A stretch of DNA of 64,000 nucleotides from Oscillospiraceae bacterium (GTDB taxonomy: Bacteria > Bacillota > Clostridia > UMGS1840). Below the pieces are notes generated by a model, which saw only the letters and a program-made list of their open reading frames with translations, was not told the DNA's origin and did not search any database. The stretch spans positions 55,733 through 119,732 of the forward strand of contig SVKD01000002.1 of the NCBI GenBank assembly GCA_015068645.1, in the 5' to 3' direction. How positions within the stretch are numbered: position 1 is the stretch's first letter; each line of letters starts with the position of its first letter. This document shows positions 1-64,000 of the stretch, piece by piece. The translations under genes were made by a program, and so were the position numbers.

Positions 1-2
1 CT

Positions 3-527
3 ATGGTAGAAAAACGTCAGCATCCCCTTTGGGCTATGCTTACCAATCAACTGTTATATGCAACTGTTTCCTTTATGATTGTCACCTCTATGGTGGGCAA
101 ATGGCAACAGTTTTTCGGGGCATTCTTTTTTATGCTGTACCTGTCGGGGATTTACAGTTATTCCAGACGGGCAGGCTTTTCTCATCAAAAATCATACAGC
201 AGCATTAAACCCCACATCAAATTCCCCACGGCATATGCCCTGGTGGCACTGGGGTATTTGGTGTTACCGTTGGGAATTGCCTATCTCGCTAAAAACTGGA
301 TTGTGCAACTGATTGTCATCTTTTGGGAAGCCCCCTTTTATTTCGGAAATATGATTGCAGCCTCCGGTGAAATCAACCTGATATCAGCTGCCATTTTTGG
401 CGGATTCATCATTGTGTTTACCTATCTGGGATACTTAGCAGGTGTGAAACAGTTTTATTTCACACCTTATATCACCAAATTGCTGTACCGTCCCGTGAAT
501 AACGAAAACGATAATACAAAGAAATAA
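3..527 (+). CDS. Hypothetical multi-pass membrane protein (start may lie upstream of the window)
   Basis: 174-aa ORF with about four hydrophobic segments; ends 11 bp before thiI. Confidence 0.6.
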   Translation: MVEKRQHPLWAMLTNQLLYATVSFMIVTSMVGKWQQFFGAFFFMLYLSGIYSYSRRAGFSHQKSYSSIKPHIKFPTAYALVALGYLVLPLGIAYLAKNWIVQLIVIFWEAPFYFGNMIAASGEINLISAAIFGGFIIVFTYLGYLAGVKQFYFTPYITKLLYRPVNNENDNTKK

Positions 528-538
528 GGAGCATTTTT

Positions 539-1711
539 ATGCGTAAATTATTGCTTGGAAAATGCGGTGAGCTGGCTTTAAAAGGCTTAAACCGCAGAAA
601 TTTTGAAGACCAACTGTTAAAAAATATCAGAAATCAGTTAAAAGGATTGTTAAAATCCGTGTCCATCCATCAGTCCGCCATTTATATGGAGCCCAATGAG
701 GATGCCGATTTCTACGAAATGCTGGAAAAAGCGAAAAACGTGTTTGGCTTAAAATCTGTATCCGTGGTATATCAGACCGAAAAGGATATGGACATCATTA
801 AAAAAGACGCTTTGGAATTGCTCCGTGATAAATTAACAGGCAAAACCTTTAAAGTGGAAGCAAAACGTGCAGACAAAACCTTTCCCTTGAATTCTCCTGC
901 CATCTGTCAGGAATTGGGCGGATTTTTGCACGATAATATTGAAAATTTAACCGTCAACGTAAAAAAACCCGACATTCAGGTGATGGTGGAAGTCCGTGAA
1001 AAAGGTGCCTACATTTACTTTGAAAAAGAAGAATGTCACGGTGGATTACCCGTTGGCACAGGGGGACGTGGGGTGCTGCTGTTATCAGGCGGTATCGACA
1101 GTCCCGTGGCAGGGTTTATGATGGCAAAACGTGGACTGAAACTGGAAGCCGTTCACTTTTATTCTTATCCCTACACCTCCGAACGTGCCAAACAGAAAGT
1201 AATCACCTTAGCAAGAATTATTGCCAAATACACAGGTCCCTACCGTCTGCACGTGGTACCCTTTACCGATATTCAGTTAGCCATCGGCGAAAAGTGCCGT
1301 GAAGATATGATGACCTTGGTGATGCGCCGTTTTATGATGAAAATTTCCCAGCGTGTGGCAGAGGATAACAACTGCGGTTGCTTAGTAACAGGGGAAAGCT
1401 TAGGGCAGGTGGCAAGTCAGACTATTGAGGGGTTACAGGTGACCAACTCTGCCGTGGATATCCCCGTATTTCGCCCCTTAATCGGGATGGACAAAACCGA
1501 AATTACTGAAATTTCCCGTAAGATGGAAGCTTTTGAAACCTCCATTTTGCCGTATGAAGACTGTTGCACCGTGTTTACCCCCAAGCATCCCAAACTACAT
1601 CCTCGGGTAAAAGACGTGATTTTTGAAGAACAGAAACTGGATATGGATGCATTGATTGAGGAAGCGGTTAAGAATATTGAGAGAGTGCATATTTCAGCAG
1701 AAGACTTATAA
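539..1711 (+). CDS. thiI: tRNA 4-thiouridine(8) synthase ThiI (short form, no rhodanese domain)
   Basis: THUMP region, PP-loop LLSGGIDSPVA, TGESLGQVASQT and PYEDCC motifs. Confidence 0.95.
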   Translation: MRKLLLGKCGELALKGLNRRNFEDQLLKNIRNQLKGLLKSVSIHQSAIYMEPNEDADFYEMLEKAKNVFGLKSVSVVYQTEKDMDIIKKDALELLRDKLTGKTFKVEAKRADKTFPLNSPAICQELGGFLHDNIENLTVNVKKPDIQVMVEVREKGAYIYFEKEECHGGLPVGTGGRGVLLLSGGIDSPVAGFMMAKRGLKLEAVHFYSYPYTSERAKQKVITLARIIAKYTGPYRLHVVPFTDIQLAIGEKCREDMMTLVMRRFMMKISQRVAEDNNCGCLVTGESLGQVASQTIEGLQVTNSAVDIPVFRPLIGMDKTEITEISRKMEAFETSILPYEDCCTVFTPKHPKLHPRVKDVIFEEQKLDMDALIEEAVKNIERVHISAEDL

Positions 1712-1828
1712 AATAATGAACAATGAAGAATGAAAAATGAATAATTGCGGTGGCAGGCGGAGCCTGCATTCTAATGCGCCCGTTGGGCGCCACCATGATT
1801 ATTCACTATTCACTATTCATTCTTCACT
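1712..1828. repeat. Family A palindromic element with heptamer-repeat arms
   Basis: (AATGAAN)n-ATAATTGCGGTGGCAGG...CACCAT-(ATTCACT)n fills the thiI-U32 intergenic space. Confidence 0.8.
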
Positions 1829-1843
1829 AAAGAGGAATGTATT

Positions 1844-3916
1844 ATGAAGATTTTATCACCTGCGGGTTCCTACGAATCCATGGTCGCTGCCGTAAAAACG
1901 GGAGCGGATGCGGTATATTTAGGACTCGATTCCTTTAACGCCAGAGCAGGCGCCGAAAATTTTACCGAAGAAAGCTTAAAAGATGCCGTATTCTACTGCC
2001 ACAAACGAGGCGTAGAAGTTTTTGTGACCTTAAATACCTTGGTTTACGATAACGAAATTGCTCAGATTACCAAAATCATTGATGTGATTTACAATTCCCT
2101 GGCAGACGGAGTTATCGTGCAGGACTGGGGTGTGGCAAATCTTGTTAGAAAAATTGCACCCGATTTGCGTCTTGTGGCATCCACTCAGATGACCGTCAAC
2201 AACTTAGCAGGGGTAAAACTTCTGGAAAAAGAAGGGTTTGACACGGTGGTGCTTCCCCGTGAATTATCCCGTGCCGAAATTGAAAAAATCAGAAAAGCAA
2301 CTGACATCAATATTGAAGTGTTTGCCCACGGTGCCTTATGTGTGTGCTATTCGGGGCAATGCTTAATGTCCAGCTTTATCGGTGAGCGAAGCGGAAACCG
2401 TGGCAAATGTGCGCAACCCTGCCGTATGTTCTATGAAACCCAGCAGAAAAAAGGAGCGTTACTTTCTCCCAAGGATTTAATGCTTTTAGACTATCTGCCC
2501 GAGCTGGAAGAAATGGGCGTGGATGTGATTAAATTAGAGGGCAGATTAAAAAGCAAATACTACACTGCCGCTATCACTGATGTGTATCGCAGAGCATTGG
2601 ATTCGGGCGAAGTATCGGAAGAAGATTACGCCATTATTGAAGCCTCTTTTAACCGTGGCGGATATACCCCGGGCTACTATGACGGCATTACCGATAAAAA
2701 TCTTTTTAATTTCTATAAAAATGAAAATCCCTACTCCAGAGAAACCAAAAAAATGGAGCGTTACTATGACCAGATTTTAAATAAAGACCGTGAATTTTCT
2801 CAGATTCCCGTGTCGGTTTCTCTGTTTTTGGAACTGGATAAACCTGTGAAAGCAGAACTGCTGTTAGGGGAAGATGTATATCCGTTCACTGTGGATATTT
2901 GTCCCCAACTGGCGCAAAATGCACCCGTAACCCGTGAAAAGCTGATTGACCAGCTCACCAAAACGGGGAACGAAACCTTCTGTTTTGAAGAAATCGAAAT
3001 TGTGTTGGCAGACGAAACACCTCTGTTTTTAAGTGTTTCCCAGATGAATGCCATCCGCCGTGAAATCGGGGCATATTTGGATAGCTTATTCCAGTTTGAA
3101 CGCCATATTGAACCCTATTCTTATCAGATGAGAAAGCGTAAAACCACCGACGAAATTGAGTATTACTGCACCGTTTCCACTGCTTTTCAGCTAAAATGGG
3201 TGCGAGAATGTTGGGACAAGTTGGTGTTTGCCAAAGCAGACGTGATTGAAGAATACATCCAAAAATACGGTGAAATTGAAAATGTGGGTCTGTGGTGCGA
3301 GCGAATCGCCACCGACAAACAGATTTCAAAAGCCCGTGCCTTTTTAACCAAACATCCCGAAATTACCAACGTTTTGGTTGGCAATATCGGGTATCTCAAT
3401 GCCTTTGATTCTTTTGGCAGTAAATATCATCTCTACTGTGATTACACCTTCAATGTAACCAATTCTTTATCTGCAAAGTATTTAGAAGAACACGGCGTAA
3501 AAAATGTGACTGCTTCGGTGGAAGCAAATTTAAAGAATGTGAAAAACATTATCACCGATTCTGCCGACTTAACTGTGCTTGGCTATGGTCAGATTCCCCT
3601 GATGATTACCAAATCCTGCATAAAATCCAACATTCGTGGCAAATGTAATCCCAATGATCTGGTGATGAAAGACAGAAAAGGCGAAGAATTTATCATCGCC
3701 TGCGAAAACTGCTCTCAGAATGCCATCTATAATCCCTATCCCATTATGATGTCGGATAAGTTAAACGACCTTCGTGCCGCAGGAATTGGTTCTGTGAGAC
3801 TGCACTTTTTCAGAGAAAACAAGGCACAGGTTCAGGAAATTATCCATTCCTTTAAAATGGAGCAGAATCCCTTAACCCGCTATACCAGAGGCCATTATTA
3901 CAGAGGAGCTTATTAA
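1844..3916 (+). CDS. U32-family Fe-S protein with DUF3656-like extension (RlhA-like RNA hydroxylase candidate)
   Basis: ILSPAG start, GADAVYLG, HGALCVCYSGQC...RGKCAQPCR cysteine cluster, LSPKDL, KLEGRLK; 690 aa. Confidence 0.85.
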   Translation: MKILSPAGSYESMVAAVKTGADAVYLGLDSFNARAGAENFTEESLKDAVFYCHKRGVEVFVTLNTLVYDNEIAQITKIIDVIYNSLADGVIVQDWGVANLVRKIAPDLRLVASTQMTVNNLAGVKLLEKEGFDTVVLPRELSRAEIEKIRKATDINIEVFAHGALCVCYSGQCLMSSFIGERSGNRGKCAQPCRMFYETQQKKGALLSPKDLMLLDYLPELEEMGVDVIKLEGRLKSKYYTAAITDVYRRALDSGEVSEEDYAIIEASFNRGGYTPGYYDGITDKNLFNFYKNENPYSRETKKMERYYDQILNKDREFSQIPVSVSLFLELDKPVKAELLLGEDVYPFTVDICPQLAQNAPVTREKLIDQLTKTGNETFCFEEIEIVLADETPLFLSVSQMNAIRREIGAYLDSLFQFERHIEPYSYQMRKRKTTDEIEYYCTVSTAFQLKWVRECWDKLVFAKADVIEEYIQKYGEIENVGLWCERIATDKQISKARAFLTKHPEITNVLVGNIGYLNAFDSFGSKYHLYCDYTFNVTNSLSAKYLEEHGVKNVTASVEANLKNVKNIITDSADLTVLGYGQIPLMITKSCIKSNIRGKCNPNDLVMKDRKGEEFIIACENCSQNAIYNPYPIMMSDKLNDLRAAGIGSVRLHFFRENKAQVQEIIHSFKMEQNPLTRYTRGHYYRGAY

Positions 3917-3920
3917 AAAC

Positions 3921-4346
3921 ATGAAAAATGAATTTATGCTCCTTGCCATAGAAGAAGCAAAAAAGGATAAAAACGAGGTGCCTGTGGGTGCCGTGTTGGT
4001 GAAAAATAAAGAAGTAATCGCCACAGCACACAATGAATGTGTGGCGCAAAACGGTATCTGCCACGCAGAGCTTTTGGTAATTGAACGAGGACTTTCTAAA
4101 CTTGGAACCACCTATTTGGAGGATTGCGAATTATATGTGACCAAAGAACCCTGTTTAATGTGCTTTGGTGCTACCGTGAATGCCAGAGTAAAGCGGGTGT
4201 ATTTCGGGTGCTATGACACCAAATACGGTGCTATGGAGTACATCGAAAAGCTTGGCTATCTTCATAAAATCAATCACGTTCCCGAAATTTACGGGGGCAT
4301 TATGGAAACAGAATGCAAAACCTTACTGGAGGAATTCTTCCAATGA
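3921..4346 (+). CDS. tadA: tRNA adenosine(34) deaminase TadA
   Basis: EVPVGAV, HAE and PCLMC zinc-deaminase motifs. Confidence 0.88.
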   Translation: MKNEFMLLAIEEAKKDKNEVPVGAVLVKNKEVIATAHNECVAQNGICHAELLVIERGLSKLGTTYLEDCELYVTKEPCLMCFGATVNARVKRVYFGCYDTKYGAMEYIEKLGYLHKINHVPEIYGGIMETECKTLLEEFFQ

Positions 4347-5911
4347 TTTTTTTAGTAAAGGATATCAAGCTTCCTGTCAGTTATACGGATGAGGAAGCAA
4401 TTTCCTATCTCACAAACACGTACTTTCCCAAAGGAAAGGTGACTGTTTATAAAAAATCGGTAGATGCCCGTAAAAAAGAGGACATCTGTTTCGTATATAC
4501 TTTTTTGGTGGAAGAAGATAGCAAAAGGATTCCGCCAAAACTAAAAAAGAAAACCGCTCCGTATCAAGAGAAAAAGCTGTCCGTCACCTATGGTGACGAA
4601 CCGCTGCCCAACCGCCCTGTGGTGGTGGGTGCAGGTCCGGGCGGTCTTTTTTGTGCCTACCTACTTGCCAAAAACGGCTACGCTCCCATTGTGTTGGAGC
4701 GTGGAGAACCCATTGAAGAACGAGTGAAAACCGTGGACGCTTTTTTTTCGGGGAAACCCTTAAACAAAGAATCCAATGTACAATTCGGCGAGGGTGGTGC
4801 AGGTGCATTTTCCGACGGAAAGCTGACCACCCGAATCAATGACCCCCTCTCTTCCGAAGTGGTACGGTTACTGGCAAAACACAGCGATTTGCCTCATCTT
4901 GCCTATCAGGCAAAACCTCATATCGGAACGGACAAACTAAGAACCTGCGTAAAAAGTTTACGAGAAGAAATTATCCGTTTGGGCGGTACTTTTTCTTTCA
5001 ATAGCCGTCTCTCTGACATTAGCATTACCAACAATAAAATCACCTCTGTTACGGTAAATGATACTGAAACAATCCTTGCATCCGTGGTGGTATTGGCAAC
5101 GGGACACAGTGCTAAGGACGTTTACGCACTCCTTCATCAAAAGGAAATTCCTTTATCAAAAAAGGCATTTTCCGTGGGTGCCAGAGTGGAGCATTTCAGA
5201 GAAACCATTGATAAAATTCAATACGGCTCTTTCGCAGGGCATCCCAACTTAGGGGCGGCAGACTATCAGGTGTTTCACCACTGCCAAAACGGGCATACGG
5301 CGTATAGCTTCTGTATGTGTCCCGGTGGTGTGGTAGTGCCCAGCCAGTCAGAAGAGGAATCCATTTTGGTCAACGGCATGAGTTACCTTGCCCGTGACGG
5401 CAAAAATTCCAATTCTGCCCTTTGCGTGTCGGTGTCTCCCGAAGATTTTGGTGACGGACTCTTTGACGGTCTTCATTTTATTGAAAATTTAGAGAAAAAA
5501 GCGTATCAAATGGCAGGTGCCAACAATCGGGCACCCTTTACCACATCTTTTGATTTTACAGGCGTAACACCCCGAGGTAAATACCCCGAACCCACCTATG
5601 CTCTGGGAGTAACTGAAGTTTCTTTTGATAAACTGTTTCCCTCTTTTATCACCGATGCATTAAGAGAGGGGCTACAAGCCTTCGATAGAAAAATGCCCGG
5701 CTTTTTAAGCCAGGGTTGCGTGTTTACGGGAGTGGAAACCCGAACTTCTTCTCCCCTTCGCATCAACCGTAACGAAGCACTCCAATCGGAGAAAGCCACG
5801 GGCTTATACCCTTGCGGAGAGGGAGCAGGCTATGCAGGCGGTATCGTGTCTGCGGCGGTGGACGGAATGAAAATCGCCGTGAAAATTATGGAATCTTTTA
5901 AACCGTTTTAA
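4343..5911 (+). CDS. Uncharacterised FAD/NAD(P)-dependent oxidoreductase (COG2509-like)
   Basis: VVGAGPGG, QFGEGGAGAFSDGKL, FCMCPGG, GVETRTSSP, GEGAGYAGGIVSAAVDG; ATGA overlap with the tadA stop supports start 4343. Confidence 0.85.
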   Translation: MIFLVKDIKLPVSYTDEEAISYLTNTYFPKGKVTVYKKSVDARKKEDICFVYTFLVEEDSKRIPPKLKKKTAPYQEKKLSVTYGDEPLPNRPVVVGAGPGGLFCAYLLAKNGYAPIVLERGEPIEERVKTVDAFFSGKPLNKESNVQFGEGGAGAFSDGKLTTRINDPLSSEVVRLLAKHSDLPHLAYQAKPHIGTDKLRTCVKSLREEIIRLGGTFSFNSRLSDISITNNKITSVTVNDTETILASVVVLATGHSAKDVYALLHQKEIPLSKKAFSVGARVEHFRETIDKIQYGSFAGHPNLGAADYQVFHHCQNGHTAYSFCMCPGGVVVPSQSEEESILVNGMSYLARDGKNSNSALCVSVSPEDFGDGLFDGLHFIENLEKKAYQMAGANNRAPFTTSFDFTGVTPRGKYPEPTYALGVTEVSFDKLFPSFITDALREGLQAFDRKMPGFLSQGCVFTGVETRTSSPLRINRNEALQSEKATGLYPCGEGAGYAGGIVSAAVDGMKIAVKIMESFKPF

Positions 5912-5924
5912 ATAAGTATCAAAC

Positions 5925-6800
5925 ATGAAAAAAATGAAATCATTATCCACGCTGATGATTCTCTTAGCCGCTGTGTTTTGGGGAATTATCGGACTATTTG
6001 TAAAATACTTAACTCCCTACGGCTACACTTCGGCAGAGCTTGTGGCGCTTCGGTCTTTGGTGACGGCAGTAAGCTTATTTGCTCTGCTTATCCTTACCAA
6101 TCCGAAAAAATTAAAAATTAAAATCCGTCATCTTTGGTACTTTTTGGGAACGGGATTTTTTAGTTTTGTGTTCTTTAATCTGTGCTACTTTCAGGCAATG
6201 AACTATTCCTCTCTTTCGGTAGCGGCAATTTTGTTATACACCGCTCCCTTTTTCGTGATGGGAATGTCTTGCGTATTTTTTCGGGAGAAAATCACTCGCC
6301 AAAAACTGTTGGCGCTTTTCATGGCATTTTTGGGATGCGTGGCGGTGTCGGGCGTGTTGGAGGGCGGCGGTTCCATTTCCGCAGAAGGACTTCTTTGGGG
6401 ACTTGGTTCCGGTCTCGGCTATGCGCTCTACTCCATTTTTGCCAAATTTGCCTTAAAAAAGTATGATACCTTAACGGTTATCACATATACTTTTTTGGTG
6501 GCAACGGTAGGTTCATTCTTTTTAATCAATCCCACTCATACGGTAGGAGTTCTGCAGCTTCACCCCCAAAGCATCTGTCTTTTGGTGGTATATGGCATCC
6601 TAACCGGTGCCGCAGCCTATTACTGTTACACCAAGGGACTGGAACACACTCCCCCTGCCAAAGCGTCGGTAATTGCCACGGCAGAACCCGTGGTGGCAAC
6701 CTTATGCGGAGCGTTTTTCTTTGGCGAAATCCCCTCTGTGTTTGGGATTTTTGGAATTTTTTTGGTAATATTTGCAGTATTGTATTTACAAAAGCAATAG
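5925..6800 (+). CDS. EamA/DMT family transporter
   Basis: Ten hydrophobic segments in two repeats; AILLYTAPFFV and ASVIATAEPVVA motifs. Confidence 0.88.
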   Translation: MKKMKSLSTLMILLAAVFWGIIGLFVKYLTPYGYTSAELVALRSLVTAVSLFALLILTNPKKLKIKIRHLWYFLGTGFFSFVFFNLCYFQAMNYSSLSVAAILLYTAPFFVMGMSCVFFREKITRQKLLALFMAFLGCVAVSGVLEGGGSISAEGLLWGLGSGLGYALYSIFAKFALKKYDTLTVITYTFLVATVGSFFLINPTHTVGVLQLHPQSICLLVVYGILTGAAAYYCYTKGLEHTPPAKASVIATAEPVVATLCGAFFFGEIPSVFGIFGIFLVIFAVLYLQKQ

Positions 6801-6903
6801 GCTTGAAAAATGGCGCACAATCCGTAAATCTCACCGCTCGGCATACAGTGAGTATGCCTTCGGGATTCGATTTCCGAATTCTGCATCCATTTTTCTTCAC
6901 CTT
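6801..6903 (-). repeat. Family C repeat (MITE-like) copy, abutting EamA stop
   Basis: GCTTGAAAAATGGCGC terminus; GGCATAC/GTATGCC core hairpin; CACCTT other end. Confidence 0.85.
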
Positions 6904-6915
6904 GCTTTCTATTCT

Positions 6916-6953
6916 AAAAAAAAGACGAAATTCTAAAAGAATTTCGTCTTTTT
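6916..6953. terminator. Bidirectional intrinsic terminator (repeated family AAAAGACGAAATTCT...AGAATTTCGTCTTTT)
   Basis: Perfect stem with A and T tracts on both sides, between convergent EamA and purC. Confidence 0.85.
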
Positions 6954-6969
6954 CTTTTTTCACTATCTG

Positions 6970-7086
6970 AGGCGCAGGTAAAACGATGCAAAATGGAGAA
7001 ACCGAACCCGCAGGGGTTATCCGAAGGCGTACGTACTGTACGCCGAGCGATGAGGTTCATCCATTTGGCGCGTTTTAACAAGCCGC
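6970..7086 (+). repeat. Family C repeat copy, abutting purC stop
   Basis: AGGCGCAG...GGGTTATCCGAAGGCGTAC-GTACGCCGAG...TTTTAACAAGCCG then TTA (purC stop). Confidence 0.85.
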
Positions 7087-7770
7087 TTATCTATTGAGAA
7101 TTAATTTAGTCAATTCAATGGGAGAAACAATTTCGCCGTCCTTATAAACTCTCATGTTACCGGAAGCGATTTCGTCAATCAGGATAACTTCGTCATTGTT
7201 GTAACCGAATTCAAATTTGATATCCCATAAATCCAGACCGATGGTTTTTAAATCGTCTGCCACGATTTTGGTGATTTTTAAGGTCTGTTCTTTCATATCT
7301 TCAAACATTTTGGGGCTCATAACGCCTAATGCTGCCAGACCTTCGCCGGTTACTAACGGATCGCCTTTTTCGTCATTTTTGAAAGTACATTCCACATAGC
7401 CACCTTCTAAAGGAGTGCCATCTTCAATGTATTCGCCGTATCTTCTGATGAAGCTGCCGGTTGCAACCAATCTGCAGATTACTTCCAAACCGTGACCAAA
7501 TACTTTACCGGGAAGCACTTCCATGGTAGCATCTTCCACATTTGCGCTAACATAGTGGGTTTTAATGCCTGCTTTTTTTAATAAATCAAAATAATAAATA
7601 GAAGTTCTTAAATTTTCTCTGCCGATGCCTTCGATGGTTAAGCCAACAGAGTTTTCGCCGGGGTCAAACACACCGTCTTTGCCGGTGCAATCGTCTTTAA
7701 ATTTTAACAGTACATTGCCGTTATCTAAGCTGAACACGTCTTTGGTTTTGCCTTCGTAAATTTTTTTCAT
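7087..7770 (-). CDS. purC: Phosphoribosylaminoimidazole-succinocarboxamide synthase
   Basis: [39 protein letters not shown] synthetase motifs. Confidence 0.9.
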
Positions 7771-7972
7771 TGGTTTGTACCCCTTTTCTTTTTAGAAATC
7801 AGATTTTAAACTCTTTTTATTTTACCACGTTTTTTTGAAAAATTCAATATTTTCTTTTTATAAATTCCCATTTTTTTAAAATTTTATGAAATTTTCTATA
7901 GAATTAGTGTGTAAGGTTGGAAAAAATCGTGAAAATTGAATAAGAAACCCAAATAAAAAAGTGGGTTTTTGG

Positions 7973-8001
7973 TTGACATTTCTATTGTTTTAGTATAAAA
8001 T
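7973..8001 (+). promoter_or_regulatory. Sigma-A-type promoter of fucI
   Basis: TTGACA-17 bp-TAAAAT. Confidence 0.6.
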
Positions 8002-8062
8002 AACAATGATAGGACAAACTGATTTATATGAAAATTTATAACATAAACGGAGGAAAAATGCT

Positions 8063-9856
8063 ATGGCAGAAAACAGATTAATCGGTTCTTACCCCGTAAT
8101 CGGCATCCGTCCCACCATTGATGGCAGACGCGGTGTGTTAAAAGTAAGAGAATCCTTAGAAGATCAGACCATGAATATGGCAAAAGCAGCTGCAAAACTG
8201 TTCACCGAAAACCTAAAATATTCCAACGGTGAACCCGTGAAAGTTGTTATCGCAGACACCACCATCGGCCGTGTGGCAGAAGCAGCAGCTTGTGCAGACA
8301 AATTCAAAAAAGAAGGTGTAGACATCACCTTAACCGTTACTCCCTGCTGGTGCTACGGTTCCGAAACCATGGATATGGACAAAAACACCATCAAAGCTGT
8401 TTGGGGCTTTAACGGTACCGAAAGACCCGGCGCTGTATATTTAGCAGCAGTGTTGGCAGGTCACGCACAGAAAGGCTTACCTGCATTCGGCATTTACGGA
8501 CACGATGTTCAGGATGCAACCGACACCTCTATCCCCGCAGACGTTCAGGAAAAACTGTTACGGTTCGGTCGTGCAGCAGTTGCAGCAGCAACTATGAGAG
8601 GCAAATCCTATCTGCAGATTGGTTCTATCTGTATGGGTATCGCAGGTTCTATCATTGACACCGATTTCATCGAAGAATATCTGGGCATGAGAGTGGAATC
8701 TGTTGACGAGGTAGAAATCATCCGTCGAATGACCGAAGGCATCTATGATGAAAAAGAATATCAGAAAGCTTTAGCTTGGGCAAAAGAAAAATGCAATATG
8801 GGCTTTGATAAAAACCCCGAAGACTTGCAGTTATCCGCCGAAGAAAAAGAAGAACAGTTTGCTTTCGTTGTAAAAATGATGTGTATCATCAAAGACTTAA
8901 TGAACGGCAACAAAAATCTGCCCGAAGGCTGCGAAGAAGAAATGGTTGGTCACAACGCTATCGCAGCTGGCTTCCAGGGGCAGAGACAGTGGACCGACTT
9001 CTATCCCAACTGTGACTTCCCCGAAGCAATGTTAAACACTTCTTTCGACTGGAACGGCGCAAGAGAACCCTATATCTTAGCAACTGAAAACGACGTGTTA
9101 AACGGTATCGGTATGCTCTTTGGTAAACTCTTAACCAACCGTGCACAGATGTTTGCAGACGTTAGAACCTACTGGAGCGGTGACGCAGTGAAAAAAGCAA
9201 CCGGTTATGATATCGAAGGCAAAGCCAAAGAAGCAGACGGTTTCATTCACTTAATCAACTCCGGTGCTTGCTGTCTGGATGCTTGTGGCGCAGTGAAAGA
9301 CGAAAACGGCGACGCAGTGATGAAACCCTGGTATGAAATGACCCAGGCTGATCAGGATGCAGTTATGGCTTCCACCACCTGGAATATGGCAGACTTAGGC
9401 TACTTCCGTGGCGGCGGTTTCTCCTCCAGATTCTTAACCAAAGCGCAGATGCCTGCTACTATGATTCGTTTGAACTTAGTAAAAGGCTTAGGCCCCGTTC
9501 TTCAGATTGCAGAAGGTTGGACCATTGACCTGCCCGATGATGTTTCCGATAAATTATGGAAACGTACCGACTACACCTGGCCCTGCACCTGGTTTGCTCC
9601 GAGATGTACCGGTGAAGGCGCATTCAAAACCGCTTATGACGTGATGAATAACTGGGGTGCAAACCACGGCGCAATTTCTTACGGTCATATCGGTGCAGAC
9701 TTAATCACTCTGTGCTCCATCTTAAGAATTCCCGTATGTATGCACAACGTTCCCGAAGAAAAAATCTTCCGTCCTGCCGCTTGGAATGCATTCGGTATGG
9801 ATAAAGAAGGTCAGGATTACAGAGCTTGTGAAACCTACGGACCTCTGTATAAGTAA
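8063..9856 (+). CDS. fucI: L-fucose (D-arabinose) isomerase
   Basis: [46 protein letters not shown] motifs. Confidence 0.96.
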
Positions 9857-10110
9857 GGGCTTGTAAAATTACCGAGATTGCAAAAGGCATAGGATTTTTT
9901 CCTGTGCCTTTTTCATAGCCTTCCCCTCGAGGGGAAGGGGGACCGCTTGCGGTGGATGAGGTGTTTTTCTAAAGTGAAAATTTGTTAGCACAAATTTTAA
10001 TTTGAAATGCCTTTTGCTATCAACCAACCTCGCCTCTCGGCGTACCTATGTACGCCTTCGGGTAACCCCTGCGGGCTCGGTTGATTGATTCTCGGAAATT
10101 TTCCTACACC
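9857..10110 (-). repeat. Family C long variant, abutting fucI stop, with family B element inserted at 9918-9963
   Basis: GGCTTGTAAAA terminus at 9858; core CTCGGCGTAC-GTACGCCTTCGGGTAACCC; GCCTTTTGCTATC segment shared with other long copies. Confidence 0.8.
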
Positions 10111-10149
10111 CCGTAAAAAGAAATAGGCTCAATAAAAGGCACCAAACAG

Positions 10150-10214
10150 ATTAACTTCACCACTCGCTGTACCGGTTCAGTTTCTCTGTTTTGCATCCTT
10201 TTCTCATCGCCTTA
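10150..10214 (-). repeat. Family C short deleted copy
   Basis: CTCGCTGTAC...TTTTGCATCCTTTTCTCATCGCCTT matches the outer end of family C. Confidence 0.6.
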
Positions 10215-10229
10215 TGGATGAGCAATAAT

Positions 10230-10270
10230 AAAAAGACGAAATTCTAATCAAAGAATTTCGTCTTTTTTTT
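10230..10270. terminator. Bidirectional terminator, same stem as 6916-6953
   Basis: AAAAGACGAAATTCT-aatcaa-AGAATTTCGTCTTTT. Confidence 0.85.
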
Positions 10271-10279
10271 CTATAATGT

Positions 10280-10480
10280 AAGGTGCGGAAAAAGGACTTA
10301 GAATTCATCAATCGAGCCCGCAGGGGTTACCCGAAGGCGTACATTGGTACGCCGAGAGGCTCGATTGGTGGATAGCAAAAGGCATTCTAATCAAATTGTT
10401 TGCAAAACAATTTCACCTTAGAAACAAAAAGGCACAGGAAAATCCTATGCCTTTTGCGGTCTATGTTCTTTTTCAAGCCG
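10280..10480 (+). repeat. Family C long variant, abutting malic enzyme stop
   Basis: AAGGTGCGG...GGGTTACCCGAAGGCGTACATTGGTACGCCGAG...TTCAAGCCG then TTA. Confidence 0.85.
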
Positions 10481-11653
10481 TTAGATGCGAGCGACACCTG
10501 TGTCGCGTGCAGCCTGAGCCACTGCTTTGGCTACAGTTTCTGCCACTCTGGGATCAAAGGGTGCGGGAATGATATATTCCGGTTTTAATTCCTCGTCGGA
10601 AACTAAAGATGCAATCGCTTTTGATGCGGCAATCTTCATTTCGTCATTGATGTCAGACGCTCTCACGTCCAATGCACCACGGAAAATTCCGGGGAATGCC
10701 AGTACGTTATTGATCTGATTTGCAAAGTCAGAACGTCCGGTACCCATAACTGCGGCACCTGCTTTTAGGGCATCTTCGGGGAAGATTTCGGGAGTGGGAT
10801 TTGCCATTGCCAAAATGATGGGGTCACGGTTCATAGTCTTGATCATTTCTTCGGTGAATGCACCTGCAACGGACACACCAACCAACACGTCCGCACCTTT
10901 GGCAACGTCTGCTAAGGTACCCTGTTTCTTTTCTTTGTTGGTGATTTTTGCAACTTCTACGATTTCGGAGTTTAAGCCTTCTTTGCCTTCGTAAATAACC
11001 CCTTTGGAGTTACACATAATTACGTCTTTCACGCCGGAAGATAACAGCAGTTTCCCGATGGCAACACCTGCAGCGCCGGCACCGTTAATCACAACCACTA
11101 AATCTTCGATTTTTTTGTTGACCAGCTTTACTGCGTTTAACACAGCCGCTAAGCAAACAACGGCGGTACCGTGCTGGTCATCGTGGAATACGGGGATATC
11201 CAGTTCTTTTTTCAGTCTTCTTTCAATTTCAAAGCAACGGGGTCCGGAAATGTCTTCTAAATTGATGCCGCCAAAAGTGGGAGCAATCATTTTTACGGTT
11301 TCCACGATTTTGTCCACATCTTTGGTGGCTAAACAAATCGGAACAGCGTCCACGCCGCCAAAATGCTTAAACAACACTGCTTTTCCTTCCATAACGGGCA
11401 TGCCTGCTTCGGGGCCGATGTCACCTAACCCTAACACAGCGGTACCGTCCGTCACAACAGCAACCAAGTTCCCTTTTCGGGTATATTCATACGCGTTTGA
11501 CACATCTTTGTTGATTTCCAGACAAGGCTCGGCAACACCGGGAGTGTACGCGATGGATAAATCATCTTTGGTTTCTAAGGGGCACAAAGGAGTTACTTCG
11601 ATTTTCCCCTTGAGTGCTTTGTGTAATTTCAAAGCTTCCTGTGCATAATCCAT
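10481..11653 (-). CDS. NAD(P)-dependent malic enzyme (no PTA domain)
   Basis: AYTPGVAEPC, VTDGTAVLGLGDIG, PVMEGKA, INLEDI, FHDDQHGTA, NQINNVLAFPG. Confidence 0.93.
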   Translation of the reverse strand: MDYAQEALKLHKALKGKIEVTPLCPLETKDDLSIAYTPGVAEPCLEINKDVSNAYEYTRKGNLVAVVTDGTAVLGLGDIGPEAGMPVMEGKAVLFKHFGGVDAVPICLATKDVDKIVETVKMIAPTFGGINLEDISGPRCFEIERRLKKELDIPVFHDDQHGTAVVCLAAVLNAVKLVNKKIEDLVVVINGAGAAGVAIGKLLLSSGVKDVIMCNSKGVIYEGKEGLNSEIVEVAKITNKEKKQGTLADVAKGADVLVGVSVAGAFTEEMIKTMNRDPIILAMANPTPEIFPEDALKAGAAVMGTGRSDFANQINNVLAFPGIFRGALDVRASDINDEMKIAASKAIASLVSDEELKPEYIIPAPFDPRVAETVAKAVAQAARDTGVARI

Positions 11654-11708
11654 AGCAATTTACTTCCTTTCTTTAAGATTTCGTTTTATAGTAATTTGAT
11701 ATAGGATT

Positions 11709-12641
11709 TTACGAATGAGTATAAGGTGTTACCTTATCAATATCATAAGGGGTAATCTGATATACACAATAGTTCAGCCAGTTGGAGAACAGTAAAGTTG
11801 CATGGCTTCGCCAACGGTTCACAGGTTTTTTATTGGGATTATCATCGGGATAATAATTGCAGGGAACGTGAATTGGGAGCCCCTTATCCACATCACGGCG
11901 ATATTCCAAATCCAGGGTTTCATTATCGTATTCAGAGTGTCCCATAATGAAAATCTGGCGGTATTTTTTGGTAGTTACCGCATACACACCTGCCTCTTTG
12001 GAGGTGGCAACTAAGCTAAGCTCGGGCACTTTTTTAATATCTGCCTCTCTCACCTCGGTATGGCGGGAATGAGGCGCATAAAAAGTATCTTCAAAGCCAA
12101 AAAACAGTTTCTTATGTTTCTGCAATAACTGATGTTCAAAAATGCCAAACATTTTTTCGGGCAAATCGTATTTCGGAACACCGAAATGATGGTAAAGTCC
12201 TGCCTGAGCACCCCAACAGATATGTAGGGTAGACCAGACGTGTTTGGTGGACCAGTCCATAATTTCCTTTAGCTCGTCCCAGTAGTCCACTTCTTCAAAT
12301 TCCAGCTTTTCCACGGGAGCACCGGTAATAATCATCCCGTCAAAATGCTCTTTCTTAATTTCAGAAAAGCGTTTATAGAAGGTGGAAAGATGCTCCGCGG
12401 AAGTGTTTTTCGATTCGTGAGAATCGGTCATCACCAAGGTGATTTCCACCTGCAGAGGAGAATTCCCCAACAAACGAAGCAGCTGAGTTTCCGTGACGAT
12501 TTTGGTAGGCATCAGATTCAAAATGGCAATCTTTAACGGTCGGATATGCTGACTGCAAGCACGCTTCTCCGACATGACAAAAATATTTTCACCCTCCAGC
12601 GTTTTTCTGGCAGGCAACTCATTTGGTATTTTAATTGGCAT
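11709..12641 (-). CDS. metA: MetA-family homoserine O-acyltransferase, probably acetyltransferase
   Basis: [15 protein letters not shown] catalytic Cys, GHSEY; ITGAPVE has Glu at the specificity position associated with acetyl-CoA use. Confidence 0.92.
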
Positions 12642-12741
12642 TTTGACACCTCTTTTCCTATTTATACTATATCATAAAATGGCTCAAAAATCAAGCGTTA
12701 AATAAATAACAAAGGGGTTCTTGCAAACTCCGTCAAAAATT

Positions 12742-13740
12742 CTACCCCTTCTTAATCAAAAGTTCCGCCAGACGGTACATGGAATCATAGTCTGCCTCAC
12801 TGATTACATTGGCAGGCGAATGAATATAACGTCCCGGTAACGACAAGGTTGCCGTGGGAACACCGCCGGACACATAGCTAACGGCACCGGCATCGTTTCC
12901 GCCTTTAGTTGTGAGTTTTTTTTGAATGGGAACATTTTTGGCAGTAGCAATCTCCCAAATGAAAGAATTCCAGGCACTATCGGAAACAGATGCACCGTCT
13001 AACACGGACAACGCAACCCCCTCACCCATTTTGGTGGTGGGCTCCGTAGCACCGGGCATATCCGCACAGGTAGTCACTTCCAGCACTACCGCTTTTTCGG
13101 GTGCAATCACAGGAATGGTCATTTTAGCCCCCATAATGCCGATTTCCTCACGGGTGGTAAACACCGCAGTAAAAGAATATTTTTTCGTGAGTAACAGTCC
13201 TAATATGACTGCTACTCCAACACGGTCGTCCAAAGCTTTTGCCTTGATAAGACCGTCCCCAAACTGCACAAAATCGCTCTGCCAGTATATGGGATCTCCA
13301 ATTTTCACCAAACTTTGGGCGTCCTCTTTGGAAGTGGCACCAATATCAATCATCATATCAGGAATTTTCGTTTCTTTATCAGAGGATTTTTCCTGCAAGT
13401 GCTTTGGAATATTACCAATCACACCGGGTATTTTGTTTTTTCCAATCACCACAGGAGTGGAAAACAGAATTCCGTCCGTCACACCACCGATGGCGGCAAA
13501 CTTAATCATGCCGTCGGGACGGATTCCACGTACTCCAAATCCAACTTCGTCCATATGGGCAAACAGCGTAATACGGTTGGGAGTTTTGCCGGTCTGCACA
13601 ATCATGTTGCCCAGCGGGTCTTTTTGGTAAGGAATATCGTGTTCGGTTAAAAGGGTAGTGATAAAATCAATCACCTCATCCTCGTAACCGGAAGTCCCGT
13701 TTAAGGCGGTTAATTGTTTTAATAATGCAATTTTATCCAT
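12742..13740 (-). CDS. M42-family (TET-like) aminopeptidase
   Basis: AHMDEVG, KALDDRVG, REEIG, LEVT, RYIHS metal-binding motifs. Confidence 0.88.
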   Translation of the reverse strand: MDKIALLKQLTALNGTSGYEDEVIDFITTLLTEHDIPYQKDPLGNMIVQTGKTPNRITLFAHMDEVGFGVRGIRPDGMIKFAAIGGVTDGILFSTPVVIGKNKIPGVIGNIPKHLQEKSSDKETKIPDMMIDIGATSKEDAQSLVKIGDPIYWQSDFVQFGDGLIKAKALDDRVGVAVILGLLLTKKYSFTAVFTTREEIGIMGAKMTIPVIAPEKAVVLEVTTCADMPGATEPTTKMGEGVALSVLDGASVSDSAWNSFIWEIATAKNVPIQKKLTTKGGNDAGAVSYVSGGVPTATLSLPGRYIHSPANVISEADYDSMYRLAELLIKKG

Positions 13741-13750
13741 ATTTTACCCC

Positions 13751-14731
13751 CTATCCCAGCGCTGTTTCCCAGTCGTAGATGGCAAGAAAATCAGCCAAAG
13801 AACGCACATCCTGTTCCGACAGGGTTTCCACAGTAGTATGCATATATTTTAGGGGAATAGACAGCATCACCGCAGGAATCCGATGCAATACCGCACGGTA
13901 CGCATTGGTGCCGGGATGGGAAGGTTCCAATTCCGTGTGATAAGGGATATTTTGTTCGGTTAGATACTGCTCAATCTGAGCGGTCAAGCGATTATCTAAA
14001 ATACCGCCGTAGCAAATGCTGAATCCTTGTCCCACAGGGTAGGAACGGCAGGGATTCAATCCCTCAAAATACCCGTGTGTCACATCTAAAATAATGGCTA
14101 AATCAAAGCTTCGATTTCTGAGAAACAGTTCAATCCCCTGAAGACCCCGTTCTTCGCCGATACTGCCAAGCACCGTAACACTCACGTTCTGATTCCATTT
14201 TTCTGCAGCTAAAAGCGCCGCAAGGAAACCGGCACGGTCATCCAGACAGCCGCCGGAGCACTGTCCGTTCGCCAGGGTCTGAAATTTTGTCTTCAGCTTA
14301 ATCGGTGTCCCAACGGGAATCTTTTTAGTAGCGTCTTTTAAGCCGGTATCAATCAGGTACTCTTTTTGTTCTTCCCCTTTTTTGGCAAGATGGGGTGGAA
14401 TTGCACCAATCACGCCATAGATGGGTTCTTCGGTAAGAATGGTAACTTCCTGACAAAGAAGATTTTTTTTATCAATCCCACCGGACATTTCAAAGCGAAC
14501 AAACCCACCGTCTAATACCTGGGACACAACCAGTCCGATTTCGTCAATGTGGGCATCAATCAAAATATGAAAGGACGGATTTTCCGCCTTTTTTTCTGCA
14601 AAAATATTGCCGTAGGCATCGGTTTGGGGGATTAAGCCAAACTGACGAAAGATTTCAAAAAATTGGTCTTTTCCCATTTTTTCGTAACCCGACACGGCAG
14701 GAATTTTAGATAATGTTTCAAGTTGTTTCAA
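13751..14731 (-). CDS. M42-family (TET-like) aminopeptidase, second paralogue
   Basis: AHIDEIG, LDDRAG, GEERG, LDVT, YMHT; TTG start at 14731 follows a GAAAGGAAG RBS. Confidence 0.85.
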   Translation of the reverse strand: MKQLETLSKIPAVSGYEKMGKDQFFEIFRQFGLIPQTDAYGNIFAEKKAENPSFHILIDAHIDEIGLVVSQVLDGGFVRFEMSGGIDKKNLLCQEVTILTEEPIYGVIGAIPPHLAKKGEEQKEYLIDTGLKDATKKIPVGTPIKLKTKFQTLANGQCSGGCLDDRAGFLAALLAAEKWNQNVSVTVLGSIGEERGLQGIELFLRNRSFDLAIILDVTHGYFEGLNPCRSYPVGQGFSICYGGILDNRLTAQIEQYLTEQNIPYHTELEPSHPGTNAYRAVLHRIPAVMLSIPLKYMHTTVETLSEQDVRSLADFLAIYDWETALG

Positions 14732-14753
14732 AATATACTTCCTTTCGGAATAA

Positions 14754-14877
14754 AATAGTGAATAGCGAAGAATGAAAAATGAAGAATTATGGTAGGTTGG
14801 CGAAGCCAACCATTATACGATGCAGGCTCTGCCTGCCACCGCAATTATTCATTATTCACTATTCATTCTTCATTGTT
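14754..14877. repeat. Family A element; supplies the last murD codons and stop
   Basis: Same arms and GCCTGCCACCGCAATT core; overlaps murD NNEE-stop. Confidence 0.8.
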
Positions 14878-16218
14878 TAAAGATTTTACAAAATCTTTAA
14901 ACAACCGTCCTCTTTCCATAAAGTTTTTGAAAAAGTCAAAACTTGCACAGGCAGGCGATAACATCACCACATCACCTGCTTCGGCTTGTGCATAGGCTTT
15001 ATGCACGGCATCTTCCAAGTTTTCTGCCACGCTGATGGGGAACTCGGGGTTCTCATTCAGCACAGCGGACTTGATCTTGTCTTTGGTGTGTCCCATTACC
15101 ACCAAATGTTTCACGCGGTCAACTACTTCCTTGGCATAGGAATCAAAGGGAATATTTTTGTCACTTCCCCCTGCAATCACAATAATTTTCTGGTCGAAAG
15201 AATGTAACCCTGCGATGGCACGGGAGGGGCTGGATGCGATGGAATCATTATAAAAACGAATGCCATTTAACTCACGCACAAATTCGATACGGTGTTCCAC
15301 ACCGCCAAATTCTTTTGCCACTTGTTTGACATAAGCTAAATCGCACAGAGGGCTAACCGCACAGGTTGCCGCCAGATAGTTATCCACATTGTGAATACCG
15401 GGGAGCAGAATATCTTCGGTTTTCATTACCTCTTTGCCGTTAAAATACACGGCGTCACCCTGTAAGTATGCCCCATTTTTTACAGGTTGTTTCAAGCTGA
15501 AAGAAAGAGAATTTTCCCCGATAAATTCTTTTGTGATGTCGTTTTCTAAATTAAACACGGTTATTTTGCTACCGTGACGGAAAAGGTTGGTCTTTGCCTC
15601 AACGTATTCAGCCATATCAGTGTGTTTGTCTAAATGATTGGGCGCTAAGTTGGTTACCACAGCGATATCGGCACTTTTTTGCATGGTCATAAGCTGGAAC
15701 GAAGATAATTCCACAATCACAAGATGATCTTCCTTGATCTGGGAAAGTTCGGGCAACAGAGGATTTCCGATGTTACCGCCTAAATGACAGGTGTAGCCTG
15801 CCTTTTTTAAGATTTCATAAATTAAGGTGGTGGTGGTGGTTTTGCCGTCACTACCCGTGATGCCGATAATCTTGGCAGGGCACAGGTCAAAGAACAGCTC
15901 CATTTCGGAAGTGAGTTCGGCTCCACGAGCAGTTGCGTTCACGATTTCCAAAGAAGTTGGCATAATACCGGGAGAACGGAAAATTACGTCTTCGGTGAGA
16001 TTGTTAAGATAGTCATCCCCCGAAATCATGGGTAAGTTATTTGCTTCGGCAAGTGCTACTGCTTCGGGTGACGGGTTTTTATCACGAAGGGTTATTTTGG
16101 TAACACCATGTTCCAACAGAAAGGTTACCAAAGGAAGATTACTTACCCCAACCCCTAACACTGTGACAGTTTTATTGGATAATTGTTCTGTTACATCTGC
16201 TAAATTTTTAAATCTCAT
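14863..16218 (-). CDS. murD: UDP-N-acetylmuramoyl-L-alanine--D-glutamate ligase
   Basis: GITGSDGKTTTT, GGNIG, ELSSFQL, NLAPNHLD, NDSIAS, LSPACASFD. Confidence 0.95.
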   Translation of the reverse strand: MRFKNLADVTEQLSNKTVTVLGVGVSNLPLVTFLLEHGVTKITLRDKNPSPEAVALAEANNLPMISGDDYLNNLTEDVIFRSPGIMPTSLEIVNATARGAELTSEMELFFDLCPAKIIGITGSDGKTTTTTLIYEILKKAGYTCHLGGNIGNPLLPELSQIKEDHLVIVELSSFQLMTMQKSADIAVVTNLAPNHLDKHTDMAEYVEAKTNLFRHGSKITVFNLENDITKEFIGENSLSFSLKQPVKNGAYLQGDAVYFNGKEVMKTEDILLPGIHNVDNYLAATCAVSPLCDLAYVKQVAKEFGGVEHRIEFVRELNGIRFYNDSIASSPSRAIAGLHSFDQKIIVIAGGSDKNIPFDSYAKEVVDRVKHLVVMGHTKDKIKSAVLNENPEFPISVAENLEDAVHKAYAQAEAGDVVMLSPACASFDFFKNFMERGRLFKDFVKSLNNEE

Positions 16219-16319
16219 CGTTTGCTACGCCCTTTCTCCCTTGGTTTTAACCAATATATTCTTATTGTATATTATAATACTTTTAGCATCTGTTTGCAAG
16301 GGGTTTGGGAAAAATTAAA

Positions 16320-16372
16320 GAAGAAATAATGAGGAAGAAAGAATAAATGCGGTGGCATCCTACGGATGCATT
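16320..16372. repeat. Partial family A element
   Basis: AATGAGGAAGAAAGAATAAATGCGGTGGCATCC-TAC-GGATGC. Confidence 0.55.
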
Positions 16373-16399
16373 GTAGGGGAGGGTTTCCACCCCCTCCCG
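16373..16399 (+). repeat. GTAG-type REP
   Basis: GTAG followed by GGGAGGG...CCCTCCC hairpin. Confidence 0.7.
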
Positions 16400-16422
16400 T
16401 GTATGGTTCCGCAAACACATTC

Positions 16423-16520
16423 GTAGGGGACGGTGCCCACACCGTCCCGTTTTATCACAATATATTGCATAATGTTGTGCAATCTTCAAAAAACGGACAG
16501 ATGTGGGCATCTGTCCCTAC
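16423..16520. repeat. Inverted GTAG-REP doublet (REPIN-like)
   Basis: GTAGGGGACGGTGCCCACACCGTCCCG ... CGGACAGATGTGGGCATCTGTCCCTAC. Confidence 0.8.
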
Positions 16521-16583
16521 AAAACAAAACGATCACAATATCTACATTGGTAGGGGACGATTCCAAATGGAGGAGACGAAAAA

Positions 16584-16754
16584 GGCTTCCCCTTGAGGGG
16601 AGGCTCCGCCGCAGGCGGTGGTGAGGTGGAATTGAGGGGAACAGCCTTTAAAATGTTCCGAAAACACAACATTCGGTTCGTCGGAAAACGCCGAACCCTA
16701 CAACACCTCATCCGAGTTTGCTTCGCAAACCCACCTTCCCCTCAAGGGGAAGGC
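16584..16754. repeat. Inverted family B doublet enclosing a GTAG-REP (16676-16701)
   Basis: CTTCCCCTTGAGGGGAGG...GTGAGGTG and CACCTCATCC...CCTTCCCCTCAAGGGGAAGG. Confidence 0.75.
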
Positions 16755-16814
16755 TTTGTTGAAATGTGATACATAAAACCATAGTGCAGAAAAATGGATG
16801 TACCCATAAACTCA

Positions 16815-17059
16815 GGTGAAGAGAAGATGGCTCAGAACGGACAAACTGAGCCAAAGCTGTAGTACTGCGTACAGCATAACTGTACAGCGAGCGGTGAAAT
16901 TTACGGATTGGGCACAATTTTGTGCAGTCAACCTAAGCGCAGGGAAAATTGATGCAGAATTTGGAAATCGAAAGAAAACCATTGGTTTTCTCTTCCCGAA
17001 GCTGTACTGTGTGTACAGCGAGCGGTGAGATTCACGGATTGGGCACAATTTTCACAAGC
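16815..17059 (+). repeat. Two tandem family C copies
   Basis: Cores GCTGTA...GTACAGCGAGCGGTGA at about 16858 and 17000; TTTTCACAAGC terminus next to a terminator. Confidence 0.75.
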
Positions 17060-17096
17060 AAAAAAAGAGGAAACCCAATTGGATTTCCTCTCTTTT
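17060..17096. terminator. Intrinsic terminator of the surface-protein/peptide operon
   Basis: AAAAAGAGGAAA-CC...GG-TTTCCTCTCTTTT hairpin. Confidence 0.75.
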
Positions 17097-17126
17097 ATTT
17101 CTGTTATTCAATTAATTAACAGGCAA

Positions 17127-17288
17127 TTAGATCTGAGAACCTTCGTCTAACAGAGCCATGTTGTAAGTGGTGGTGATTTTACCATCAGTAGTGGTTACAA
17201 CAGCGGTTTCTAACGGATTGGTGTAAGATACAGCTTCATTAGCCTGTAAGGAAATAATTTCAACAGAAGGGCAAACATAATTTTTCAT
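17127..17288 (-). CDS. 53-aa peptide with YxxP (RRE-recognition-like) leader
   Basis: MKNYVCPSVEIISLQANEAVS-YTNPLETAVVTTTDGKITTTYNMALLDEGSQI; strong AAGGAGG RBS; last gene before a terminator. Confidence 0.75.
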   Translation of the reverse strand: MKNYVCPSVEIISLQANEAVSYTNPLETAVVTTTDGKITTTYNMALLDEGSQI

Positions 17289-17310
17289 CTCTATATATCC
17301 TCCTTTAAAA

Positions 17311-18165
17311 TTATTCAACTACTACGGTGAAGGTAGTGTCAGCGATGATAGTATCGTTAGCGAAGAAGTTTAATACTTTAGTACCAGTATGAACGTTTTC
17401 TAAAACGATTTCGAAGGTACCGTCCCAGTTACCGAAGGTGAAGGTGGTAACGCCGTCGTTGCCATCGGAAACGGTATCGCCGTCCATAGCGCCATAGTAT
17501 TTCTGAGCTCTTGCGCCTTCTACGGTAGATTCTTTGGTGAATTCTACACCGTAGTTGGTAACGGTAGCGTCAACTTTACCTGCACAGGTAATGGTGGTGC
17601 CAGCTGCAGTTGCAGAGAAGGCAGAACCACCATCAACTTCGAGAGTAAAGTAAGCGGGGTTATTTACAGAAGTAAACTTAGCACCAGCAGTCTGACCAGC
17701 TACAGTATAACCAGCAGAGGTGGGGATTTTAGATGCGGTTAAAGCTTTGTCACCATAAGCAAAATCAGCTTCGGTTAATTTGGTAGCTGCATCAACTTTG
17801 TTAACAGTGTAAGAAACTGCTAATAAAGTACCTTTTTCAGTAACATAATTACCTAAATCAGAGAAAGAACCGATCATTTTAATCTGACCAGGTTTATTCT
17901 GGGTGTCATTCAGAACACAAGTAGCAAATTTTTCGCCTAAAACTGCAGAACCTTCAACATAAGTTGCAGCTGTAGTTAACAGAATGGAGTTGAAACCAGC
18001 ACAAGCGTTAACATTGGTAACATAAACTTCAACAGTTGCAGTAGCGCCGTTATCTGTAATCACGGTATGCATACCACCGTCTTTATGAGGATCAGCAGCG
18101 AAAGATACCAGAGATAAAGAAGCCAGCATAGCCACTACTAATAAGAGTGAAAATACTTTTTTCAT
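17311..18165 (-). CDS. Secreted protein with a cohesin-like beta-sandwich domain
   Basis: Signal peptide ending SFA; VEVYVTNV..AGF...GQIKM...GTLLAVSYTV pattern resembles cohesin folds. Confidence 0.6.
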   Translation of the reverse strand: MKKVFSLLLVVAMLASLSLVSFAADPHKDGGMHTVITDNGATATVEVYVTNVNACAGFNSILLTTAATYVEGSAVLGEKFATCVLNDTQNKPGQIKMIGSFSDLGNYVTEKGTLLAVSYTVNKVDAATKLTEADFAYGDKALTASKIPTSAGYTVAGQTAGAKFTSVNNPAYFTLEVDGGSAFSATAAGTTITCAGKVDATVTNYGVEFTKESTVEGARAQKYYGAMDGDTVSDGNDGVTTFTFGNWDGTFEIVLENVHTGTKVLNFFANDTIIADTTFTVVVE

Positions 18166-18205
18166 TGTAATCAATTTCCTTTCAAAATTATAATTGAACT
18201 AAATC

Positions 18206-19129
18206 TTACAGATTGTCGTTAATGAAATCTGTACCGTAGTCATACAGAGACAGACCGTTATTTCCTAACAGAACGGCAATATCACCGCCATCGATGAATA
18301 AGTCATGTACAACGTCATAACCAGCAACAGTAGCGCCTTCAGTGATATCTAAACCGTTAACGTCCAACACTGTAGCAATGTCACTACCGTCGATAAAGAA
18401 GTCTTTTGCACCGATTACGTCACCGAACAGCATATCAACAGCGCCCATGTCTACGTCAGCATCTTCAACAGTTGCATATTCCATATAGGGTAATGCAGCG
18501 TCTCTGGTGATAACAACAGCATATGCGCCAGCTTCTAAGCCTTCGAATGCGTAGGTACCGTCAACGATTTCAACGGTTGCGATGGGATTGATGATGAGTT
18601 CATCACCATAGTTTCCAGCAAATTCCAGAGCTTCGTCCACAGTTACTAAGTGAGCAAAAGTTCCGTATGCTGCTTTGTAAGCGTCTAAATCTTCTTCTGC
18701 AACGATTTCGTCAGCAACTAACATATCATAGTAGTCAGCTTCTACGAAATTGTTAACAGAACCGCTTACGGTGTAGGTATCAGCTTCTTTTTCAAAGAAA
18801 ATGGTACCAACTTCCTGTTTGTCGATGGCTTCGCCACCCATAACAACTTTAACGTTTTCAGTTAATTCATCTTTTAACTGGAAAGTAAAGCTGTCTGCTG
18901 CTTCCTGATTGATGTACTGGATAGAACCAACATCGATAGTGTCGCCTTTGTAAGCAACGATGGTGGTCTGTTTACCAGCATTCGCAGTAGCAGCTTCGCT
19001 GGATAAAGTTGCGGTATAGGTAGTGCCGTCTGCGTTCAGAGCGATTTCATCAGAAAAAGCTGCAAAAGAAGTCATAGACATGCTACCAACCACTGCTAAA
19101 CCAGCGAGTAAAGCGATGAGTCTTTTCAT
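18206..19129 (-). CDS. Secreted protein ending in an X-module plus type II-like dockerin
   Basis: Signal peptide; GTYAFEGLEAGAYAVVITR module; duplicated GDVIGAKDFFIDGSDIATVL and GYDVVHDLFIDGGDIAVLL repeats. Confidence 0.7.
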   Translation of the reverse strand: MKRLIALLAGLAVVGSMSMTSFAAFSDEIALNADGTTYTATLSSEAATANAGKQTTIVAYKGDTIDVGSIQYINQEAADSFTFQLKDELTENVKVVMGGEAIDKQEVGTIFFEKEADTYTVSGSVNNFVEADYYDMLVADEIVAEEDLDAYKAAYGTFAHLVTVDEALEFAGNYGDELIINPIATVEIVDGTYAFEGLEAGAYAVVITRDAALPYMEYATVEDADVDMGAVDMLFGDVIGAKDFFIDGSDIATVLDVNGLDITEGATVAGYDVVHDLFIDGGDIAVLLGNNGLSLYDYGTDFINDNL

Positions 19130-19381
19130 AGTTTTTCTCCTTTACTTTTTTTCCGGGGGAAAAAACCCGGGTATATTTATTTTTTTTTAAACAAAGTAAT
19201 ATATTCATTTCTTTGATACCAAAGAATTTTTTTGGAATAGTCAAAGAAAGAATCGCCAAGTGTTTTTGCAATCCCCACATCCGTCTTCCTGCATCTTTAC
19301 TCCATTGCAAAACAACGGCGGAGATTTTAGATTTGTCTTTCGATAAGGAAAGAAATAAGCGGTATTTCTAAGATAATTTGA

Positions 19382-20653
19382 TTACTGAACGCTTGCGTAA
19401 GCGTAATCACGCAAGGTCAGCATCAGCATAATTTCAGACATTAACTGTTTTTCAACATCTTTTTCTGCATTCCAGGGATAGTTTGCAGGAGAAACGATTA
19501 CCATTCTCTGTGCATTTAACCACTGAACATCACAGTTTAATGCTTCTGCTACCGCACGCAAGGGAACGAAGGTTCTGTCCTGAGAAATCTCGGGAGCAAC
19601 GTCCATGGTTTTTTTCAAACCGTCATTGGTGTAGGTAGTGGAGCCAATCTGGAATACCAGTTTGGTTCTTTCATTTTCAATTAAAATTTCTTTGGTTTCT
19701 TCCACATAACTTACTTTGCATTTTAATTCTTCTGCAATGTAGCGCAGGGGAATCATAGTTCTGTCATCTTTAATATAAGGTTTAACGTCTTTGTTGTCTT
19801 TATCTACCCATTTTAAAGTACCGTTCCCAACAGTACCGTAGTTGTTAATCTGCAAAAATACTACGTTTTCTGCTCTTAATTGTTTACGGGTTACCATATC
19901 AAGATTTGCAGTGCTGTCGGAGCTGGTAATATCATTTACGCCAGTTACATCAGAAGAATCTGTTTTGCCATCGGGATAGTTAAATTCCACAGCACAATTC
20001 TGCATACCATAAGAATTAACTACCATCATGCCACCTGTTATCACATTGCTCTCTGCTAATTTAAATTCTACAGGAGCATCGGTTAATTTTTTCATAGTGA
20101 TTCGGATAATTCCCAAACCGTTTTCGTCAGCTAATGCCTGGAATTTATCAGATACAACAGAGTTGGGCGCAACCTTGGTATCTGTTATGCTGAACAATGC
20201 TAAAATACCGTTTGCTGCTTTGGAACCTTTGAAAGACTGCCAGTCAGCAATTTCTTCCCCGGTTTCTAAATCTTTTGCCACAACAGGACAAGATAAAGCT
20301 TCCATTAAATCAGTGGTAACTTCTTTGGTATCTTTATTTACAGGAGCAACTACTTCCGGGTCATAGGAAACGGTAGAAATGATACCTTTGTATGTAGCGT
20401 TATATAAAGTGATATCAACAGTGAAGAATCCGTCTGCATCGGGAGCGGATACATCAAATACTACTTTTGCCTTATCGGCTACCGGTGCTTCTGCAACGGG
20501 TGCATCTCCGGCTTCTTCGGAAATCAGCATGATATCTCCCTGAATTTCTTCAATTGTGCCATCTTCTACCGGCTCATTTGCAAATGCCATGCAGGAGCAG
20601 GAGAGGATTAATACCATCATCAATGCGAACAGTTTCTTTGCCATTGGAATCAT
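19382..20653 (-). CDS. Secreted type II-like cohesin fused to a copper amine oxidase N-terminal (stalk) domain
   Basis: YDPEVVAPV..DTKE, NGIL, GIIRITMKKL cohesin pattern; PYIKDDRTMIPLRYIAE and DRTFVPLRAVAEAL stalk motifs. Confidence 0.72.
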   Translation of the reverse strand: MIPMAKKLFALMMVLILSCSCMAFANEPVEDGTIEEIQGDIMLISEEAGDAPVAEAPVADKAKVVFDVSAPDADGFFTVDITLYNATYKGIISTVSYDPEVVAPVNKDTKEVTTDLMEALSCPVVAKDLETGEEIADWQSFKGSKAANGILALFSITDTKVAPNSVVSDKFQALADENGLGIIRITMKKLTDAPVEFKLAESNVITGGMMVVNSYGMQNCAVEFNYPDGKTDSSDVTGVNDITSSDSTANLDMVTRKQLRAENVVFLQINNYGTVGNGTLKWVDKDNKDVKPYIKDDRTMIPLRYIAEELKCKVSYVEETKEILIENERTKLVFQIGSTTYTNDGLKKTMDVAPEISQDRTFVPLRAVAEALNCDVQWLNAQRMVIVSPANYPWNAEKDVEKQLMSEIMLMLTLRDYAYASVQ

Positions 20654-20714
20654 ACCTTTCTGTTTGTAGTTTTCCTCAAAGAAAATTTCTTTCTCCGAGG
20701 GTTTCTCATCAAAA

Positions 20715-21347
20715 TTATCGGATATTGTTGCGACCTAAGGGGGAGAGATCCAAGCGAACCTCAGCCAAAACAGCATTTTCCGCCGCATTACCTTCCAACC
20801 AAGGAGAAGCAACATCGGTAACAACAACAATACGTTCTGCGGAAAGCCAGGTAACCGATTTGCCCAGCGCTTCTGATACGAAACGAACAGGAACAAAGGT
20901 TCTGTCTTCCAGAATTTCTGCGGCACAGTCCATCTCGAACAGTTCACCATTTAAAAGATAAGCTTTTTCGCCCACAGTGAGCTCCATCGCAATATCTCCT
21001 AAAGTGACGGTGATGCCACGGGTTTCTGCATTATAACCCACGGTTGCACCCAAGGATTCGGTTAAAAATCTTAAGGGAACCATGGTTCTATCTTCTTTAA
21101 TATAAGGAATTACATTTTTATTTGCCAGGTCAATCCAAGTGAGTTTACCATCGGTAACAGCAGCATAATTGCCGATTTGCAGAAAAATGGTATCTGCTTT
21201 CCGAAGACGGATTTCCTCCGGTTCCTCATCTGACTGCGCAGCAACAACGGAATCTGCTTCTGCAACAGAGACAGATTCATTCGCAAATACGCCAACTGAC
21301 ATACAGATTGAGAGCATCAAAACAAACAGCAAAATCTTCTTCACCAT
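20715..21347 (-). CDS. Secreted stand-alone copper amine oxidase N-terminal (stalk) domain protein
   Basis: Signal peptide; DRTMVPLRFLTESLGATV and DRTFVPVRFVSEALG; paralogous to the C-terminus of the 19382-20653 protein. Confidence 0.8.
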   Translation of the reverse strand: MVKKILLFVLMLSICMSVGVFANESVSVAEADSVVAAQSDEEPEEIRLRKADTIFLQIGNYAAVTDGKLTWIDLANKNVIPYIKEDRTMVPLRFLTESLGATVGYNAETRGITVTLGDIAMELTVGEKAYLLNGELFEMDCAAEILEDRTFVPVRFVSEALGKSVTWLSAERIVVVTDVASPWLEGNAAENAVLAEVRLDLSPLGRNNIR

Positions 21348-21397
21348 TGGTCAAACGCCTCCCCACCTCTAGACAATATAGCTATTTTACTATGATA

Positions 21398-21426
21398 ATT
21401 ATAGCACAGCCCATTTTTTTGGTCAA
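21398..21426 (-). promoter_or_regulatory. Sigma-A-type promoter of the surface-protein genes
   Basis: TTGACC-17 bp-TATAAT with extended TG. Confidence 0.65.
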
Positions 21427-21702
21427 CCCTTTTTCAAAAAAAAATGAAAATTATTTGTAAAATTCATTCGCATTTTTTTGTGCAAAATAACCAAAGAAAT
21501 TGCCACTTCTTATTTCGTTTTGCTGTTTCCACAAATTTTTTCCACAAAAGTTGGGGAATACAAATTTTGTGGCACATTTTCTGTTTTTCGTGTAGCAAAT
21601 TTTTCGGATTAGGACTTTTTTTGTGCAGATTGAGTAATTTTTTCGCAAAAAATTCTCCTATATATATAATATAATAGTATAGGATTTTTTGCTCTGTGAA
21701 TT

Positions 21703-23307
21703 TTATCCAACTGAAACAATTTTGCGGTTTTCCACAGCGATTTTTCTGTCTGCGATATCAAAAGCAGCCTGTTTATGAGAAATAATAATACAGGATTTGC
21801 CTTGCATTGCCTTTAAATTGGATAGCACCTTCTGTTCGGTGGCTTCATCTAAGGCAGAGGTACATTCATCCAGCAAAAACAGGGGAGCATCCAGGTACAC
21901 CGCTCTTGCAATGGCAAGTCGTTGCACCTGACCTTCAGAGAGACCAAGACCTTTTTCCCCTAAAACAGTGTCAAACCCTTCGGGAAGAGTTTGGATAAAG
22001 TCATAAATTTCAGCTGTTTTGGCAGCTTTTATAATATCATCCTCACGAACACCGCGATAAAAGGCAATGTTTTCCCGAATGGTGCCGGAAAGAATCATAT
22101 TCCCTTGCGGAACATAAGCAAGTTCCCGATAGCAACAAACTTCGCCGCTTTTGGGAGTGAGGATGCCCATAATCAATTTTAATAAAGTGGATTTACCGAT
22201 ACCGGAAATACCGGAAATGGCGATGAATTCTCCGTCTTTCATGGTGAAATCGGTATTGTCAAAAATTTCTTCGTCACCGTAGGAGAAGCTCATGTTTTTC
22301 ACTTCCACCACAGGTTTTTTGTTATCCACCAAAAACTTGCGACCGTCAGCAGACAGATTTTCCAGTTCCTGCAGACGTTCTGCAGATGCTAATGTGGAAA
22401 AATACTGAGGCACAATGGACGATAAATCTTTAAAAGGTGTTTGCACCTGATTTACCAGCTGCAAGATTGCCATCAGAGTACCAAAAGTCATCAGTCCCAG
22501 CGAAAGCTTCCACGCACAGTAGCCCATCGCGACATAGTAACTTGCAGTTAATGCTAAGTAGAACAAAATGTTCATCAGAATACTGATGTGATTGCGTTTT
22601 AAGGTAAATTTAAAATGCAAAAACTGAAATGTGCGGGACTCTTCCACCACTTTATCTTCTGCACGGTATGCTTTAATAACCAATAAATTCTGCAAAATTT
22701 CCTGCATAAAGGATTTGGTTTTCCCGTCTGTTTCCATACATTTTTTGTGCAGCTTTTTCATACGGGATGAATACAGCCGAGCCGTCAACAAAATGAAGGG
22801 TGCCAGAATCAGACAAATGGTTGCCAACAGCCAATCCAGCTGAAACATTTCATAAAAGCTTAAGAAAATCCGAACCAGCAGGGAAATCAAATTGGGGACT
22901 AACAGCATAACCCCCGTCACCACCACGTTTACATCGGAATGGATACGGTTGATAAGTTCCCCGGAGTGAATATTGCTGACTTGTTGCCAATCACGCTCTA
23001 AACAGGTGCGAAACACATGTTCTTTTAAGCGGATTCCGTATTGCCCGCTAACACGGGCGTTGTATAAAGAATAAAAAATCTGACTTGCCAAAAGCAAACC
23101 AAGCATCACAAAAAGACGGATAACCTGGGCGGTTAAATCACCTTCCACGGAATGAGAGGCGATATCCAAAAGGTCTTTGGATACGATGGCGAACCGCACG
23201 CCAATAGTTGACATCACAACACCAAGCAAGGTTAAAAGAGCCAGTTTCCCATACATTTTGGGCCCGGTTCTTTTTAAAAGCCATTTTAATTGACTGTTCT
23301 TCTTCAT
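21703..23307 (-). CDS. ABC exporter (fused permease and ATPase, no C39 peptidase domain)
   Basis: N-terminal transmembrane domain; GISGIGKS Walker A, LSEGQVQR signature, LLDECTSALD. Confidence 0.9.
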   Translation of the reverse strand: MKKNSQLKWLLKRTGPKMYGKLALLTLLGVVMSTIGVRFAIVSKDLLDIASHSVEGDLTAQVIRLFVMLGLLLASQIFYSLYNARVSGQYGIRLKEHVFRTCLERDWQQVSNIHSGELINRIHSDVNVVVTGVMLLVPNLISLLVRIFLSFYEMFQLDWLLATICLILAPFILLTARLYSSRMKKLHKKCMETDGKTKSFMQEILQNLLVIKAYRAEDKVVEESRTFQFLHFKFTLKRNHISILMNILFYLALTASYYVAMGYCAWKLSLGLMTFGTLMAILQLVNQVQTPFKDLSSIVPQYFSTLASAERLQELENLSADGRKFLVDNKKPVVEVKNMSFSYGDEEIFDNTDFTMKDGEFIAISGISGIGKSTLLKLIMGILTPKSGEVCCYRELAYVPQGNMILSGTIRENIAFYRGVREDDIIKAAKTAEIYDFIQTLPEGFDTVLGEKGLGLSEGQVQRLAIARAVYLDAPLFLLDECTSALDEATEQKVLSNLKAMQGKSCIIISHKQAAFDIADRKIAVENRKIVSVG

Positions 23308-23324
23308 GCCGTGTATCTCCAAAT

Positions 23325-23792
23325 TTATTTTTTAGGATTCGCCCTAGCGTTTCGCAAACGGAAATTCACAATTTTCCAGCGATAAGGCATCAAAAGGTGC
23401 CAGATGCGAACATAGAACCAATAGCCGAGGCCTTTTGGTTGTTTCACCTTCCCCCAACGGGTAAACTCGGTGACAACGCCTAAAATCTGCTCCCGACGCA
23501 CCGGAGGCTCGGTTTTTAGCTCATTGTCTCCCGCAATCAGGTAAGTGCCGTTTTTACAAACTTTCAGCACACGGTGCAGAATGTATCTGCCGTCATCCCG
23601 TTTATGAAAGGTAATATCATATTTTTTGATGTGTTTGGCAGGGGACAGGACTACCGTGTCACGTCTGGTGTGAAACAGAGGATACATACTGTTCCCCGTT
23701 ACTGTCATACGGACGGTGTCTCCCCGACGGAGTGCTTCCTCGGTAACTGCTCCCATCAGTGCCACATCTGCTATTTTTCTTGTCGGTTCCAT
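23325..23792 (-). CDS. S24/S26-family peptidase (Ser-His type)
   Basis: TGNSMYP nucleophile, YILHRV, GDN motif; no transmembrane helix before the catalytic Ser. Confidence 0.85.
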   Translation of the reverse strand: MEPTRKIADVALMGAVTEEALRRGDTVRMTVTGNSMYPLFHTRRDTVVLSPAKHIKKYDITFHKRDDGRYILHRVLKVCKNGTYLIAGDNELKTEPPVRREQILGVVTEFTRWGKVKQPKGLGYWFYVRIWHLLMPYRWKIVNFRLRNARANPKK

Positions 23793-23795
23793 AGC

Positions 23796-24053
23796 TTATT
23801 CCATTAAATTATTGTCAGAAAGAATTTTTAAAAATGCTTCGATATCCCGTTTTGCGGTGGCTTCGTCGATATCGTATTCCGCAGTCATTTTGGCGCAAAG
23901 ATGGTCCATATCACAGTCATCACCCAAAAGCTCCCACAAGAAAGCACCGGTTTCGTTCACGGTGATCATCGCAGTAAAATCTATCTGGCCAACGGGAATC
24001 ACAATATAGCTGCCTGCCACTTCTTTGAGCATAAAGCCGTCTTTTAATTTCAT
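23796..24053 (-). CDS. PqqD-family RiPP recognition element (stand-alone)
   Basis: 85 aa; VNETGAFLWELL...EYDIDEATAKRDIEAFLKIL.DNNL winged-helix pattern. Confidence 0.88.
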   Translation of the reverse strand: MKLKDGFMLKEVAGSYIVIPVGQIDFTAMITVNETGAFLWELLGDDCDMDHLCAKMTAEYDIDEATAKRDIEAFLKILSDNNLME

Positions 24054-24080
24054 AATTTCTCCTCTCTGTTACCAAAAAAC

Positions 24081-24866
24081 TTACCGAAAAATACGTTTGA
24101 AAAAGCCTTCCGGCTCCGCCTGATAATAGTTGCTGGCGAATTTTTCGATATATTCATTATCTAATAACAAATGACTGTTCACATTCATGTACTGCGCAAA
24201 TTCATCCGACACTTTATGATTAAGATAGTCATACGCTTCTGCCAGATTGGGGGAACGCTCAGACTGATTGTGACAATCGCTTCCCATCAGGTGGATGGCG
24301 TCTTTTTCAACCATTTTAAGTACGTATTTACGCATTTTTTTATCTAAAATAGATTCGGCGTTAATCTGAAAATACACATCCATTGCCGCAAGTTTATTAA
24401 TCTTTTTCTTATCCACGTGAGGATAACGCTCAATATGCGCAATCACGGGAATCAAGTTACAATGGGCAATCAGCGCATAAATAGAATCAAACATCCAATC
24501 GTACCAAGCGGTGGAATAAGGCATTTCCACCAAAATGTATCGGGTACCTTCGATGGCGAGCTTCTCAATACCGTTAATTTCCGAAAGGTCACAGTTTAAA
24601 AGCACTTCTGCACCCAAACGAAGATCGGGAAACGTTACTCCTTTTTCTTTGGCAAATTGCCGAAGCTCCATGGCACGTCTGTTGCGTTTGGCAATAAATT
24701 CATCAATGGAAATATTTTCAATATCCTTGCAATGAGGAGTGCAAATCACCGTTTCCACATTCTGACGGTATTCTTCCTCCAACATTTTTAAGGAGGTTTC
24801 AATATGCTCGGGACCGTCATCAAATTTGGGAAGAATATGAGAATGCACGTCTACGTATTTCAGCAT
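24081..24866 (-). CDS. CpsB/CapC PHP-family tyrosine-protein phosphatase
   Basis: DVHSHILP.FDDG, TPH, AHIER, GSDCHN. Confidence 0.9.
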   Translation of the reverse strand: MLKYVDVHSHILPKFDDGPEHIETSLKMLEEEYRQNVETVICTPHCKDIENISIDEFIAKRNRRAMELRQFAKEKGVTFPDLRLGAEVLLNCDLSEINGIEKLAIEGTRYILVEMPYSTAWYDWMFDSIYALIAHCNLIPVIAHIERYPHVDKKKINKLAAMDVYFQINAESILDKKMRKYVLKMVEKDAIHLMGSDCHNQSERSPNLAEAYDYLNHKVSDEFAQYMNVNSHLLLDNEYIEKFASNYYQAEPEGFFKRIFR

Positions 24867-24911
24867 GTGCTCACCTGCTTTCCGATGGTTGATTTCAAAG
24901 GGAAATGCGGA

Positions 24912-25841
24912 TTATTTTTCTTTGGAGTCGCGCTTTCTCACGGTGGCTTTTTCACCGGCGGAAACTTGACCGCCCTGTCTCATTTTCTTGAGCAACTCAG
25001 CTCTTTCTTTGGTACGGGAATCTTTTGCTTTGTTGGAATATTCGTAAGAGCTGTAAGAACCGCTATAGTTACCGTAATAACGGCGTTTGTAGTAACCGTA
25101 TCTGCCGTAACCCATATGGTAGCGATAGTAAGAGCCGCCGTCTTCCACGGCATCATTTAAGAGAAATCCCAACACTTTTGCGCCTGAGAATTTCAGTTTT
25201 TCCAATGCTTCCTGCAAAGACTTATGGTCAGTTACTCCCTGACGGGCAACCATAACGGTACCGGATGCAGAGCTTGCCAATAGCAGCGCATCCGCCAGAA
25301 GATTTACAGGGGGAGTATCAATTAAAATATATCGGTATTCTTTCTTAAGCTCGGTGAGCATGTCCTGCATTTCCTTAGAGGATAACAACTCTGCAGGGTT
25401 GGGAGGAATATGACCGGAAGGCATAACAAATAAGTTCTCATACTGGGTAGCTTGAATTGCTTCCTTCACCGGACAAAAACTACGAAGTGCGTTGGACAAG
25501 CCTGTTTTAGAGACAATACCAAATACTTTGGCAACACGGGGCTTTCTTAAGTCACAGTCAATCAGCAGCGTTTTCTCACCGGTTTGTGCAAAGGCAATCG
25601 CCAGATTAATGCAGTTGGTGGTTTTGCCTTCCATGGGCCAGGAACTGGTTACGATGATGACGCTGCTTTCTTCTTCGGGCAGAGCAAAACGAATATTGGT
25701 TCTGCCGATTTTATATGCTTCACGAATACTGAAGTTGGATTTATCGTCAATTAAGTGGGTGGAACGGGTAGCGCGACGAGGCGATTCTTTTTTGCGGGAA
25801 CGAAGCAGGGAGCCTACCGTGTGATTATTTAACTTTTTCAT
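24912..25841 (-). CDS. CpsD/CapB bacterial tyrosine kinase
   Basis: EAYK..RTNI, TSSWPMEGKTT, IDCDLRKP, LIDTPP, C-terminal Tyr cluster. Confidence 0.92.
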   Translation of the reverse strand: MKKLNNHTVGSLLRSRKKESPRRATRSTHLIDDKSNFSIREAYKIGRTNIRFALPEEESSVIIVTSSWPMEGKTTNCINLAIAFAQTGEKTLLIDCDLRKPRVAKVFGIVSKTGLSNALRSFCPVKEAIQATQYENLFVMPSGHIPPNPAELLSSKEMQDMLTELKKEYRYILIDTPPVNLLADALLLASSASGTVMVARQGVTDHKSLQEALEKLKFSGAKVLGFLLNDAVEDGGSYYRYHMGYGRYGYYKRRYYGNYSGSYSSYEYSNKAKDSRTKERAELLKKMRQGGQVSAGEKATVRKRDSKEK

Positions 25842-26632
25842 ACTGATTTCCCTCCTTCTTCCGGATTTTCAGGCTCAGACTGATAATGAGAGCCGTAGTT
25901 GTAACTGTAACCGTATCTTCCGCCGTAACGACTGTGAGAAGAGCCTTCGTGGTGCAGATTGGGAATAACCGAAAGCACCGGAAGCTTATACTGCTCGCTA
26001 AGCTCTTCTTTGGATTTTACGGAAGTGTTCATCAGCTCGAACACAAATGCCATACCGCAGGCTACCACTAATCCCACCAGAACACCGATGATGGTATTCT
26101 GAGAAACATTGGGGGAGCTGGGCTTGGTGGGAAGATTTGCCTTGTCCACCGTTTCCACCGCACCGGCACGAACCACACGGATAATTTCCATGGGTGCCAC
26201 CTGCTCAATCGCATCTGCAATAATTTTTGCGTGTTCCGCATCGGTGCAGGAAACCGCAACTTCAAATACTTCGGTTTCTTCCAGAACGTCGGAAGAAATC
26301 ATCCCTCTTAATTCGTTGGCAGTGTAGTTCACGCCAAGACGACTGATTTTGTTGGAAACAGTTTCCAAAACCGTGTCACTTTTTAAAATAACCATATAGG
26401 TATTAACCAGCTTGGCAGACAGGTTAAAGTCATTCACGTTCATTCCCTGATTTAAGGGGTCATTTTTTTCGTTATACACATAAAGAGCAACTTTAGCGGT
26501 GTATTTTTTCGGCAAAACATACTGAGAATAAGAAAATGCAATGATGCCTCCGATTAAAGCCATCGTTACAATCAGCCACAGTCGTTTTAACAGTATTGTG
26601 ATAATCTCGTTGACGGTAAAATTCCGTTCCAT
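25838..26632 (-). CDS. CpsC/CapA (Wzz-like) transmembrane kinase modulator
   Basis: Two transmembrane helices, PKKYTA, PTKPSSPN before the second helix; overlaps the kinase start. Confidence 0.9.
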   Translation of the reverse strand: MERNFTVNEIITILLKRLWLIVTMALIGGIIAFSYSQYVLPKKYTAKVALYVYNEKNDPLNQGMNVNDFNLSAKLVNTYMVILKSDTVLETVSNKISRLGVNYTANELRGMISSDVLEETEVFEVAVSCTDAEHAKIIADAIEQVAPMEIIRVVRAGAVETVDKANLPTKPSSPNVSQNTIIGVLVGLVVACGMAFVFELMNTSVKSKEELSEQYKLPVLSVIPNLHHEGSSHSRYGGRYGYSYNYGSHYQSEPENPEEGGKSV

Positions 26633-26694
26633 ATCCTTTGCTTCCTTTCCGGGATTGATGTTTTTATACTATAAGAAAACAATTTTCCGCATCC

Positions 26695-26723
26695 ATTATA
26701 GCATGTGTTTGCCCAAATGTCAA
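26695..26723 (-). promoter_or_regulatory. Consensus sigma-A promoter of cpsC-cpsD-cpsB-pqqD-peptidase-ABC
   Basis: TTGACA-17 bp-TATAAT with extended TG. Confidence 0.75.
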
Positions 26724-26944
26724 CTGATTTCTTGATTTTTTAGCTGTTTTTCCTCAGATTTTACTGTTTTTTGACCCTTTTTTCCACAACCTTCCTTTTG
26801 GGGCTTATATCAAGGGATTTTTCAGGGAAAACAGCGAGTTTTTTCTTGACTTTTTCCCCATTTTATAGTATGATGGTGTTATATAATAGCGTAATATGCA
26901 TTTCCCCACCGCGAAAACCTTACCGAAGAAGGAGATTTTTTCCG

Positions 26945-28804
26945 ATGGACACCTTTAAAAAATACAAAAAATACAGCCTGATTTTTGCGGATTTTGTCTG
27001 CATTGTTTTCTCATATCTTGCATTCATTCTCATCCGGTTTGATGAAGGAGTATCTCAGGCGATTGTAGACCAAACCATTCGCACGGTTCTGTTAACCACT
27101 GTCTGTGCTACCGTTTCCTTAATCATCGGCGGTTGCTATAACACCCTCTGGAAGTACAGCAGCGTGAGGGAATACGGCAGAACTATGGGATATTTCGGCA
27201 TCGGTGTGATTCCCGTATTTTTGGCAAGAGTATTTTTCTCCAATTTGTTCTTATCACACAAAATTATTCTGATCTTCAGCTTTTTGGCAGCAGTTATTGT
27301 AGTTATCAACCGTGTGGCAATCCGTATGATTTTGTCTGCTACCGACCTGCCGCACAAGAGCAAAGACGGCGCCAACACCTTAATCGTGGGTGGCGGTTCT
27401 GCCGCAAAGCTTTTGATTGAAGATATTTTGAGAAATCAGCAGAATTTATACCGTGTTGTAGGAATTATTGACGATAACCCCCAAAAAGTGGGACGTTCCA
27501 TTCACGGATACCGTGTGTTCGGCTCCCGAAAAGACATTCCCCAAGTAGCAAAAGCACAGAATGTGGAAGTGATTATTATCGCCATTCCCTCGGTTGACCA
27601 GGCATCTTTGCAGAAGATTTTATCCATCTGTAGCGAAACCGCCTGCAAAATCAAAATTCTTCCCGGCATTGAACAATCTATGTCTGATAAAAAGTCCATT
27701 TCCTCCAACGCCATTCGTGACGTGGAAATTGAAGACCTTTTGGAACGTGACCCCATCCATCTGGATAACCAGAGCTTAAAAAGTCAGATAGCCGGCAAAA
27801 CCGTGCTGGTAACCGGAGGAGGCGGCTCCATCGGCTCTGAGCTTTGTCGCCAGATTGCCAAATACAATCCCGGCAAGTTGGTTGTGGTGGATTGCTACGA
27901 AAACAATGCCTACGATCTGCAGCAGGAGCTTCGTTATCAATATCCTGATTTGTCGCTGGATGTAATTATCGCTTCCGTACGAGACCAGCAGCGTCTAGAC
28001 GAACTGTTTGCACATTACCGTCCCCAGTTGGTGTTCCATGCAGCAGCCCACAAACACGTGCCTCTCATGGAAAAAAGCCCTCAGGAAGCTATTAAAAACA
28101 ACGTATTCGGCACCTTGAACACAGCCCTGACCGCTCATAAGTATCAGGTAGAAAAATTTGTGCTGATTTCCACCGATAAAGCGGTAAATCCCACCAACAT
28201 TATGGGTGCTACCAAACGTATCTGCGAAATGATTACCCAGTCCATTCAGTCCATTTCGGAAACTGATTTTGTGGCAGTTCGGTTCGGAAACGTGCTTGGC
28301 TCCAACGGTTCGGTAATTCCGCTGTTCCGCAAACAGATTCAGCGTGGCGGACCTGTTACTGTAACACACAAAGACATCACCCGTTATTTTATGACCATTC
28401 CCGAAGCGTCCCAGCTGGTGTTGCAGGCGGCAAGCTTTGCCACCGGCGGCGAAATTTTCGTGCTGGATATGGGACGCCCCGTTAAAATTTACGATTTGGC
28501 AGAAAAACTGATTCGTCTTTCCGGCTACACTCCCGGAAAAGATATTGAAATCAAGGTATCCGGTCTTCGTCCCGGCGAAAAGCTCTACGAGGAGCTTTTG
28601 ATGGCAGAAGAAGGCTTAACCAATACCTCTCACAACAAGATTTTCATCGGGCAGCCTATTGCCTGTGAATATGAACAGTTAACCAAACAGCTGGAAACCT
28701 TAAAAGCTGTGCTTTACGATACCGATCCCGACGGAGTGAAAAAAGCGGTTGCCGCTATGGTAGACACCTATACTCCCGATCTGGATGCCCAAAAAGTAAA
28801 GTAA
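26945..28804 (+). CDS. CapD/PglF-like nucleotide-sugar 4,6-dehydratase
   Basis: Four N-terminal transmembrane helices; VTGGGGSIGSELCRQI, HAAAHKHVPLME, STDKAVNPTNIMGATKR, VRFGNVLGSNGSV. Confidence 0.92.
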   Translation: MDTFKKYKKYSLIFADFVCIVFSYLAFILIRFDEGVSQAIVDQTIRTVLLTTVCATVSLIIGGCYNTLWKYSSVREYGRTMGYFGIGVIPVFLARVFFSNLFLSHKIILIFSFLAAVIVVINRVAIRMILSATDLPHKSKDGANTLIVGGGSAAKLLIEDILRNQQNLYRVVGIIDDNPQKVGRSIHGYRVFGSRKDIPQVAKAQNVEVIIIAIPSVDQASLQKILSICSETACKIKILPGIEQSMSDKKSISSNAIRDVEIEDLLERDPIHLDNQSLKSQIAGKTVLVTGGGGSIGSELCRQIAKYNPGKLVVVDCYENNAYDLQQELRYQYPDLSLDVIIASVRDQQRLDELFAHYRPQLVFHAAAHKHVPLMEKSPQEAIKNNVFGTLNTALTAHKYQVEKFVLISTDKAVNPTNIMGATKRICEMITQSIQSISETDFVAVRFGNVLGSNGSVIPLFRKQIQRGGPVTVTHKDITRYFMTIPEASQLVLQAASFATGGEIFVLDMGRPVKIYDLAEKLIRLSGYTPGKDIEIKVSGLRPGEKLYEELLMAEEGLTNTSHNKIFIGQPIACEYEQLTKQLETLKAVLYDTDPDGVKKAVAAMVDTYTPDLDAQKVK

Positions 28805-28861
28805 CCCCATAAGCAAAAGCAACCAACCCAACGCAATCCTAGCAAAAATGGAGAAAAAATT

Positions 28862-29164
28862 ATGGTAAAACACATTGTATTCTGGAACATTAAAGACGAA
28901 GTAAACGGCGAATCCAAGGCGCAGATGATGCTGAAGATGAAAGAAATGCTGGAAGACTTAAACGGCAAAATCCCCGGTCTTCTCACCTGCGAAGTGGGAA
29001 TTGACCAAAATAAAAGCGATGCGGCATACGACATTTGCCTGTATTCCGAATTTCCCGATTGGGACAGCTTAAACGCTTATCAGGATCATCCTCTGCATGT
29101 TGCTTGCAAAGGCTATATCAGAGCAATTGCAGAAAGTCGGGTACTCTGCGACTACGAAGCTTAG
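28862..29164 (+). CDS. Dabb (stress-responsive A/B barrel) protein
   Basis: MVKHIVFW, YQDHPLH, DYE C-terminus. Confidence 0.88.
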   Translation: MVKHIVFWNIKDEVNGESKAQMMLKMKEMLEDLNGKIPGLLTCEVGIDQNKSDAAYDICLYSEFPDWDSLNAYQDHPLHVACKGYIRAIAESRVLCDYEA

Positions 29165-29169
29165 AAAAC

Positions 29170-29422
29170 AGCTTGTAAAAGAACGCAGACCACAAAAAAG
29201 CAACATTTTTTGCCACCTTCCCCTCGAGGGGAAGGTGGCAAAACCATAGGTTTTGACGGATGAGGTGTCATTTTTCAAAGTGAAAATTGTTTGCAACAAT
29301 TTTGAATTGTAATTGCTTTTTTGTTACGAACAAACTTCACCTCTCGGCGTACCTGTGTACGCCTTCGGGTAACCCCTGCGGGTTCAGTTTGTCCGTTCTG
29401 CGCCCTTTTCCTGCACCTCAGA
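29170..29422 (-). repeat. Family C long variant after Dabb stop, with family B element at 29212-29267
   Basis: AGCTTGTAAAAGAAC terminus; core CTCGGCGTAC-GTACGCCTTCGGGTAACCC. Confidence 0.8.
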
Positions 29423-29490
29423 TAGCGGAGAACCAAACAAATGCTTGCTCCAACAATGCGGATTCGGTGGATTCATTCTCACCTTACTGT

Positions 29491-29548
29491 GTAGGGAATG
29501 CATTTATGCATTCCGCAAAATAACAGAACGGATGAATCCGTTCCCTAC
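29491..29548. repeat. Inverted GTAG-REP doublet
   Basis: GTAGGGAATGCATTTATGCATTCCG ... GAACGGATGAATCCGTTCCCTAC. Confidence 0.7.
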
Positions 29549-29605
29549 AATGCAGGCTTTGCCTGCCACCGCAATTCTTCATTATTCATTATTCACTATT
29601 CATTC
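29549..29605. repeat. Half family A element
   Basis: TGCAGGCTTTGCCTGCCACCGCAATT plus ATTCATT/ATTCACT heptamers. Confidence 0.75.
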
Positions 29606-29621
29606 AAACCGGGGAGGCACT

Positions 29622-30041
29622 ATGTATCCGAGAACGTTAGCGATTGACTACGGTGACCGCAGAATCGGTCTTGCCGTTTCCGACCTGCTTGGCATCACCG
29701 CTCAACCCATTGGTTATATTACCGTGAATGGGGATCGGGATGCCCTAAAACAGTTGGTTGGGTATGTCAATGAATATCAGATAAAAAAATTCGTGCTGGG
29801 CCTTCCCAAAAACATGGATGGCAGTGAGGGTCCCCGTGTGGAAAAAACCCGTGACTTTGCCAAAAAACTTTCCGAAGATTTCCCCCAAATCCCCATTGAT
29901 TTTTACGATGAGCGAATGACCACCATTGTGGCACAGCGGGCGTTAATCGGAATGAATGTGCGTAAAAAAGAAGGCAAAAAAGATATGCTTTCTGCGGCAA
30001 TTATTCTGCAGGGATATATACAAAGCCATCCTCAAGGCTAA
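29622..30041 (+). CDS. ruvX: YqgF/RuvX-family RNase H-fold nuclease
   Basis: LAIDYGDRRIGLAVSD, VLGLPKNMDG, DERMTT; GGGGAGG RBS before 29622. Confidence 0.92.
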   Translation: MYPRTLAIDYGDRRIGLAVSDLLGITAQPIGYITVNGDRDALKQLVGYVNEYQIKKFVLGLPKNMDGSEGPRVEKTRDFAKKLSEDFPQIPIDFYDERMTTIVAQRALIGMNVRKKEGKKDMLSAAIILQGYIQSHPQG

Positions 30042-30122
30042 ACAGAAGATTTTAAATTTCATTTCATATTTTTGGAACAAATTGATTCCAAAAAAGTCAA
30101 AAGAACAAGGAGGTCATTCAAA

Positions 30123-30446
30123 ATGGCAAACAATAAAAACTTAAATGAACAGGAAAATATTGTGACAATTCCTCAGGAAGAGGAAGAAACCATCGAACAG
30201 ATTGTTACCTTATACGATGAAAACGGTAAACCTGAAGACTATGAACTCATTGACTTATTTGAGTTTGGAGACGGTGTTTACGGTGCATTCACTCCCGTAT
30301 TGACCGCAGAAGAACCTGATGAAGTGGATGTGGTAATGTTAAAAGTTACCGAAGACGGCAACGCTTTCATCGAAATTGAAGACGCTACCGAAGAAGAAGC
30401 GGCATTCCGTGAACTTCTTCGCCGTGAAGACGAATTATTAGACTAA
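30123..30446 (+). CDS. DUF1292 family protein
   Basis: Acidic; VTLYDENG, IEIEDATEEE; customary neighbour of yqgF. Confidence 0.75.
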   Translation: MANNKNLNEQENIVTIPQEEEETIEQIVTLYDENGKPEDYELIDLFEFGDGVYGAFTPVLTAEEPDEVDVVMLKVTEDGNAFIEIEDATEEEAAFRELLRREDELLD

Positions 30447-30503
30447 TCTTTTTGATAAATTTTAGTCTTTTCGCAAATTTCTGAATTAAAAGAGGCTTTT
30501 TTA

Positions 30504-32735
30504 ATGGTATTATGTTCAAAATGTAAAAAGAATATGGCAGTTGTGTTCGTCACAAAAATGGAAAACGGTAAGGAAGTTTCCGAAGGATTGTGCTTCCAGT
30601 GTGCCAAAGAGTTGGGAATTAAGCCCTTTGATAAGATGCTTTCCCAGTTTGGCATCAATGAAGATGATTTTATGAATATGAACGAACAGCTTACCGAAAT
30701 GATGGAACAAGGCGCTATGTTCGGCGACAATATGATGATGATGCCCATGGATGAAATGCCTGAGGAGGCAGAAATCCGTCCGGAGGACATTGGCATCAAA
30801 CAGAAAAACAAAAAACAGAAAAATCAAAAGAAAACTCCGTTGGAATCCTACGGCACCAACTTAAACGACAAGGCTCGTTTGGGCGAAATCGACGCGGTCA
30901 TCGGCAGAAATGCAGAAATCAACCGCGTAATTCACATCTTAAACCGCCGTACCAAAAATAATCCGGTTCTTTTAGGGGAACCCGGTGTTGGGAAAACTGC
31001 CATTGCAGAAGGTCTGGCATTAAAGATTGTGAAAGGCGAAGTGCCTCACAAGCTGTTAAACGCTCAGATTTTCTTAGTGGATTTTGCGGGAATGATTGCA
31101 GGCACCCAGTTTCGGGGTCAGTTTGAGCAGCGCTTAAAAGCTGTGGTAACAGACGCCATCGAACGTGGCAACGTGATCTTGGTGATTGACGAAATTCACA
31201 ACATCGTGGCGGCAGGTGATGCCAACGGCGCAATGAATGCGGCAAACATCTTAAAACCCTATCTGGCAAAAGGTCAGCTTCGCATGATTGGTGCCACCAC
31301 CCCCGAAGAATACAGAAAGCATATCGAAAAGGATTCTGCCTTAGAACGCCGTTTTGCAACGGTTATGGTGGAAGAACCCGATGTGTATGAAACCATTGAA
31401 ATCTTAAAAGGTATCCGTGGCTACTACGAAGATTATCACAAGGTAACCTATTCCGATGAAGCTATTGAAACCGCTGCTGTAATGGCAGACCGCTATATTT
31501 TCGATAGAAAACTGCCCGATAAAGCAATTGATTTGATGGACGAAAGCGGTGCGGTAAAAAATGTGACCAACGATTCTTTGGTGGAACTGGAAAAATTAAA
31601 GGCAGAACTTGCCTCCATCGTGGAATTAAAGGAAGCATCGGTGGAAAACGATTCCATCGACGATTATCAGAAGGCGGCAGACTATAAGATTAAAGAATGT
31701 CAGCTTCGTGACAGAATTGCTGAGCTGGAAAAAGGGGCATACCGTGCGGTAACCACCGAAGATATTGCCACCGTGATTGAAAATATCACAAGAATTCCCG
31801 TTCGCAATATCACAGGCATTGAAGCGAAAAATCTGATTCACTTAGAAGAGAAACTGAAACTCCGCATTGCAGGTCAGGAAGACGGGGTAAACGCCGTTGC
31901 CGCTGCAGTTCGCCGTGGCAGAGCAGGTCTTTCTTCCAAAAGAAAGCCCACCTCTTTCATTTTCGCAGGTCCTACGGGTGTGGGGAAAACCGAGCTGGTA
32001 AAAACCTTGGCGTATGAACTGTTTGGCAGTGAGGAAAGCATCATTCGTTTTGATATGAGTGAATATATGGAAAAGCACACCGCATCTAAGCTGATTGGTT
32101 CCCCTCCGGGATACGTTGGCTACGATGATGCAGGGCTTCTTACCGAAAAAATCAGAAAGAAACCCTATTCCATTATTCTCTTTGACGAAATTGAAAAAGC
32201 ACATCCTGATGTGTTTAACCTGCTTCTGCAGATTTTAGATGACGGTATTTTAACCGATAGCCACGGCAAAACCGTGCGGTTCTATAATGCCATCATCATT
32301 ATGACCACCAATGCAGGCAGTGACTATAAAGCCGCATCCTTAGGTTTTTCGGAAGGAAACGAAGGAAAAGCCAAAGATAAGGTGAATAAAGCACTTCGTG
32401 AATTTTTCCGTCCCGAGTTTTTAAACCGAGTGGATAAAGTTGTGGTGTTTGACCCGTTGGGCAAAGAAGAACTTCGCAAAATTACCCACATTATGCTCTC
32501 GGATATTAAAAAGAATCTCAGAGATAAAAAGCTTTATGTTTCCTTTACCGATGCGTTAGTGGAATACCTGATCGAAAACGGTTTTGATGAAAAATTCGGT
32601 GCAAGACCCCTTCGCCGCTTGATTGAACGTGAAGTGGAAGACAAGATTGCAGATCTTTTCATTTCGGGCGAATTGCTCGCCGGCGAAACCTTTACGGCAG
32701 ATTATCAAAATAACGAAGTAACCATTACAAAATAA
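30504..32735 (+). CDS. Clp ATPase with N-terminal zinc finger (ClpE/ClpC-like)
   Basis: CxxC...CxxC N-terminus; GEPGVGKT and GPTGVGKT Walker A motifs; FRPEFLNR; GARPLRR. Confidence 0.9.
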
Positions 32736-32736
32736 T

Positions 32737-32770
32737 AAAAAGAACGCTATCAATGATAGCGTTCTTTTTT
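32737..32770 (+). terminator. Intrinsic terminator after the Clp ATPase
   Basis: AAAAAGAACGCTATC-AAT-GATAGCGTTCTTTTT. Confidence 0.85.
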
Positions 32771-32789
32771 GTTTGAAAGAAGAAAAATT

Positions 32790-32887
32790 GTAGGGACAGA
32801 TGTGGTCATCTGTCCGATTTTATGATTTCGCATAACATAAAGAATAGCAATACCAAAAAACGGGACGGTGTGGGCACCGTCCCCTAC
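32790..32887. repeat. Inverted GTAG-REP doublet
   Basis: GTAGGGACAGATGTGGTCATCTGTCCG ... CGGGACGGTGTGGGCACCGTCCCCTAC. Confidence 0.8.
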
Positions 32888-32890
32888 ATT

Positions 32891-33139
32891 TTATAAATTA
32901 TGATTTCTCGTATATTTTCGTAACGATTCAATTTTTTCTAATTTCAAAGCGTAATTTTTATTGCGGGGACACTGGGTATGAACACATTCGTTGCAATCAT
33001 GTTTTCCACGTAATTCAAAGCAACAACACATATAATTACATTCATCGCAACAGCACTCATTTCCGTTTTCACCATTACCGGGACAGTCTTTTCCGCCATT
33101 TCCTGGAATCAGTTCTATTCCTGTAATATCAATAATCAT
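32891..33139 (-). CDS. 82-aa cysteine-rich hypothetical protein
   Basis: MIIDITGIELIPGNGGKDCPGNG...ECCCDECNYMCCC...; 11 Cys; AGGGGG RBS. Confidence 0.65.
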   Translation of the reverse strand: MIIDITGIELIPGNGGKDCPGNGENGNECCCDECNYMCCCFELRGKHDCNECVHTQCPRNKNYALKLEKIESLRKYTRNHNL

Positions 33140-33156
33140 AGATTTTCCCCCTATAA

Positions 33157-33306
33157 TAAAAAAGTGTGCCTTCAACCGAAGACACACCGAAAAAGTATTA
33201 TCCTCGATTGTTGCGACACAATCCATACCCCAACGGATAAGAAATAGAGGAAATACCTTTTACCAAGAGTATTTCCATTGGGGTACAATATATAGGATTA
33301 TGTCGC
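33157..33306 (-). ncRNA. Candidate structured leader RNA or sRNA ending in an intrinsic terminator
   Basis: Nested stems 33211-33224/33295-33308, 33226-33237/33274-33285 and 33249-33257/33267-33276; terminator 33164-33187 with U tract. Confidence 0.5.
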
Positions 33307-33312
33307 AAATTT

Positions 33313-33341
33313 ATTGTATCATAAAAATTTTAAAATTACAA
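33313..33341 (-). promoter_or_regulatory. Sigma-A-type promoter of the leader and Cys-rich gene
   Basis: TTGTAA-17 bp-TACAAT with extended TG. Confidence 0.6.
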
Positions 33342-33409
33342 GTATTTTATCAAAGAAAAATTGTAGGGACAGATGTGTAAATTGTTCTATGCAACTTTAT
33401 CTCAAAAAC

Positions 33410-33449
33410 AAAAAGACGAAATTCTTTGAAAAAGAACTTCGTCTTTTTT
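33410..33449. terminator. Third copy of the AAAAGACGAAATTCT terminator
   Basis: AAAAGACGAAATTCT-ttgaaaa-AGAACTTCGTCTTTT. Confidence 0.75.
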
Positions 33450-33463
33450 ATTGATCCTAACGT

Positions 33464-33809
33464 AAGGCGATGAGAAATGGATGCAGAATTCGGAAATCGA
33501 ATCAAGGCAACACCTTGACGAGCCCGAAGCCGTAGTACTGCGTACAGCATAACGGTACGCCGAGCGGTGAGATTCACGGATTATGCGCCATTTATCAAGC
33601 CGTTCCCAAAGGCGAAGAAAAAGGGCATAGAATTTGCAAACTGAACCGAAGGGTTACCCGAAGGCGTACATTGGTACGCCGAGCGGTGAAGTTTGCAGAT
33701 AGCAAAAGGCATTCTAATCAAAATTTGTGCCAACAAATTTTCACCTTAAACAAAAAGGCATAGGAAATAAATCCTATGCCTTTTGCGGTCTATGTTCTTT
33801 TTCAAGCCG
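33464..33809 (+). repeat. Tandem family C copies (short 33464-33604, long 33609-33809), abutting carB stop
   Basis: Both end in TCAAGCCGT; the second is followed directly by the carB stop. Confidence 0.85.
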
Positions 33810-36800
33810 TTAGAAAGAAACTTTACCTTCAAAGGATTTCACCGCCGGTCCAGTCATTTGAATAGTTGAATCTGTGTAACGGATTTTTAAATCTCCGCCG
33901 GGGAGCTTCACGGTGATATCGGTATCTTTTTCACAGTGACCGTTTAAGATTGCTGCAACAGCTGCTGCGCAAGCACCGGTACCGCAAGCTAAGGTTTCGC
34001 CGATACCACGTTCCCAAACACGCATTTTCAGGGTGTTTTTATCAATCACAGTAACAAATTCCACGTTTACCCGATCGGGGAACATGGGATGATATTCCAG
34101 TTCGGGACCAATTTTTTCTAAGTTTACGGTGTCTAAGTTTTCAGTGAATACTACTGCGTGAGGATTGCCAACTGCTAAGCAGGTTACGTTAAAGGTTTCG
34201 TCTGCAACACTGATGGGTTCGTTAATCACCGGTTCTTTGTCGGAAACCACGGGAACCAGTTCGGGTTTGGTTTCTGCCTTGCCCATATCTACCTGTGCTG
34301 CAACTACTTCGCCCTCCATGGTGTAAACCTTCAGCTTTTTCACACCGCTTAAGGTTTCAATTTCCATATCTTCACGGGGAACAATGCCCTTGTCATACAG
34401 GTATTTACCCACGCAACGGATAGCGTTTCCGCCCATTCTGCCCTCGGTGCCATCTGCATTGAAGATTCTCATTTTCGCATCAGCAATTTTGGAAGCTTCA
34501 ATGACCACCGCACCGTCTGCACCGATGCCAAAGTGACGGTCGGAAAGACGGATTGCCAGTGCTTCGGGGTTATCAATCTGCTTGTCTAAGCAATCAAAAT
34601 AGATATAATCGTTGCCCAAGCTCTGCATTTTGGTAAATTCCACAGTCACTTTATCTTCGCGCATATTGTTGATATCCACGATTTCGATGCTTTGTTCAGA
34701 GTATTTACCTTTCATAGAGTTGATAACAGCGTTTGCAGTGTCAATAGAGGTGAAGCAGGGAACGCTTCTTTCTACCGCTTTTCTTCTGATTTTTACGCTG
34801 TCACGTTCGGGCAGTCTACCTTTTGCGGAAGTGGAAACTACAAAGTTTACTTTACCGCTTTCAATCAAGGTTAGAGTGTTGTTTTCTGCATTTTCGTGAA
34901 TTTTATCCACGGGGATAACAGGAAGACCTGCATCGGAGAGCACTTTTGCGGTGCCGTGAGTGGAATATAAGGTGAATCCTAAATCGTGGAATCCTTTTGC
35001 CACGCCGTAAATTTCCGCTTTGTCGGAATTTCTTACGGAAATGAACACACCGCCTTTTTTATGGAGCTGATAGCCGGCTCCGATTAAGCCTTTATACAGG
35101 GCTTCTTCCAAGTTTGCACCGATACCTAAAACTTCCCCGGTGGATTTCATTTCAGGCCCTAAGTGAATGTCTACCCCTAAGAGTTTGGCAAAGGAGAACA
35201 CAGGCACTTTGACTGCCACATAGGGAGAATTTCTGTAAAGACCGGTGCCGTAACCCATATCTTTTAATTTTTCGCCCAACATTGCACGGGTTGCCAAGTC
35301 AATCATAGGCACCTTGGTTACCTTGCTGATGTAGGGAACAGTTCTGGAAGATCTGGGATTTACTTCGATGACATATAATTCGTTATCATACACCAGATAC
35401 TGGATATTTACCAGACCTTTGGTGTTTAAGGCAACGGCTAATTTCTTGGTAGCATCAATGATTTTTTGAATCATGGGAACATCTAAGTTAAACGCAGGAT
35501 ATACGGCGATAGAGTCACCGGAGTGTACCCCTGCACGTTCAATATGTTCCATAATACCGGGGATTAAAATGTCTTCCCCGTCGGAAATGGCGTCAACTTC
35601 AATTTCAGTACCCATTAAATATTTGTCAATCAAAATGGGGTTTTCGTCCAGACCGTGCAAAATAATCTTCATATATTCCTTGGTGTCGTTATCGTTCCAA
35701 GCAATAATCATATTCTGACCGCCCAATACATAAGACGGACGAATCAGCACGGGATAACCGATACGGTTTGCAGTTTCCAATGCTTCTTCTTCGGTTAACA
35801 CGGTAAAGCCCTGAGGACGTTTGATGTTGAGTCTTTCAAGTAAATCGTCAAAACGTTCTCTGTCTTCCGCCATATCAATGCTGTCTGCACTGGTACCCAA
35901 GATTCTTACCCCGTTTTCCTGGAGGAAGTTGGTCAGTTTAATGGCAGTACCGCCACCAAATGCAACCACCACGCCGTAGGGTTTTTCGGTGTGAATCACG
36001 TTCATCACGTCTTCGGGGTTTAAGGGTTCAAAATACAGACGGTTTGCAGTGTCAAAGTCGGTGGAAACGGTTTCGGGGTTATTGTTGACGATAACCACTT
36101 CGTAACCTGCTTCCTGGAGCGCCCATACACAGTGTACGGATGCATAGTCAAACTCAATCCCCTGACCGATACGGATCGGACCGGAACCGAATACGATAAT
36201 GGTCTTTTTGTCGGTGGGATTGTTATCAATAAATTCTCTTGCTTCGTTGGCTTCTTCATAGGAAGAATAGAAGTAGGGGGTCTGTGCATCAAATTCCCCT
36301 GCACAGGTGTCTACCATCTTATAGGAAGCATAGATTTTTTCAGGAACTTTCTGATTGGATAAGTTTTCAATCACCTTGTCCAAAAAGCCCATTTTCTTCG
36401 CTTCTAAGTGAAGTTCTTTGGTTAAGGGTTCTTCTTTCAAGCGACATTCCATCTTGTAAAGATTATAGAGCTTGGATAAGAACCAACGGTCAATCTTGGT
36501 GATATCATAGATGGTGTCGATAGAAACGCCACGGGTGATAGCTTCATACACCACGAAAATTCTTTCGTCGTTGCACTGATAAAGTTTTTCGTTAATCACC
36601 TCATCGGATAAGCCAACCAAGTCTTTATGGCGCATAGAATCCTTGGAAATTTCTGCTCCGCGGACTGCTTTCATAATGGCTTCTTCAAAGGTGGCACCGA
36701 TTGCCATAACTTCCCCGGTAGCCTTCATCTGAGTGCCTAAATCACGTTTTGCATACACAAATTTATCGAAGGGGAATTTGGGGAATTTTACTACCACATA

Positions 36801-37853
36801 GTCAATGGCAGGTTCAAAACAAGCATAGGTTTTGCCGGTTACTGCATTTAAAATTTCGTCCAGCTGATAGCCGATTGCAATTTTTGCCGCAACTTTTGCA
36901 ATGGGATAACCGGTTGCTTTGGATGCAAGTGCAGAAGAACGGGAAACTCTGGGGTTTACCTCGATAACCGCATATTCAAAACTGTTGGGATTTAATGCGA
37001 ACTGACAGTTACAACCGCCTTCGATTTTTAATTCGTTCAAAATGTCAAGCGCTGCACGTCTTAACATGGAATATTCGTAGTCAGACAGAGAAACCGCAGG
37101 TGCGATAACAATGGAGTCACCGGTATGCACACCAACAGGGTCTAAGTTTTCCATACTGCAGACGGTGATGGAATTGCCTTTGCTGTCACGAATTACTTCA
37201 AATTCGATTTCCTTCCAGCCGGACACACATTTTTCCACCAAAACCTGAGTAATGGGAGAAAGACGCAGACCGTTGGTGGTAATCTCAATCATTTCTTCTT
37301 CGTTATTTACAATACCGCCGCCGGTACCGCCTAAGGTAAATGCGGGACGGATAATCAACGGATAGCCGATGGAATGTGCAAAATCCAGGGCGTCTTCCAA
37401 AGTGTTTACAACCTTGGAGGGGATAACGGGCTGGTTGATTTTTTCCATCATATCCTTAAACATCTGACGGTCTTCTGCCTTGTCGATGGTTTCAGGATTT
37501 GCGCCCAATAATTTTACGTTATGCTTGTCCAAAAAGCCTTCTTTTGCCAGCTGCATAGACAGGGTTAAGCCTGTCTGACCGCCTAAGGTTGAGAGTAAGC
37601 TATCCGGCTTTTCTTTTTCGATAATTCTTTTGATAACGGGCAGAGTTAAGGGTTCAATGTAGATTTTATCAGCCATTTTGCTGTCGGTCATAATGGTTGC
37701 AGGGTTGGAGTTTACCAAAACAACTTCCAGACCGTCTTCTTTTAAAGCACGACAAGCCTGGGTGCCTGCATAGTCAAACTCTGCTGCCTGACCAATGACA
37801 ATGGGGCCGGAACCGATGACTAAAACTTTTTTGATTTCTTTATTTAACGGCAT
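33810..37853 (-). CDS. carB: Carbamoyl-phosphate synthetase large subunit fused to a C-terminal DapF-like domain
   Basis: GSGPIVIGQAAEFDYAG, duplicated ATP-grasp halves, MGS domain; then KMQSLGND, FNADG, GNPH, ERG and LACGTG DapF motifs in one reading frame. Confidence 0.93.
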   Translation of the reverse strand: MPLNKEIKKVLVIGSGPIVIGQAAEFDYAGTQACRALKEDGLEVVLVNSNPATIMTDSKMADKIYIEPLTLPVIKRIIEKEKPDSLLSTLGGQTGLTLSMQLAKEGFLDKHNVKLLGANPETIDKAEDRQMFKDMMEKINQPVIPSKVVNTLEDALDFAHSIGYPLIIRPAFTLGGTGGGIVNNEEEMIEITTNGLRLSPITQVLVEKCVSGWKEIEFEVIRDSKGNSITVCSMENLDPVGVHTGDSIVIAPAVSLSDYEYSMLRRAALDILNELKIEGGCNCQFALNPNSFEYAVIEVNPRVSRSSALASKATGYPIAKVAAKIAIGYQLDEILNAVTGKTYACFEPAIDYVVVKFPKFPFDKFVYAKRDLGTQMKATGEVMAIGATFEEAIMKAVRGAEISKDSMRHKDLVGLSDEVINEKLYQCNDERIFVVYEAITRGVSIDTIYDITKIDRWFLSKLYNLYKMECRLKEEPLTKELHLEAKKMGFLDKVIENLSNQKVPEKIYASYKMVDTCAGEFDAQTPYFYSSYEEANEAREFIDNNPTDKKTIIVFGSGPIRIGQGIEFDYASVHCVWALQEAGYEVVIVNNNPETVSTDFDTANRLYFEPLNPEDVMNVIHTEKPYGVVVAFGGGTAIKLTNFLQENGVRILGTSADSIDMAEDRERFDDLLERLNIKRPQGFTVLTEEEALETANRIGYPVLIRPSYVLGGQNMIIAWNDNDTKEYMKIILHGLDENPILIDKYLMGTEIEVDAISDGEDILIPGIMEHIERAGVHSGDSIAVYPAFNLDVPMIQKIIDATKKLAVALNTKGLVNIQYLVYDNELYVIEVNPRSSRTVPYISKVTKVPMIDLATRAMLGEKLKDMGYGTGLYRNSPYVAVKVPVFSFAKLLGVDIHLGPEMKSTGEVLGIGANLEEALYKGLIGAGYQLHKKGGVFISVRNSDKAEIYGVAKGFHDLGFTLYSTHGTAKVLSDAGLPVIPVDKIHENAENNTLTLIESGKVNFVVSTSAKGRLPERDSVKIRRKAVERSVPCFTSIDTANAVINSMKGKYSEQSIEIVDINNMREDKVTVEFTKMQSLGNDYIYFDCLDKQIDNPEALAIRLSDRHFGIGADGAVVIEASKIADAKMRIFNADGTEGRMGGNAIRCVGKYLYDKGIVPREDMEIETLSGVKKLKVYTMEGEVVAAQVDMGKAETKPELVPVVSDKEPVINEPISVADETFNVTCLAVGNPHAVVFTENLDTVNLEKIGPELEYHPMFPDRVNVEFVTVIDKNTLKMRVWERGIGETLACGTGACAAAVAAILNGHCEKDTDITVKLPGGDLKIRYTDSTIQMTGPAVKSFEGKVSF

Positions 37854-38910
37854 CTTTTCTATCCTCCATCATCTTTGTAAATCTGCCCACCAAAAATCCG
37901 GGATTCATGGGCTCGGAAAAGCTTTCAATGTTAAACTGCACGGAAAATGCAGGAATGTTGGCATAGTCAATTCCCTCAACCGTGCCATCGTTTACATTAC
38001 GATACGAAACTTTACCAAAAGCTTCCACAGAATCGTTTACCACCTGGTAGCTGTGATTCTGAGAGGAAATGTAAACCTTGCCGGTGGTTTCATTGCGAAC
38101 GGGAACAGATGCACCACGGTGGCCGAATTTCAGTTTTTCAATTTTTGCACCCTGAGACAGCGCCAACAGCTGGTGTCCCAAACCAATTCCCAGAGTGGGA
38201 ATGTCTTTTAACTGACGGATTTCGGTAATCACATCGGTTAAGGTAGTGGGGTCCCCGGGTCCGCCGGATAAAATCACACCGTCGGGCTTTAATGCGAGAA
38301 TTTCTTCTGCCTGAGTGTTGTAGGGAACCTTGGTCACATCACAGCCTGCATCTAAAAATGCTTTTGCCATATTGTTGTTGCAACCAAAATCCCACATGAC
38401 CACATTGTATTTGCCTTCTTTTGCAGGAATGGTTTCCTTTTCGGAAACGGATACGGATTTTACCGCATCCACAATTTTATAACTTGCAATATCGTCAGTA
38501 AAATCAGGGGTAAAGGAAATTTTTGCGTTCATAGTGCCGGCGTCTCTTACCATTTTGGTCAGCTTTCTGGTATCAATGCCGTAAATACCGGGGATGTCTT
38601 TTTCCTTTAAAAAAGTGTCAAGATCACCCTCCAAACGCCAGTTGGACGGTGCCTGACACCAATCTTTCACAATATAACCAAAACAAGACGCTTTTTTGCC
38701 TGCCATTTCTTCTGCGATGGTACCGTGACAACCCATTTCGGGGAAAGTGGAAATCACAAGCTGACCGAAATTCGCAGGGTCGGTCAGAGTATCCATATAA
38801 CCAAGCATATTGGTGGAAAACACAAGTTCGCCTACCGCTTCACGGTAAGCGCCAAAGCTTTTTCCACGAAAAACTGTTTTGTTTTCCAGAATCAAGTACA
38901 TCTCTTTCAT
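37840..38910 (-). CDS. carA: Carbamoyl-phosphate synthetase small subunit with a degenerate glutaminase site
   Basis: GELVFST.M.GY..TLTDP, GIDTRKLT, GPGDP; GIGLGHQ and QFNIE in place of GICLGHQ and QFHPE. Confidence 0.92.
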   Translation of the reverse strand: MKEMYLILENKTVFRGKSFGAYREAVGELVFSTNMLGYMDTLTDPANFGQLVISTFPEMGCHGTIAEEMAGKKASCFGYIVKDWCQAPSNWRLEGDLDTFLKEKDIPGIYGIDTRKLTKMVRDAGTMNAKISFTPDFTDDIASYKIVDAVKSVSVSEKETIPAKEGKYNVVMWDFGCNNNMAKAFLDAGCDVTKVPYNTQAEEILALKPDGVILSGGPGDPTTLTDVITEIRQLKDIPTLGIGLGHQLLALSQGAKIEKLKFGHRGASVPVRNETTGKVYISSQNHSYQVVNDSVEAFGKVSYRNVNDGTVEGIDYANIPAFSVQFNIESFSEPMNPGFLVGRFTKMMEDRKDAVK

Positions 38911-39229
38911 ATGAGCGAAAACTTCCTTTCTGATTGTGTGTATCGTAGCCAAAAATCAACGATTTTAAGCGGTTTTTTCTAAAAATGGGTAAAATTTTTT
39001 CCGAAATCACAAGGGATTTCGGTTTTTTTAGAAAAGCAGATGCTATTCTTTTCGAAATTCAGGAGAAATTTCTTTCTATTTATTGTATCATTTCTGACGA
39101 TAATTGTCAATGATTTTTTCTTGGTTTTTTTCGTATATTTCTACAATTTTTCGGGATTGGAAAATCAAAAAATTTCCTTGAAAAACCGTAAGGATTCTAA
39201 AGATAAAATCCTTACGGTTTTTTGCTTAA

Positions 39230-39350
39230 AATAATGAAGAGTGAAGATTGAATAATGAATAATTATGGTGGCACCCTTCGGGTGCATTATAATGCAGGCA
39301 ACGCCTGCCACCGCAATTTTTCGTTATTCATTTTTCATTATTCGTTCTTC
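39230..39350. repeat. Family A element
   Basis: Heptamer arms around GGTGGCACCC-TTC-GGGTGC and GCAGGCAACGCCTGCCACCGCAAT. Confidence 0.8.
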
Positions 39351-39353
39351 AAC

Positions 39354-39496
39354 TGTGCGCCATTTGTCGAGCCATTCCCCGATAGCGATGGAAAAATTGT
39401 TCAGAATGTCGAATCAAACCCGAAGGGGAGTCCCCGAAGCCGTACCGTGTGTACGGCGAGTGGTTTGCATTCGGCATTATGGGCAATTTTAACGAG
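39354..39496 (+). repeat. Degenerate family C copy (plus terminus remnant), abutting pyrH stop
   Basis: CCCCGAAGCCGTAC-GTACGGCGAG core; TTTTAACGAG then CTA (pyrH stop). Confidence 0.7.
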
Positions 39497-40201
39497 CTAT
39501 TTCACCAGAGTACCGATAGTTTCGCCGGTGATGGCCTTAATAATATTTTCCGGCTGCTGCAATCCAAACACGTGAATGGGAATGTTATTATCCATACACA
39601 GAGAAGTTGCGGTGGAATCCATAACACCTAAACCACGGTTTAACACATCGATGTAGGAAATGTTGTCGAATTTTTTTGCATCGGGATTTTTTGCGGGGTC
39701 GGAATCGTAAACAGCGTCCACTTTTTTCGCGAGCAGGATTACGTCTGCACTGATTTCAGCAGCACGAAGAGCTGCAGCAGTGTCGGTGGAGAAGTAGGGG
39801 TTACCGGTTCCGCAACCAAAAATTACAACTCTGCCTTTGTCTAAATGACGTTCTGCTCTGCCACGGATATAGGGTTCTGCAATCTGACGCATATCAATGG
39901 CAGTCTGCACTCTTGCCTGAACGCCTAATGCTTCCAGGGAATCTGCAATTGCCAGAGAGTTGATGGCAGTTGCCAACATACCCATATGGTCTGCACGGGT
40001 TCTGTCCATATTTTCGCCGGTTCTTCCTCTCCAGAAGTTACCGCCGCCTACTACGATAGCAACCTGAACGCCCATCGATACACATTTTTTTACCTGTTTT
40101 CCGATATCTGAAATCACATTAAAGTCTAAACCAAAGCCGTTAGCCCCTGCCAACGCTTCGCCACTAATTTTTAACAATACTCTTTTATAAATCGGTTGCA
40201 T
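39497..40201 (-). CDS. pyrH: UMP kinase
   Basis: [49 protein letters not shown]. Confidence 0.96.
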
Positions 40202-40343
40202 TTTGTATGCTCCTCTCTCTATATAAAACACATCTCTGTTTTCTTTTCCACTTTCAACTTGTCCTCCCAACCTTTGAGAGAACCGCCGCCGAAGGCGGGA
40301 AAAACACCCATTGGGTGCCGGAAAAACAGCTAATAGCTGCCGT

Positions 40344-40382
40344 AAAAATGGCAAGCATCAAAGGATTGTGCTTGCCATTTTT
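40344..40382 (-). terminator. Terminator after tsf
   Basis: AAAAATGGCAAGCA...TGCTTGCCATTTTT. Confidence 0.8.
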
Positions 40383-40393
40383 GAAATCGTTAA

Positions 40394-41281
40394 TTATTTA
40401 GACATATTTGCAACTTCTTCTGCAAAGTTGTCAACTTTCTTTTCTAAGCCTTCGCCTTTTTCAAAACGAACAAATTTCACCAGTTTTACGCCTTTGGAAG
40501 CTAAATACTGTTCCACGGTTTTGTCGGAATCTTTCACGAATTCCTGCTGGTTTAAGCAGTTTAAGGTGTAGAATTTAGAAATTCTGCCCATTACCATTTT
40601 TTCGATAATCTGGTCGGGTTTCCCTGCAGATTTGGGATCGTTTTTAATCTGTTCGATTAAGATTTTCTTTTCTTTTTCCACATCTTCTGCGGGAACGGTA
40701 GATTTATCTAAATAGGTGGGGTTGATAGCTGCAATCTGCATAGCTGCATCACGAGCTGCTTCGTAAGCGTCGCCGTCTAAAGCGTTTTCAGCCTGAACCA
40801 TAACACCGATTCTGCCGCCGCCATGGATATAGGTAGCAACAGCACCTTCGTATCTTTCAAATCTTCTGATGGTCATGTTTTCGCCGATGGTTAAGATTTT
40901 GTCTCTTAACATTTCTTCAACGCTCATACCGGAATCTTTGTAAGCCAATTTTAATAAAGCGTCAACATCTGCGGGATTTTCTTTTGCAACGATTTCAGCC
41001 AAATCTTTTACGAAGGTCTGGAAATCAGCATTTTTACCAACGAAGTCGGTTTCGGAGTTAACTTCGATGATAACACCAACGCCATCGCAGGTGAAATCGG
41101 AAACGATACCTTCCGCAGCAATTCTGCCTGCTTTTTTTGCAGCAGCTGCTAAACCTTTTTCTCTTAAAAATTCAACTGCTTTGTCCATATCGCCATTGGT
41201 TTCGGATAATGCTTTTTTACAGTCCATCATACCGCAACCGGTGATTTCTCTTAATTCTTTAACCATCTGAGGTGTAACCAT
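40394..41281 (-). CDS. tsf: Elongation factor Ts
   Basis: VKELREITGCGMMDCKKAL, EVNSETDFV, YIHGGGRIGV, FVRFEKGEG. Confidence 0.97.
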   Translation of the reverse strand: MVTPQMVKELREITGCGMMDCKKALSETNGDMDKAVEFLREKGLAAAAKKAGRIAAEGIVSDFTCDGVGVIIEVNSETDFVGKNADFQTFVKDLAEIVAKENPADVDALLKLAYKDSGMSVEEMLRDKILTIGENMTIRRFERYEGAVATYIHGGGRIGVMVQAENALDGDAYEAARDAAMQIAAINPTYLDKSTVPAEDVEKEKKILIEQIKNDPKSAGKPDQIIEKMVMGRISKFYTLNCLNQQEFVKDSDKTVEQYLASKGVKLVKFVRFEKGEGLEKKVDNFAEEVANMSK

Positions 41282-41360
41282 AATAAAATTCTCCTTTTCT
41301 TTGTCATATGGAAAATAGGCAAGCGCAAGGTTGCCTATTTTCTTAAAAATCAATTTCTAA

Positions 41361-42092
41361 TTATTCAGCTGCAGCTTCGTCGGTTTCTTCTTCCATTGCC
41401 TGAGCTGCGCCTTCTCTGCCTTCGATCATAGCGTTTGCCATGGTTTCAGCAATCAGTTTAACAGCGCGGATCGCATCGTCGTTACCGGGGATTACATAAT
41501 CCACTTCATCGGGATCACAGTTGGTATCTACGATTGCAACAACGGGGATATGCAGTTTCTTAGCTTCTAAGATTGCATTTCTTTCTTTTCTGGGGTCAAC
41601 AACAAACAGAACGCTGGGGAGCTTTTTCATGTTTTTGATACCGCCCAGGTATTTTTCTAATTTTTCTCTTTCTAAGTTTAATTTGATAACTTCTTTTTTG
41701 GGAAGTAAATCAAAGGTACCGTCTTCTTCCATTTTGTTTAACTGGAAGAGTCTGTCAATTCTTTTACGGATGGTTTTGAAGTTGGTTAACATACCGCCTA
41801 ACCATCTTGCGTTTACATAGTACATACCAATTCTTTCAGCTTCTGCTTTTACAGCGTCTGCAGCCTGTTTTTTGGTACCAACAAACAGGATTTCACCGCC
41901 CTGAGCTGCGATATCTCTAACAAAGTAGTAAGCTTCTTCTACTTTTTTCAGAGTTTTCTGCAGGTCGATGATGTAGATTCCGTTTCTTTCGGTGAAGATG
42001 TAGGGAGCCATTTTGGGGTTCCATCTTCTGGTCTGATGACCGAAGTGAACGCCGGCTTCCAATAACTGTTTCATGGAGATTACGTTGCTCAT
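41361..42092 (-). CDS. rpsB: 30S ribosomal protein S2
   Basis: [46 protein letters not shown]. Confidence 0.98.
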
Positions 42093-42104
42093 GATAAATT
42101 TCCT

Positions 42105-42220
42105 TTCTGGTTGTTCCTCGGCGCCGCGTAAAGCCTTGAAAATGCCTTACTTACAAACGAACAAAGCCATAAAAAAATTTAACTTTGTCACCGGGTTTGT
42201 ATAAGGGCGCGTGCGAATTC
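42105..42220 (-). ncRNA. rpsB 5' leader (t44-like S2 autoregulatory RNA)
   Basis: Transcript begins ...CGCACGCGCC and ends GCGGCGCCGAGG before the RBS, at the position known for the rpsB/t44 leader. Confidence 0.5.
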
Positions 42221-42226
42221 TCGAAC

Positions 42227-42255
42227 ATTATAGCACACCTTTTTTCAAAAATCAA
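42227..42255 (-). promoter_or_regulatory. rpsB promoter
   Basis: TTGATT-17 bp-TATAAT with extended TG. Confidence 0.7.
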
Positions 42256-42436
42256 GTTTTTTTGGTAATTTTTTTTATTTTTTTGAAATTTCTCTGTAAA
42301 AAGTATCCTCCCCAAGCCTTCTTTTTATATTACAAATTCAATACAATCACTAAAAAATAGTTGAAATTTCAAAAGAAATATGATATGATATTATTGAAAT
42401 GAATGCAACGCTACAGAAAGAAAGGAAGGATACCTA

Positions 42437-42676
42437 ATGACCGAAACAAGAATGGTTCAGATTCCCAAAGAGGAAGAAAAAAACATCCGTGAAATTTTGC
42501 ATTCCGTATACGAAGCTCTGAAGGAAAAGGGATATAACCCCATCAATCAGATGGTTGGTTATGTGCTTTCGGGGGACCCGACCTATATCACCAGCCACAA
42601 CGGAGCAAGAGCTATGATCGGTAAACTGGAACGGGACGATATTTTAGAAGAGCTGTTCCGCTTCTATTTAAATTAA
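42437..42676 (+). CDS. ireB: IreB/ReoM (DUF965) phosphoprotein
   Basis: [44 protein letters not shown]. Confidence 0.88.
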
Positions 42677-42684
42677 TCATAAAC

Positions 42685-42719
42685 AAAAAAGACTGCAGAT
42701 TTTCTGCAGTCTTTTTTTT
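42685..42719. terminator. Bidirectional terminator
   Basis: AAAAAAGACTGCAGA-TTT-TCTGCAGTCTTTTTT. Confidence 0.85.
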
Positions 42720-42766
42720 AATGAATAAAGAATAATGAATCATCTATTCTGCAATCTAAGGCGCAG

Positions 42767-43007
42767 AAAAAGGACATAGAATTTGCAAACCAAACCGAAG
42801 GGTTACCCGAAGGCGTACATCGGTACGCCGAGAGGTGAGGTTTGCAGATAGCAAAAGGCATTTCAAATTAAAATTTGTGACAACAAATTTTCACCTTGAA
42901 AAAACACCTCATCCACCGCAAGCGGTCCCCCTTCTCCTCGAGGAGAAGGCCATATCTAAGATAAACCCCTATGCCTTTTGTGGTCTATGTTCTTTTCCAA
43001 GCCGCCC
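42767..43007 (+). repeat. Family C long variant with family B element at 42905-42950, abutting spoIIE stop
   Basis: AAGGCGCAG...GGGTTACCCGAAGGCGTACATCGGTACGCCGAG...TTCCAAGCCG. Confidence 0.85.
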
Positions 43008-45371
43008 CTAATGCAAAATCTTTATTCCCAATACCGTAATATCATCAGGATTGTCACGACTTGCTTCATACGCCACAGATGCCAAAAAGTCCACGTTTTC
43101 CGAAAGATGGGGAGAGGGATTTTTACTCAGCGCGCCAAATACCCAGTCCTCTTTGGGAATGGCATCCTCCACACCGTCGGAAATCATAATGAGCATATCC
43201 TCATCGCATAAGTGGACGGTTTTTACATAAGGTTTTTTGGAACGGATTCCCGCAGGCATAGAGCCTGCTCCCACCTCAATCACCTCGTCACCCCGTTTGA
43301 AATAAGTGGGGCAAGCACCTGTTTTCACCAAAGTTGCCGTCATTTTCTTTAAATCCACAATGGCAAAATCCAATGTGGCAGATGCAGACGAAGAGGCAAT
43401 GAGAAAGGAATTGAGCATAGAAAATGCCGATTCTGCCGAAAAACCTGCCCGAAGCATTTCATCCAGCAGAGTTACCATAGAGCAGGACACTTCCGCCGCG
43501 TCTTCTCCCGTTCCCATCCCGTCGGATAAGGCAATCAAGTAACGATGACGGCTTAATCGGGAAATGATATGGCTGTCTCCCGAAGCATCCCCCTCCTGCC
43601 TGGAAAAGCTCTGCACACGCTGCTCCACGTTCCCCAGGTCTCCCTCGGTTAACAACAAACGGCACATACGGCGACTGCACCCGCCTTCGGTCACCGTCAT
43701 AGGAATGCCCAGAAGCTCGGTGGCAATTTTTTCTAAGGTGGGAAAACAGTTTTGGGTATATTTGCAAGGAGAAATTTCCAGCTTCACAAAGTATTGGTCC
43801 TCCGCTGAATGAAAGACCGACGCTTCCCGTATCAGATACCCTTCATTTCCCAGTACGCTGTAAAGCTCGGCGGAAAGGGGTGCATCAAAATAACGGTTGG
43901 TTTCCATATTTTTTTTAAGCTGACAGATAATATCAGACAGTTCCAGAAACTGCTCCCGAAAAGCGTTGGTGTTTTCCGAAAGACGACGTTTCCAAAACGC
44001 ATTTAGACGGGAAAGCTCAAAGAAATTTTTCAGAGTTTCGGTAAGCTTTTCGTTTTTTACACACCGTTTTCGGAAACCATCGGGAAAATGCTTGGGGGCA
44101 AGGGTACCGTTTTTGGTCAAACGGTTCATTCCTGCCGTCAAACCTGCTGTGGTTTCGGCGAAAAACTCCTGCCAGCAGGTACGTTTTAAGCTGCAGGAGC
44201 GACAAAGCCGTTCCTTCACAAAATCATGAAGGGTTTGTTCGCTGACCGATGCTGCATTTTCCAGCTGTTTTTTATGACGTCCGATTTCCGCCGACAATCC
44301 CGAAAATGATCTGGCGAGACGATCTAATCTGCCGATGGTAATGGCATTTTGGGAAGAAAGCCTGTCTGCCACAGGGGTTCCTTCCCGATAGCGGTCTAAA
44401 TAAGGCTCTAACAGTCCGTTGGGGATGAGAAGAAACAACATCCCTGACCAAAGGATATCCCGATAGGAAACCAGATTTTCCGTTTGGGGAAAATAGGCAG
44501 CCACAAACACATAGGAAAGCAGAAATCCCAGGCAGGCAGTCACCTTGGTGAATTTGGAGAAAATTCCCGTGAAAAATCCGTAAAGAGAATAAACGGACAT
44601 GGACAGGGTGGCAAATTCGGCAGGACGCCCCGACAAAATCCCCAAAATGGCACCTGCGGTGGTACCGCCGCCGATGCCAAAGCTGTAAGCGGCACGGGCA
44701 ATGACCAAAAAGGTGAGAATATCGTGAATCCTTACCAAAAAAATCACTGTTTCCGAACGAATACCCGAAAGCAGGGCAAACAGCAGGAATACAGAACAGT
44801 AGGTTTCGTCATGGGTAAATTTCAGCTGACTTGCTTTCACAAACTGGGCACGATATGCCTTTTTTAAGATGTAATACGATGCCACGGTAAGAATCACGGA
44901 TATTATTTTTACAATCACGTCCGACGGCAAAGGGTCTTTGGTAAAGAGTACCACGGAAAATACTCCCGCAAAGGAAAAGAACAGGTGATAAGGGTCCCAC
45001 CGTTCACTGCGTAAGATGCGTTTTAAGAAAAAACAGAGCGTTAACGCAACAATGCTGTCGTACCCGCCCACGGTATAACTTCCCAGTACGGCACCGATGT
45101 AGGCAGAAAGTCCCCCGCCCGTTGCCAGAAAAACAGATCCCCCAAAGGGAGCAATTTTGTAAAACAGACTTGTCCTGCTTAAAAAGAATGCCAGAAGAAA
45201 GTTTAATAGCTCAAACAAGATGCAAACAAAAAGCTTTTGCTCTGCTTTTTTTCGTTTCGGTTTTTTTCGTTTTTTCGGTTTTTTCGGTTCTTTTGGTTTT
45301 TTCCCTTCAGGTTTTTCTTCGTTTGGCTTCGGTAATGTTTTTGTGATGGTATCCTTCACAAGAGAAAGCAT
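43008..45371 (-). CDS. spoIIE: Stage II sporulation protein E (PP2C phosphatase)
   Basis: Multi-TM N-terminus, C..C....CW central motif, SGDS, LSDGMGTG, SATLD, ISDG and DDIT PP2C motifs. Confidence 0.85.
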   Translation of the reverse strand: MLSLVKDTITKTLPKPNEEKPEGKKPKEPKKPKKRKKPKRKKAEQKLFVCILFELLNFLLAFFLSRTSLFYKIAPFGGSVFLATGGGLSAYIGAVLGSYTVGGYDSIVALTLCFFLKRILRSERWDPYHLFFSFAGVFSVVLFTKDPLPSDVIVKIISVILTVASYYILKKAYRAQFVKASQLKFTHDETYCSVFLLFALLSGIRSETVIFLVRIHDILTFLVIARAAYSFGIGGGTTAGAILGILSGRPAEFATLSMSVYSLYGFFTGIFSKFTKVTACLGFLLSYVFVAAYFPQTENLVSYRDILWSGMLFLLIPNGLLEPYLDRYREGTPVADRLSSQNAITIGRLDRLARSFSGLSAEIGRHKKQLENAASVSEQTLHDFVKERLCRSCSLKRTCWQEFFAETTAGLTAGMNRLTKNGTLAPKHFPDGFRKRCVKNEKLTETLKNFFELSRLNAFWKRRLSENTNAFREQFLELSDIICQLKKNMETNRYFDAPLSAELYSVLGNEGYLIREASVFHSAEDQYFVKLEISPCKYTQNCFPTLEKIATELLGIPMTVTEGGCSRRMCRLLLTEGDLGNVEQRVQSFSRQEGDASGDSHIISRLSRHRYLIALSDGMGTGEDAAEVSCSMVTLLDEMLRAGFSAESAFSMLNSFLIASSSASATLDFAIVDLKKMTATLVKTGACPTYFKRGDEVIEVGAGSMPAGIRSKKPYVKTVHLCDEDMLIMISDGVEDAIPKEDWVFGALSKNPSPHLSENVDFLASVAYEASRDNPDDITVLGIKILH

Positions 45372-45616
45372 TCCCACACCAATCACTCCTTTTCCATTTT
45401 TTTCCAATTTGCACCAGTATAGCACAGATTTTATGAAAAGGGTGTTGCAATCTGTCGGGAAACAGAAAGAAACTAAAAAAGCGTTCGACTGATTTTGCCA
45501 AAGGAAACCTCTCCCAAACAGAAGATGACTTTTTTTGAGGAATTACTTGTATTTTTTGATGTGATATGTTATGATGAAAAGAGATGCTATACAAAGAGAA
45601 AAGGAATTTTTTTATC

Positions 45617-46273
45617 ATGCGATTACGAAAGAAAAAGAACACGCCCACAAGGCTGGAATTTTATAAAGATTTTTTCCTGGATTTTTCCGATGTGGAAAAA
45701 AACGGAGAAACCAACGTATCAGACTATATTGATTGCAAAGCCATTTTCGGCAACGACAATCCCGTGCATATTGAAATCGGAGCGGGGAAGGGTGATTTTA
45801 TCACCACTTTGGCAAAGGAAAATCCCCATATCAACTACATTGCATTTGAAAAATGTGCCGACGTTATCGCCATTGCGGCAACCAAATCGGAAGGGATTTC
45901 CAATTTGCGCTTTGCAAATCTGGATGCGAACCTTTTGGATGCGATGTTTGCCCCCGGCAGTATTGACCGCATCTACTTAAATTTTTCCGACCCCTGGCCC
46001 AAAGGACGTCACAGAAGAAAACGTTTAACTCACAAGCTGTTTTTAAAGAAATATGAAACCGTACTGGTAAAAGACGGGGAAATTCATTTTAAGACCGATA
46101 ATGTACGCCTGTTTCGTTTTTCTCTCCTTGAAACTAAGGAATACGGCATGGAATGGCTTCTTTTAACCTTCGATTTGCACAGAGAATATCCTGAGGGAAA
46201 CATTATGACCGAATACGAAACCCGTTTTTCCTCCATGGGTTATCCCATTCAGAAGCTTGTTGCCAAATTTTAA
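45617..46273 (+). CDS. trmB: tRNA (guanine-N7)-methyltransferase TrmB
   Basis: MRLRKK, IEIGAGKGDF, LNFSDPWPK.RH.RKRLT, FKTDN, MTEYE.RF. Confidence 0.94.
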   Translation: MRLRKKKNTPTRLEFYKDFFLDFSDVEKNGETNVSDYIDCKAIFGNDNPVHIEIGAGKGDFITTLAKENPHINYIAFEKCADVIAIAATKSEGISNLRFANLDANLLDAMFAPGSIDRIYLNFSDPWPKGRHRRKRLTHKLFLKKYETVLVKDGEIHFKTDNVRLFRFSLLETKEYGMEWLLLTFDLHREYPEGNIMTEYETRFSSMGYPIQKLVAKF

Positions 46274-46297
46274 ACACACCGAAAGGAACGAGCCATC

Positions 46298-47239
46298 ATG
46301 CATGAACACATAATCCCGCCGGTATGGCGGCTGCTGTGGTTTTGGATTCTGCTTTTTGTGGCAATTCTCTCCGGCTGGATGCTCTTTTCCACCTTAACAA
46401 ATGTGAAAACTACAGCCCCTGAAATTTCAAAGCCTGTTTCCTATGTCACAGAACCGACAAAACCGAAAGAACCGGCAGATCCTACTCAGGATCAACTGGA
46501 CGATGCCATAAAACGGGCAGAACAACTGTGCACCGAAAAATTTCTTTCCCAATACGAAATTTCCATCCAACTGAGGTCGGAAGGTCATCATTACAAAGCT
46601 GTTGAATATGCATTGAATCACCTTGCGGTGGACTGGAATGAAACAGCGCTGAAACGGGCAGAAGATTGTGCCCTCAATCAGGGAAAATCCCAACAGGAAG
46701 TCTCCACGGAAATTTCAACCCACTTTACGAAAAAAGAACTGCAATACGTCCTTCATAACATCACTGCAGACTGGAATCTTGCTGCCAAAAAGCGGGCAAA
46801 AATTCTGTCGGAGGAATACGGTGATTCCAAGCAGAACATTTATGAGATGTTAATGGAAAAAAATTTTTCTGCCCAACAGGCAAAATACGGTGTAGATTAT
46901 GCAGAGATAGACTGGAATGAAAATGCGTTAAAACATGCCAAACAGTTTCATCTGATTGATCACATGCCGGCAAAAGTGATTCTCACAAAACTGACTTCCC
47001 AAAGAGAAGAACAATTTACTGCGGAAGAAGCAAATTATGCTGTAACTGCGCTGCAAACATGGATAGAAGAGGGCATTGCCATACAAGACGGTGAGTTGGC
47101 AGATTATAACGTCAGTTATCCGAAAGGTTCTGCCAAACCTCTTTATAAGAAAAAATTCCGGATATCAGAGTATCTGTTAGATGATTATATTCCAACAACA
47201 GACACCACCTCCTATTATATCCCCTCTTACAGTTACTGA
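46298..47239 (+). CDS. Membrane-anchored protein with about four Ltp-like helix-turn-helix repeats
   Basis: N-terminal TM helix; repeated A...A......S...I..QL..E....A.YA...L..DWN..A pattern. Confidence 0.7.
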   Translation: MHEHIIPPVWRLLWFWILLFVAILSGWMLFSTLTNVKTTAPEISKPVSYVTEPTKPKEPADPTQDQLDDAIKRAEQLCTEKFLSQYEISIQLRSEGHHYKAVEYALNHLAVDWNETALKRAEDCALNQGKSQQEVSTEISTHFTKKELQYVLHNITADWNLAAKKRAKILSEEYGDSKQNIYEMLMEKNFSAQQAKYGVDYAEIDWNENALKHAKQFHLIDHMPAKVILTKLTSQREEQFTAEEANYAVTALQTWIEEGIAIQDGELADYNVSYPKGSAKPLYKKKFRISEYLLDDYIPTTDTTSYYIPSYSY

Positions 47240-47323
47240 TTCCAAAATAAGAACCCGACCCGATGACGCAATCAAAGATTGCGGTCGGGTGCCCCGGAAC
47301 CTTGTTGTATTCACAATAAATAT

Positions 47324-47350
47324 CCCCCCGTATAACGGGGGGTTTTTCAT
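47324..47350 (+). terminator. Intrinsic terminator
   Basis: CCCCCCG-TATAA-CGGGGGG followed by a T tract. Confidence 0.7.
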
Positions 47351-47487
47351 TTTCGGGCATAGCCCTAATATTACTGGCAACACACAAGTTCGTTTTTTAT
47401 TGGCCTGCCAGACATGCAACTTATACTTGCTACCCATAAATGGGTTACCGAAGTAATCTTTCTGACGAAAACTACAGAGTAATCTTC

Positions 47488-47638
47488 GGCTCCCTTGTGT
47501 AAAGGGAGCTGGCAAACCGCAAGGTTTGACTGAGGGATTGTTATATTGTGTTTTCTTCTAAAAGCTCCCTTCTTACATCAGTCACAACCCCTCCGAGTTT
47601 TGCTTTGCAAAACCCACCTCCCCTTACACAGGGGAGGC
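47488..47638. repeat. Inverted family B doublet
   Basis: GGCTCCCTTGTGTAAAGGGAGCTGGC...TGAGGG and CCCCTCCG...CACCTCCCCTTACACAGGGGAGGC. Confidence 0.7.
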
Positions 47639-47784
47639 TTTTGCTAAGAGTAGTTTGTTGTTAAATTCAAAAAAGCTGCAGTATAAATGTTACTTCAGTT
47701 GAAACGTTTGGTATCCTGCTCACCGGTGAACCTTTATCGAACCACGCGACTATCGCGTGGTTTTCGTTATACAACAAAAAGACA

Positions 47785-47961
47785 TGGAATAAAATCCATG
47801 CCTTTTGCGTTCTCCATATTTCTTTTCCAAATCTCTATCCAAGGCGAAGAAAAATGGATGCAGAATGAAGAAACCGAACACCGAAGGTGGTTACCCGAAG
47901 CCGTACCGCGTGTACGGCGAGCGGTGAGGTTCATTCATTATGCGCCATTTATCAAGCCGTC
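47785..47961 (+). repeat. Family C tail remnant plus full copy (47841-47961), abutting the epimerase stop
   Basis: AAGGCGAAG...TACCCGAAGCCGTAC-GTACGGCGAG...TTTATCAAGCCGT. Confidence 0.85.
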
Positions 47962-48951
47962 TTAGAGGTCAAAGTCTTTGTCGGTAAACTCCAACACAAT
48001 TTCAGTGGTAATAGATTCGCCCGGTTCTAAGAATTTTAATTCGCCGTTTTCACGCATAGTTTTTCTGCCGCAAGGCCAAGCGTTACCGGGTTCTAAACCA
48101 AGCACATATTCATATTCACCCATCATTTTCCATTCGGTTAAGAAGGGGAGAGTTTCTTTGGAGATACTCATGGTGAAGCCAACCTTACAATCGGGATTGT
48201 AGATACCGATTTTTGCTTTGCCTGCAGTTTCCGCCACGTCATACACATAGCATTCTTCCGCAAAACCTGCCTGAGGTTTTTCCATCACTTTTCTTTGGTC
48301 ATATTTGGGAATGAATGCATCAGCGGTGGGCTTACTGGAGATTTCGGGAATCATCACCTTTGCGTTTTCTGATAACAGCGGATATCCCAAGTTGATATGA
48401 TATAACACCTGGGAAGGTGCAGTTTTGTTACCGATATTGGTGATGGTATCAGACAGGGTGATTTTATCTTCGGTTTTGGAAATTTTATAAGTACGTTTCA
48501 TCTGGGTGTGACAAGCAAATAAAGATGCTTCGGTTGCAACTGCTTCCACGATGATTTCGTCTTCGGTTTCCCAGTAGTTGTAGCTATCGCAGGGGATGTT
48601 GCTGATTAAACCGTGCATGGGAGTGCTTTCGCCGTCATCCTCGCAGGAGCCACCAACAGCAGTCAGACCGCAGGTGGTCATAAATCCTGCAGTAAAGTTC
48701 TGTAAGAACCCTTTTCCTTTGGCATCATCATACAAACCGGGTGCCACGTAACCTGCAGGAGAGAACCATCCTAAGTTCACACCTTTGTAAGATAAGCGGG
48801 ACATATCCATACATCTGTCACAAGTTAAAGTTAAGTCAATCGCTTTGGTATTTTTAATCTGCAGAAGGTTCATACCTTTTCCTTTGCCTTTAGCTAAGGT
48901 TACTTCTTCCACACCGCCCAGCTGAGCGGGATTTCCAATATACTTATTCAT
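47962..48951 (-). CDS. Aldose 1-epimerase-like (DUF4432) protein
   Basis: DRCMDMSRLSYKG.NL, FMTTCGL, PMHG, YHINLGYPL, LGLEPGN. Confidence 0.82.
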   Translation of the reverse strand: MNKYIGNPAQLGGVEEVTLAKGKGKGMNLLQIKNTKAIDLTLTCDRCMDMSRLSYKGVNLGWFSPAGYVAPGLYDDAKGKGFLQNFTAGFMTTCGLTAVGGSCEDDGESTPMHGLISNIPCDSYNYWETEDEIIVEAVATEASLFACHTQMKRTYKISKTEDKITLSDTITNIGNKTAPSQVLYHINLGYPLLSENAKVMIPEISSKPTADAFIPKYDQRKVMEKPQAGFAEECYVYDVAETAGKAKIGIYNPDCKVGFTMSISKETLPFLTEWKMMGEYEYVLGLEPGNAWPCGRKTMRENGELKFLEPGESITTEIVLEFTDKDFDL

Positions 48952-48988
48952 AATGAATACTCCTTTATTAAATTTATAGTTTGTTTAA

Positions 48989-49036
48989 GGCTTCCCCTCG
49001 AGGGGAAGGCTCATATGTTGTTTGTTTTATCAGGCT
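48989..49036. repeat. Family B hairpin plus family C terminus remnant at trpS stop
   Basis: GGCTTCCCCTCGAGGGGAAGGC and TTTTATCAGGCT then TTA. Confidence 0.65.
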
Positions 49037-50044
49037 TTAGCGTTCGATAAAGCCGATTTTCTTATACACTTTTCTTAAAATCTTGCGGGATGCAAGACAA
49101 GCTTTTTCGGCACCCTGTTTATAAATCTGTTCCAGGTACGCTTTGTCGCCCTGCAATTGCAGGTATTTTTCTCTTACGGGACGTAATTCTTCCACCACAC
49201 ATTCTGCCACATCGCTTTTGAACACACCATAGTTTTTGCCCTGGTATTCGGCTTCGATTTCCTCAAAGGATTTGCCTGTGATGGCACCCATAATGCTCAT
49301 TAAGTTTTCGATACCTTCTTTGCCTTCCCCACGGCAGATTCTCATATCGCTGTCGGTCACCGCAGACTTGATTTTTTTGGTGATGGAATCCGCATCATCG
49401 GTGACGGTGATATAAGCTTTGGGATTTTCGTCGGATTTGGACATTTTCTTGGTGGGTTCCTGCAAACTCATAATTTTTGCGCCTGTTTTGGAGATGTAGC
49501 CTTCGGGAACGGTGAAGGTGTCACCATAATGATTGTTAAAACGGATGGCGATATCACGTGCTAATTCCAGATGCTGCATCTGGTCAATCCCAACGGGAAC
49601 CAGGTCGGTACCGTATAACAGAATGTCTGCCGCCATTAAAACGGGATAAGTGAACAGACCTGCACCGATGGATTCGTTCTGTTTGTTTTTGGTTTTATCT
49701 TTAAACTGAGTCATACGGGATAATTCACCCATATAGGAATTACACATCAATACCCAAGCCAGCTCTGCGTGAGCAGGGTTATGGGACTGCATAAACATAA
49801 TGTTTTTCTCAGGATCCAACCCGCAGGCGATATACTGGGTTAAAAAGTCCAGACAACGCTTTCTTAAATCCGCAGGATTCTGACGGACGGTGATGGCGTG
49901 CATATCCACCACGCAGTATGCACAGTCATATTCATCCTGGAGCTTTACCCAGTTTTTCAATGCACCGATATAGTTGCCGATGGTGATATGTCCTGAGGGC
50001 TGAATGCCCGAAAAGATTCGTTTTTTTCTTTCGATTTTTTCCAT
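49037..50044 (-). CDS. trpS: Tryptophan--tRNA ligase
   Basis: SGIQPSG.ITIGNY, YPVLMAADIL, VPVGIDQ, KKMSKS. Confidence 0.97.
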   Translation of the reverse strand: MEKIERKKRIFSGIQPSGHITIGNYIGALKNWVKLQDEYDCAYCVVDMHAITVRQNPADLRKRCLDFLTQYIACGLDPEKNIMFMQSHNPAHAELAWVLMCNSYMGELSRMTQFKDKTKNKQNESIGAGLFTYPVLMAADILLYGTDLVPVGIDQMQHLELARDIAIRFNNHYGDTFTVPEGYISKTGAKIMSLQEPTKKMSKSDENPKAYITVTDDADSITKKIKSAVTDSDMRICRGEGKEGIENLMSIMGAITGKSFEEIEAEYQGKNYGVFKSDVAECVVEELRPVREKYLQLQGDKAYLEQIYKQGAEKACLASRKILRKVYKKIGFIER

Positions 50045-50104
50045 TTTCTTTGCTCCTCGTCTCTGTTAGGATAATCAAAATTATAATTTGGTGATGCCAC
50101 CTCT

Positions 50105-50175
50105 AAGGCGCAGAAAAAGGGCACAAAACACCTCATCCACCGCAAGCGGTCCCCCTTCTCCTCAAAGGAGAAGGC
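50105..50175. repeat. Family C outer-end remnant joined to a family B element
   Basis: AAGGCGCAGAAAAAGG followed by CACCTCATCCACCGCAAGCGGTCCCCCTTCTCC. Confidence 0.7.
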
Positions 50176-50216
50176 TTATATGCCACCCTATTTCCAATCC
50201 ACCAACCTACTGCAAA

Positions 50217-51410
50217 TTACAGGTTTTCTTTCAGAACATCCGCTAAGATTCCAATGCCTTCCACAATTTTTTCGTCGGTCATGGTGGAATAATTTAAGCG
50301 GAAGCAGTTACAGGGTTTTGCCATGTCGGTCATAAAGTTACTTCCCGGCACAAACGCCACATTCTTTTCCACGCCTTTTTTCACGATGCCTGCCGCGTCC
50401 ATACCTTCGGGTAAGGTACACCAGATAAAGAGTCCACCTTCGGGACGGGTATATTTCACTTCTTTGGGGAAGTGTTTATCCATTTCGGATAACATCAGTT
50501 CGCACTGATGTCCGTATAATTCTCTTGCTTTGCCAATATGAGCATCAATGTCGCAGGTTTTTAACCATTCGGATGCAATCACCTGAGTTAAGAGGTTGGT
50601 ATGTACGTCATTAACCTGTTTTGCAACTACCATTTTTTCCATAATTTCGGGAATACCGTGGGTGAAACCAAGTCTCAGACCGGGTGCCAAAATTTTGGAG
50701 AAGGAACCAAAATACATCACGGCGTTTTCGGTATCCATCGATTTTAAGGTGGGCACATTTTCCCCTTTAAAACGAAGCTCGCCGTAGGGGTTATCTTCAA
50801 AAATCACCACATTATACTGATATGCCAAAGAAAGCAGTTTCTTTCTTTTTTCCAAACTCATGGTGATGCCTGTGGGATTCTGGAAGGTGGGAATCACATA
50901 AATGATGCGAACTCTGTCATCTGATTTCAAAATCTCTTCCAGTTTATCCAGATTCATACCGTCTTCTTCCACGGGAACCCCTTTTAACACGGCACCGTAT
51001 GTACGAAAAGAGTTCAACGCACCGATAAAGCTGGGTTCTTCCACAATGATGGTGTCACCGGGATTTAAAATGCTTTTTACCGCTAAATCAAGTCCCTGCT
51101 GACCGCCGGTGGTGATGATGGTGTTGTTGCCTTCTTGGTAAATACCCTGTTTTTTCAGTCTCGCTTCCACCTGCTCAATTAAGGGGGTATATCCTTCGGT
51201 GATGCCGTACTGCAAACACAGAGAAGGCATTTCGGTTAACACTTTTTGAGCAATTTCCTTGATTTCATCCACAGGGAATGTCAAGGGAGAGGGATTTCCT
51301 CCCGCAAAAGAGATAATGCCGGGTTTTGCCATAGTTTTAAACATTTCACGAATGGCAGAGCCCTGCATGGTTTTCATATTATCGGAAATATGATACTTCA
51401 TATTTTTCAT
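50217..51410 (-). CDS. PLP-dependent class I/II aminotransferase (LysN/MocR-type, no HTH)
   Basis: ISFAGGNP, LQYG.TEGY, IPTFQNPTG, FEDNPYGEL, GSFSKILAPGLRLG. Confidence 0.9.
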   Translation of the reverse strand: MKNMKYHISDNMKTMQGSAIREMFKTMAKPGIISFAGGNPSPLTFPVDEIKEIAQKVLTEMPSLCLQYGITEGYTPLIEQVEARLKKQGIYQEGNNTIITTGGQQGLDLAVKSILNPGDTIIVEEPSFIGALNSFRTYGAVLKGVPVEEDGMNLDKLEEILKSDDRVRIIYVIPTFQNPTGITMSLEKRKKLLSLAYQYNVVIFEDNPYGELRFKGENVPTLKSMDTENAVMYFGSFSKILAPGLRLGFTHGIPEIMEKMVVAKQVNDVHTNLLTQVIASEWLKTCDIDAHIGKARELYGHQCELMLSEMDKHFPKEVKYTRPEGGLFIWCTLPEGMDAAGIVKKGVEKNVAFVPGSNFMTDMAKPCNCFRLNYSTMTDEKIVEGIGILADVLKENL

Positions 51411-51431
51411 CTTCCTTTCTGTTACCAAGTT

Positions 51432-52106
51432 CTATACTTCATCAGGGTAATAAGTTTCGATTGCTTTTTTTGCAGCTTGTTTTTCTGCTTCTTTTTTGGT
51501 TTTTCCTTCCCCAACACCAAGCACTTTTCCCAAATGGGACACTTGGGACACAAAGTGTTTATTGTGGTCGGGACCTTCGGATTTCAACAGTTCATACACC
51601 AAATCCACCTTGGATTCTTTTTGCACCAATTCCTGAAGCTTCGACTTGGAATCCAGCACATTTCGGTTTTGAATAGTCTCTTCAATAGCCCCTCTCATCA
51701 AACGAAGCACCACCTCTTTGGCGGTTACAAAATCGCTATCCAAAAACACGGCACCAAAAATGGCTTCCAAAGTGTCTGACGTGGTGGAATCTAATTTTTC
51801 AATTCCCAGTAACCGTTCTCCGTTTCCAATGAGTAAGTATCGGGGAATTTCTAAAGAATTTGCCACAATAGCCAAGGATTTTTCACAAACTACAGATGCT
51901 TTTAATTTGGTCAACTCCCCTTCTTTCACGTCGGGAAGCAGTTTGTAAAGCTCCTCGGCAATTGTTAAGCCCAAAACCGAATCTCCCAAAAATTCCAACC
52001 GCTGATTGTACTCTTTCAAGTTATGCTCCACCACATAGGAACGGCGTGTTAATGCGGTGCGAAGCAATTCTTTATTTTGGAAGACGTATCCGATTTTCTT
52101 TTCCAT
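51432..52106 (-). CDS. rnc: Ribonuclease III
   Basis: NQRLEFLGDSVLG signature, EAIFGAVFLD, C-terminal dsRBD (KSKLQELVQ...GEGKTKKEAEK). Confidence 0.95.
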   Translation of the reverse strand: MEKKIGYVFQNKELLRTALTRRSYVVEHNLKEYNQRLEFLGDSVLGLTIAEELYKLLPDVKEGELTKLKASVVCEKSLAIVANSLEIPRYLLIGNGERLLGIEKLDSTTSDTLEAIFGAVFLDSDFVTAKEVVLRLMRGAIEETIQNRNVLDSKSKLQELVQKESKVDLVYELLKSEGPDHNKHFVSQVSHLGKVLGVGEGKTKKEAEKQAAKKAIETYYPDEV

Positions 52107-52140
52107 ATCTTTTGGTTTCCTCCTTTCTGAAAATATCATT

Positions 52141-52213
52141 GTAGGGACAGATGCCCACATCTGTCCGCTGTTTTGAAATGGTAACACGGGACGATGAAGG
52201 CATCGTCCCCTAC
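52141..52213. repeat. Inverted GTAG-REP doublet
   Basis: GTAGGGACAGATGCCCACATCTGTCCG ... CGGGACGATGAAGGCATCGTCCCCTAC. Confidence 0.8.
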
Positions 52214-52224
52214 AGTTTCATTTT

Positions 52225-52830
52225 TCATTTTGTTGGAAAATTGATAAAATTTTCAAGTAGCTTCAGTCCTGTTTTTCCGCTTTTTTCGGGGTGAAACTGG
52301 GTCAAAAACACGTTTTCTCTCTGATATGCACAGTCAAAGGGAATACCGTATTCCGAAGTGGCAATCACTTCCTCACGGTTTTTTGCCTCTAAATAGTAGC
52401 TATGCACAAAATAAAAATAATCGTCAGGCAAGTCGCAAAATAAGGGACTTTCTTTGTATTCAATTCGGTTCCAGCCAATCTGAGGCACTTTTTTGCAGAT
52501 GTCCACGGGAAATTTTTTGATTTCACCGGGAAAAATGCCAAGACCGGGTAAATTACCTTCTTCGGATGTTTCAAAACACATCTGTAACCCCACGCAGATG
52601 CCCAAAAAAGGTGTTTTTTTCTCAATCACTTCGTACACGGTTTCAATGAGGCCTGATTTTCTGATGCTTCCCATAGCATCATCAAAATGACCCACACCGG
52701 GCAGAATCACGTGGTCTGCAGAACGGATCATATTTTTGTCAGAGGTAATAGATACCTCATCGGTAAACTGTTTTAAGGCGTTGGAAACCCCGAACAGATT
52801 CCCTGCGCCGTAGTCAATAATCGCTATCAT
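52225..52830 (-). CDS. hisH: Imidazole glycerol phosphate synthase glutaminase subunit
   Basis: IIDYGAGN, LPGVG, GICVGLQ, YFVHSY, QFHPEKSG (triad intact). Confidence 0.95.
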   Translation of the reverse strand: MIAIIDYGAGNLFGVSNALKQFTDEVSITSDKNMIRSADHVILPGVGHFDDAMGSIRKSGLIETVYEVIEKKTPFLGICVGLQMCFETSEEGNLPGLGIFPGEIKKFPVDICKKVPQIGWNRIEYKESPLFCDLPDDYFYFVHSYYLEAKNREEVIATSEYGIPFDCAYQRENVFLTQFHPEKSGKTGLKLLENFINFPTK

Positions 52831-53465
52831 TATTCAATAACCGCCTTCACTTTTTCAATCATGGGCAGAATCTGCTTTTTCATTTTCATACTTACTTTAT
52901 TGACAATCAGACGTGCAGACAGCTGACATACTTCTTCCAACACGCCAAGACCGTTTTCTTCTAAGGTTTTGCCCGATTCCACAATATCCACAATCACATC
53001 GGATAAGCCCACAATGGGAGCTAATTCAATAGAACCGTTTAATTTGATGATGTCGGGAGACTGTTTTTTCACATCTTTAAAATAAGCTCTTGCAATATTG
53101 GGATACTTGGTAGCAACCTTTAGGGATGACACACGGCTGTTTAATTTTTCTCTTGCCGATTCGGGTCCGCAGACACACATTCTGCACTTTCCAAAATTTA
53201 AATTTAATACTTCGTACAGACTTCTGCCTTCTTCCAAAATAGTGTCTTTGCCCACCACGCCGATATCGGCAGCGCCGTATTCCACATAACAGGGAACATC
53301 ACTTGCTTTTACCAAAATATATTTAACTTTACCGATTTCGTCAGTAAAAATCAACTTTCTGCCCTTGTCTTCCAGACAGGAAATATCGTAACCTGCTTTG
53401 CCGAAAATTTCGGCAGCATAGTCACCTAATCTGCCTTTTGCCAATGCAACGGTAATGTATTTCAA
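52830..53465 (-). CDS. hisG: ATP phosphoribosyltransferase, short form
   Basis: VALAKGRL, YVEYGAADIGVVGKD, VATKYP, GSIELAPIVGLSDVIVDIVESGKTL; TTG start. Confidence 0.95.
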   Translation of the reverse strand: MKYITVALAKGRLGDYAAEIFGKAGYDISCLEDKGRKLIFTDEIGKVKYILVKASDVPCYVEYGAADIGVVGKDTILEEGRSLYEVLNLNFGKCRMCVCGPESAREKLNSRVSSLKVATKYPNIARAYFKDVKKQSPDIIKLNGSIELAPIVGLSDVIVDIVESGKTLEENGLGVLEEVCQLSARLIVNKVSMKMKKQILPMIEKVKAVIE

Positions 53466-53480
53466 TTCGCTCTACCTCCC

Positions 53481-54566
53481 TTATCCGTTTACAATCACAG
53501 ATTTGCCTTGTTTTCTAAGTTCTTTGGCCTGTTCAATCAGTTCCTTTTTGTCATCACCTGATAACAATTCATCTGCTTTGGGAGCTTCGTGGGAAATCGC
53601 GTGGCTCATACCGTCGGTCAAACGGTTGATATAAATAGCAGAACCGGTTGCAGGAATTTCTTTGCCAAATCGGGAAATCAATTTGTCATAACGACCACCG
53701 CCTGCCACGGGGAATCCCACACCCTGATGGAAGATTTTAAAAATCATACCGGTGTAGTAATCCATATTTTTGTTCATACCCAAATCAAAAGTAATATAAT
53801 TTTCGTAACCGTAGTAAGAAAGATAAGTATCAATTTCCAACAGTTCTTCCAATGCTTTTTTAGACTGTTCGGGCAATTTTTTATTGAGCATTTCGGTGAT
53901 AACTTCTTTTCCGCCGAATAAGGTGGGCAGTTTTAAAATGATATCTTTAATGGACTCATCAAGAGTAACGGTTTGGAGCACTTCTTCCATAGACAGGATA
54001 TCTTTTTTTACCATCAAATCATTGATTTCATCCTGCAATTCTTCGGATAAGTGACTTTCGGACAGAAGACCTCTTACAAAGTTTACGTTCCCTAATTCCA
54101 CCATAAAGTCGGTAGCACCTGCATCCAATAATGCATTTATCGTTAAAGCGATAACTTCCGCATCATAGAAAGTGCCTTTTTCACCCAGAAGCTCAATACC
54201 TGCCTGGGTGAATTCATTCTGTCTGCCACCTTTGGTGGGGTCGGAAAAACGGTATACGTTTCCCAAATAAGATGCTCTCACAGGCAACTGATCAAATAAT
54301 TTGGTTGCAGCTACTCTGGCAATAGGCATAGTCATATCAGGACGCAAGGATACCACTGCACCGTTTCTATCTACCAATCGGTACAGTCCTTCTGCATCAG
54401 AATTACCAAAAAATACGCTGTCGTACTCCATTAAGGGAGTTTCCAACGGAAAATAACCGTAGCTTTTAAAACATTTCATAATGTTTTCTTCTATCTGATG
54501 CTTAAATTCACACTCCGAAAATAAAATATCGTTGGTACCTTCTAAGGTTAATGCCGTTTTTTTCAT
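53481..54566 (-). CDS. hisZ: ATP phosphoribosyltransferase regulatory subunit
   Basis: HisRS-like LRPDMTMPIAR, QAGIEL, YYTGMIF, GGGRYD; upstream of short hisG. Confidence 0.9.
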   Translation of the reverse strand: MKKTALTLEGTNDILFSECEFKHQIEENIMKCFKSYGYFPLETPLMEYDSVFFGNSDAEGLYRLVDRNGAVVSLRPDMTMPIARVAATKLFDQLPVRASYLGNVYRFSDPTKGGRQNEFTQAGIELLGEKGTFYDAEVIALTINALLDAGATDFMVELGNVNFVRGLLSESHLSEELQDEINDLMVKKDILSMEEVLQTVTLDESIKDIILKLPTLFGGKEVITEMLNKKLPEQSKKALEELLEIDTYLSYYGYENYITFDLGMNKNMDYYTGMIFKIFHQGVGFPVAGGGRYDKLISRFGKEIPATGSAIYINRLTDGMSHAISHEAPKADELLSGDDKKELIEQAKELRKQGKSVIVNG

Positions 54567-54629
54567 AGTGCAGGGGTTCTCCTTTTTGCTTTTTTTAATG
54601 AGAGGTGATTTTCAGGTTCCTATTTCAAA

Positions 54630-54778
54630 ACGTGCGCCATTTTACAAGCTCTCTATAATCTGAGGCGAAGAGAAAAGGATGCAAAATGGAACAACCGAAC
54701 CGAAGGGTTATCCGAAGGCGTACTGTTGTGTACGCCGAGTGATGAGGTTACTTCATTTTGCGCCTTTTATCAAGCCAT
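54630..54778 (+). repeat. Family C terminus remnant plus full copy (54663-54778), abutting dnaN stop
   Basis: AGGCGAAG...GGGTTATCCGAAGGCGTAC-GTACGCCGAG...TTTTATCAAGCCAT then TTA. Confidence 0.85.
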
Positions 54779-55873
54779 TTATAGTCTTACAGGTAATACC
54801 ATATACAAAAATTCTTCCGTCTCGCCTTTTAAAATACAGGGACTTAAATTATTGCTGAAATCCAAGAAAATTTCGTCGGTTTCCGATGCTTTTAAGGCAT
54901 CCAATAAGAATTTATGGTTAAATCCGATTTCCAAGTCTTCCCCTGTTTTTTCAATGGAAATGATATCCTGAGCGTGACCAATTCTGGAAATGGTGTTTAA
55001 GGTCATCTTGTCTCCTTCTAAGTGCATACGGATGGGAGCTTTGTTATCCGCAGTAATTAAGAGAGATGCACGTTCCAAAGATTCAATCAGCTCCTTGGTA
55101 GAAGTTTTCACTTTGATTTCCGCATTTTTGGGAATAATCTGTTCATAGTTAAAAAATTCCCCATCAATTAATCTGGTATAAAATTCATAGTTATCCAGTT
55201 TGATCAGTGCTTTTCTGTCACCAAATTCGATTACAATTTCTTCTTTGGTGTCTGCTAAAATTTTAAGTAGCTCATTCAAACTCTTACCGGGAATTACATA
55301 AGAACGGTTTTCACCGGTAGGAATGATTTCTTCTTTTCTCACTGCCATACGGCAACCATCTAAGGTCACCACGGTCAGTTCATTATCTTTTACTTCAAAC
55401 AACGCACCGGTAAAGGTGATTTTGGTATCTGCTGTACCGATGGAGAATAGGGTTTTCTTAATGATTTCCTTTAATTTCTGTTCGGTAATTTTCATGGAGA
55501 ATTCCGGATTAAGTTCTTCCACCACAGGGAACATTTCTGCATCCATTGCCACGATTTCATATTTGGCGGAACCGGATGTAATCAGAGTAGTCAGTTTTTC
55601 GTCTACCGAAATACTTACCATACCTTCCGGCATCAGACGAACCATATCGAACAAGTTTTTGGCATTGATAACGCCAACACCTTCTTCTTGTATGTCTGCT
55701 TCAAAACGGGCTTTGATGGCAATTTCAGTGTTGTTACCGATTAAGGTAATCATATTGTTTCTCGCCATCACATAAACCCCTTCCAGTTGGGGAACGGTTG
55801 CTTTGGGAGATACCGCTTTTAATACGGTGGATAAATTTTCTAAAAATATCTCTTTTAAAAAACTAAACTTCAT
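54779..55873 (-). CDS. dnaN: DNA polymerase III beta sliding clamp
   Basis: Three-domain clamp; LDGCRMAV, RLIDGEFFNYEQIIP, IGFNHKFLLDAL, YMVLPVRL. Confidence 0.96.
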   Translation of the reverse strand: MKFSFLKEIFLENLSTVLKAVSPKATVPQLEGVYVMARNNMITLIGNNTEIAIKARFEADIQEEGVGVINAKNLFDMVRLMPEGMVSISVDEKLTTLITSGSAKYEIVAMDAEMFPVVEELNPEFSMKITEQKLKEIIKKTLFSIGTADTKITFTGALFEVKDNELTVVTLDGCRMAVRKEEIIPTGENRSYVIPGKSLNELLKILADTKEEIVIEFGDRKALIKLDNYEFYTRLIDGEFFNYEQIIPKNAEIKVKTSTKELIESLERASLLITADNKAPIRMHLEGDKMTLNTISRIGHAQDIISIEKTGEDLEIGFNHKFLLDALKASETDEIFLDFSNNLSPCILKGETEEFLYMVLPVRL

Positions 55874-56615
55874 TTTTTAGTCCTCGTCTTTCATAAGGTT
55901 GTCAGAATTGTAGGATATCAATTCCTCATAGAATTATGGATACAAAAAATCGTTTTGATGATTTCAAAAATCAGTCCATCTATATAAGGAAAATATTTTA
56001 GTATAAAACAGTATATTGTTATAGGTGATGTGGAAATGTTGAAAAATCTCTTTTCTCTTAGAAAACAAAGGATTTTTGGTGTTTATAACTTTTTTTATAA
56101 TTTGTGCATAAATCAGCAACTTTCCACATAGGATATGATGGGAACTTTTATCCACAGAAATTTTACAGGTTTTCCCTGTGGGAATGTGTAATAATTTGTG
56201 GATTGTTTTGATCGAGAAATTTTTCTTAAAAAACTGTTGTGGAGAACTCTTTCAAAATACACAGGAATTCTGTTTATTTCCACAGAACTTATCCCCAAAT
56301 CCTGTTTAATTTTTTTGGATCTGTGTTTTATCAAATGATAATACTATTATATATCAGCACAATTTTTTAGGATTCATATCTGTAATAACCGTTTCTAAGT
56401 ATGCCGGAGGGTATCATTACCGAGAACAATCACCTTCTCATTTTATATGATATTATCATAGTGCTATCCTAAAAAGAGGGTATCAATTCATAGAAGTGTT
56501 ATCTTCTGGATTCATGCTATTTTATCATAGTGTTATCCTGAAAAAGAGGGTATCAGAAAATAGAAAAATAAACCTTCAAGTTCTGCTATCTTACAATAGT
56601 GTTATCCTAAAAGAA
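55874..56615. other. Probable oriC (dnaA-dnaN intergenic region)
   Basis: Perfect DnaA box TTATCCACA at 56148-56156; near-matches at 56103, 56120, 56197, 56276 and 56289; AT-rich stretch near 55980-56030. Confidence 0.8.
56384..56615. repeat. Diverged tandem repeat with about 69-bp period
   Basis: ATAGTG(C/T)TATCCT at 56458, 56527 and 56596; GAGGGTATCA at 56407, 56476 and 56546. Confidence 0.8.
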
Positions 56616-57938
56616 TTAATCTTCTAATAAACCGGTGATTTCTTCAATAATGGTATCAATATAAGCGTCAGATTTACGAGCTTCCTTGATTTTTTCAATG
56701 GAATACATTACGGTGGAATGGTCTCTTCCGCCAAATTCTTCCCCGATTTTGGGCAAGCTCATTTCCAACACTTCTCTTGCTAAGAACATTGCCACCTGAC
56801 GGGCTTTTACAATTTCTTTCTTTTTGGAAGAAGATTTTAAAAGCTGGGGATCAATGTTAAAGTAGCCTGCAGTTTCCACCATCACCGTTTCAATACCCGG
56901 TTTTGCTTTTTTGGAATCTGCAATAATAACTTTAATAACATCTTCTGCCAGTTCTTTGGTAATTTCCTTTTTCGATAACTTGGTTAAGGCAACCAATCTG
57001 GTAAAAATACCTTCCAATTCACGTACATTGGATTTGATTTTGGTGGCAATAAACTGGATAATTTCATCATCAATCGGAAAATTTTCTTCCTCGGTTTTCT
57101 TCTTTAAAATGGCGATTCTGGTTTCTAAGTCAGGTGCATTGATATCACACATTAACCCTGCTTCAAAACGGGTTCTTAAGCGTTCTTCCAAGGTTCTGAT
57201 ATCCTTAGGAGGACGGTCGGAAGATAACACAATCTGTTTGTCATTATGATATAAATGATTAAAGGTATGGAAAAATTCTTCCTGCGTACCTTCTTTTCCG
57301 CCGATAAACTGAATATCGTCTACCATCAATACGTCAATATTACGAAGTTTATCACGGAATGAGGTATTCTGACCGGATTTAATGGAATCAATAAACTCAT
57401 TCGTAAAGGATTCCGAGGTCAGATACAACACTTTTTTTGTAGGATCATTTTCTTTGATTCTGTTACCGATTGCATGCAGCAGATGAGTTTTGCCTAATCC
57501 AACACCACCATAGATAAATAAGGGGTTATAGTTTTCTGCCGGACTTTCTGCTACGGCAATTGCTGCAGCATGGGCAAAACGGTTGGATTCTCCAATAACA
57601 AAATTCTGGAAAGTATATTTTTTGTTTAACGTGGATAATTCATCCTGAGTATCGGAAAAACGGTCTAACACAGAAGGAGCATTTCTTCTGTCATCCACCA
57701 AAAACATGAAATCAGAAATTCTGCCTTGGGATGCAGTTACCACTGCAGTTTTTACCAATTCGGAGTATTTTTTTGTGATCATATCACGGGTATATTCAAT
57801 GGGAACGCGAAAATAAAATATATTGTTTTCTATCTTTTCCGGGGTGACAGAGGTAAACCAGGTACTGTATGCCACCGGGGAAATTTCACTTTTTATTATG
57901 TCTACTACCTTTTCGTAGAGTTCATCTGTGGAAAACAA
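56616..57938 (-). CDS. dnaA: Chromosomal replication initiator DnaA
   Basis: YNPLFIYGGVGLGKTHLL, DVLMVDDIQF, QEEFFHTFN, GGRDHSTV; TTG start. Confidence 0.98.
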   Translation of the reverse strand: MFSTDELYEKVVDIIKSEISPVAYSTWFTSVTPEKIENNIFYFRVPIEYTRDMITKKYSELVKTAVVTASQGRISDFMFLVDDRRNAPSVLDRFSDTQDELSTLNKKYTFQNFVIGESNRFAHAAAIAVAESPAENYNPLFIYGGVGLGKTHLLHAIGNRIKENDPTKKVLYLTSESFTNEFIDSIKSGQNTSFRDKLRNIDVLMVDDIQFIGGKEGTQEEFFHTFNHLYHNDKQIVLSSDRPPKDIRTLEERLRTRFEAGLMCDINAPDLETRIAILKKKTEEENFPIDDEIIQFIATKIKSNVRELEGIFTRLVALTKLSKKEITKELAEDVIKVIIADSKKAKPGIETVMVETAGYFNIDPQLLKSSSKKKEIVKARQVAMFLAREVLEMSLPKIGEEFGGRDHSTVMYSIEKIKEARKSDAYIDTIIEEITGLLED

Positions 57939-58010
57939 GTGATTTCACCTCATTTTTATGATTTATCCACATTTTTTGTGGAATATTTTTTTATTTTGTG
58001 TGGAAAACCT
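57930..58010. promoter_or_regulatory. DnaA-box cluster over the dnaA start and promoter
   Basis: TTATCCACA at 57963-57971; reverse near-boxes at about 57927, 57977 and 57999. Confidence 0.75.
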
Positions 58011-58108
58011 TTCCCAAGTTCCCTAAGGGTTTTCCAACAACGTGGTTTACATAATAATTCTAAAAATGTTTTTTACTTTTTGTTACAAACCCTCTTGACA
58101 TCTTTTTA

Positions 58109-58236
58109 GTATGGCACTTTTGAAGGGTTGTACAAACTTTTGATATAGCATCTCGCCATTTTTTTTGTATGGCACTTTTGAAGGGATATACAAACTTCCA
58201 ATATAGTGTCTTGCCGTTTTTTTGGTATGGCACTTT
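58109..58236. repeat. 58-bp tandem repeat (about 2.2 copies)
   Basis: GTATGGCACTTT at 58109, 58167 and 58225; the first two extend to TGAAGGG...TACAAACTT. Confidence 0.85.
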
Positions 58237-58240
58237 GCAG

Positions 58241-58394
58241 CAATGAATATTGAACAATGAATAGTGAATAATTATGGTGGCAGGCAAAGCCTGCATCATA
58301 AGGCTCTCCCCTCAGGGAGAGCTGTCAGCAAAGCTGACTGAGAGGGCTAAATGGTTGGCAACGCCAACCCACCTCAATTATTCATTCTTCATTA
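58241..58394. repeat. Family A element enclosing a family B element (58302-58346), abutting serS stop
   Basis: Heptamer arms, GGTGGCAGGCAAAGCCTGCAT core, CTCTCCCCTCAGGGAGAG insert. Confidence 0.8.
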
Positions 58395-59726
<1,332 letters not shown>

Positions 59727-59741
59727 TTAGCGACACATTCT

Positions 59742-59771
59742 ATTATAACATAATGGAATTTGAGCCGTCAA
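59742..59771 (-). promoter_or_regulatory. serS promoter
   Basis: TTGACG-18 bp-TATAAT with extended TG. Confidence 0.6.
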
Positions 59772-59894
59772 GCTCGATAATTTGTACAATTTTTATCAAG
59801 CGCTTTGAAATGCATCTTTTGTTTATTTGATTCTGCTTTAAAAGGTATCAAAAAGCTTTTTTGTTTTTTTAAAACTTTGTTGCGCAGAGCTATA

Positions 59895-60740
59895 CTAAAA
59901 TAAATCGATGATACGTTTTAAATCATCCTGAGTGTAGTACTCAATTTCAATCTTGCTTTTGATTTTACCGCTCTTAATCTGCACTTTGGTGCCGAATTTC
60001 TGGGTTAATTGAGTTTCCACCTCAATCAGATTGGGGTCTTTTTTCAAGGTTTTTTTGATTAAATTGGTACGTTTTTTCTCGGAAAGTTTTTTTGCCAATT
60101 CTTCTGCATCTCTTACGGAAATCTCGTTTTTCACAATTTCATAAAGGAGCAGTTTCTTCCCTTCGTCCGATTCTAAGGAAGACAGGGCTTTTGCGTGTCC
60201 TAAAGACACTTTTCCTGCTTTGATTTCTTTTAACACGAAATCAGGCAGATTTAAAATTCTTAAAATATTCGCCACGGTGGAACGGCTTTTGGATACTCGT
60301 TTGGCAATATCTTCCTGAGTTAAGCCAAACTGTTCCTTTAAAGTCTGATACCCCATAGCTTCTTCCAAGGGATTTAAGTCTTCTCGCTGCAGGTTTTCAA
60401 TTAAGGCAATTTCCATTACCTCACGGGTTTCATAATCCTTCACAATGGCGGGAATTTTTTTCTTCCCTGCCAGCTTGGAAGCACGCCAGCGGCGTTCCCC
60501 TGCAATGATTTCATATAATCCGTTCTCTTTTTTTCTTACCAGAATGGGTGATAACACTCCAACCTCTGCAATGGAATCTGCCAACGCACTCAATGCTTCT
60601 TCCGAAAAATCTTTTCTCGGCTGAGTGGGGTTTGGCTCAATATCCATAATGGAAAGTTCATGGACTTTTCCGGAGCCGGTATCAATTTTTTCTTCCAAAA
60701 GTGAAGAAAGTCCGCGGCCAAGTCCGCCTTTTTTTGTCAT
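59895..60740 (-). CDS. parB: Chromosome partitioning protein ParB/Spo0J
   Basis: GLGRGL ParA-stimulating motif, PNPTQPRK, IIAGERRWRA, ENLQREDLNPLEEA, HTH. Confidence 0.95.
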   Translation of the reverse strand: MTKKGGLGRGLSSLLEEKIDTGSGKVHELSIMDIEPNPTQPRKDFSEEALSALADSIAEVGVLSPILVRKKENGLYEIIAGERRWRASKLAGKKKIPAIVKDYETREVMEIALIENLQREDLNPLEEAMGYQTLKEQFGLTQEDIAKRVSKSRSTVANILRILNLPDFVLKEIKAGKVSLGHAKALSSLESDEGKKLLLYEIVKNEISVRDAEELAKKLSEKKRTNLIKKTLKKDPNLIEVETQLTQKFGTKVQIKSGKIKSKIEIEYYTQDDLKRIIDLF

Positions 60741-60842
60741 ATCTATGTTCCTCTTTTCTTACCTTTTTGCTGTGGTTTTTCTTTCAAATGGATTCTGAAA
60801 AAGGATGAAAAACCCAGTGTTTGCAATGGTTTTTACGGTTTT

Positions 60843-61607
60843 CTAGTCATTATGATTGATGATATCCTCCGATATCTGTAAGTAAGCTTCGGTGCAACGG
60901 GAACGCTTATCATAATATAAAATCGGTTCTCCGTAGCTGGGTGCTTCTCCCAAACGAACACTTCTGGGAACGGGTGATTTAAACACCTTGTCTCCGAAGT
61001 ATTTTTTAATTTCACTTGCCACCTGAAGGGTTAAATTGGTTCTGCCGTCATACATGGTCAGCACTACCCCTTCAATTTCTAAATCTTCATTGTAACGGGA
61101 TTTGATTTTTCTTAAGGTATTCATCAGCTGACTGAGCCCTTCCAGCGCAAAATATTCGCACTGCAACGGAATCACAATGGAATCGGAGCCTGATAAGATG
61201 TTGATGGTGATAAGCCCTAAAGATGGTGGACAATCCACAATCACATAATCGTATTCATCCCGTACCGGTTCCAAAGACTTGGTAAACTGAAATTCACGGT
61301 CGCTGAAGCTGACTAATTCCACTTCGGCACCTGCTAATTCAATGTTACAGGGGCAAACCCATAAATTCTCAAAATTCGTTGCAATTACTGAGTTTTTAAT
61401 GGGTTCATTTCCAATCAGAACGTCATAAAATGAGGTTTCAACGCTCTCTTTGTCCACCCCAACGCCACTGGTTGCATTTCCCTGAGGGTCTGCATCAATG
61501 AGCAGAACCTTTTTGCCGAAATGCCCTAAGCAGGCAGCAATATTGATGGCAGAAGTGGTTTTTCCCACGCCGCCTTTCTGGTTGGCAACTGCAATAATTT
61601 TTCCCAT
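60843..61607 (-). CDS. parA: ParA/Soj ATPase
   Basis: NQKGGVGKTT, IDADPQGNAT, DCPPSLG, QCEYFALEGL. Confidence 0.96.
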   Translation of the reverse strand: MGKIIAVANQKGGVGKTTSAINIAACLGHFGKKVLLIDADPQGNATSGVGVDKESVETSFYDVLIGNEPIKNSVIATNFENLWVCPCNIELAGAEVELVSFSDREFQFTKSLEPVRDEYDYVIVDCPPSLGLITINILSGSDSIVIPLQCEYFALEGLSQLMNTLRKIKSRYNEDLEIEGVVLTMYDGRTNLTLQVASEIKKYFGDKVFKSPVPRSVRLGEAPSYGEPILYYDKRSRCTEAYLQISEDIINHND

Positions 61608-61654
61608 TTTTTTGACCTTTCTTTCTGCTACGCTATTTAAAAGTGAATGCGAAA

Positions 61655-61670
61655 TGTTCCCCGTGGAACA
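61655..61670. promoter_or_regulatory. parS site 1
   Basis: TGTTCCCCGTGGAACA, close to the parS consensus TGTTNCACGTGAAACA. Confidence 0.8.
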
Positions 61671-61710
61671 TGCTGTTTGTTACATTAGTTCATGTAATTT
61701 CTGCCAAAAT

Positions 61711-61726
61711 TGTTCCTCGTGGAACA
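61711..61726. promoter_or_regulatory. parS site 2
   Basis: TGTTCCTCGTGGAACA. Confidence 0.8.
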
Positions 61727-61854
61727 AAAGGCAGTTGTTTTCCATCTAAAAAATAGGTGTGGTACCGATAATTGTACCATAAAACAGCAAAAAAGTCCAT
61801 AGTTTTTCATAAAAAAATATTTTTTTTGTGTACTTTGCCTTTTGAACCGAAAAT

Positions 61855-61870
61855 TGTTCCCCGTGGAACA
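61855..61870. promoter_or_regulatory. parS site 3
   Basis: TGTTCCCCGTGGAACA. Confidence 0.8.
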
Positions 61871-61943
61871 TTCAAAGATATGTTTTATCATATCCCGAAG
61901 TTAGCATAAAGGCCTAAAACAGCAGACAGGAGGGATTTTTACC

Positions 61944-62177
61944 ATGAAACTTAGAGATGGATTAAAAACCGTAGAAAAACGGTGTATTTCGCTGCTTGGG
62001 TGGTTTCTTCGTGCAGCGATTGTTCTCACATTAGTTGGAATTGTGATTGCAAAGGCAGACCAAAACATATCGGATGCCCGATATTTGTTGATTTTGGCAG
62101 TAACGCTGGTGTGTCAGGGAGTTTGGGGAGCAGTTTTGTTTGATTGCATCTTCCGCAGACTGGGGAAAAAGGAATAA
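61944..62177 (+). CDS. Small two-TM hypothetical membrane protein
   Basis: GGAGGG RBS, two hydrophobic segments, downstream terminator. Confidence 0.6.
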   Translation: MKLRDGLKTVEKRCISLLGWFLRAAIVLTLVGIVIAKADQNISDARYLLILAVTLVCQGVWGAVLFDCIFRRLGKKE

Positions 62178-62237
62178 GAATGTTGTTTGAGCAGGAATTG
62201 TCACATTTTTTCCAACAGAATTATTTACCACCAAATT

Positions 62238-62274
62238 AAAAAGCACGAAATCCCTTGAAATTTCGTGCTTTTTT
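62238..62274. terminator. Bidirectional terminator
   Basis: AAAAAGCACGAAAT...ATTTCGTGCTTTTTT. Confidence 0.8.
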
Positions 62275-62281
62275 CATATAA

Positions 62282-63640
62282 TTAGTCAGAAACTTTGGCA
62301 TATAGAAAGACGCCGTCAGTGCGGTAGGGGATTACTTGATAGATTTTATTTTCCAAAATCCCCTCCCCTTCTAAAATCACCGGTAAATGATTTTCGCTGA
62401 GTCCGTAAACCCCTGATTTTTCGCCATTTTTTCCTGTTTTTTCTTCTTCTGCCAGTACGTTTAGTGTTTTTCCTAAGAATGTATTTAACACATTCTGTTC
62501 CAGCTCTTCGGATATTGCTAATAACGCTTTACTGCGCTTTTCTTTGATAGTTTGGGGAATCTGCTCAGGCATACCGTCTGCCACCGTTCCCGAACGTCTG
62601 GAATAGGGAAAGGTGTGGACCTTTAAAAAGCCCACTTTCTTTACGAAATCAAGAGTTTGTTGGAATTCTTCCTCTGTTTCTCCCGGAAATCCTACGATAA
62701 CATCAGTGGTAATGGTAGTTTCGGGCTTGATTTCTCTGAGTTTTTCCACGGTTTTTAAGTAATATTGGGCGGTATAATGCCGATTCATTCGTTTTAGAAC
62801 GGTGTCTGAACCACTTTGCAGAGAAATGTGGAAAGATGGGCATAGTTTTTTAGATTTTGCATAGTGGTGAAAAAACTTTTCGTGGAACGCAAAGGGTTCG
62901 ATAGAGCTTAAACGGATTCGACAAATTCCATCAATTTTTTCTAATTTTTTCAATAAATCGGTTAAATCGCAGATGTCAGAATCGGGTGGAAAATCAATTC
63001 CGTATTTACAAACATGAATTCCTGCCAGCACAATTTCCTGGTATCCGTTTTTGGCTAAAAGTCTCGCTTCTTCCAGTATTTCCAAGGGATTTCGGCTTCT
63101 TAGCCGCCCTCTCACATAGGGAATAATGCAGTAAGAACAGAAGGAATTACAGCCATCCTGGATCTTTAAAATGGCTCTGGTTTTATCCCGATATTCGGTA
63201 ATGGGGATGCTGTCAAATGAGGTTTCTGCAGTGAGTTCGGCAAGGGTTGTTTTGTTGTTTTTGGAAGATTTTTCCATTTCCTTTGCCTGCAAACACTCCT
63301 CAATGAGAGCAAACAGCTTGTGTTTGTTGCCGTTTCCAATCACTAAATCCACGCCCTCAATTTGGGAAGCTTCCTCCGGTTTTGCTTGTGCGTAACATCC
63401 GCACACAGCAACCAGCTCACTGTTTTTCACACACTGACGAATCAGCTTACGGGATTTTCTATCGCTGATATTGGTGACTGAACAGGTATTCACCACCGAA
63501 ACAGACACAGCTTCTCCCGATTTAGCAGTCTGATACCCTGCCCGAAGAAATTGCTGTGCCATCGCTTCTGATTCATATTGATTTACCTTGCAACCTAAGG
63601 TGATGATGCGAAAAGTTCTTATTTTTTTCATTTTAACCAA
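62282..63640 (-). CDS. mtaB: tRNA methylthiotransferase MtaB
   Basis: TLGCKVNQYESE, NTCSVT, KIQDGCNSFCSYCIIP radical SAM motif, HISLQSGS.TVLKRMNRHY. Confidence 0.9.
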   Translation of the reverse strand: MVKMKKIRTFRIITLGCKVNQYESEAMAQQFLRAGYQTAKSGEAVSVSVVNTCSVTNISDRKSRKLIRQCVKNSELVAVCGCYAQAKPEEASQIEGVDLVIGNGNKHKLFALIEECLQAKEMEKSSKNNKTTLAELTAETSFDSIPITEYRDKTRAILKIQDGCNSFCSYCIIPYVRGRLRSRNPLEILEEARLLAKNGYQEIVLAGIHVCKYGIDFPPDSDICDLTDLLKKLEKIDGICRIRLSSIEPFAFHEKFFHHYAKSKKLCPSFHISLQSGSDTVLKRMNRHYTAQYYLKTVEKLREIKPETTITTDVIVGFPGETEEEFQQTLDFVKKVGFLKVHTFPYSRRSGTVADGMPEQIPQTIKEKRSKALLAISEELEQNVLNTFLGKTLNVLAEEEKTGKNGEKSGVYGLSENHLPVILEGEGILENKIYQVIPYRTDGVFLYAKVSD

Positions 63641-63760
63641 ATTTGCCTCATTTTTTTGTGTTTTTTCTAAGGATACAAAAACCCTTGAAAATCAAGGGTT
63701 TTGGAGTATATTTTGCTGTTTTTTCGTGCGGCTGGAGCCGATAGAATTTTTTTCCACGAC

Positions 63761-64000
63761 CTAGAGCATGTCTTTCTTAATTAAAATCCACGCAGCCACA
63801 CAGATCGCAACTACGGAAATTGCCAGTGGGAACCACCAGAACTGATCCAGCGGAATTCCTCCCTGAATGTTCATTCCGTAGAAAGAGGTTACGATGTTGG
63901 GAATCGCCATTAAGATGGTGATGGACGCCAACACCTTCATTACGATATTTAAGTTGTTGGAGATAACCGAAGCAAAAGCGTCCATGGTACCCGACAAAAT
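63761..64000 (-). CDS. corA: CorA-family Mg2+ transporter, C-terminal part (cut by the window edge)
   Basis: SNNLN.VMKVL...FYGMN signature followed by a second TM helix. Confidence 0.8.
   Translation of the reverse strand: MLSGTMDAFASVISNNLNIVMKVLASITILMAIPNIVTSFYGMNIQGGIPLDQFWWFPLAISVVAICVAAWILIKKDML

Follow-up and report, generated by a model that had tools for sequence, protein, structure and literature searches.

A folded repeat family placed between stop codons and terminators in uncultured gut Clostridia

The window analysed here, a stretch of 64,000 nucleotides from an Oscillospiraceae bacterium (contig SVKD01000002.1, positions 55,733 to 119,732), raises the question of why eleven of its genes end at the same kind of sequence, and whether that sequence is placed there by a mobile element or kept there by selection on a structure. 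The original prediction was that one end of a repeat family begins within 0-6 nt of the stop codon at these genes, always in the same orientation relative to the gene. All eleven junctions match this description and the orientation holds at 11/11, eight junctions being clear and those at Dabb, pyrH and trpS degenerate, as had been remarked for pyrH and for the trpS remnant. In the window GGCTTGWAAA has 4 exact matches where 0.7 would be expected, and 0 of 100 shuffles reached 4. The two convergent gaps at 6801-7086 and 9857-10480 are indeed filled by inverted copies, which lie around a common two-way terminator. A covariance model search found 65 copies in the 1.76-Mb genome (G000), 14 of them in the window. 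The features of the window are listed below; genes were called by us from ORFs and codon scores, Pfam served to check their names, and G002 and G004 are genomes of sister species.

6800..6902, + strand: type 1 (short-form) copy at EamA, 111.7 bits in the covariance model (C2:62532-62634); at its junction, TA/GGCTTG, the stop TAG donates its G as the element's first base
6919..6953, no strand: two-way intrinsic terminator between EamA and purC from the terminator scan (AAAAAGACGAAATTC...GAATTTCGTCTTTTT), itself a repeated module (direct-repeat family D12)
6970..7084, - strand: purC type 1 copy, 118.9 bits in the covariance model, junction TAA-GC-GGCTTG
9858..10111, + strand: fucI type 2 (long-form) copy, core 58.1 bits, junction TAA-G-GGCTTG; made up of a 5' arm GGCTTGTAAAA, a terminator-like hairpin, a CCTTCCCC palindrome, a AAATTTGT hairpin and the Y core at 9999-10111
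10126..10212, + strand: partial tandem copy behind the fucI type 2 copy, 62.8 bits in the covariance model
10230..10267, no strand: two-way terminator between fucI and malic enzyme, the same D12 module as at 6919-6953
10281..10479, - strand: malic enzyme type 2 copy, core 59.5 bits, junction TAA-C-GGCTTG, with a terminator-like hairpin inside at 10427-10455
16814..17059, - strand: tandem pair (16936-17059 and 16814-16929; 98.5 and 44.1 bits), 70 nt past the stop of a small ORF (17127-17318) and beyond that ORF's terminator
29169..29418, + strand: Dabb type 2 copy, core 29304-29418, 59.2 bits; its degenerate 5' end, CAGCTTGTAAAAG, lies 4 nt past TAG (TAG-AAAA-CAGCTTGTAAAAG)
33610..33808, - strand: stop-adjacent carB type 2 copy, core 63.5 bits, junction TAA-C-GGCTTG
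33465..33601, - strand: older carB type 1 copy, 101.5 bits, now 209 nt from the stop, with 93% identity to the stop-adjacent copy of G004
39383..39497, - strand: type 1 variant at pyrH (AA_kinase), 78.1 bits, junction TAG-CTCGTTAAAA
39353..39373, - strand: 5' fragment of a second copy behind the pyrH copy (GGCTCGACAAATGGCGCACAG; family D14), cut short where a copy of a different palindromic repeat family is inserted
42759..43003, - strand: spoIIE type 2 copy, core 42759-42869, 62.7 bits, junction TAG-GGGC-GGCTTGG
47842..47958, - strand: type 1 copy at the gene originally called an epimerase (Pfam DUF4432), 127.9 bits (the best type 1 score), junction TAA-GAC-GGCTTG; the same-site copy in G004 matches it but for 1 nt in 116
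49024..49036, - strand: 5'-end remnant at trpS (AGCCTGATAAAAC), junction TAA-A-GCCTGATAAAAC
54663..54776, - strand: dnaN type 1 copy, 110.6 bits, junction TAA-AT-GGCTTG
54631..54651, - strand: 5' fragment of a second copy behind the dnaN copy (GAGCTTGTAAAATGGCGCACG)

Address of the element in the genome

The copies belong to a family of folded repeats of 115-250 bases in uncultured gut Clostridia, in which dozens of genes per genome carry a copy near the stop. Mapped across G000, both orientation and stop adjacency, which the original prediction had seen in the window, lie far above chance. The strand is that of the upstream gene in 63/64 copies that have one, where 0.46 would be expected by chance; by hand calculation the probability is ~1e-19, or ~1e-14 with each of the 46 arrays taken as a single count. 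Among the 43 copies whose 5' end is complete, 26 have their left end between -8 and +7 nt of a co-oriented stop, where 0.024 would be expected by chance (probability ~1e-30, hand calculation), and the other 17 are second copies in tandem arrays or long-form cores. Stop and element are separated by a variable 0 to 7 nt, and outer-stem pairing starts 0-15 nt past the stop, with a mode of 7-12. The address of the element is unusually strict: between the stop codon of a gene and its terminator, in the direction of the gene. Distant genomes have the same stop placement and orientation, though GGCTTG itself is replaced there.

The expectation that TAA and TAG ends are the target held in part: both occur, but so does TGA, where the element's own G-GCT-TGA provides the stop. 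The left end brings stop codons of its own (TAA-C-GGCTTG, G-GCT-TGA-TAA, GGC-TTG-TAA), which are sometimes used as the stop of the gene, and AAC precedes only about a third of the copies.

The family is present in 10/10 sister species (33-61 copies each) and in 35 out of 251 Clostridia sampled, with at least 11 families represented, a patchy distribution over the class, and model-confirmed copies occur on two IMG/VR viral contigs. It is uncatalogued, and a check against Rfam, where a known family might have been found, returned no match.

Fold, strand and conservation

The fold is a Y-shaped hairpin in which an A-rich/T-rich outer stem (GGCTTGAAAAA...TTTTTCnnCGCC) encloses a nearly invariant GCGTAC hairpin (CGGCGTAC-loop-GTACGCC) and an exchangeable second hairpin. 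The left arm is purine-rich with an A-tract (GGCTTG-AAAAA-nGCGCA...) and the right arm is pyrimidine-rich with a T-tract (...TGCATCnn-TTTTTC-nnCGCC-TTA), while the long form has additional left-arm hairpins, one of which is a canonical terminator. Compensatory changes were found at 16/25 pairs among 33 copies; among 80 copies from other genomes 18/25 pairs had changed on both sides, with 0/500 shuffles as good, and 90.3% of cells were paired compared to 23-46% in slid structures. The fold z-score of the DUF4432 copy is -5.45, and the Y core of the long form covaries as strongly despite the terminator ahead of it. Orthologous copies have accumulated 0.046 substitutions per site in their stems versus 0.097 in their loops, and neighbouring third codon positions differ by ~0.3-0.38, the whole element changing 3-7 times more slowly than these. 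Selection on structure had been one of the two readings originally offered; the covariation and the halved rate in stems show that old copies have been retained through selection on pairing.

The two strands are not equivalent. The tail is T-richer on the gene strand in 27 copies versus 2 in G000 (p = 9e-6) and in 57 versus 7 in other genomes (p = 9e-10); this U-rich tail comprises just 4-5 U and lies within the outer stem. A canonical terminator comes next after about half of the stop-adjacent arrays, and the arrays that lack one lie mostly between co-directional genes. In the long form a canonical terminator stands inside the element, 25-35 nt past the stop, so that the Y core behind it may rarely be transcribed. 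The strand opposite the gene folds better in 116/124 copies, by a mean of 6 kcal/mol as RNA and ~3.5 kcal/mol with DNA parameters, with about two extra pairs and more G-U pairs; counts of G-U versus A-C in the consensus pairs (57 versus 63) favour neither strand.

Turnover and the rival explanations

The same stop codon can carry a type 1 copy, a type 2 copy, a remnant or nothing in different sister species, as it does at purC, although PurC is 96-100% identical between them. G004 and G002 lack the carB type 2 copy and have the type 1 copy directly at the stop, and in two orderable tandem arrays (carB in G000, the DUF4432 gene in G002) an extra copy lies between the stop and an older copy. One recent-looking insertion lies 5 nt past a stop, with ~110 nt of spacer free, and in G004 a type 1 copy is nested within a type 2 left arm. 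Between species, certain orthologous copies show 94-100% identity while the flanking genes are 12-20% diverged. These islands of identity are sharp-edged: a mismatch stands 7 nt before the stop, and past the terminator the sequences cannot be aligned. Simple vertical descent suffices for them only under extreme constraint, and they stay unexplained.

From the transposase that was originally proposed to target gene ends, the placement rule survives, but the picture of a MITE moved by a TA-targeting transposase fails on its defining points. Two filled/empty pairs have no target-site duplication, the spacer is variable, the paralogs in G000 have a median identity of 64% and a maximum of 91.5% with no near-identical pair, and no transposase that co-occurs with or tracks the element was found across genomes. 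The two RAYT-like genes of G000 (NF047646, 61 and 78 bits) do not flank the element; RAYT-like (Y1) proteins are missing in 5/10 congeners, which nevertheless have 33-50 copies, while two genomes that encode them have no copy, and a reverse transcriptase (RVT_1) is absent from G000 and 8/10 congeners. A classical MITE was rejected on the lack of target duplication, the age of the copies (median 64%) and the lack of a co-occurring transposase.

We tentatively favour a REP/BOX-like mobile 3'-end module with terminator-like architecture. It seems rather unlikely that the element is instead purely functional, a cis-acting 3'-UTR RNA element which is ancient, vertically inherited and not mobile today. 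Stop proximity would then be a functional need, the terminating ribosome opening or abutting the outer stem and translation termination being coupled to mRNA decay or transcription termination; such coupling was reportedly described by Liang, Rudd and Deutscher in 2015 for E. coli REPs no more than ~15 nt from the stop. The lack of near-identical paralogs, orthologous copies far better conserved than third codon positions, the strong covariation, and a stop-to-stem spacing that clusters at 7-12 nt even with different spacer sequence between lineages all argue for this account, but the differing occupancy of the purC stop, the tandem arrays, nested copies and fragments, the patchiness over the class, the better fold of the opposite strand and a long-form terminator that precedes the core argue against it. 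A target-specific transposable element, whose enzyme would insert at TAA/TAG stops or their TA in a fixed orientation with the element's first base restoring the stop, is less probable again. It would account for TAG adjoining 8/26 stop-adjacent copies against a genome frequency of 13% (p = 0.015), for the G of TAG coinciding with the modelled first base of the element, or lying 1 nt from it, in 7 of these 8, for two type 2 copies in G000 (family D17) that are identical across TC-TAA-C-GGCTTG, and for the stop-proximal extra copies and the insertion 5 nt past a stop. The filled/empty pairs without duplication, the variable spacer and lack of a conserved flanking tetranucleotide, the clean nested insertion away from the stop, the age of the copies and the lack of a tracking transposase all tell against it.

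By analogy with integron attC or HUH-handled REP hairpins, the opposite strand might serve as a single-stranded-DNA recombination site at which a recombinase would swap 3'-end modules between loci and between species, an idea that we regard as improbable. The better fold of that strand, with DNA parameters included, the sharply bounded near-identical copies and the viral contigs fit it, as does the resemblance to attC sites (57-141 nt), which like the present element (60-140 nt) begin at or in the stop of the preceding ORF, are co-oriented with it and conserve structure above sequence, and whose active folded strand is opposite the ORF and whose long forms have branched tips. However, inspection by eye shows no attC core sites (RYYYAAC...GTTRRRY), the host genes have housekeeping roles and a conserved order and are not promoterless cassettes, RAYT-like proteins do not track the element, and the islands of identity could instead result from constraint. 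We know of no integron integrase in the host group. Two further accounts have very little chance of being right. Selfish repeats might insert at random and, with promoters and genes closed to them, survive only in the gap between stop and terminator, so that short 3' UTRs mimic stop adjacency; the 3' UTRs of G000 are very short, many stops having a terminator start 0-15 nt downstream, and at pyrH several unrelated repeat families are stacked in the gap from the stop to the native terminator, which is conserved. This safe-haven reading is already disfavoured by an orientation of 63/64 though half of the copies face a convergent gene, by a REP-like family of the same genome that is not stop-adjacent, by the invariable first position of the stop-hugging family in gaps that hold several families, and by the insertion 5 nt past a stop. 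Were the element instead a gene for a small antisense RNA, with transcription running from its far end toward the 3' end of the upstream gene, this would explain the stable opposite-strand fold (z-score -5.02) and the TATAAT-like hexamers on that strand just beyond the right end of some copies, but there is no family-wide promoter beyond the right end, the sequence past GCC-TTA is unconserved, a terminator or convergent gene immediately follows many copies, and the T-rich tail is on the gene strand.

Likeness to known elements and a possible role

With similar reserve, we place the family among the non-coding, structure-constrained intergenic repeats of the REP/BIME, BOX and ERIC kind. Like the REP/BIME/REPIN elements of Enterobacteria and Pseudomonas, with their RAYT transposases, it is extragenic, multi-copy, palindromic and structure-constrained, it is enriched at gene 3' ends and between convergent genes, and its genome too has RAYT-like genes. 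The REP unit, however, is a 20-40-nt palindrome with a 5' GTAG, whereas the unit here is a 115-nt Y-shaped hairpin whose orientation is strictly gene-locked and which RAYT-like genes neither adjoin nor track. G000 also has a separate GTAG-plus-hairpin family, which is the better REP candidate. BOX elements of Streptococcus pneumoniae (boxA-boxB-boxC) are likewise modular intergenic repeats of 100-250 nt in a Firmicute, with stable folds, a variable number of modules and neither coding capacity nor a known transposase; to our knowledge they have no sequence relation to the present family and neither abut stop codons nor are orientation-locked. ERIC/IRU elements (127 nt, Enterobacteria), to which the original prediction had likened the architecture while seeing no cognate transposase in the window, share the form of old, diverged, imperfect palindromes of ~120 nt in intergenic regions that are transcribed (as those here probably are), with internal insertions that yield longer forms, but they belong to a different phylum, occur in both orientations at variable distance from genes, and lack the Y junction and invariant inner hairpin. 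Correia elements of Neisseria and other terminator MITEs are also small non-autonomous repeats that give transcription terminators and RNA-processing sites at gene ends, yet they have terminal inverted repeats, TA target duplication and highly similar copies, unlike the present family with its 64% identity and two pairs without duplication. Intrinsic (Rho-independent) terminators share the order of A-tract, hairpin and U-tract as well as the U-richer tail of the gene strand, and likewise stand right after the stop and in face-to-face pairs between convergent genes; the hairpin here differs in being a 100-nt branched structure with a U-tract of 4-5 U, and a separate canonical terminator comes next after about half of the copies.

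The favoured reading of a mobile 3'-end module leaves the better fold of the opposite strand unexplained, and the spread of such a module would require a trans-acting mover or recombination between copies. From its sequence the element looks like a portable, terminator-like 3'-end module. It would be transcribed as the tail of the upstream mRNA, with the base of its stem mostly 7-12 nt past the stop, which is about the downstream edge of a terminating ribosome. Transcribed REPs shield upstream mRNA from 3' exonucleases, and REPs near a stop affect translation. The present element may act as an oversized module of A-tract, hairpin and U-tract, and would therefore serve the genes that carry it as an orientation-dependent terminator or attenuator and as a barrier to 3' exonucleases.

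Placement and orientation of the element

The repeat family considered here (the Y element) forms a branched hairpin that adjoins stop codons, and its left end, read in mRNA sense, is GGCTTG. The window (C2:55733-119732) is part of a 20-contig, 1.76-Mb assembly (genome G000, contigs C1, C2 and so on). Its relatives go under the labels Clostridia bacterium, Acutalibacteraceae, Congzhengia or Oscillospiraceae and are uncultured members of the Clostridia that live in ruminant guts; its ten sister species have handles of the type G001. The original prediction named 11 genes with a repeat at the stop codon, and a reading of the 330 nt 3' of each of these stops finds the junctions as claimed: eight have GGCTTG(A/T/G)(A/T)AAA 0-4 nt 3' of the stop, and Dabb, pyrH and trpS have a degenerate version or a remnant there. 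The element is co-oriented with the gene at 11 of 11 stops, again as claimed. The gene identities are backed by Pfam, which makes the gene previously called an epimerase a DUF4432 protein. Since the copies that follow plus-strand genes in the window (EamA, fucI and Dabb) are directed oppositely to those that follow minus-strand genes, the orientation cannot be put down to the direction of replication. At window 33810-34650, the last part of the carB ORF (1,347 aa in all) encodes a DAP-epimerase domain (Pfam PF01678, residues 1226-1339), a fusion present in sister species too.

Placement across the genome was evaluated against our own gene calls, which rest on ORFs and codon scores and number 1,466 (87% coding), with 65 copies detected by a covariance model and 69 by an HMM. 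The orientation is that of the upstream gene in 63 of the 64 copies that have one (null 0.46), and among the 43 copies whose left end is complete, 26 start between -8 and +7 nt from the upstream gene's stop (null 0.024), the remainder being second members of arrays or type 2 (long-form) cores whose own left arm lies at the stop. The enrichment at stops and the orientation bias predicted from the window thus hold when distance to the stop is mapped genome-wide. Downstream neighbours are split between convergent (34 cases) and co-directional (33) genes, and the orientation therefore follows the upstream gene rather than the neighbourhood.

The stops that adjoin copies are TAA in 16 cases, TAG in eight and TGA in two. 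TAG is enriched (p = 0.015), mostly with its G at, or at most 1 nt from, the first modelled base of the element; four of the stops, the two TGA and two of the TAA, fall within the element's own left end. The distance from the stop to the first pair of the outer stem is 0-15 nt, mostly 7-12 nt, and in gaps shared with several repeat families the Y element is the first after the stop. Outside the window, at C2:155300-155480, a conserved coding region missed by our gene caller ends ACG-GCT-TGA in both G000 and G004, so that its TGA stop is supplied by the element's GGCTTGA.

The copies are unevenly spread over the contigs. Eight of these (C6, C7, C9, C13, C14, C17, C19 and C20; 752 kb, 43% of the assembly, GC 0.37-0.41) have none, and the other 1.0 Mb (GC 0.40-0.43) has all 65, with 14 in this 64-kb window; a hand calculation puts the probability of such a spread by chance at about 1e-11 for 46 arrays. 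The copy-free contigs could reflect a regional bias or a mixed bin, although the reported contamination is 0.25%.

Fold, strand and distribution

The element occurs in a short form of about 115 nt (type 1) and in a long form of about 200-250 nt (type 2), which consists of the type 1 left end and core with extra hairpins in the left arm, including a canonical terminator (AAAAGGCATAGG...CCTATGCCTTTTT). The Y shape is common to the folds of all full-length copies. In the outer stem GGC pairs with GCC and GAAAAAnnn with nnnTTTTTC, and a long imperfect stem comes next; the inner hairpin is almost invariant (CGGCGTAC-loop-GTACGCC), while the second hairpin is absent from some copies and takes one of several discrete forms in the rest. 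Both-side changes that preserve pairing are seen at 16 of the 25 consensus pairs among 33 copies of G000. The 80 copies examined from other genomes have 90.3% of cells paired, and sliding the partner by 1-3 columns lowers this to 23-46%; both-side changes occur in 18 of the 25 pairs, and none of 500 shuffles reaches the observed values. The fold z-score of the best copy is -5.45. The original prediction left room for an already described Rfam family, and none was matched: there is no match at gathering score across the whole window, and a type 1 copy and a type 2 pair searched at E up to 10 return chance-level matches only.

The question of which strand forms the acting structure is approached by several measures. 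G-U and A-C combinations are balanced in the consensus pairs (57 versus 63) and number 6 versus 10 among orthologous substitutions, so that these counts leave the choice of strand undecided. When whole molecules are folded, the strand opposite the gene is the more stable in 116 of 124 copies, with an advantage of about 6 kcal/mol as RNA and 3.5 with DNA parameters; its fold gains about two pairs and is richer in G-U pairs. The unpaired bases of the gene strand are mostly pyrimidines. The tail behind the hairpin is T-richer on the gene strand in 27 copies versus 2 in G000 and in 57 versus 7 elsewhere, which gives an A-tract, hairpin and U-tract layout resembling that of an intrinsic terminator. 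A separate canonical terminator follows about half of the stop-adjacent arrays, and the arrays that have none lie mostly between co-directional genes. Within the EamA copy a generic terminator scan marks one hairpin with a T-run, but the element's own stem is long and branched. An opposite-strand promoter in the right flank was also considered and rejected, as conservation ends after GCC-TTA.

All ten species of the genus carry the element, with 33-61 copies each. Other genera of the family and order have 0-33, and a sample of the class has copies in 35 of 251 genomes, from at least 11 families. In distant genomes, crude ORFs give 60 co-oriented copies versus 17, and complete left ends lie 1-8 nt 3' of the stop although GGCTTG is replaced by other sequence. 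Model-confirmed copies were found on two IMG/VR viral contigs. The IMG/VR contig L191, classed as viral, has two type-2-like copies (2640-2860 and 7340-7550), which are apparently anti-oriented because they lie between minus-strand ORFs. Bifidobacterium leontopitheci (L086) gives weak tandem model matches of 34-45 bits. Annotated plasmids and phages gave no element match. Pattern matches in Fibrobacter, Rokubacteria and similar members of the genome collection were not confirmed by the covariance model, the pattern being one for which we estimate about 80 chance matches.

Turnover at fixed sites and neighbouring repeats

Copies within the genome are old and show no recent bursts: paralog identity among 44 full-length copies has a median of 64% and a maximum of 91.5%, with a nearest-paralog median of 82%. 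A synteny comparison of the window with five congeners reveals that the contents of a given stop can differ sharply between sister species. The dnaN site holds an element in six species, with differing subtypes and junctions, and is empty in G006 and G008; in G002 and G009 the last two codons and stop of dnaN are CGC-TTG-TAA, which match the element's left end. The purC protein is 96-100% identical across species, and its stop is followed by a type 1 copy in G000, a type 2 copy in G003, a deleted type 2 copy in G008, a solitary GGYTYRAAAAA in G002 and G009 (continuing directly into the A-tract of the terminator in G002), what may be a remnant in G010, and nothing in G001, G006 and G007. Strain variation at the purC-EamA gap was not seen, the same 286-nt gap being present in nine of nine metagenome contigs.

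For two arrays the order of the copies can be read. At carB the type 1 copy that adjoins the stop in G004 lies 209 nt downstream in G000 (93% identical), behind a type 2 copy that now occupies the stop, and the DUF4432 copy, stop-adjacent in G000 and G004, has a type 2 copy in front of it in G002. Two filled and empty pairs with well-aligned flanks could be compared, and neither has duplicated bases. At the aminotransferase-gene site, G004 versus G000 and G002, TTTGC-AG-TAGG becomes TTTGC-[element]-TAGG, the spacer being 110 nt long and the insertion only 5 nt from the stop. The other insertion, G004 versus G000, lies in the left arm of a type 2 copy, where GAAC|ATAGAA becomes GAAC|[element]|ATAGAA. 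A TA target duplication was rejected, since the right junction of one insertion fits it and the left does not. Fixed sites thus turn over, with copies added near the stop and no target duplication. Two type 2 copies of G000 are identical through TC-TAA-C-GGCTTG (the direct-repeat family D17), and TAA-C may therefore travel with the element.

Orthologous copies of the same subtype have 0.046 changes per site in stems versus 0.097 in loops; for third codon positions in adjacent genes the difference is about 0.3-0.38. Some pairs are much closer: G000 and G004 have DUF4432-site copies that are 1 nt in 116 apart, as do G003 and G006, while the gene itself shows 80-88% identity over its last 600-900 nt and the sequence past the terminator is unalignable. 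Taken over all species pairs, the distribution is bimodal, with sequences near-identical or unrelated; the near-identical copies may reflect either extreme constraint or recent exchange. An exact 44-mer from the DUF4432-site copy has no match in JGI metagenome contigs. The aminotransferase-trpS gap (window 50044-50217), about 170 nt and laden with repeats, is 100% identical in G000 and G002, in which both flanking genes are about 10% diverged.

Several other repeat families occur in the window:

1709-1829, 14751-14878, 16311-16387, 29534-29604, 39227-39349, 58236-58396: second palindromic family
32857-32892, 52183-52218, 16490-16525: REP-like GTAG family
9919-9941, 16585-16607, 16734-16756, 29216-29238, 42930-42952, 48990-49012: short palindrome module
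6915-6956, 10229-10270, 33410-33451: two-way terminator module

The second family is a nearly perfect palindrome (AATGAATAATGAA...GCGGTGGCAGGC-loop-GCCTGCCACCGC...TTCATTATTCATT) whose ends also touch stop codons; a MurD-like ORF (14863-16218) runs three codons into it before its TGA, and in sister species it stands at Y-element sites (carB in G003; spoIIE in G002, G003 and G009). The short palindrome module, CCTTCCCCTCGAGGGGAAGG, often followed by GGGACCGCTTGCGGTGGATGAGGTG, is found by itself as well as within type 2 copies. The two-way terminator (AAAAAGACGAAATTC...GAATTTCGTCTTTTT) is near-identical at three unrelated loci, is also found in sister species, and behaves as a repeated module. 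The REP-like family (GTAGGGGACGGTGCCCACACCGTCCC), GTAG followed by a GC-rich hairpin, is not stop-adjacent in G000; a fuzzy pattern count gives about 80 sites, some of them spurious. It shares the genome with two RAYT-like Y1 ORFs, with which it possibly makes up a REP-RAYT system in a Clostridia MAG.

Origin and significance of the element

The original prediction likened the repeats to ERIC-type elements with no cognate transposase in the window. The search for a mover covered Y1_Tnp, RAYT-like and RVT_1 proteins, and among these enzyme classes none tracks the element. Retro-mobility was rejected, the reverse transcriptase RVT_1 being absent from G000 and eight of ten congeners. The two RAYT-like ORFs (C1:23849-24325 and C12:93360-93863) score 61 and 78 bits against NCBIfam REP_Tyr_transpos, just below its cut-off of 80 bits, and were rejected as movers: they are not consistently flanked by elements and do not co-occur with them, such proteins being absent from five of ten congeners (with 33-50 copies) and present in two genomes with zero copies. 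REP/REPIN-RAYT systems combine a short palindrome with 5' GTAG, often in inverted doublets, with a single-copy RAYT that is flanked by and co-occurs with the repeats, whereas the element is a 115-nt Y-shaped hairpin without GTAG that does not consistently flank RAYT-like ORFs and does not co-occur with them; it is the separate GTAG family (GTAGGGGACGGTGCCCACACCGTCCC) that has the REP form.

The element was also compared with other known systems. A classical MITE has target-site duplications, a parent IS or co-occurring transposase, and highly similar copies from a recent burst, whereas the element has no duplication in the two filled and empty comparisons, no such enzyme among Y1_Tnp, RAYT-like and RVT_1 proteins, and a median identity of 64%. 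It resembles the terminal inverted repeats of a MITE in its complementary ends (GGC...GCC and GAAAAA...TTTTTC), but because the whole element is an imperfect palindrome with covarying pairs, this complementarity fits a structural rather than a transposase-binding constraint. PATEs derived from IS200/IS605 insert 3' of a fixed tetra- or pentanucleotide and cause no duplication; the element likewise shows none, and AAC stands before about one third of its left ends in an otherwise variable flank. Integron attC sites have RYYYAAC (R'') and GTTRRRY (R') cores, neither of which is seen when the element's ends are aligned by eye; the AAC before some left ends is the only R''-like feature, the right end is CGCC-TTA, and the genes that host it are syntenic core genes rather than promoterless cassettes.

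The family is real, uncatalogued, widespread and structure-constrained, with an exceptionally strict address and orientation. We tentatively infer that it could be a mobile REP/BOX-like 3'-end module that acts as a terminator-like barrier in the upstream transcript and is placed at the edge of the terminating ribosome. DNA-level readings stay alive because of the better opposite-strand fold, the terminator inside type 2 copies and the near-identical copies in different species. It is an improbable but conceivable alternative that the outer A/T frame is a docking address at which whole 3'-end modules (the Y core and terminator hairpins) are swapped among loci, and even among species living together, through recombination on folded single-stranded DNA of the opposite strand. 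Such exchange would explain the better fold of that strand, the near-identical interspecies copies in diverged flanks with boundaries at the stop codon, and the differing subtypes at one stop in sister species; if true, Clostridia would have a cassette-free counterpart of attC recombination, one that remodels gene ends rather than gene content.

Structured intergenic repeats such as REP, BOX and ERIC have been known for decades, and their function and spread are disputed, partly because their placement is loose. The present element combines a near-perfect orientation, a position a few bases from the stop and abundant covariation, and it stands at dozens of housekeeping genes across many uncultured Clostridia of the gut. 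This precision of placement makes it testable whether the element acts as folded DNA or as RNA, in the latter case as a 3' message end that is coupled to the terminating ribosome. For annotation, it means that about 3% of the intergenic space of these genomes and many real gene ends are defined by an element that no database names, and that several genes have their stop codon supplied by it.

Follow-up and report, generated by a model that had tools for sequence, protein, structure and literature searches.

An RRE-peptidase-exporter trio behind a clostridial cpsCDB operon as the probable core of a dispersed LPP-type peptide pathway

The window, by which we mean the whole 64-kb stretch of DNA that was analysed, encodes on its minus strand, in this order, cpsC-cpsD-cpsB, a PqqD protein, an S24/S26 peptidase, and an ABC exporter (Table 1). 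The initial annotation had described the last three genes as tightly packed behind the cps genes, which is borne out by the family matches of all three Cps proteins and by short intergenic gaps, 27 nt between cpsB and pqqD and 3 nt between pqqD and the peptidase gene. The four ORFs that it had singled out, i.e., those of the trio and a downstream one of 53 aa, lie where it had placed them, all on the minus strand; the exporter, recognisable as such by its ABC_membrane and ABC_tran domains, has an ORF opening at 23322, and the start proposed earlier, an ATG at 23307, is a possible alternative. A promoter-like site upstream of cpsC, assigned by its match to the consensus, is the probable start of a cpsCDB-pqqD-S24-ABC transcription unit. 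Names such as LppB-like refer to the linear polyphosphorylated peptides (LPP), first described in 2026 (Popov et al., Nat Commun 2026, PMC13381572), whose reference cluster is lppA-K-B-S-D-N of Paenibacillus alginolyticus DSM5050 (PMC13381572). Experiments on LppB, LppS, and LppD have established that the RiPP recognition element (RRE) gives a YxxP leader to a signal-peptidase-like enzyme, with no cyclase and with export by an ABC transporter (PMC13381572). In vitro, cleavage by LppS depends on the RRE, and the reference loci lie inside capsule loci (PMC13381572). The exporter of the window has MsbA as its best NCBIfam match (6e-69, under the cut-off of that model), and an MsbA-like exporter is a feature of the LPP family.

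Table 1. Features of the locus, with positions in the window
Feature	Position	Strand	Evidence
Promoter-like site, TTGACA-17-TATAAT with TG extension, upstream of cpsC	26695..26723	-	12/12 consensus positions, consensus match only
CpsC-like Wzz/chain-length determinant, transmembrane partner of tyrosine kinase	25838..26632	-	Pfam Wzz 1.3e-14, GNVR 8.9e-5
CpsD-like polysaccharide tyrosine autokinase	24912..25841	-	NCBIfam TIGR01007 2.4e-54, exceeds cut-off
CpsB-like phosphotyrosine phosphatase (PHP family)	24081..24866	-	Pfam CpsB_CapC 3.9e-48
Stand-alone PqqD-type RRE, LppB-like	23796..24053	-	Pfam PqqD E 3.4e-17
Soluble Ser/His signal-peptidase-like leader peptidase, LppS-like	23325..23792	-	Pfam Peptidase_S24 1.6e-5; NCBIfam archaeal-type signal peptidase I 2.2e-9
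MsbA-like half-size ABC exporter without C39 peptidase domain, LppD-like	21703..23322	-	ABC_membrane 1.1e-27, ABC_tran 3.9e-23
Promoter-like site, TTGACC-17-TATAAT with TG, upstream of surface-protein/peptide unit	21398..21426	-	11/12 consensus positions
p210, secreted, copper-amine-oxidase N-terminal ('stalk') domain	20715..21347	-	Pfam Cu_amine_oxidN1 1.1e-32
Secreted protein, C-terminal Cu_amine_oxidN1 domain	19382..20653	-	Pfam 1.5e-31
Secreted protein p307, dockerin-like C-terminus	18206..19129	-	BLAST to family-level homologues 1e-20 to 1e-23
Secreted protein p287, directly upstream of peptide gene	17311..18174	-	Classical signal peptide
53-aa LppA-like candidate precursor peptide	17127..17288	-	RBS, selection, paralogue, profile matches, RNA contigs
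Intrinsic terminator hairpin and U tract, closing surface-protein/peptide unit	17061..17096	-	-20.8 kcal/mol

Between the exporter gene and the gene of p210 there is a gap of 355 nt, in which a motif scan found no conserved YxxP ORF. The unit that follows encodes secreted proteins and the peptide. The p210 gene is found in RNA contigs. The protein p307 has no Pfam match, and its family-level homologues bear canonical dockerin repeats. By inspection, it has a motif (TTIVAYKG..IQYINQEAAD) in common with proteins of three related loci (L034, L036, and L038), and this motif together with gene order suggests that the N-terminal domain of p307 is the counterpart of secreted proteins standing ahead of LPP-like peptides elsewhere; a tblastn search of this genome with the proteins of the three loci gave no match. 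RNA contigs span the 3' end of the p287 gene and continue into the peptide gene. The C-terminal ~100 aa of p287 recur (58% over 100 aa) in a 603-aa protein ahead of a paralogous peptide on another contig (C7:97555-99366), and every precursor gene lies directly behind the gene of a secreted surface protein. A domain common to the C-terminus of p287 and to the peptide-preceding proteins of other families was also considered. The hhalign match of these C-termini covered a 23-column motif, xTxF[AG]Kx...YG[IV], at a probability of 2% and an E-value of 0.022, which is not significant, and we therefore claim no domain for p287-type C-termini across families.

The ORF of the 53-aa peptide is a genuine gene. 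A strong ribosome-binding site (AAGGAGG, 9 nt ahead of the ATG) precedes it, it evolves under purifying selection (dN/dS 0.06-0.38), and it has a 77% paralogue at C7:97371-97532. RNA contigs cover it at 17206-17288 and 17134-17580, which is consistent with transcription; these are Logan metatranscriptome contigs from mixed communities, partly from close relatives, and they show presence rather than expression level. The pqqD, peptidase, and ABC genes are barely represented among such contigs. The energy of the terminator hairpin that closes the unit was matched or beaten by 0/200 shuffles (z -5.18).

As initially described, this ORF is on the same strand downstream of the trio and has a Thr-rich tail. 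It opens MKNYVCPSVEIISLQANEAVSY..., its predicted leader comprises residues 1-19 (or 1-21), and the core ends ...KITTTYNMALLDEGSQI. Residues M1, Y4, P7, and E18 are invariant among 11 peptides from different families, with E18 at the position of the Glu at -2 in LppA and Y4 and P7 at -16 and -13. The leader pattern in this clade is K-Y-x-x-P-x-Φ-E-Φ-Φ-x-Φ-x-x-x-E; compared with the published YxxPxVLxHQxIxFETxxS, the peptide retains Y, P, V(+5), and E(-2) in register and lacks L, HQ, I, F, T, and S. In the core, which is not hypervariable, an [IV]TT[YF] motif is conserved. Residue S21 occupies the position matching the phospho-acceptor Ser and is replaced by Ala in the paralogue and in the genus orthologues, so that the site of modification, or modification at all, is uncertain.

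Over 52 aa, the window PqqD and LppB share 33% of their residues. In the crystal structure of LppB, N33, Y60, D70, and F74 grip the YxxP motif (Popov et al., Nat Commun 2026, PMC13381572), and the alignment places identical residues at all these positions; among 31 homologues, the conservation of Y60 and of D70 is 90% or more. As judged from this alignment, the protein is a discrete RRE with the YxxP-binding residues of the LPP family. The genome also encodes a second PqqD-family protein. The window RRE is about equally far from LppB, PbaB1, and TbiB1, and no nearer to LppB than to the lasso B1 proteins: all three match it in the PDB at E-values of ~1e-3 to 2e-4. The best of them is TbiB1, the best NCBIfam matches are lasso PqqD models, and lasso leaders share the YxxP motif, all of which would fit a trio that is the remnant or accessory of a lasso-peptide pathway, with PqqD as B1. 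Yet the lasso models score the protein at 33-35 bits, far under their cut-offs of 70-80. The genome, of which ~3% is unassembled, has 0 matches to the lasso B2 protein (PF13471, Transglut_core3) and no full-length match to the macrolactam cyclase (PF00733), with only two Asn_synthase fragments of 40-60 positions (21-24 bits, from 339- and 378-aa frames). With neither B2 nor a full-length Asn-synthase-like cyclase in the genome, we reject the lasso reading as highly improbable. The earlier proposal, in which a stand-alone RRE works outside any lasso pathway with an S26-type enzyme instead of B2, agrees with what has been shown experimentally for the LPP family.

The same proposal described the peptidase as a Ser-His S24/S26 enzyme lacking a membrane anchor ahead of its active site, and this is confirmed by its family matches, by its invariant Ser and His, and by its hydropathy. 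Because the highest 19-residue hydropathy in the whole protein is only 0.53, it has no membrane segment anywhere and lacks the anchor of housekeeping type I signal peptidases. Residues G33, S35, M36, P38, H73, R74, G88, D89, and E95 are invariant across 43 homologues. The identity to LppS is 24%, and S35/H73/E95 align with its catalytic S29/H68/D93. The AF2 model (pLDDT 92.9) has an amphipathic N-terminal helix (10-22) and two basic/aromatic C-terminal helices, and its top Foldseek matches are SipA, SpsB, and LexA, i.e., the signal-peptidase/LexA fold. Family matches, catalytic alignment, fold, and the 3-nt gap thus agree with the LPP feature of an archaeal-type Ser/His/acid leader peptidase adjoining a discrete RRE. 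Within the sequence similarity network (SSN) of Popov et al. 2026, the window peptidase, 36% identical to one in cluster 4, is nearer to clusters 4 and 9 (36%, 33%) than to cluster 1 (24-26%), as are all 42 other related clostridial peptidases that we compared. Clusters 4 and 9 are named but unstudied clostridial clusters, and the cluster-4 RRE is scored as 'other', not LPP (Popov et al. 2026, PMC13381572). If LPPs are delimited by peptidase SSN cluster 1 and an LPP-clade RRE, the window proteins fall outside them.

It is very likely, from the distribution of these genes and the register of the leader, that the 53-aa peptide is a substrate of the trio. The YxxP ORF is conserved beside such trios, in at least 10 divergent genomes, and it co-occurs with the peptidase. 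The refuting condition set initially, a YxxP ORF that lacks conservation next to such trios, is thereby not borne out. Among the related loci, which we collected with the kinase alignment, YxxP peptides adjoin the trio or the kinase at L034, L036, L037, L038, L041, L042, L048, L061, and L066, and in genus relatives. Matches to the peptide profile were found in 30/36 peptidase-positive and 0/25 peptidase-negative relatives, and in the other-family subset in 8/11 vs 0/25 (p = 5e-6), in a test that is not phylogeny-independent and with a profile derived from these same lineages. The trio might instead mature another substrate, either an unrecognised peptide or a capsule protein of the same operon, the YxxP ORF being a leader-resembling partner of the surface protein upstream. 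The peptide gene is indeed separated from the trio by 4.4 kb and four genes, and it belongs to another transcription unit, which has a near-consensus promoter of its own; at a second, trio-free locus of the genome, the peptide again accompanies the p287-type C-terminal domain; and a conserved core motif is unusual for a RiPP core. However, a genome scan for short Y-x-x-P-x-[LIVMF]-[EDQ] ORFs, of the kind that the initial annotation had suggested, gave two real peptides and otherwise spurious frames, and the peptide-profile search returned only the same two. Furthermore, in other families the gene of a homologous peptide is flanked immediately by those of the ABC exporter and the kinase, the co-occurrence of peptide and peptidase is strict, and the leader register fits LppA. 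We thus hold a different substrate to be distinctly unlikely.

The initial annotation saw no modifying enzyme, which holds for the locus and fails for the genome: an HprK-like kinase and a PF14907 nucleotidyltransferase, of the kinds that are core to LPP clusters, are absent at the window locus and encoded on other contigs. The single intact HprK-like kinase (C3:37914-38912) is beside an SLH protein. Its profile gave no useful match among PDB sequences, and its model (pLDDT 92.1) matches HprK/P and PEPCK in a fold search. The single PF14907 nucleotidyltransferase (C8:20521-21744; 78.6 bits, above cut-off) ends a polysaccharide cluster, is followed by VanZ, and has one copy in each genus genome. 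The kinase is intact and unlinked to the trio in 11/11 genus genomes, the three-locus split is conserved across this bacterial family, and a large clostridial sister branch has at least 584 kinase-family loci. One could argue that the product is an unmodified, leader-cleaved, exported peptide (a bacteriocin or signal), the kinase and nucleotidyltransferase acting on polysaccharide or S-layer components etc. The enzyme-free locus, the unconserved acceptor Ser, and the neighbours of both genes, SLH protein and polysaccharide cluster, speak for this, as does the partial cleavage observed in Paenibacillus without the kinase (PMC13381572). Against it, the unphosphorylated precursor is a poor substrate in that reference system (PMC13381572), the kinase occurs in 34/36 peptidase-positive vs 2/25 peptidase-negative relatives, and in most other families its gene is next to those of PqqD and the peptidase. 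Moreover, there is no immunity gene, and the low divergence of the core inside the genus misfits an arms-race bacteriocin. An unmodified product seems to us rather unlikely. Of the options initially given for the product (unmodified, Thr-glycosylated, or modified in trans), we favour modification in trans, by enzymes supplied from elsewhere in the genome, with the C3 kinase, which tracks the peptidase across 61 relatives, and the C8 nucleotidyltransferase as candidates.

The trio probably forms a module for leader recognition, cleavage, and export, with LppB-, LppS-, and LppD-like parts, within a clostridial branch of LPP-type RiPPs; in this bacterial family, the pathway is spread across several loci. 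We infer leader binding, cleavage site, phosphorylation, and export from the Paenibacillus system. The process would involve 1) two precursors, the 53-aa peptide and its C7 paralogue, whose leader K-x-Y-x-x-P-x-V-E would be bound by PqqD as an added beta strand; 2) phosphorylation of a core Ser, probably by the unlinked C3 kinase; 3) extension of the core phosphate, which the unlinked C8 nucleotidyltransferase may perform; 4) cleavage of the PqqD-presented leader in the cytoplasm by the soluble Ser35/His73 peptidase, with a cut predicted 16 to 18 residues past the Tyr (...ANEA/VS/Y...); and 5) export of the core by the ABC transporter.

According to Popov et al. 2026 (PMC13381572), whose survey centred on Bacilli, LPPs have no known role. 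Here, the fusion to cpsCDB, the conservation of a single-copy system whose peptidase identity drops stepwise with taxonomic distance, and the position of the precursors behind surface-protein genes point to a role in the cell envelope rather than to an antibiotic. Extending this to the LPP-like machinery of gut Oscillospirales-type Clostridia as a whole, as a housekeeping device of envelope assembly and not a conflict or antibiotic system, is a tentative step and on present evidence an unlikely one. If it were true, the precursor would be co-transcribed with a secreted surface protein, cleaved from its leader, and exported, perhaps after phospho-(glyco)-modification. Once outside, the [IV]TT[YF] core would either pair with the C-terminal domain of the surface protein, as partner or anchor strand, or form a peptide handle between this protein and the polysaccharide made by Cps. 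Such a role would account for the tie between the trio and the CpsC/D/B tyrosine-kinase module, for the SLH protein next to the kinase, for a nucleotidyltransferase that closes a polysaccharide cluster, and for the many LPP-like operons elsewhere that seem 'precursor-less'. Precursors can sit far from their enzymes, behind surface-protein genes, and the enzymes themselves can be dispersed. As a practical rule, the 'missing' precursors of orphan RRE/peptidase/kinase operons in gut genomes should be sought behind surface-protein genes. An envelope-centred hypothesis is now concrete and testable for LPP-type systems.

Among known systems, the peptidase resembles the SipW/Sec11 signal peptidases I in the Ser of GxSMxP, the His of LHR, the GDN motif, a profile that aligns with SEC11C and bacterial SPase I, and the SipA/SpsB fold; unlike them, it has no N- or C-terminal transmembrane segment, and its gene is next to that of a PqqD protein. 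The phosphorylated lasso clusters of Bacillota, paeninodin and pseudomycoidin (PadeK/PsmK, PsmN, B1, B2, C, D), share with the window system a B1-type PqqD for a [Y/W]xxP leader, an HprK-like kinase, a PF14907 transferase, and an ABC exporter. They differ from it by their B2 cysteine protease and macrolactam cyclase; because a serine peptidase would take off the leader here and neither of these enzymes is present, the window product must be linear. The kinase-like protein has its best NCBIfam matches in ScmC (2e-6 to 3e-8) of the SynChlorMet (Scm) system, and Scm-related sister cassettes of Ruminiclostridium and Peptococcaceae combine K-S-A genes with PqqD and an ScmE-like rSAM/SPASM protein, whereas the window locus has no radical SAM enzyme and its peptide core is not Cys-rich. 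With LPPs, the window system has in common the discrete RRE, the anchorless archaeal-type Ser/His leader peptidase, the MsbA-like exporter, the lack of a cyclase, the HprK-like kinase and PF14907 nucleotidyltransferase in the genome, the capsule/polysaccharide setting with VanZ nearby, and a precursor leader with an N-terminal YxxP and a Glu at -2. It departs from them in several ways: identity is low, at 24% between its peptidase and LppS and 33% between its RRE and LppB, the peptidase belonging to the group of clusters 4/9 and having Glu95 at the third catalytic position vs Asp93 in LppS; it is single-copy, with a peptidase identity graded by taxonomic distance, rather than patchy, and its genome has no lasso cluster; and its genes are spread over three loci, with pqqD, peptidase, and exporter genes co-operonic with cpsCDB and with precursors that have a variant leader (K-Y-x-x-P-x-Φ-E...) and an [IV]TT[YF] core and that trail the genes of secreted proteins.

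The genes around the trio of PqqD protein (an RRE), S24/S26 peptidase, and ABC exporter fall into two transcription units on one strand (table). The first, from cpsC to the exporter, has intergenic gaps of at most 27 nt and a perfect sigma-70 consensus match, a predicted promoter, upstream of cpsC. The second begins after a gap of 355 nt, with a near-perfect match (again a predicted promoter) upstream of p210, and carries four genes for secreted proteins (p210, p423, p307, and p287, named by their length in residues) followed by a 53-aa YxxP ORF. This ORF has AAGGAGG 9 nt 5' of its ATG and a strong terminator hairpin on its 3' side (-20.8 kcal/mol, z -5.2). The initial annotation had placed the trio behind cpsC-cpsD-cpsB and the YxxP ORF downstream on the same strand; given the gene order, families, promoter matches, ribosome-binding site, and terminator, this description is correct in every particular, gene coordinates included. 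The trio shares an operon with the CpsC/D/B tyrosine-kinase module, and CpsB, CpsC, or CpsD again adjoins related cassettes in other genomes. Beyond the peptide terminator, positions 16500-17050 are without ORFs that reach 100 aa; short frames whose translations resemble one another ('...LQGEGF...', 'MCPIR.FHRSLY') recur in and near this region and on contig C3 of the same genome (around 41600-42400), which suggests a dispersed repeat.

Features of the locus (window positions) and of other contigs (C-numbers) of the same genome
Feature	Position	Strand	Remark
cpsC, Wzz	25838-26632	minus	first unit
cpsD, tyrosine autokinase	24912-25841	minus	first unit
cpsB	24081-24866	minus	first unit
PqqD protein	23796-24053	minus	first unit; Pfam 3.4e-17
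S24/S26 peptidase	23325-23792	minus	first unit
half-size ABC exporter	21703-23322	minus	first unit
p307	18206-19129	minus	second unit
p287	17311-18174	minus	second unit
53-aa ORF	17127-17288	minus	end of second unit
603-aa secreted protein	C7:97555-99366		followed by peptide paralogue
HprK-like kinase	C3:37914-38912		only copy in the genome
kinase with its two neighbours	C3:37171-40398		SLH and membrane proteins
PF14907 nucleotidyltransferase	C8:20521-21744		single gene in the genome
second PqqD protein with OPT transporter	C5:26116-28483		

The case for the 53-aa ORF as a gene includes a paralogue, 77% identical, on contig C7. The two copies start 22 nt behind p287 and a 603-aa secreted protein, respectively; these proteins differ apart from a shared domain at the C-terminus (about 100 aa; the last 100 residues are 58% identical). 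Pairwise dN/dS values, computed with the paralogue and four orthologues from the genus, range from 0.06 to 0.38. In gut metatranscriptomes, contigs that come partly from close relatives reach a depth of about 60 over the 5' portion of the ORF (17206-17288), and in one run a 640-nt contig spans the whole ORF and the 3' end of p287. Among 11 peptides of different families, M1, Y4, P7, and E18 are invariant, and E10 and a core Tyr are nearly so. Across families, a core motif [IV]TT[YF] is kept near the C-terminus.

The peptide and the trio are associated well beyond this genome. In other families, the order PqqD, peptidase, ABC exporter, secreted protein, small YxxP ORF, HprK-like protein, and SLH protein recurs (loci L034, L036, L038, L041, L042, L048, L061, and L066). 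Matches to a peptide profile, built from the very lineages on which it was tested, were found in 30 of 61 related genomes, all 30 encoding the peptidase, and in 0/25 peptidase-negative ones. Restricted to other families, the contrast is 8/11 against 0/25 (Fisher p = 5e-6, a statistic that ignores phylogeny). The YxxP ORF, whose absence beside such trios would have counted against the initial annotation, is thus clearly conserved there, both by neighbourhood and by phyletic distribution.

The peptidase itself has the features of a serine leader peptidase of the signal-peptidase type. G33, S35, M36, P38, H73, R74, G88, D89, and E95 are invariant among 43 homologues, and a profile alignment matches these residues to the Ser, His, and GDN motifs found in SEC11C and in signal peptidases from bacteria. 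Its AlphaFold model is confident (pLDDT 92.9); it has a beta core, one helix at the N-terminus, and two at the C-terminus, and is closest in structure to SipA, SpsB, and LexA. Hydropathy in 19-residue windows does not exceed 0.53, so a membrane anchor is absent at both ends. The gene is single-copy in 36 of the 61 relatives (genus 11/11, sister genus 5/5, next family 9/9), and identity is 75-91% among members of the genus, about 50% for the sister genus, and 34-42% for the next family, a stepwise drop that is compatible with vertical descent.

Precursor genes trail genes for proteins with a signal peptide (180 to 2013 aa) by 18-90 nt in nearly all cases examined, and some genomes have up to 7-8 profile matches spread over several contigs. 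A domain shared among the proteins upstream of the peptides was not demonstrated when the C-terminus of p287 was compared with those of other families by hhalign. In p307, which has no match in Pfam, inspection reveals an N-terminal motif, TTIVAYKG..IQYINQEAAD, common to secreted proteins that precede LPP-like peptides elsewhere (LPP, linear polyphosphorylated peptides). Its C-terminus holds two dockerin-like repeats, FIDGSDIATVLDVNGL and FIDGGDIAVLLGNNGL; homologues at the family level end with canonical GDVDGDGTINATDAG dockerin repeats. Another genome encodes three giant secreted proteins in tandem (locus L130, G019 contig C8:1-16000; 2013, 1508, and at least 639 aa) that have about 600 aa at the C-terminus in common, each followed after 18 nt by a near-identical 47-aa YxxP peptide, MKNYIKPSIDVL..ITTFEYISE.

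Two further enzymes are encoded away from the trio. The HprK-like protein that accompanies the trio in other genomes (about 290 aa) has an invariant P-loop, SGTGK(S/T)TH, and matches ScmC and HprK-related kinases weakly; the model of the copy on contig C3 (pLDDT 92.1) matches HprK/P and ATP-PEPCK. This kinase occurs in 34/36 peptidase-positive relatives versus 2/25 peptidase-negative ones, and in no assembly from the window's genus or the sister genus does it share a contig with the trio. On C3 its neighbours are a 501-aa SLH protein on one side and, on the other, a polytopic membrane protein of 240 aa with a weak, sub-threshold match to Acyl_transf_3 (1.2e-5); in many other families it again comes with an SLH protein, and in several with a membrane protein of about 225 aa. 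The PF14907 nucleotidyltransferase, present in all genomes of the genus, closes the biosynthetic part of a Wzx-type polysaccharide cluster, and VanZ comes next. The genes of the proposed pathway are distributed among at least three loci, and the split state is conserved through the bacterial family. Genome-wide searches found neither a lasso B2 protein nor a full-length lasso cyclase. On contig C5, the gene for an OPT oligopeptide transporter (Pfam 4.5e-98) is immediately followed by one for a second stand-alone protein of the PqqD family (114 aa, Pfam 3.9e-10), pairing an RRE-like protein with a peptide importer; no enzyme genes lie near this pair.

This gene set resembles that of the LPP system of Paenibacillus alginolyticus, which comprises the precursor lppA, an HprK-like kinase (K), a discrete RRE (B), an archaeal-type signal-peptidase-like leader peptidase (S), an MsbA-like exporter (D), and an NTP transferase (N), LPP clusters often lying inside capsule loci (Popov et al., Nat Commun 2026, PMC13381572). 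There, N33, Y60, D70, and F74 of LppB bind Y-16 and P-13 of the leader; LppS (catalytic S29, H68, and D93) cuts after T-1 only when LppB presents the leader; LppK polyphosphorylates core Ser3; and both what LppN does and which biological role LPPs play are given as unknown (PMC13381572). The window's PqqD protein and LppB share 33% identity over 52 residues, with N33, Y60, D70, and F74 at identical positions, Y60 and D70 being conserved across the clade. The window's peptidase is 24% identical to LppS, and S35, H73, and E95 align with S29, H68, and D93. Counted from the leader Tyr, the invariant E18 corresponds to E-2 of LppA, which puts the predicted cut directly behind A19; position 21, where a small residue is conserved, would offer an alternative site, and both predictions fall inside the ANEAVS region named in the initial annotation. 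Its interpretation, an RRE presenting a YxxP leader to an S26 peptidase in place of lasso B2, in a cyclase-free pathway with ABC export, is supported and matches the published logic. By analogy, the window's system would carry out binding, cleavage, phosphorylation, and export.

There are, however, differences. All 43 clostridial peptidases compared, the window's included, are nearer to SSN clusters 4 and 9 of that study than to cluster 1 (the window's is 36% and 33% identical to members of 4 and 9), and the cluster-4 RRE is classed as 'other' (PMC13381572). The window's RRE is as distant from LppB as from the B1 proteins of lasso pathways, the leader logos agree only in YxxPxV and E-2, and the putative acceptor Ser of the core is not conserved. 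Given the cluster affinity, RRE distance, leader logo, and acceptor Ser, we file the system as a probable sister variant that would work like LPP rather than as LPP in the strict sense. Peptidase identity in its clade tracks taxonomic distance, whereas LPP in Bacilli is reported to be patchy (PMC13381572). Other sister cassettes, in Ruminiclostridium cellobioparum, Peptococcaceae, and other Clostridia (L055, L056, L064, L073, and L088), add an ScmE-like radical SAM/SPASM enzyme and carry Cys-rich precursors, one to three in number, whose leader reads MKxYxKPxFExxxLxxEERxAGSC; these cassettes likewise lie in polysaccharide loci, with CpsB adjoining. This kind of system was published in 2026; the main point of the variant described here is the envelope-linked logic of its genomic organisation.

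Follow-up and report, generated by a model that had tools for sequence, protein, structure and literature searches.

On the minus strand of contig SVKD01000002.1 of an Oscillospiraceae bacterium (assembly GCA_015068645.1), a promoter, a long RNA fold and an intrinsic terminator stand directly in front of a small Cys-rich gene. What does such an arrangement do: does it decide whether the gene is transcribed, or does it make a small RNA of its own? The original prediction left this choice between an attenuator or riboswitch-like switch, with metal or redox as a guessed signal, and an independent sRNA. The window referred to below is the whole 64,000-nt stretch of DNA that was analysed, and bare coordinates are those of the window.

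The leader in the window

The promoter and start site proposed for this region are present. The sigma-70-type site at 33313..33341 (minus strand, as are all leader features) joins a -35 element TTGTAA (33341-33336) to a -10 element TACAAT (33318-33313) across 17 nt of spacer, in which a TG extension occupies 33321-33320; six nucleotides separate the -10 from the predicted +1, a G at 33306. Promoter-like sites are not enriched in the leader region (5 versus 4.0 expected from shuffles), and the promoter is assigned on the conserved spacing between hexamer and rod rather than on site frequency. Of 135 scored members of the family described below, 126 carry a TAnnnT hexamer 4-9 nt 5' of the point where the rod begins, 89 of those 126 with a TG extension, and the first P1 nucleotide is a G in 123.

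The three-stem nested rod anticipated at +1 was also recovered, as a 94-nt MFE fold at 33213..33306 composed of P1, P2 and P3. P1 (12 bp; GCGACAUAAUCC with GGAUUGUGUCGC) pairs 33306-33295 with 33224-33213 and is separated from P2 (33286-33277 with 33234-33225, 10-13 bp) by J1/2, an 8-nt bulge on the 5' side (33294-33287). The apical hairpin P3 pairs 33276-33265 with 33260-33249 around the loop GGUA(A) at 33264-33261, and is followed on the 3' side by J2/3, a 14-nt bulge (33248-33235) that starts with a CUCU motif. Segment 2 (33247..33263) denotes the CUCU together with the 3' strand of P3 and the A-run in its loop. A 25-nt linker (segment 3; 33188..33212, AACAAUCGAGGAUAAUACUUUUUCG) leads from the rod to the intrinsic terminator (helix 4:5; 33158..33187), in which 33187-33178 pairs with 33173-33164 over 10 bp, the full terminator sequence at 33187-33158 comprising GUGUGUCUUC/GAAGGCACAC with loop GGUU and a U6 tract at 33163-33158. 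An antiterminator hairpin (helix 3:4; 33174..33209) can be read from the sequence, with 33209-33195 paired to 33187-33174 and loop UUUUUCG.

The terminator and its U tract lie ahead of the Cys-rich ORF, as had been described, with 18 nt between the U tract and the ATG start codon at 33139. The ORF (33139-32891) encodes 82 aa with 12 Cys, has a ribosome-binding site GGGGG at 33151-33147, and is followed by a terminator at 32862..32883 where the transcription unit ends. The 157-nt leader RNA folds with -61.7 kcal/mol compared to -32.0 ± 3.8 kcal/mol for dinucleotide shuffles (z = -7.7), and none of 200 such shuffles folded as stably. A leader peptide was considered and rejected: the rod of the window copy contains an AUG-started frame of 26 codons, but this frame lacks a ribosome-binding site, and most family members do not have the AUG.

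Two repeats and a large ORF are found in the immediate surroundings. An exact 25-nt direct repeat (32780-32804 and 33353-33377; AAGAAAAATTGTAGGGACAGATGTG on the plus strand) brackets the cassette of promoter, leader, gene and terminator. Its downstream copy contributes to a hairpin (GGACAGATG...CATCTGTCC, 32794-32815) in the terminator T-tail of the Cys-rich gene, its upstream copy follows a terminator at 33448-33410, and the repeat occurs three times in the window genome. A second repeat, GGTACGCCGAGCGGTGA..., has copies at 33554-33581 and 33673-33700, 119 nt apart, in the ~460-nt spacer after a carB-like ORF. From its translation, this 1347-aa ORF (33810-37853, minus strand) reads as a probable carbamoyl-phosphate synthase large subunit with a putative C-terminal DapF-like (diaminopimelate epimerase) domain.

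Distribution, structure and downstream genes of the family

A DNA search of the window genome and 60 relatives showed that most genomes at genus and family level contain full or partial copies of the leader, often more than one or two. A covariance model (R1), based on three sequences (the window copy and the two orthologues nearest to it) and on the MFE structure, returned 84 matches in 27/61 relatives. By rank, these cover 10/10 genomes of the genus, 14/15 of the family and 6/9 of the sister family, and R1 matched 24 of 151 genomes when the class was sampled evenly. A second model (R2; 66 positions), limited to the common platform of P1 3' strand, linker and terminator, was found in 40 of the 151 class genomes (~1/4) and in 27 of 107 genera, at 1-17 copies per genome. 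At E <= 1e-6, R2 gave zero matches in ~147 genomes representing the phylum's other classes. The window genome contains 8 family copies, including one at G000:C5:85278.

A pattern scan of named genome records yielded at least 120 loci among the matches listed. A few of these come from unrelated phyla and have the appearance of chance matches; the others are from gut or rumen MAGs labelled Oscillospiraceae, Acutalibacteraceae, Ruminiclostridium, Faecousia or Oscillibacter, and from the isolate Anaeromassilibacillus senegalensis An867. Half of the first 100 listed loci were not matched by R1, and most of these constitute a long-rod class, with a rod of ~190 nt and an extra hairpin, that has the same P1, P3 loop, linker and terminator as the short class. 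The rod interior ranges from 94 to ~190 nt across the family. The copy in the cultured isolate An867 (L158, about 5860-6070, plus strand) is of the long-rod class, is located 5' of a lipoprotein gene, and represents a usable experimental system. Tandem arrays of two or three complete promoter-leader-terminator units are seen at L075 (G011:C35:5322-5951) and L069 (G014:C22:12951-13433). In the former, each unit also repeats the opening codons of the lipoprotein gene that follows, which points to recent local duplication.

No family of Rfam 15 (4227 models, including T-box, c-di-GMP-I/II and PyrR-site) matched the window at gathering threshold, and a search at E <= 10 over 32700-33850 gave chance matches only, far below threshold. 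The element was equally unmatched by Rfam in 20 other family members. The original prediction had considered that the structure might prove to be the end of a known mobile element. This is not what was found, because phage and plasmid collections contained no match to the element and the platform pattern occurred in just one of 2.9 million viral contigs. No description of the motif emerged from full-text searches of the literature or from keyword look-ups in PMC8040213 (for its supplement, the first 200 of 408 files), PMC11109978 and PMC8632094, and it may be published elsewhere. The leader is a real, strongly conserved family that is described neither in Rfam nor in the literature searched.

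Structural conservation was determined using an alignment of 89 sequences (A5) fitted to the covariance model. It was found that 95.6% of cells are paired compared to 66.4% after shuffling, that compensatory changes occur in 44 of the 44 modelled pairs, and that the covariation score is 0.723 versus 0.209 for shuffles (0/500 as high), bearing in mind that model-fitted alignments lean toward the modelled structure. Sliding the structure by 1-3 columns reduced the score to 0.05-0.12. In 49 further sequences, none of which was used for the model, 95.1% versus 72.3% of cells are paired, with covariation of 0.466 versus 0.141. Individual members each fold unaided into the same rod, with typical sizes of 12 bp for P1, 7 nt for the 5' bulge, 13 bp for P2, 14 nt for the 3' bulge, 10 bp for P3 and 25 nt for the linker. 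The mean energy of the rod, with its helices of 12 and 13 bp, is -39 kcal/mol.

Plain MAFFT alignment of 34 members followed by RNAalifold recovered the terminator alone, since the variable stems misalign; for this reason the model was built from three close sequences and the remaining members were re-aligned onto it. A correlation between the lengths of P1 and P2, which would have supported a fold-back geometry, was not observed (r = 0.01), and the 5' bulge showed no tertiary pairing with either the 3' bulge or the linker.

The leader is closely linked to genes. A same-strand ribosome-binding site and ORF are present within 150 nt in 111 of 137 distinct RNAs (within 60 nt in 100/137), and 26 of the 137 copies (~19%) have no adjacent ORF. 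The downstream genes are diverse, with 52 singleton families. The largest groups encode an acidic protein of ~60 aa (N-terminal DYKKLYFxLF), the Cys-rich 82-aa protein and a protein of ~76 aa ending in HDF(G); these largest clusters are of unknown function, and no common known pathway emerges. Lipoproteins, Cu_amine_oxidN1 secreted proteins, TerB, DUF4230 and AbrB/MazE-like proteins are also encoded downstream. The Cys-rich protein matched no family in Pfam or NCBIfam, and the other downstream proteins were mostly without match in Pfam, NCBIfam and the protein Atlas. Seven of the window genome's copies precede two Cys-rich genes (one interrupted), two Cu_amine_oxidN1-like genes, one lipoprotein gene and two genes for proteins with SLH-like repeats (as read from sequence); the eighth is an orphan located 5' of asd, a gene with a promoter of its own. 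We considered the acidic DYKKLYF protein as a universal partner or autoregulator of the leader and rejected it, given its presence in 8/151 genomes versus 40 leader carriers.

The Cys-rich gene can be uncoupled from the leader. Among 30 loci of Cys-rich homologues in relatives, 23 have the platform directly 5', two have a terminator remnant only, and five have a short ordinary leader (three in other genera, one in a related genus and one in the window genome). The existence of leaderless homologues, together with the unrelated genes that follow the leader elsewhere, indicates that the leader is modular and independent of the Cys-rich gene. The same diversity removes the support for metal or redox sensing, an idea drawn from the Cys-rich gene: an identical leader type precedes unrelated genes, and five loci of the Cys-rich gene do without it. 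The window genome has two further Cys-rich paralogues. The second (G000:C2:152384-152623, L238) has its own leader copy and is interrupted by an in-frame TGA or a frameshift at a G run, and the third (G000:C1:23317-23496) is leaderless. In the genus of genome G017 (L254, L267), the Cys-rich gene has an ordinary short leader and its immediate downstream neighbour encodes an acidic DY..YF protein, from the other main family located behind the leader, an adjacency that suggests the two small proteins may work together.

Linker complementarity and the four-helix relay

The original prediction placed the switch between the first strand of P1 (GACAUA) and the left arm of the terminator (UGUGUC). This pairing can be drawn in the window copy but is not conserved, with own partners at -5.8 and foreign partners at -5.6 kcal/mol. 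Furthermore, copies with a wholly different P1 retain the same terminator arm.

What is new here is the double complementarity of the linker, which gives a relay of four helices. Its specific partners are the 3' half of P3 on one side and the terminator 5' arm on the other. In the window copy, segment 2 pairs with the linker at -17.8 kcal/mol (RNAduplex). In almost all members, the best partner of the linker within the rod is this same combination of P3-loop A-run, P3 3' strand and CUCU, forming 16-20 bp at -15 to -21 kcal/mol; the site is unchanged in 7 of the 8 window-genome copies and in the long-rod class, as seen in the A. senegalensis copy. Subtypes differ in sequence with complementarity kept in each copy, as in GUGUUUUCUCU with GGAGAGACAC, AUGCAUGCUCU with GGAGCUAUGCAU and GCGCAGGCUUU with AAGCCAUGCGU.

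Partner specificity was assessed from duplex energies in 17 non-redundant members, using own, foreign and shuffled partners. Helix 2:3, the anti-antiterminator, gave -16.3 kcal/mol with own partners, -10.4 with foreign and -6.2 with shuffled ones. The corresponding values are -13.0, -8.4 and -6.4 kcal/mol for helix 3:4, the antiterminator formed by linker and terminator 5' arm, and -15.4, -8.7 and -5.2 kcal/mol for the terminator helix 4:5. Control pairings 2:4, 3:5, 1:3 and 1:4 were unspecific at about -4 kcal/mol, and pairings 2:5 and of the P1 3' strand with the linker or segment 5 were likewise unspecific. The linker and P3 of each paralogue match solely within their own copy, which fits intramolecular pairing. 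The pairings also account for conserved unpaired positions of the leader: the invariant linker U5 and the invariant P3-loop A-run are explained by pairing with one another, and so are the CUCU and a GGAG. A conserved GAAUA bulge and the UUGGUAAAA loop of the rod are not explained by the relay pairings.

The element is a chain of four mutually exclusive helices, these being P3, the anti-antiterminator, the antiterminator and the terminator. P3 alone (-10.2 kcal/mol) is weaker than helix 2:3. The antiterminator of the window copy (-13.2 kcal/mol) excludes the terminator, and terminator and antiterminator are nearly isoenergetic (-15.3 versus -12.7 kcal/mol); in the full-length MFE state, 53 of 82 members display the terminator and 29 the antiterminator. 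The leader has two of the features by which a transcription attenuator is recognised, an intrinsic terminator between promoter and same-strand start codon and a conserved alternative helix (3:4) that sequesters the terminator arm.

Proposed attenuation, rival readings and significance

We propose that the element is a cis-acting transcription attenuator, one of a family of promoter-proximal leaders in which competing helices decide termination, and assign this reading a probability of roughly 0.7. The switch-like function put forward originally stands on the leader's own promoter, its premature terminator, heavy covariation and the conserved competing antiterminator, and loses the specific pairing based on P1. 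In the proposed mechanism, transcription would begin at the first rod nucleotide and the P1-P2-P3 rod would form first. The emerging linker could then either nucleate on the unpaired CUCU and A-run, displacing the P3 5' strand, or wait for the terminator arm. Invasion of P3 to form helix 2:3 would leave the terminator free to form, releasing an RNA of ~150 nt with the gene OFF. Were P3 to remain closed, the linker would capture the terminator arm in helix 3:4, leading to read-through and the gene being ON. The default state is presumably OFF, as helix 2:3 is more stable than P3, and a factor that protects the apical hairpin or alters rod geometry would be expected to switch the gene ON. Candidates are a protein or small ligand that would recognise the CUCU region and the conserved UUGGUAAAA loop, or the kinetics of the polymerase as it passes the U5. 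As long as P1 and P2 remain paired, helix 2:3 would constitute a pseudoknot whose sterics are probably the weakest link of the model; should no pseudoknot form, the rod would be expected to out-compete helix 2:3. The great stability of the rod also counts against the model, since typical riboswitches have a short P1 gated by ligand rather than helices of 12 and 13 bp. Further points against it are the variable length of the rod interior, the lack of a shared known pathway among the downstream genes, and the orphan and tandem copies.

The logic of the leader is akin to that of tiered attenuators and kinetic ON riboswitches, but it belongs to none of them. The PyrR-dependent pyr attenuators of Bacillus subtilis similarly combine tiered exclusive hairpins with an intrinsic terminator and an upstream hairpin that decides the fate of the antiterminator. 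Unlike these, the leader matches no PyrR-site model, has one extra tier (P3 / 2:3 / 3:4 / 4:5), places its sensor hairpin on top of a 25-bp rod starting at +1, and precedes genes other than those of pyrimidine metabolism. The pbuE (ydhL) adenine riboswitch is a kinetically controlled ON switch in which a downstream strand invades the unstabilised domain, with read-through when the domain is stabilised. The leader shares the invasion of an upstream helix by a downstream strand and states that are close in energy, but has no three-way-junction purine aptamer, uses a relay segment rather than a terminator arm as the invader, and has much longer helices.

With T-boxes the leader has in common a long Gram-positive leader, a choice between antiterminator and terminator, and many copies per genome; it differs in having no specifier loop, T-box sequence or Rfam match, and in genes that are not of the aminoacyl-tRNA/amino-acid type. 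A T-box-like UGGN loop motif was examined and discarded, being unconserved, with UUGAU and UUGUU variants. The c-di-GMP riboswitch regulons of Clostridia resemble the family in copy number and in their content of surface, secreted and orphan genes. Like the c-di-GMP-I/II riboswitches, the leader is multi-copy, terminator-ended and located 5' of surface, secreted and uncharacterised genes, but RF01051 and RF01786 do not match it. The idea that the leader fills a c-di-GMP gap was abandoned, as GGDEF genes number 4 in the window genome and two of them flank a normal c-di-GMP-I riboswitch (68 bits, G000:C10:56157-56245).

The alternative named at the outset, a stand-alone trans-acting sRNA of ~150 nt with the linker or P3 loop as seed and the downstream gene incidental or served secondarily by read-through, is in our estimation improbable. 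The strong promoter and efficient-looking terminator would suit it, a paired 5' end and a 3' terminator hairpin would stabilise such an RNA, and the ~19% of copies lacking an ORF as well as the tandem units with their own promoters fit an sRNA role. Set against this, 81% of copies have a same-strand ribosome-binding site and ORF within 150 nt, mostly within 60 nt, with no promoter in between; a pure sRNA would have no use for the conserved antiterminator; and no common seed is kept, since linker and P3 co-vary in each copy and differ between paralogues. Promoter spacing, gene linkage and the conserved antiterminator favour a leader, and given the orphan and tandem copies the RNA may act as an sRNA in addition. 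That the copies are non-regulatory palindromic or mobile repeats, of the REP or MITE kind, is very hard to sustain. They are multi-copy, the window genome has other repeat families and the 25-nt direct repeat flanks the window cassette, but this repeat is a different element with its three genome copies. The leader paralogues are 65-75% identical only and show compensatory changes, each has a promoter and a terminator, and the leader keeps a fixed orientation and spacing relative to the start codon that follows. Near-identical copies flanked by target-site duplications, which would favour a mobile repeat, were not seen, and the phage, plasmid and viral searches described above speak against mobility.

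Other alternatives concern what would operate the attenuator. A strict riboswitch for a metabolite or second messenger, with the rod as an aptamer and a ligand that locks P3 to turn the gene ON, refines the attenuator reading and is in our view somewhat unlikely. A covarying structured domain joined to an expression platform, copies in front of many surface, secreted and orphan protein genes, and the near-equal energies of terminator and antiterminator are what such a riboswitch would present. It is opposed by the length and stability of the helices and by the variable rod interior, whose range argues against a single fixed ligand pocket. Few conserved unpaired nucleotides are left beyond those explained by helix 2:3, no tertiary pairing between the two bulges was detected, the regulated genes indicate no single metabolite or ligand, and for c-di-GMP the window genome already has its riboswitch. 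The attenuator could also operate with no dedicated factor, as a kinetic switch set by temperature or by polymerase speed or pausing at the linker U5 (NTP, ppGpp, NusA, NusG). The U5 directly 5' of the terminator arm is invariant, the strongly conserved unpaired A-run, U5, CUCU and GGAG are all explained by RNA-RNA pairing, and the competing states are nearly isoenergetic. A pause function is however unneeded once pairing with the A-run explains the U5, and there is no evident reason for surface and small-protein genes to track NTP pools, making this a doubtful proposition.

A broader version of the attenuator reading can be offered tentatively. The family may be a riboswitch-like class in which the apical hairpin of a +1 rod is the sensor of a small-molecule or RNA-binding-protein signal, acting through a four-helix strand-displacement relay on a regulon of up to 17 cassettes per genome for surface, secreted and orphan small proteins in ~1/4 of gut/rumen Clostridia. 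It would then be an orphan attenuator/riboswitch class whose four-tier switch is unusually explicit and backed by covariation.

If attenuation is correct, a regulatory RNA absent from Rfam controls many genes for cell-envelope and orphan small proteins, with 1-17 loci in each carrier genome, across much of the uncultured Clostridia of gut and rumen, whose regulatory biology is almost unknown. The leader also provides an annotation rule, whereby the small Cys-rich, acidic DYKKLYF and HDFG ORFs that follow it are probably real genes with regulation in common. The identity of the effector would reveal the signal that governs the surface proteome of the carrier bacteria.

Follow-up and report, generated by a model that had tools for sequence, protein, structure and literature searches.

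In a gut-type Oscillospiraceae bacterium (Clostridia), the gene for the large subunit of carbamoyl-phosphate synthase (CPS) runs on in a single frame into a sequence derived from the DAP epimerase DapF. One of the two catalytic cysteines of this second part is replaced by glycine. The small subunit, CarA, is encoded directly upstream, and its glutaminase site is dead as well. The locus raises the question of what an epimerase domain that has lost half of its catalytic pair does at the end of CPS, and whether the two losses belong to one enzyme system. It lies in a stretch of 64,000 nucleotides, here called the window.

The fusion protein consists of a CarB part and a DapF-derived domain joined by a short linker (Table 1). 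Residues 1-1050 match the CarB profile NF003671 with 1503 bits against a cut-off of 599, and the Pfam domains CPSase_L_D1, D2 (twice), D3 and MGS are all matched, which is the architecture of a full-length CarB. Residues 1072-1345 match the DapF profile TIGR00652 with 286 bits against a cut-off of 114.65, over profile positions 2-268 of 270; in the Pfam search, PF01678 matches this part twice. The motif at the end of CarB, KGKYSEQSIEIVDI, occupies residues 1048-1061, and the linker carries a motif, E-L-V-D-I-N-x-M-R, that is conserved across fusions. A sequence-only reading of the window had described a CarB-DapF fusion with one catalytic cysteine gone. The profile searches and an alignment to the structure 2otn confirm this, and every motif it quoted is found in the 1347-residue protein: KMQSLGND (residue 1075), FNADG (1131), MGGNA (1140), GNPH (1229), NVEF (1263), ERG (1281) and LACGTG (1288).

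Table 1. Coordinates of features at the carA-carB::dapF locus, given as positions in the window.
Feature	Position	Strand	Remarks
carB::dapF fusion gene	33810..37853	-	single open frame, 1347 codons plus stop
CarB part, residues 1-1050	34704..37853	-	ATP-grasp (twice), oligomerisation domain, MGS-like allosteric domain
Linker, residues 1051-1071 (…SEQSIEIVDINNMREDKVTVE)	34641..34703	-	between CarB and DapF profile matches
DapF-derived domain, residues 1072-1347	33813..34640	-	without one catalytic Cys
Gly1141 codon GGC	34431..34433	-	first catalytic Cys position (Cys73 in Haemophilus influenzae / E. coli DapF)
Cys1290 codon TGC	33984..33986	-	second catalytic Cys kept (Cys217 equivalent), in invariant motif ACGTGACA
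carA, small subunit	37840..38910	-	overlaps carB start by 14 nt
Promoter-like site TTGACA-17-TACAAT, TG-extended, upstream of carA	39082..39110	-	11 of 12 consensus positions; consensus match only
Terminator-like hairpin, 18-bp stem and T run	33410..33448	-	about 360 nt downstream of fusion gene; consensus match only

The fusion is the only carB of the genome. The gene carA is likewise single, and pyrB and argF are also present. A search of positions 32500-42500 for regulatory RNAs from Rfam found none upstream of carA; the only match, to ylbH, is below threshold and lies elsewhere.

The AF2 model of the protein has a mean pLDDT of 89 and a pTM of 0.67, and the linker is its sole stretch of low confidence (pLDDT 54-66). 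The domain has the two-lobed DapF fold. Its 26 top Foldseek matches in the PDB are all DapF or the closely related O-ureidoserine racemase, at TM-scores (target-normalised) of 0.70-0.91. Stand-alone DapF proteins (TIGR00652; PDB 2otn, 9mro, 2gke, 4ijz) share this fold at TM-scores of 0.74-0.91 and 36-43% identity, and have the substrate-contacting residues and the second catalytic cysteine in common with the fused domain. They are free homodimers with two cysteines, whereas the domain described here is attached to CarB and has glycine at the first position. A rigid docking on the allosteric domain was considered and rejected, because the model gives no confident placement across the weakly predicted linker; rigid allosteric coupling is thus unsupported.

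The position of the substitution is clear from an alignment to DapF of Bacillus anthracis (PDB 2otn, 42% identity, E 2e-71), in which Gly1141 lies opposite the catalytic cysteine of "...EGKSCGNG...". The codon had been placed exactly by the sequence-only reading. The catalytic pair is therefore incomplete, with glycine at the first position and Cys1290 at the second. That the substrate-binding residues remain had also been claimed, and this is borne out: the DAP-contacting positions N11, N64, G74, N75, N157, H159, N190, E208, R209, G218 and S/T219 are all in the domain. Nearly all one-Cys fusions examined have N64, G74, N75, N157, H159, N190, E208, R209, C217, G218 and T219 unchanged, and 41 positions show conservation of 95% or more in one-Cys and two-Cys fusions alike. 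The side chains of glycine and alanine carry no proton. Replacing the first acid/base cysteine by glycine would thus abolish two-base epimerisation.

Since TGC and GGC are one base apart, the glycine could in principle be a sequencing or assembly error, a peculiarity of one strain, or a sign of a decaying gene, and the sequence-only reading had named the first two as a weakness of its own proposal. This explanation has next to no probability, because the other ten species genomes of the genus share the motif M-G-G-N-A, as do metagenome proteins of 82% and 78% identity. The codon change is the same in all 11 independent species genomes, and the ten full-length sequences from the genus are all 1347 residues long, with no frameshifts and no indels. 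Comparison of the genus members gives a dN/dS of 0.070 in the DapF domain and of 0.029 in the CarB part. The domain is retained by purifying selection and is not decaying. Across the family, disabled domains have a ratio of DapF to CarB divergence of 1.58 and intact ones a ratio of 1.42, which means nearly equal constraint. In this genus the ratio is 2.9, so that relative to CarB the domain is under looser constraint here than in other one-Cys lineages.

Among Clostridia, fusions of CarB with DapF are common. The sequence-only reading had asked whether homologous fusions mostly keep MCGN. They do among the closest database matches (101 of 120), and in a sample spread evenly over the class about half do. 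Even so, the variant keeps recurring and has become fixed. In a phylogeny of 113 fusions, the first cysteine undergoes at least 13 state changes and the second only one. The first is replaced by alanine in 40 cases, by glycine in 13 and by serine in 9. Apart from these changes, the sole recurrent substitution is M1228V/I/L. Class-specific convergent substitutions beyond Cys73 were considered and rejected, since most differences trace to one old clade, whose signatures are Y1085F, C1088N and S1104C.

The two-Cys fusions of Clostridia (Ruminococcus, Oscillospiraceae, Christensenellales and others) have the same build of 1345-1360 residues, the same junction motif and carA directly upstream, and are 57-63% identical to the domain described here over the DapF part. 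They carry M-C-G-N and A-C-G-T-G, a live CarA and almost always DapL, whereas this genome has the glycine, a dead CarA and no DapL. NCBI labels them simply "carbamoyl-phosphate synthase large subunit". Most fusions in Clostridia have both cysteines and adjoin dapL, and these are accordingly true bifunctional enzymes.

The state of the domain can be compared with the pathway that surrounds it. Profile searches find ddh, lysA, dapA and dapB in the genome of the window. No DapL was found in it (best matches 110 bits against 364.7 for TIGR03542 and 287 against 593 for TIGR03540), no DapH (61 bits against 231.75) and no second DapF. The search for DapL and DapH thus recovered no route that produces LL-DAP. 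The sequence-only reading had suggested looking for a separate dapF or ddh, and it is Ddh that is present.

Association counts for DapL, DapF and CarA were taken over 105 fusion genomes. The presence of DapL goes together with that of a two-Cys DapF, either fused or free-standing (61 of 66 against 15 of 39, Fisher p 4e-9), and the association holds in independent pairs (8.9 against 0.1, p 0.004). In the class sample, DapL occurs in 27 of the 28 genomes with a two-Cys fusion, and its gene often follows the fusion directly. Among genomes with DapL, a separate DapF occurs in 22 of 27 with a disabled fusion but in only 8 of 39 with an intact one; where a separate two-Cys DapF accompanies a one-Cys fusion in DapL-containing Clostridia, it usually adjoins dapL. 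Since genomes with DapL almost always have a two-Cys DapF somewhere, the one-Cys domains are not the pathway epimerase. Five genomes have DapL and solely a one-Cys fused DapF, three of Treponema/Spirochaetaceae type and two Clostridia MAGs. Their one-Cys domains could still epimerise; equally, these could be incomplete bins or genomes with a non-homologous DapF2. The presence of Ddh was rejected as the cause of the cysteine loss, as 46 of 56 fusion genomes have Ddh regardless of their cysteine state. It is DapL, not Ddh, that is informative on this state. The domain in the window, short of one catalytic cysteine, is almost certainly no longer the epimerase of its cell.

The partner subunit has been disabled too. 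The carA product matches NF009475 with 365 bits. A live CarA has the motifs G-I-C-L-G-H-Q and Q-F-H-P-E, but the CarA of the window reads GIGLGHQ and QFNIES, with the triad cysteine changed to glycine (38182-38184) and the histidine to asparagine. The earlier description of this CarA as dead is therefore correct. The two altered motifs are identical in each genome of the genus from which carA was recovered. As the glutaminase site is dead, CPS presumably uses free ammonia.

Do the two defects form one system, as had been proposed? In raw counts, 25 of 27 dead CarAs stand beside a disabled DapF, compared with 31 of 71 live ones, and both functions were lost independently in at least three lineages. 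To this extent the proposed co-occurrence is supported. In independent pairs, however, the association of CarA with DapF state is not significant (3.8 the same way, 0.3 opposite, p ~0.125). A dead CarA exclusive to one-Cys domains was also rejected: a class-wide sample had no exceptions among 28, but in a second sample the dead CarA of Ruminococcus sp. FC2018 (L076) and that of L098 stand beside a two-Cys domain. Another candidate was that dead CarA is coupled to the loss of DapL, as a low-ammonium module switched off in concert. In the first sample, 17 of 18 lacked DapL, but 6 of 10 in the second have it; the independent-pairs test of CarA against DapL was not significant, and this idea was rejected. 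Genomes with a dead CarA are smaller than the others, which suggests a shared cause, not one coupled enzyme system. The two inactivations tend to co-occur in small-genome lineages, yet they are separable.

One explanation is that the domain still works as a DAP epimerase, with water or another residue in place of the thiol, and makes LL-DAP from meso-DAP in a cell that has only Ddh. The intact pocket and second cysteine speak for it, as do the few DapL-containing genomes with no other DapF. The Ser/Ser DapF of Anabaena, a natural form without the canonical pair, is reported active (Lamer et al. 2025, J Mol Biol 437:169375, as cited in PMC13728532); on that secondhand account, the Cys/Cys rule is not absolute. 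The domain here has glycine and cysteine instead, and neither glycine nor alanine could stand in for the proton carrier; E. coli DapF(C73A,C217A) is inactive (PMC4227774). If the fused domain were active, most DapL-containing Clostridia with a one-Cys fusion would have no use for their separate two-Cys DapF, and a need for LL-DAP is not evident in the window genome. Continued epimerisation is highly improbable. A one-base lyase would use Cys1290 to deprotonate a DAP-like substrate with a beta leaving group, such as lanthionine or a 3-substituted DAP. The enamine product would hydrolyse, and the elimination would yield a keto acid and NH3 for CPS, a role that the sequence-only reading had considered. 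The unequal loss of the two cysteines suggests that the second is chemically needed, dead CarA is enriched beside disabled domains in raw counts, and single-Cys mutants of DapF eliminate HF from 3-fluoro-DAP. Trans-3-hydroxy-L-proline dehydratases (PDB 6r76, 4k7g) have the same superfamily fold and are eliminating enzymes in which one of the paired cysteines is lost, and 3-hydroxyproline dehydratases are also among the Foldseek matches. They are only 13-15% identical to the domain, however, and act on substrates with a beta-hydroxyl, while its pocket is of the DapF type, which sets it apart from the one-Cys eliminases of the proline-racemase superfamily. It is attached at the far C-terminus by the allosteric domain, away from the CarA/ammonia-tunnel end, and the model shows no defined docking there. 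DAP itself has no beta leaving group, and neither a candidate substrate nor a gene supplying one was found. Since 31 disabled domains have a live CarA and two dead CarAs adjoin a two-Cys domain, glutaminase loss does not require a one-Cys domain, and such a domain is not confined to glutaminase loss. The idea of an NH3-supplying lyase thus finds no support, and we consider it very unlikely.

The remaining explanations do away with catalysis. The domain may be a structural or oligomerisation module only, on which the folding or assembly of CarB depends and which has no physiologically meaningful ligand. Solved structures show DapF as an obligate homodimer (PMC13728532), and the epimerase-dead E. 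coli double mutant still binds RppH and activates it in full (PMC4227774). This activation is an example of a DapF fold acting by protein contacts (PMC4227774, PMC6061791; PDB 6d13), although E. coli DapF remains the epimerase of its cell, is unfused, and has a Nudix hydrolase as partner in place of CPS. The fused domain also persists in genomes without a source of LL-DAP, and it is less constrained than CarB in this genus. A scaffold, however, needs neither some ten ligand-contacting residues nor the second cysteine through at least 13 independent lineages and deep divergence, and the pocket does decay where constraint is gone, as in the fused domain of L122, whose key positions read NLSASNSNKRGGA. 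A purely structural role seems rather unlikely. The same can be said of a more specific proposal, that the domain would be the effector domain of an ammonia-using CPS, clamping meso-DAP unturned and tuning carbamoyl phosphate to wall and lysine precursors. The signal might pass by lobe closure or by dimerisation near the allosteric domain. The convergent knock-out of one cysteine, at least 13 times, would then reflect selection for a sensor that does not consume its ligand, and such a module might make it easier for the glutaminase site to be lost, as has happened repeatedly. Vertebrate CPS I is likewise ammonia-dependent, retains an inactive glutaminase domain and has an obligatory effector of its C-terminal domain. 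It is a single polypeptide without a DapF domain, and its effector, N-acetylglutamate, binds the MGS-like domain. The likeness is an analogy at the level of the holoenzyme, a dead glutaminase site being kept together with extra C-terminal regulatory capacity. We know of no metabolic logic for the control of CPS by DAP.

Probably, then, the domain is a pseudo-epimerase that an ammonia-type CPS has retained as a module for binding DAP or for structure. The ancestor would have been a bifunctional CarB-DapF in a carA-carB::dapF-dapL operon, with its DapF domain acting on LL-DAP from DapL. The DapL branch is missing in this genus, where DapA, DapB and Ddh yield meso-DAP directly for LysA. The fold, the DAP-contacting residues and the second cysteine are under selection, and we therefore read the domain as a non-catalytic module, which may bind a DAP-like ligand, hold an oligomeric state beside the allosteric domain, or both. 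The melting temperature of DapF is raised by substrate and product (PMC13728532). The conserved pocket fits a DAP-binding or sensor role, as the sequence-only reading had suggested. Mere ligand binding poorly explains why the second cysteine is kept (13 changes against one), and some residual chemistry could account for it. The cell's only CPS would be fed by free ammonia, and both inactivations would be parallel outcomes of one lifestyle, an ammonia-rich habitat with reductive evolution, not parts of a coupled catalytic machine.

CPS is a textbook enzyme, and a literature search for CarB-DapF fusions found no paper describing this widespread form with an extra domain derived from an epimerase. 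Annotation pipelines call the fusions plain CarB, and pathway tools may count a disabled domain as DapF, in which case predictions of lysine and peptidoglycan metabolism would be wrong for many gut MAGs. Within the family there is a natural series from bifunctional enzyme through convergent one-Cys pseudo-epimerase to fully decayed domain, and the pathway context, DapL or Ddh, predicts the state of the fused DapF in a genome. It makes testable by which routes an enzyme becomes a pseudoenzyme or sensor, whether CPS runs on free ammonia in gut and rumen Clostridia, and whether the supply of cell-wall precursors is wired to pyrimidine and arginine synthesis.

A single open frame in the window, carB::dapF*, joins a complete CarB to a domain derived from the epimerase DapF. 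Residues 1-1050 match the CarB profile NF003671 with 1503 bits (cut-off 599), and none of the constituent domains is missing: pre-ATP-grasp, two ATP-grasp, oligomerisation and MGS-like allosteric. After a linker of 21 residues, residues 1072-1345 match the profile TIGR00652 end to end, with 286 bits against a cut-off of 114.65. Both the fusion and the replacement of its first catalytic cysteine by glycine had been proposed from the sequence alone and are confirmed: all the quoted motifs are present, the GGC codon lies exactly where it had been placed, and the second cysteine is kept. Gly1141 stands opposite the cysteine of the SCGNG motif in Bacillus anthracis DapF (PDB 2otn, E 2e-71, 42% identity).

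An AF2 model of residues 930-1347 has a mean pLDDT of 89, and the PDB entries that fit it best are all of DapF, at target-normalised TM-scores of 0.74-0.91. The orientation of the DapF domain relative to the allosteric domain is undefined in this model (pTM 0.67, linker pLDDT 54-66), so a rigid allosteric connection cannot be claimed. Past a long terminator-like hairpin, on the downstream side of the fusion gene, lies a Cys-rich small ORF of 111 aa with many CxxC-like pairs. The ylbH leader family (RF00516) gave a weak hit of 30 bits, short of its gathering score of 50 and probably due to chance.

Features in and around the carA and carB::dapF* genes, in window coordinates
Feature	Position	Strand	Remark
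Promoter-like site upstream of carA	39082-39110		near-consensus; consensus match
carA	37840-38910	minus	directly upstream of carB, 14 nt overlap
Gly codon replacing the triad Cys of CarA	38182-38184	minus	
carB::dapF* fusion gene	37853 to 33810	minus	single open frame, 1347 aa
Gly codon GGC replacing the first catalytic Cys	34431-34433	minus	codon read
Residue 1228	34170-34172	minus	before G-N-P-H
Second catalytic Cys, TGC, kept	33984-33986	minus	codon read
Terminator-like hairpin downstream of the fusion gene	33410-33448		consensus match
Cys-rich small ORF	32891-33226	minus	111 aa
ylbH leader, weak match	32732-32822	plus	RF00516

The genome that contains the window is 1.76 Mb in size and 97% complete; its genus is represented in this analysis by 11 species genomes. 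All 11 carry the fusion with the motif M-G-G-N-A, which is also found in metagenome proteins at 82% and 78% identity; this disposes of the possibility that the glycine is an error or a strain-specific change. The ten full-length genes of the genus have 1347 codons each, without indels, and their pairwise dN/dS values of 0.029 in CarB and 0.070 in the DapF domain (dS about 0.8) also rule out a decaying gene. One member of the genus (locus L021) has an extra canonical two-Cys DapF on a 6-kb contig (G012:C83:92-868, 305-aa frame, 42% identical), which may have been acquired recently or may come from a contaminant.

Searching with the DapF part among fusion-length proteins gave more than 6300 matches, and the cysteine state was read in the best 120: M-C-G-N in 101, M-G-G-N in 12, Ser in 6 and Ala in 2. 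That homologous fusions mostly keep MCGN, named beforehand as a ground for refutation, is true of these best matches; across the class about half keep it, and the variant is recurrent and fixed. A sample of 400 genomes evenly spread over the class yielded 54 further fusions from many families, with the first cysteine kept in 29 and lost in 25 (Ala in 17, Ser in 4, Gly in 3, plus one more Ala). Named genomes, when scanned, contributed another 51 (Ruminococcus, Oscillospiraceae, Christensenellales, Neglectibacter and others). Four fusions from Treponema/Spirochaetaceae MAGs (L102, L125, L129, L140), with Ala at the first cysteine, branch among those of Clostridia, a placement suggestive of lateral transfer. 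No stand-alone DapF seen has lost either cysteine.

A maximum-likelihood tree built from the CarB portions of 113 fusions requires at least 13 changes of state at the first cysteine and at least one at the second. An old clade of 40 rows has Ala or Gly at the first position throughout; in the other clade the first cysteine was lost in at least nine separate lineages, including the window's genus. The residues N64, G74, N75, N157, H159, N190, E208, R209, C217, G218 and T219 (E. coli numbering) are the same in almost all one-Cys fusions, and at 41 positions conservation reaches 95% or more in both classes, intact and disabled. Divergence of DapF relative to CarB is 1.42 for intact and 1.58 for disabled pairs (2.9 in the window's genus), so constraint on disabled domains is almost undiminished.

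Individual domains depart further. L122, from an uncultured Acutalibacter MAG, has a fully degenerate fused DapF (key positions NLSASNSNKRGGA) and is a picture of pocket decay once constraint is truly gone; its contig also carries a canonical stand-alone DapF and dapL. L093, from a Christensenellales MAG with a dead CarA (glutaminase triad residues replaced), keeps the first cysteine and has C217S, E208D and R209K. Both cysteines are lost in P0010 of Dehalobacter sp. DCM (MSGNA / LAAGTS), while the protein P0035 has Ser at the first and an unmatched motif at the second. Residue 1228 is Met in 96% of two-Cys DapFs, and most one-Cys domains carry Val, Ile or Leu instead; the change is found across several independent one-Cys lineages and may be a second-shell adjustment to thiol loss.

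DapL (TIGR03542 above cut-off) is present in 27 of the 28 two-Cys fusion genomes of the class sample. The gene for this LL-DAP aminotransferase lies directly 3' of many two-Cys fusions, in the order carA-carB::dapF-dapL (L024, L026, L022, L029, L027, L038, L064, L035, L076). This points to an ancestral protein that was a true bifunctional enzyme, with the DapF domain serving the aminotransferase route, and the operon probably explains the fusion's origin.

Genomes with one-Cys fusions fall into two groups, with either DapL and a separate two-Cys dapF, usually adjoining dapL, or no DapL. A two-Cys DapF anywhere is found in 61/66 genomes with DapL versus 15/39 without (105 genomes; Fisher p 4e-9), and phylogenetically independent pairs give 8.9 joint changes versus 0.1 (sign test, median p 0.004). 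Among DapL-containing genomes, an extra DapF accompanies 22/27 disabled and 8/39 intact fusions. Five genomes, scored on homologous DapF, are exceptions with DapL and only a one-Cys fused DapF: three of the spirochaete-type ones and two from Clostridia whose bins may be incomplete. A non-homologous epimerase, DapF2, is also known (PMC13759103). Ddh was ruled out as a discriminator, since 46 of the 56 fusion genomes have it independently of cysteine state. One stand-alone dapF adjoining dapL (G430:C48:15098-15925) has an in-frame TGA, which may reflect a pseudogene, recoding or an error of sequencing.

In the window's genome, DapA, DapB, Ddh and LysA are all well over cut-offs, and profile searches found neither DapL of either family nor DapH. 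Of the two genes whose presence was to be checked, ddh is there and a second dapF, apart from the fused one, was not found. Meso-DAP would thus come directly from Ddh, with no known LL-DAP route and no evident epimerase task.

The CarA of the window (motifs GIGLGHQ / QFNIES) has Gly for the triad nucleophile Cys and Asn for His, as in every genome of the genus that yielded carA. The genome has one carA and one carB, along with pyrB and argF. Judged by its carA and carB genes, the cell has no recognisable source of carbamoyl phosphate other than this pairing of a glutaminase-less CarA and CarB-DapF*, which would have to function.

The proposed co-occurrence of dead CarA and disabled DapF stands as a raw association. 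In the class sample, dead CarA adjoins none of 28 two-Cys fusions and always a one-Cys domain, with at least three independent joint losses (the window's genus, L028/L046 and L065/L068). This exclusivity is broken in the named-genome sample by two loci with both cysteines and a dead CarA, L076 (Ruminococcus sp. FC2018, NZ_JHXH01000006.1; AVGMGHE / QFDPEL) and L098 (GIGLGHQ / QFNPDA); both genomes have DapL, and in L076 dapL is directly downstream. Overall, a disabled DapF lies beside 25/27 dead and 31/71 live CarAs (Fisher p 7e-6). Beside CarB-DapF fusions, the tree (103 rows) shows no fewer than 15 switches of CarA between the live and the dead state; independent pairs give 3.8 changes in the same direction as DapF state and 0.3 in the opposite (p about 0.125, not significant), and obligatory functional coupling is unsupported.

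DapL is absent from 20/27 dead-CarA versus 13/71 live-CarA genomes in raw counts (pairs 4.8 versus 1.1, not significant), and median genome size is 1.8 versus 2.3 Mb (p 8e-5). Our reading is that the tendency is real and that the traits share a cause. Glutamate is the nitrogen donor of DapL and glutamine that of CarA, whereas free ammonium serves Ddh and a CPS with a dead CarA. A reductive lifestyle in an ammonia-rich setting would remove both DapL and the CarA glutaminase.

Since Gly can act as neither acid nor base, and E. coli DapF C73A/C217A is inactive (PMC4227774), two-base epimerisation should be lost in DapF*. Selection has kept pocket and fold despite the loss of the cysteine. The domain is most simply read as a pseudo-epimerase within the CPS holoenzyme, which would bind a DAP-like ligand and/or give dimer contacts. 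A chemistry-independent role of DapF is known in the activation of RppH (PMC4227774), and DapF is strongly stabilised by ligand (PMC13728532). A one-base catalyst is a minority hypothesis; it draws on an asymmetry that ligand binding by itself does not readily account for, with 13 or more hits on the first cysteine against a single one on the second. For an ammonia lyase in place of the dead CarA, as the sequence-only reading suggested, there is no positive evidence, and the 31 one-Cys domains beside live CarA weaken it.

The fused domain agrees with DapF in sequence, fold and pocket but differs in catalytic pair and pathway context; we class it among DapF-derived domains rather than as a diaminopimelate epimerase. 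Public annotations call the fusion proteins plain CarB, and no paper describing a CarB-DapF fusion turned up in full-text literature searches. We regard it as an instance of a one-Cys pseudo-epimerase module that recurs on CPS, with a putative role in ligand binding and/or structure.
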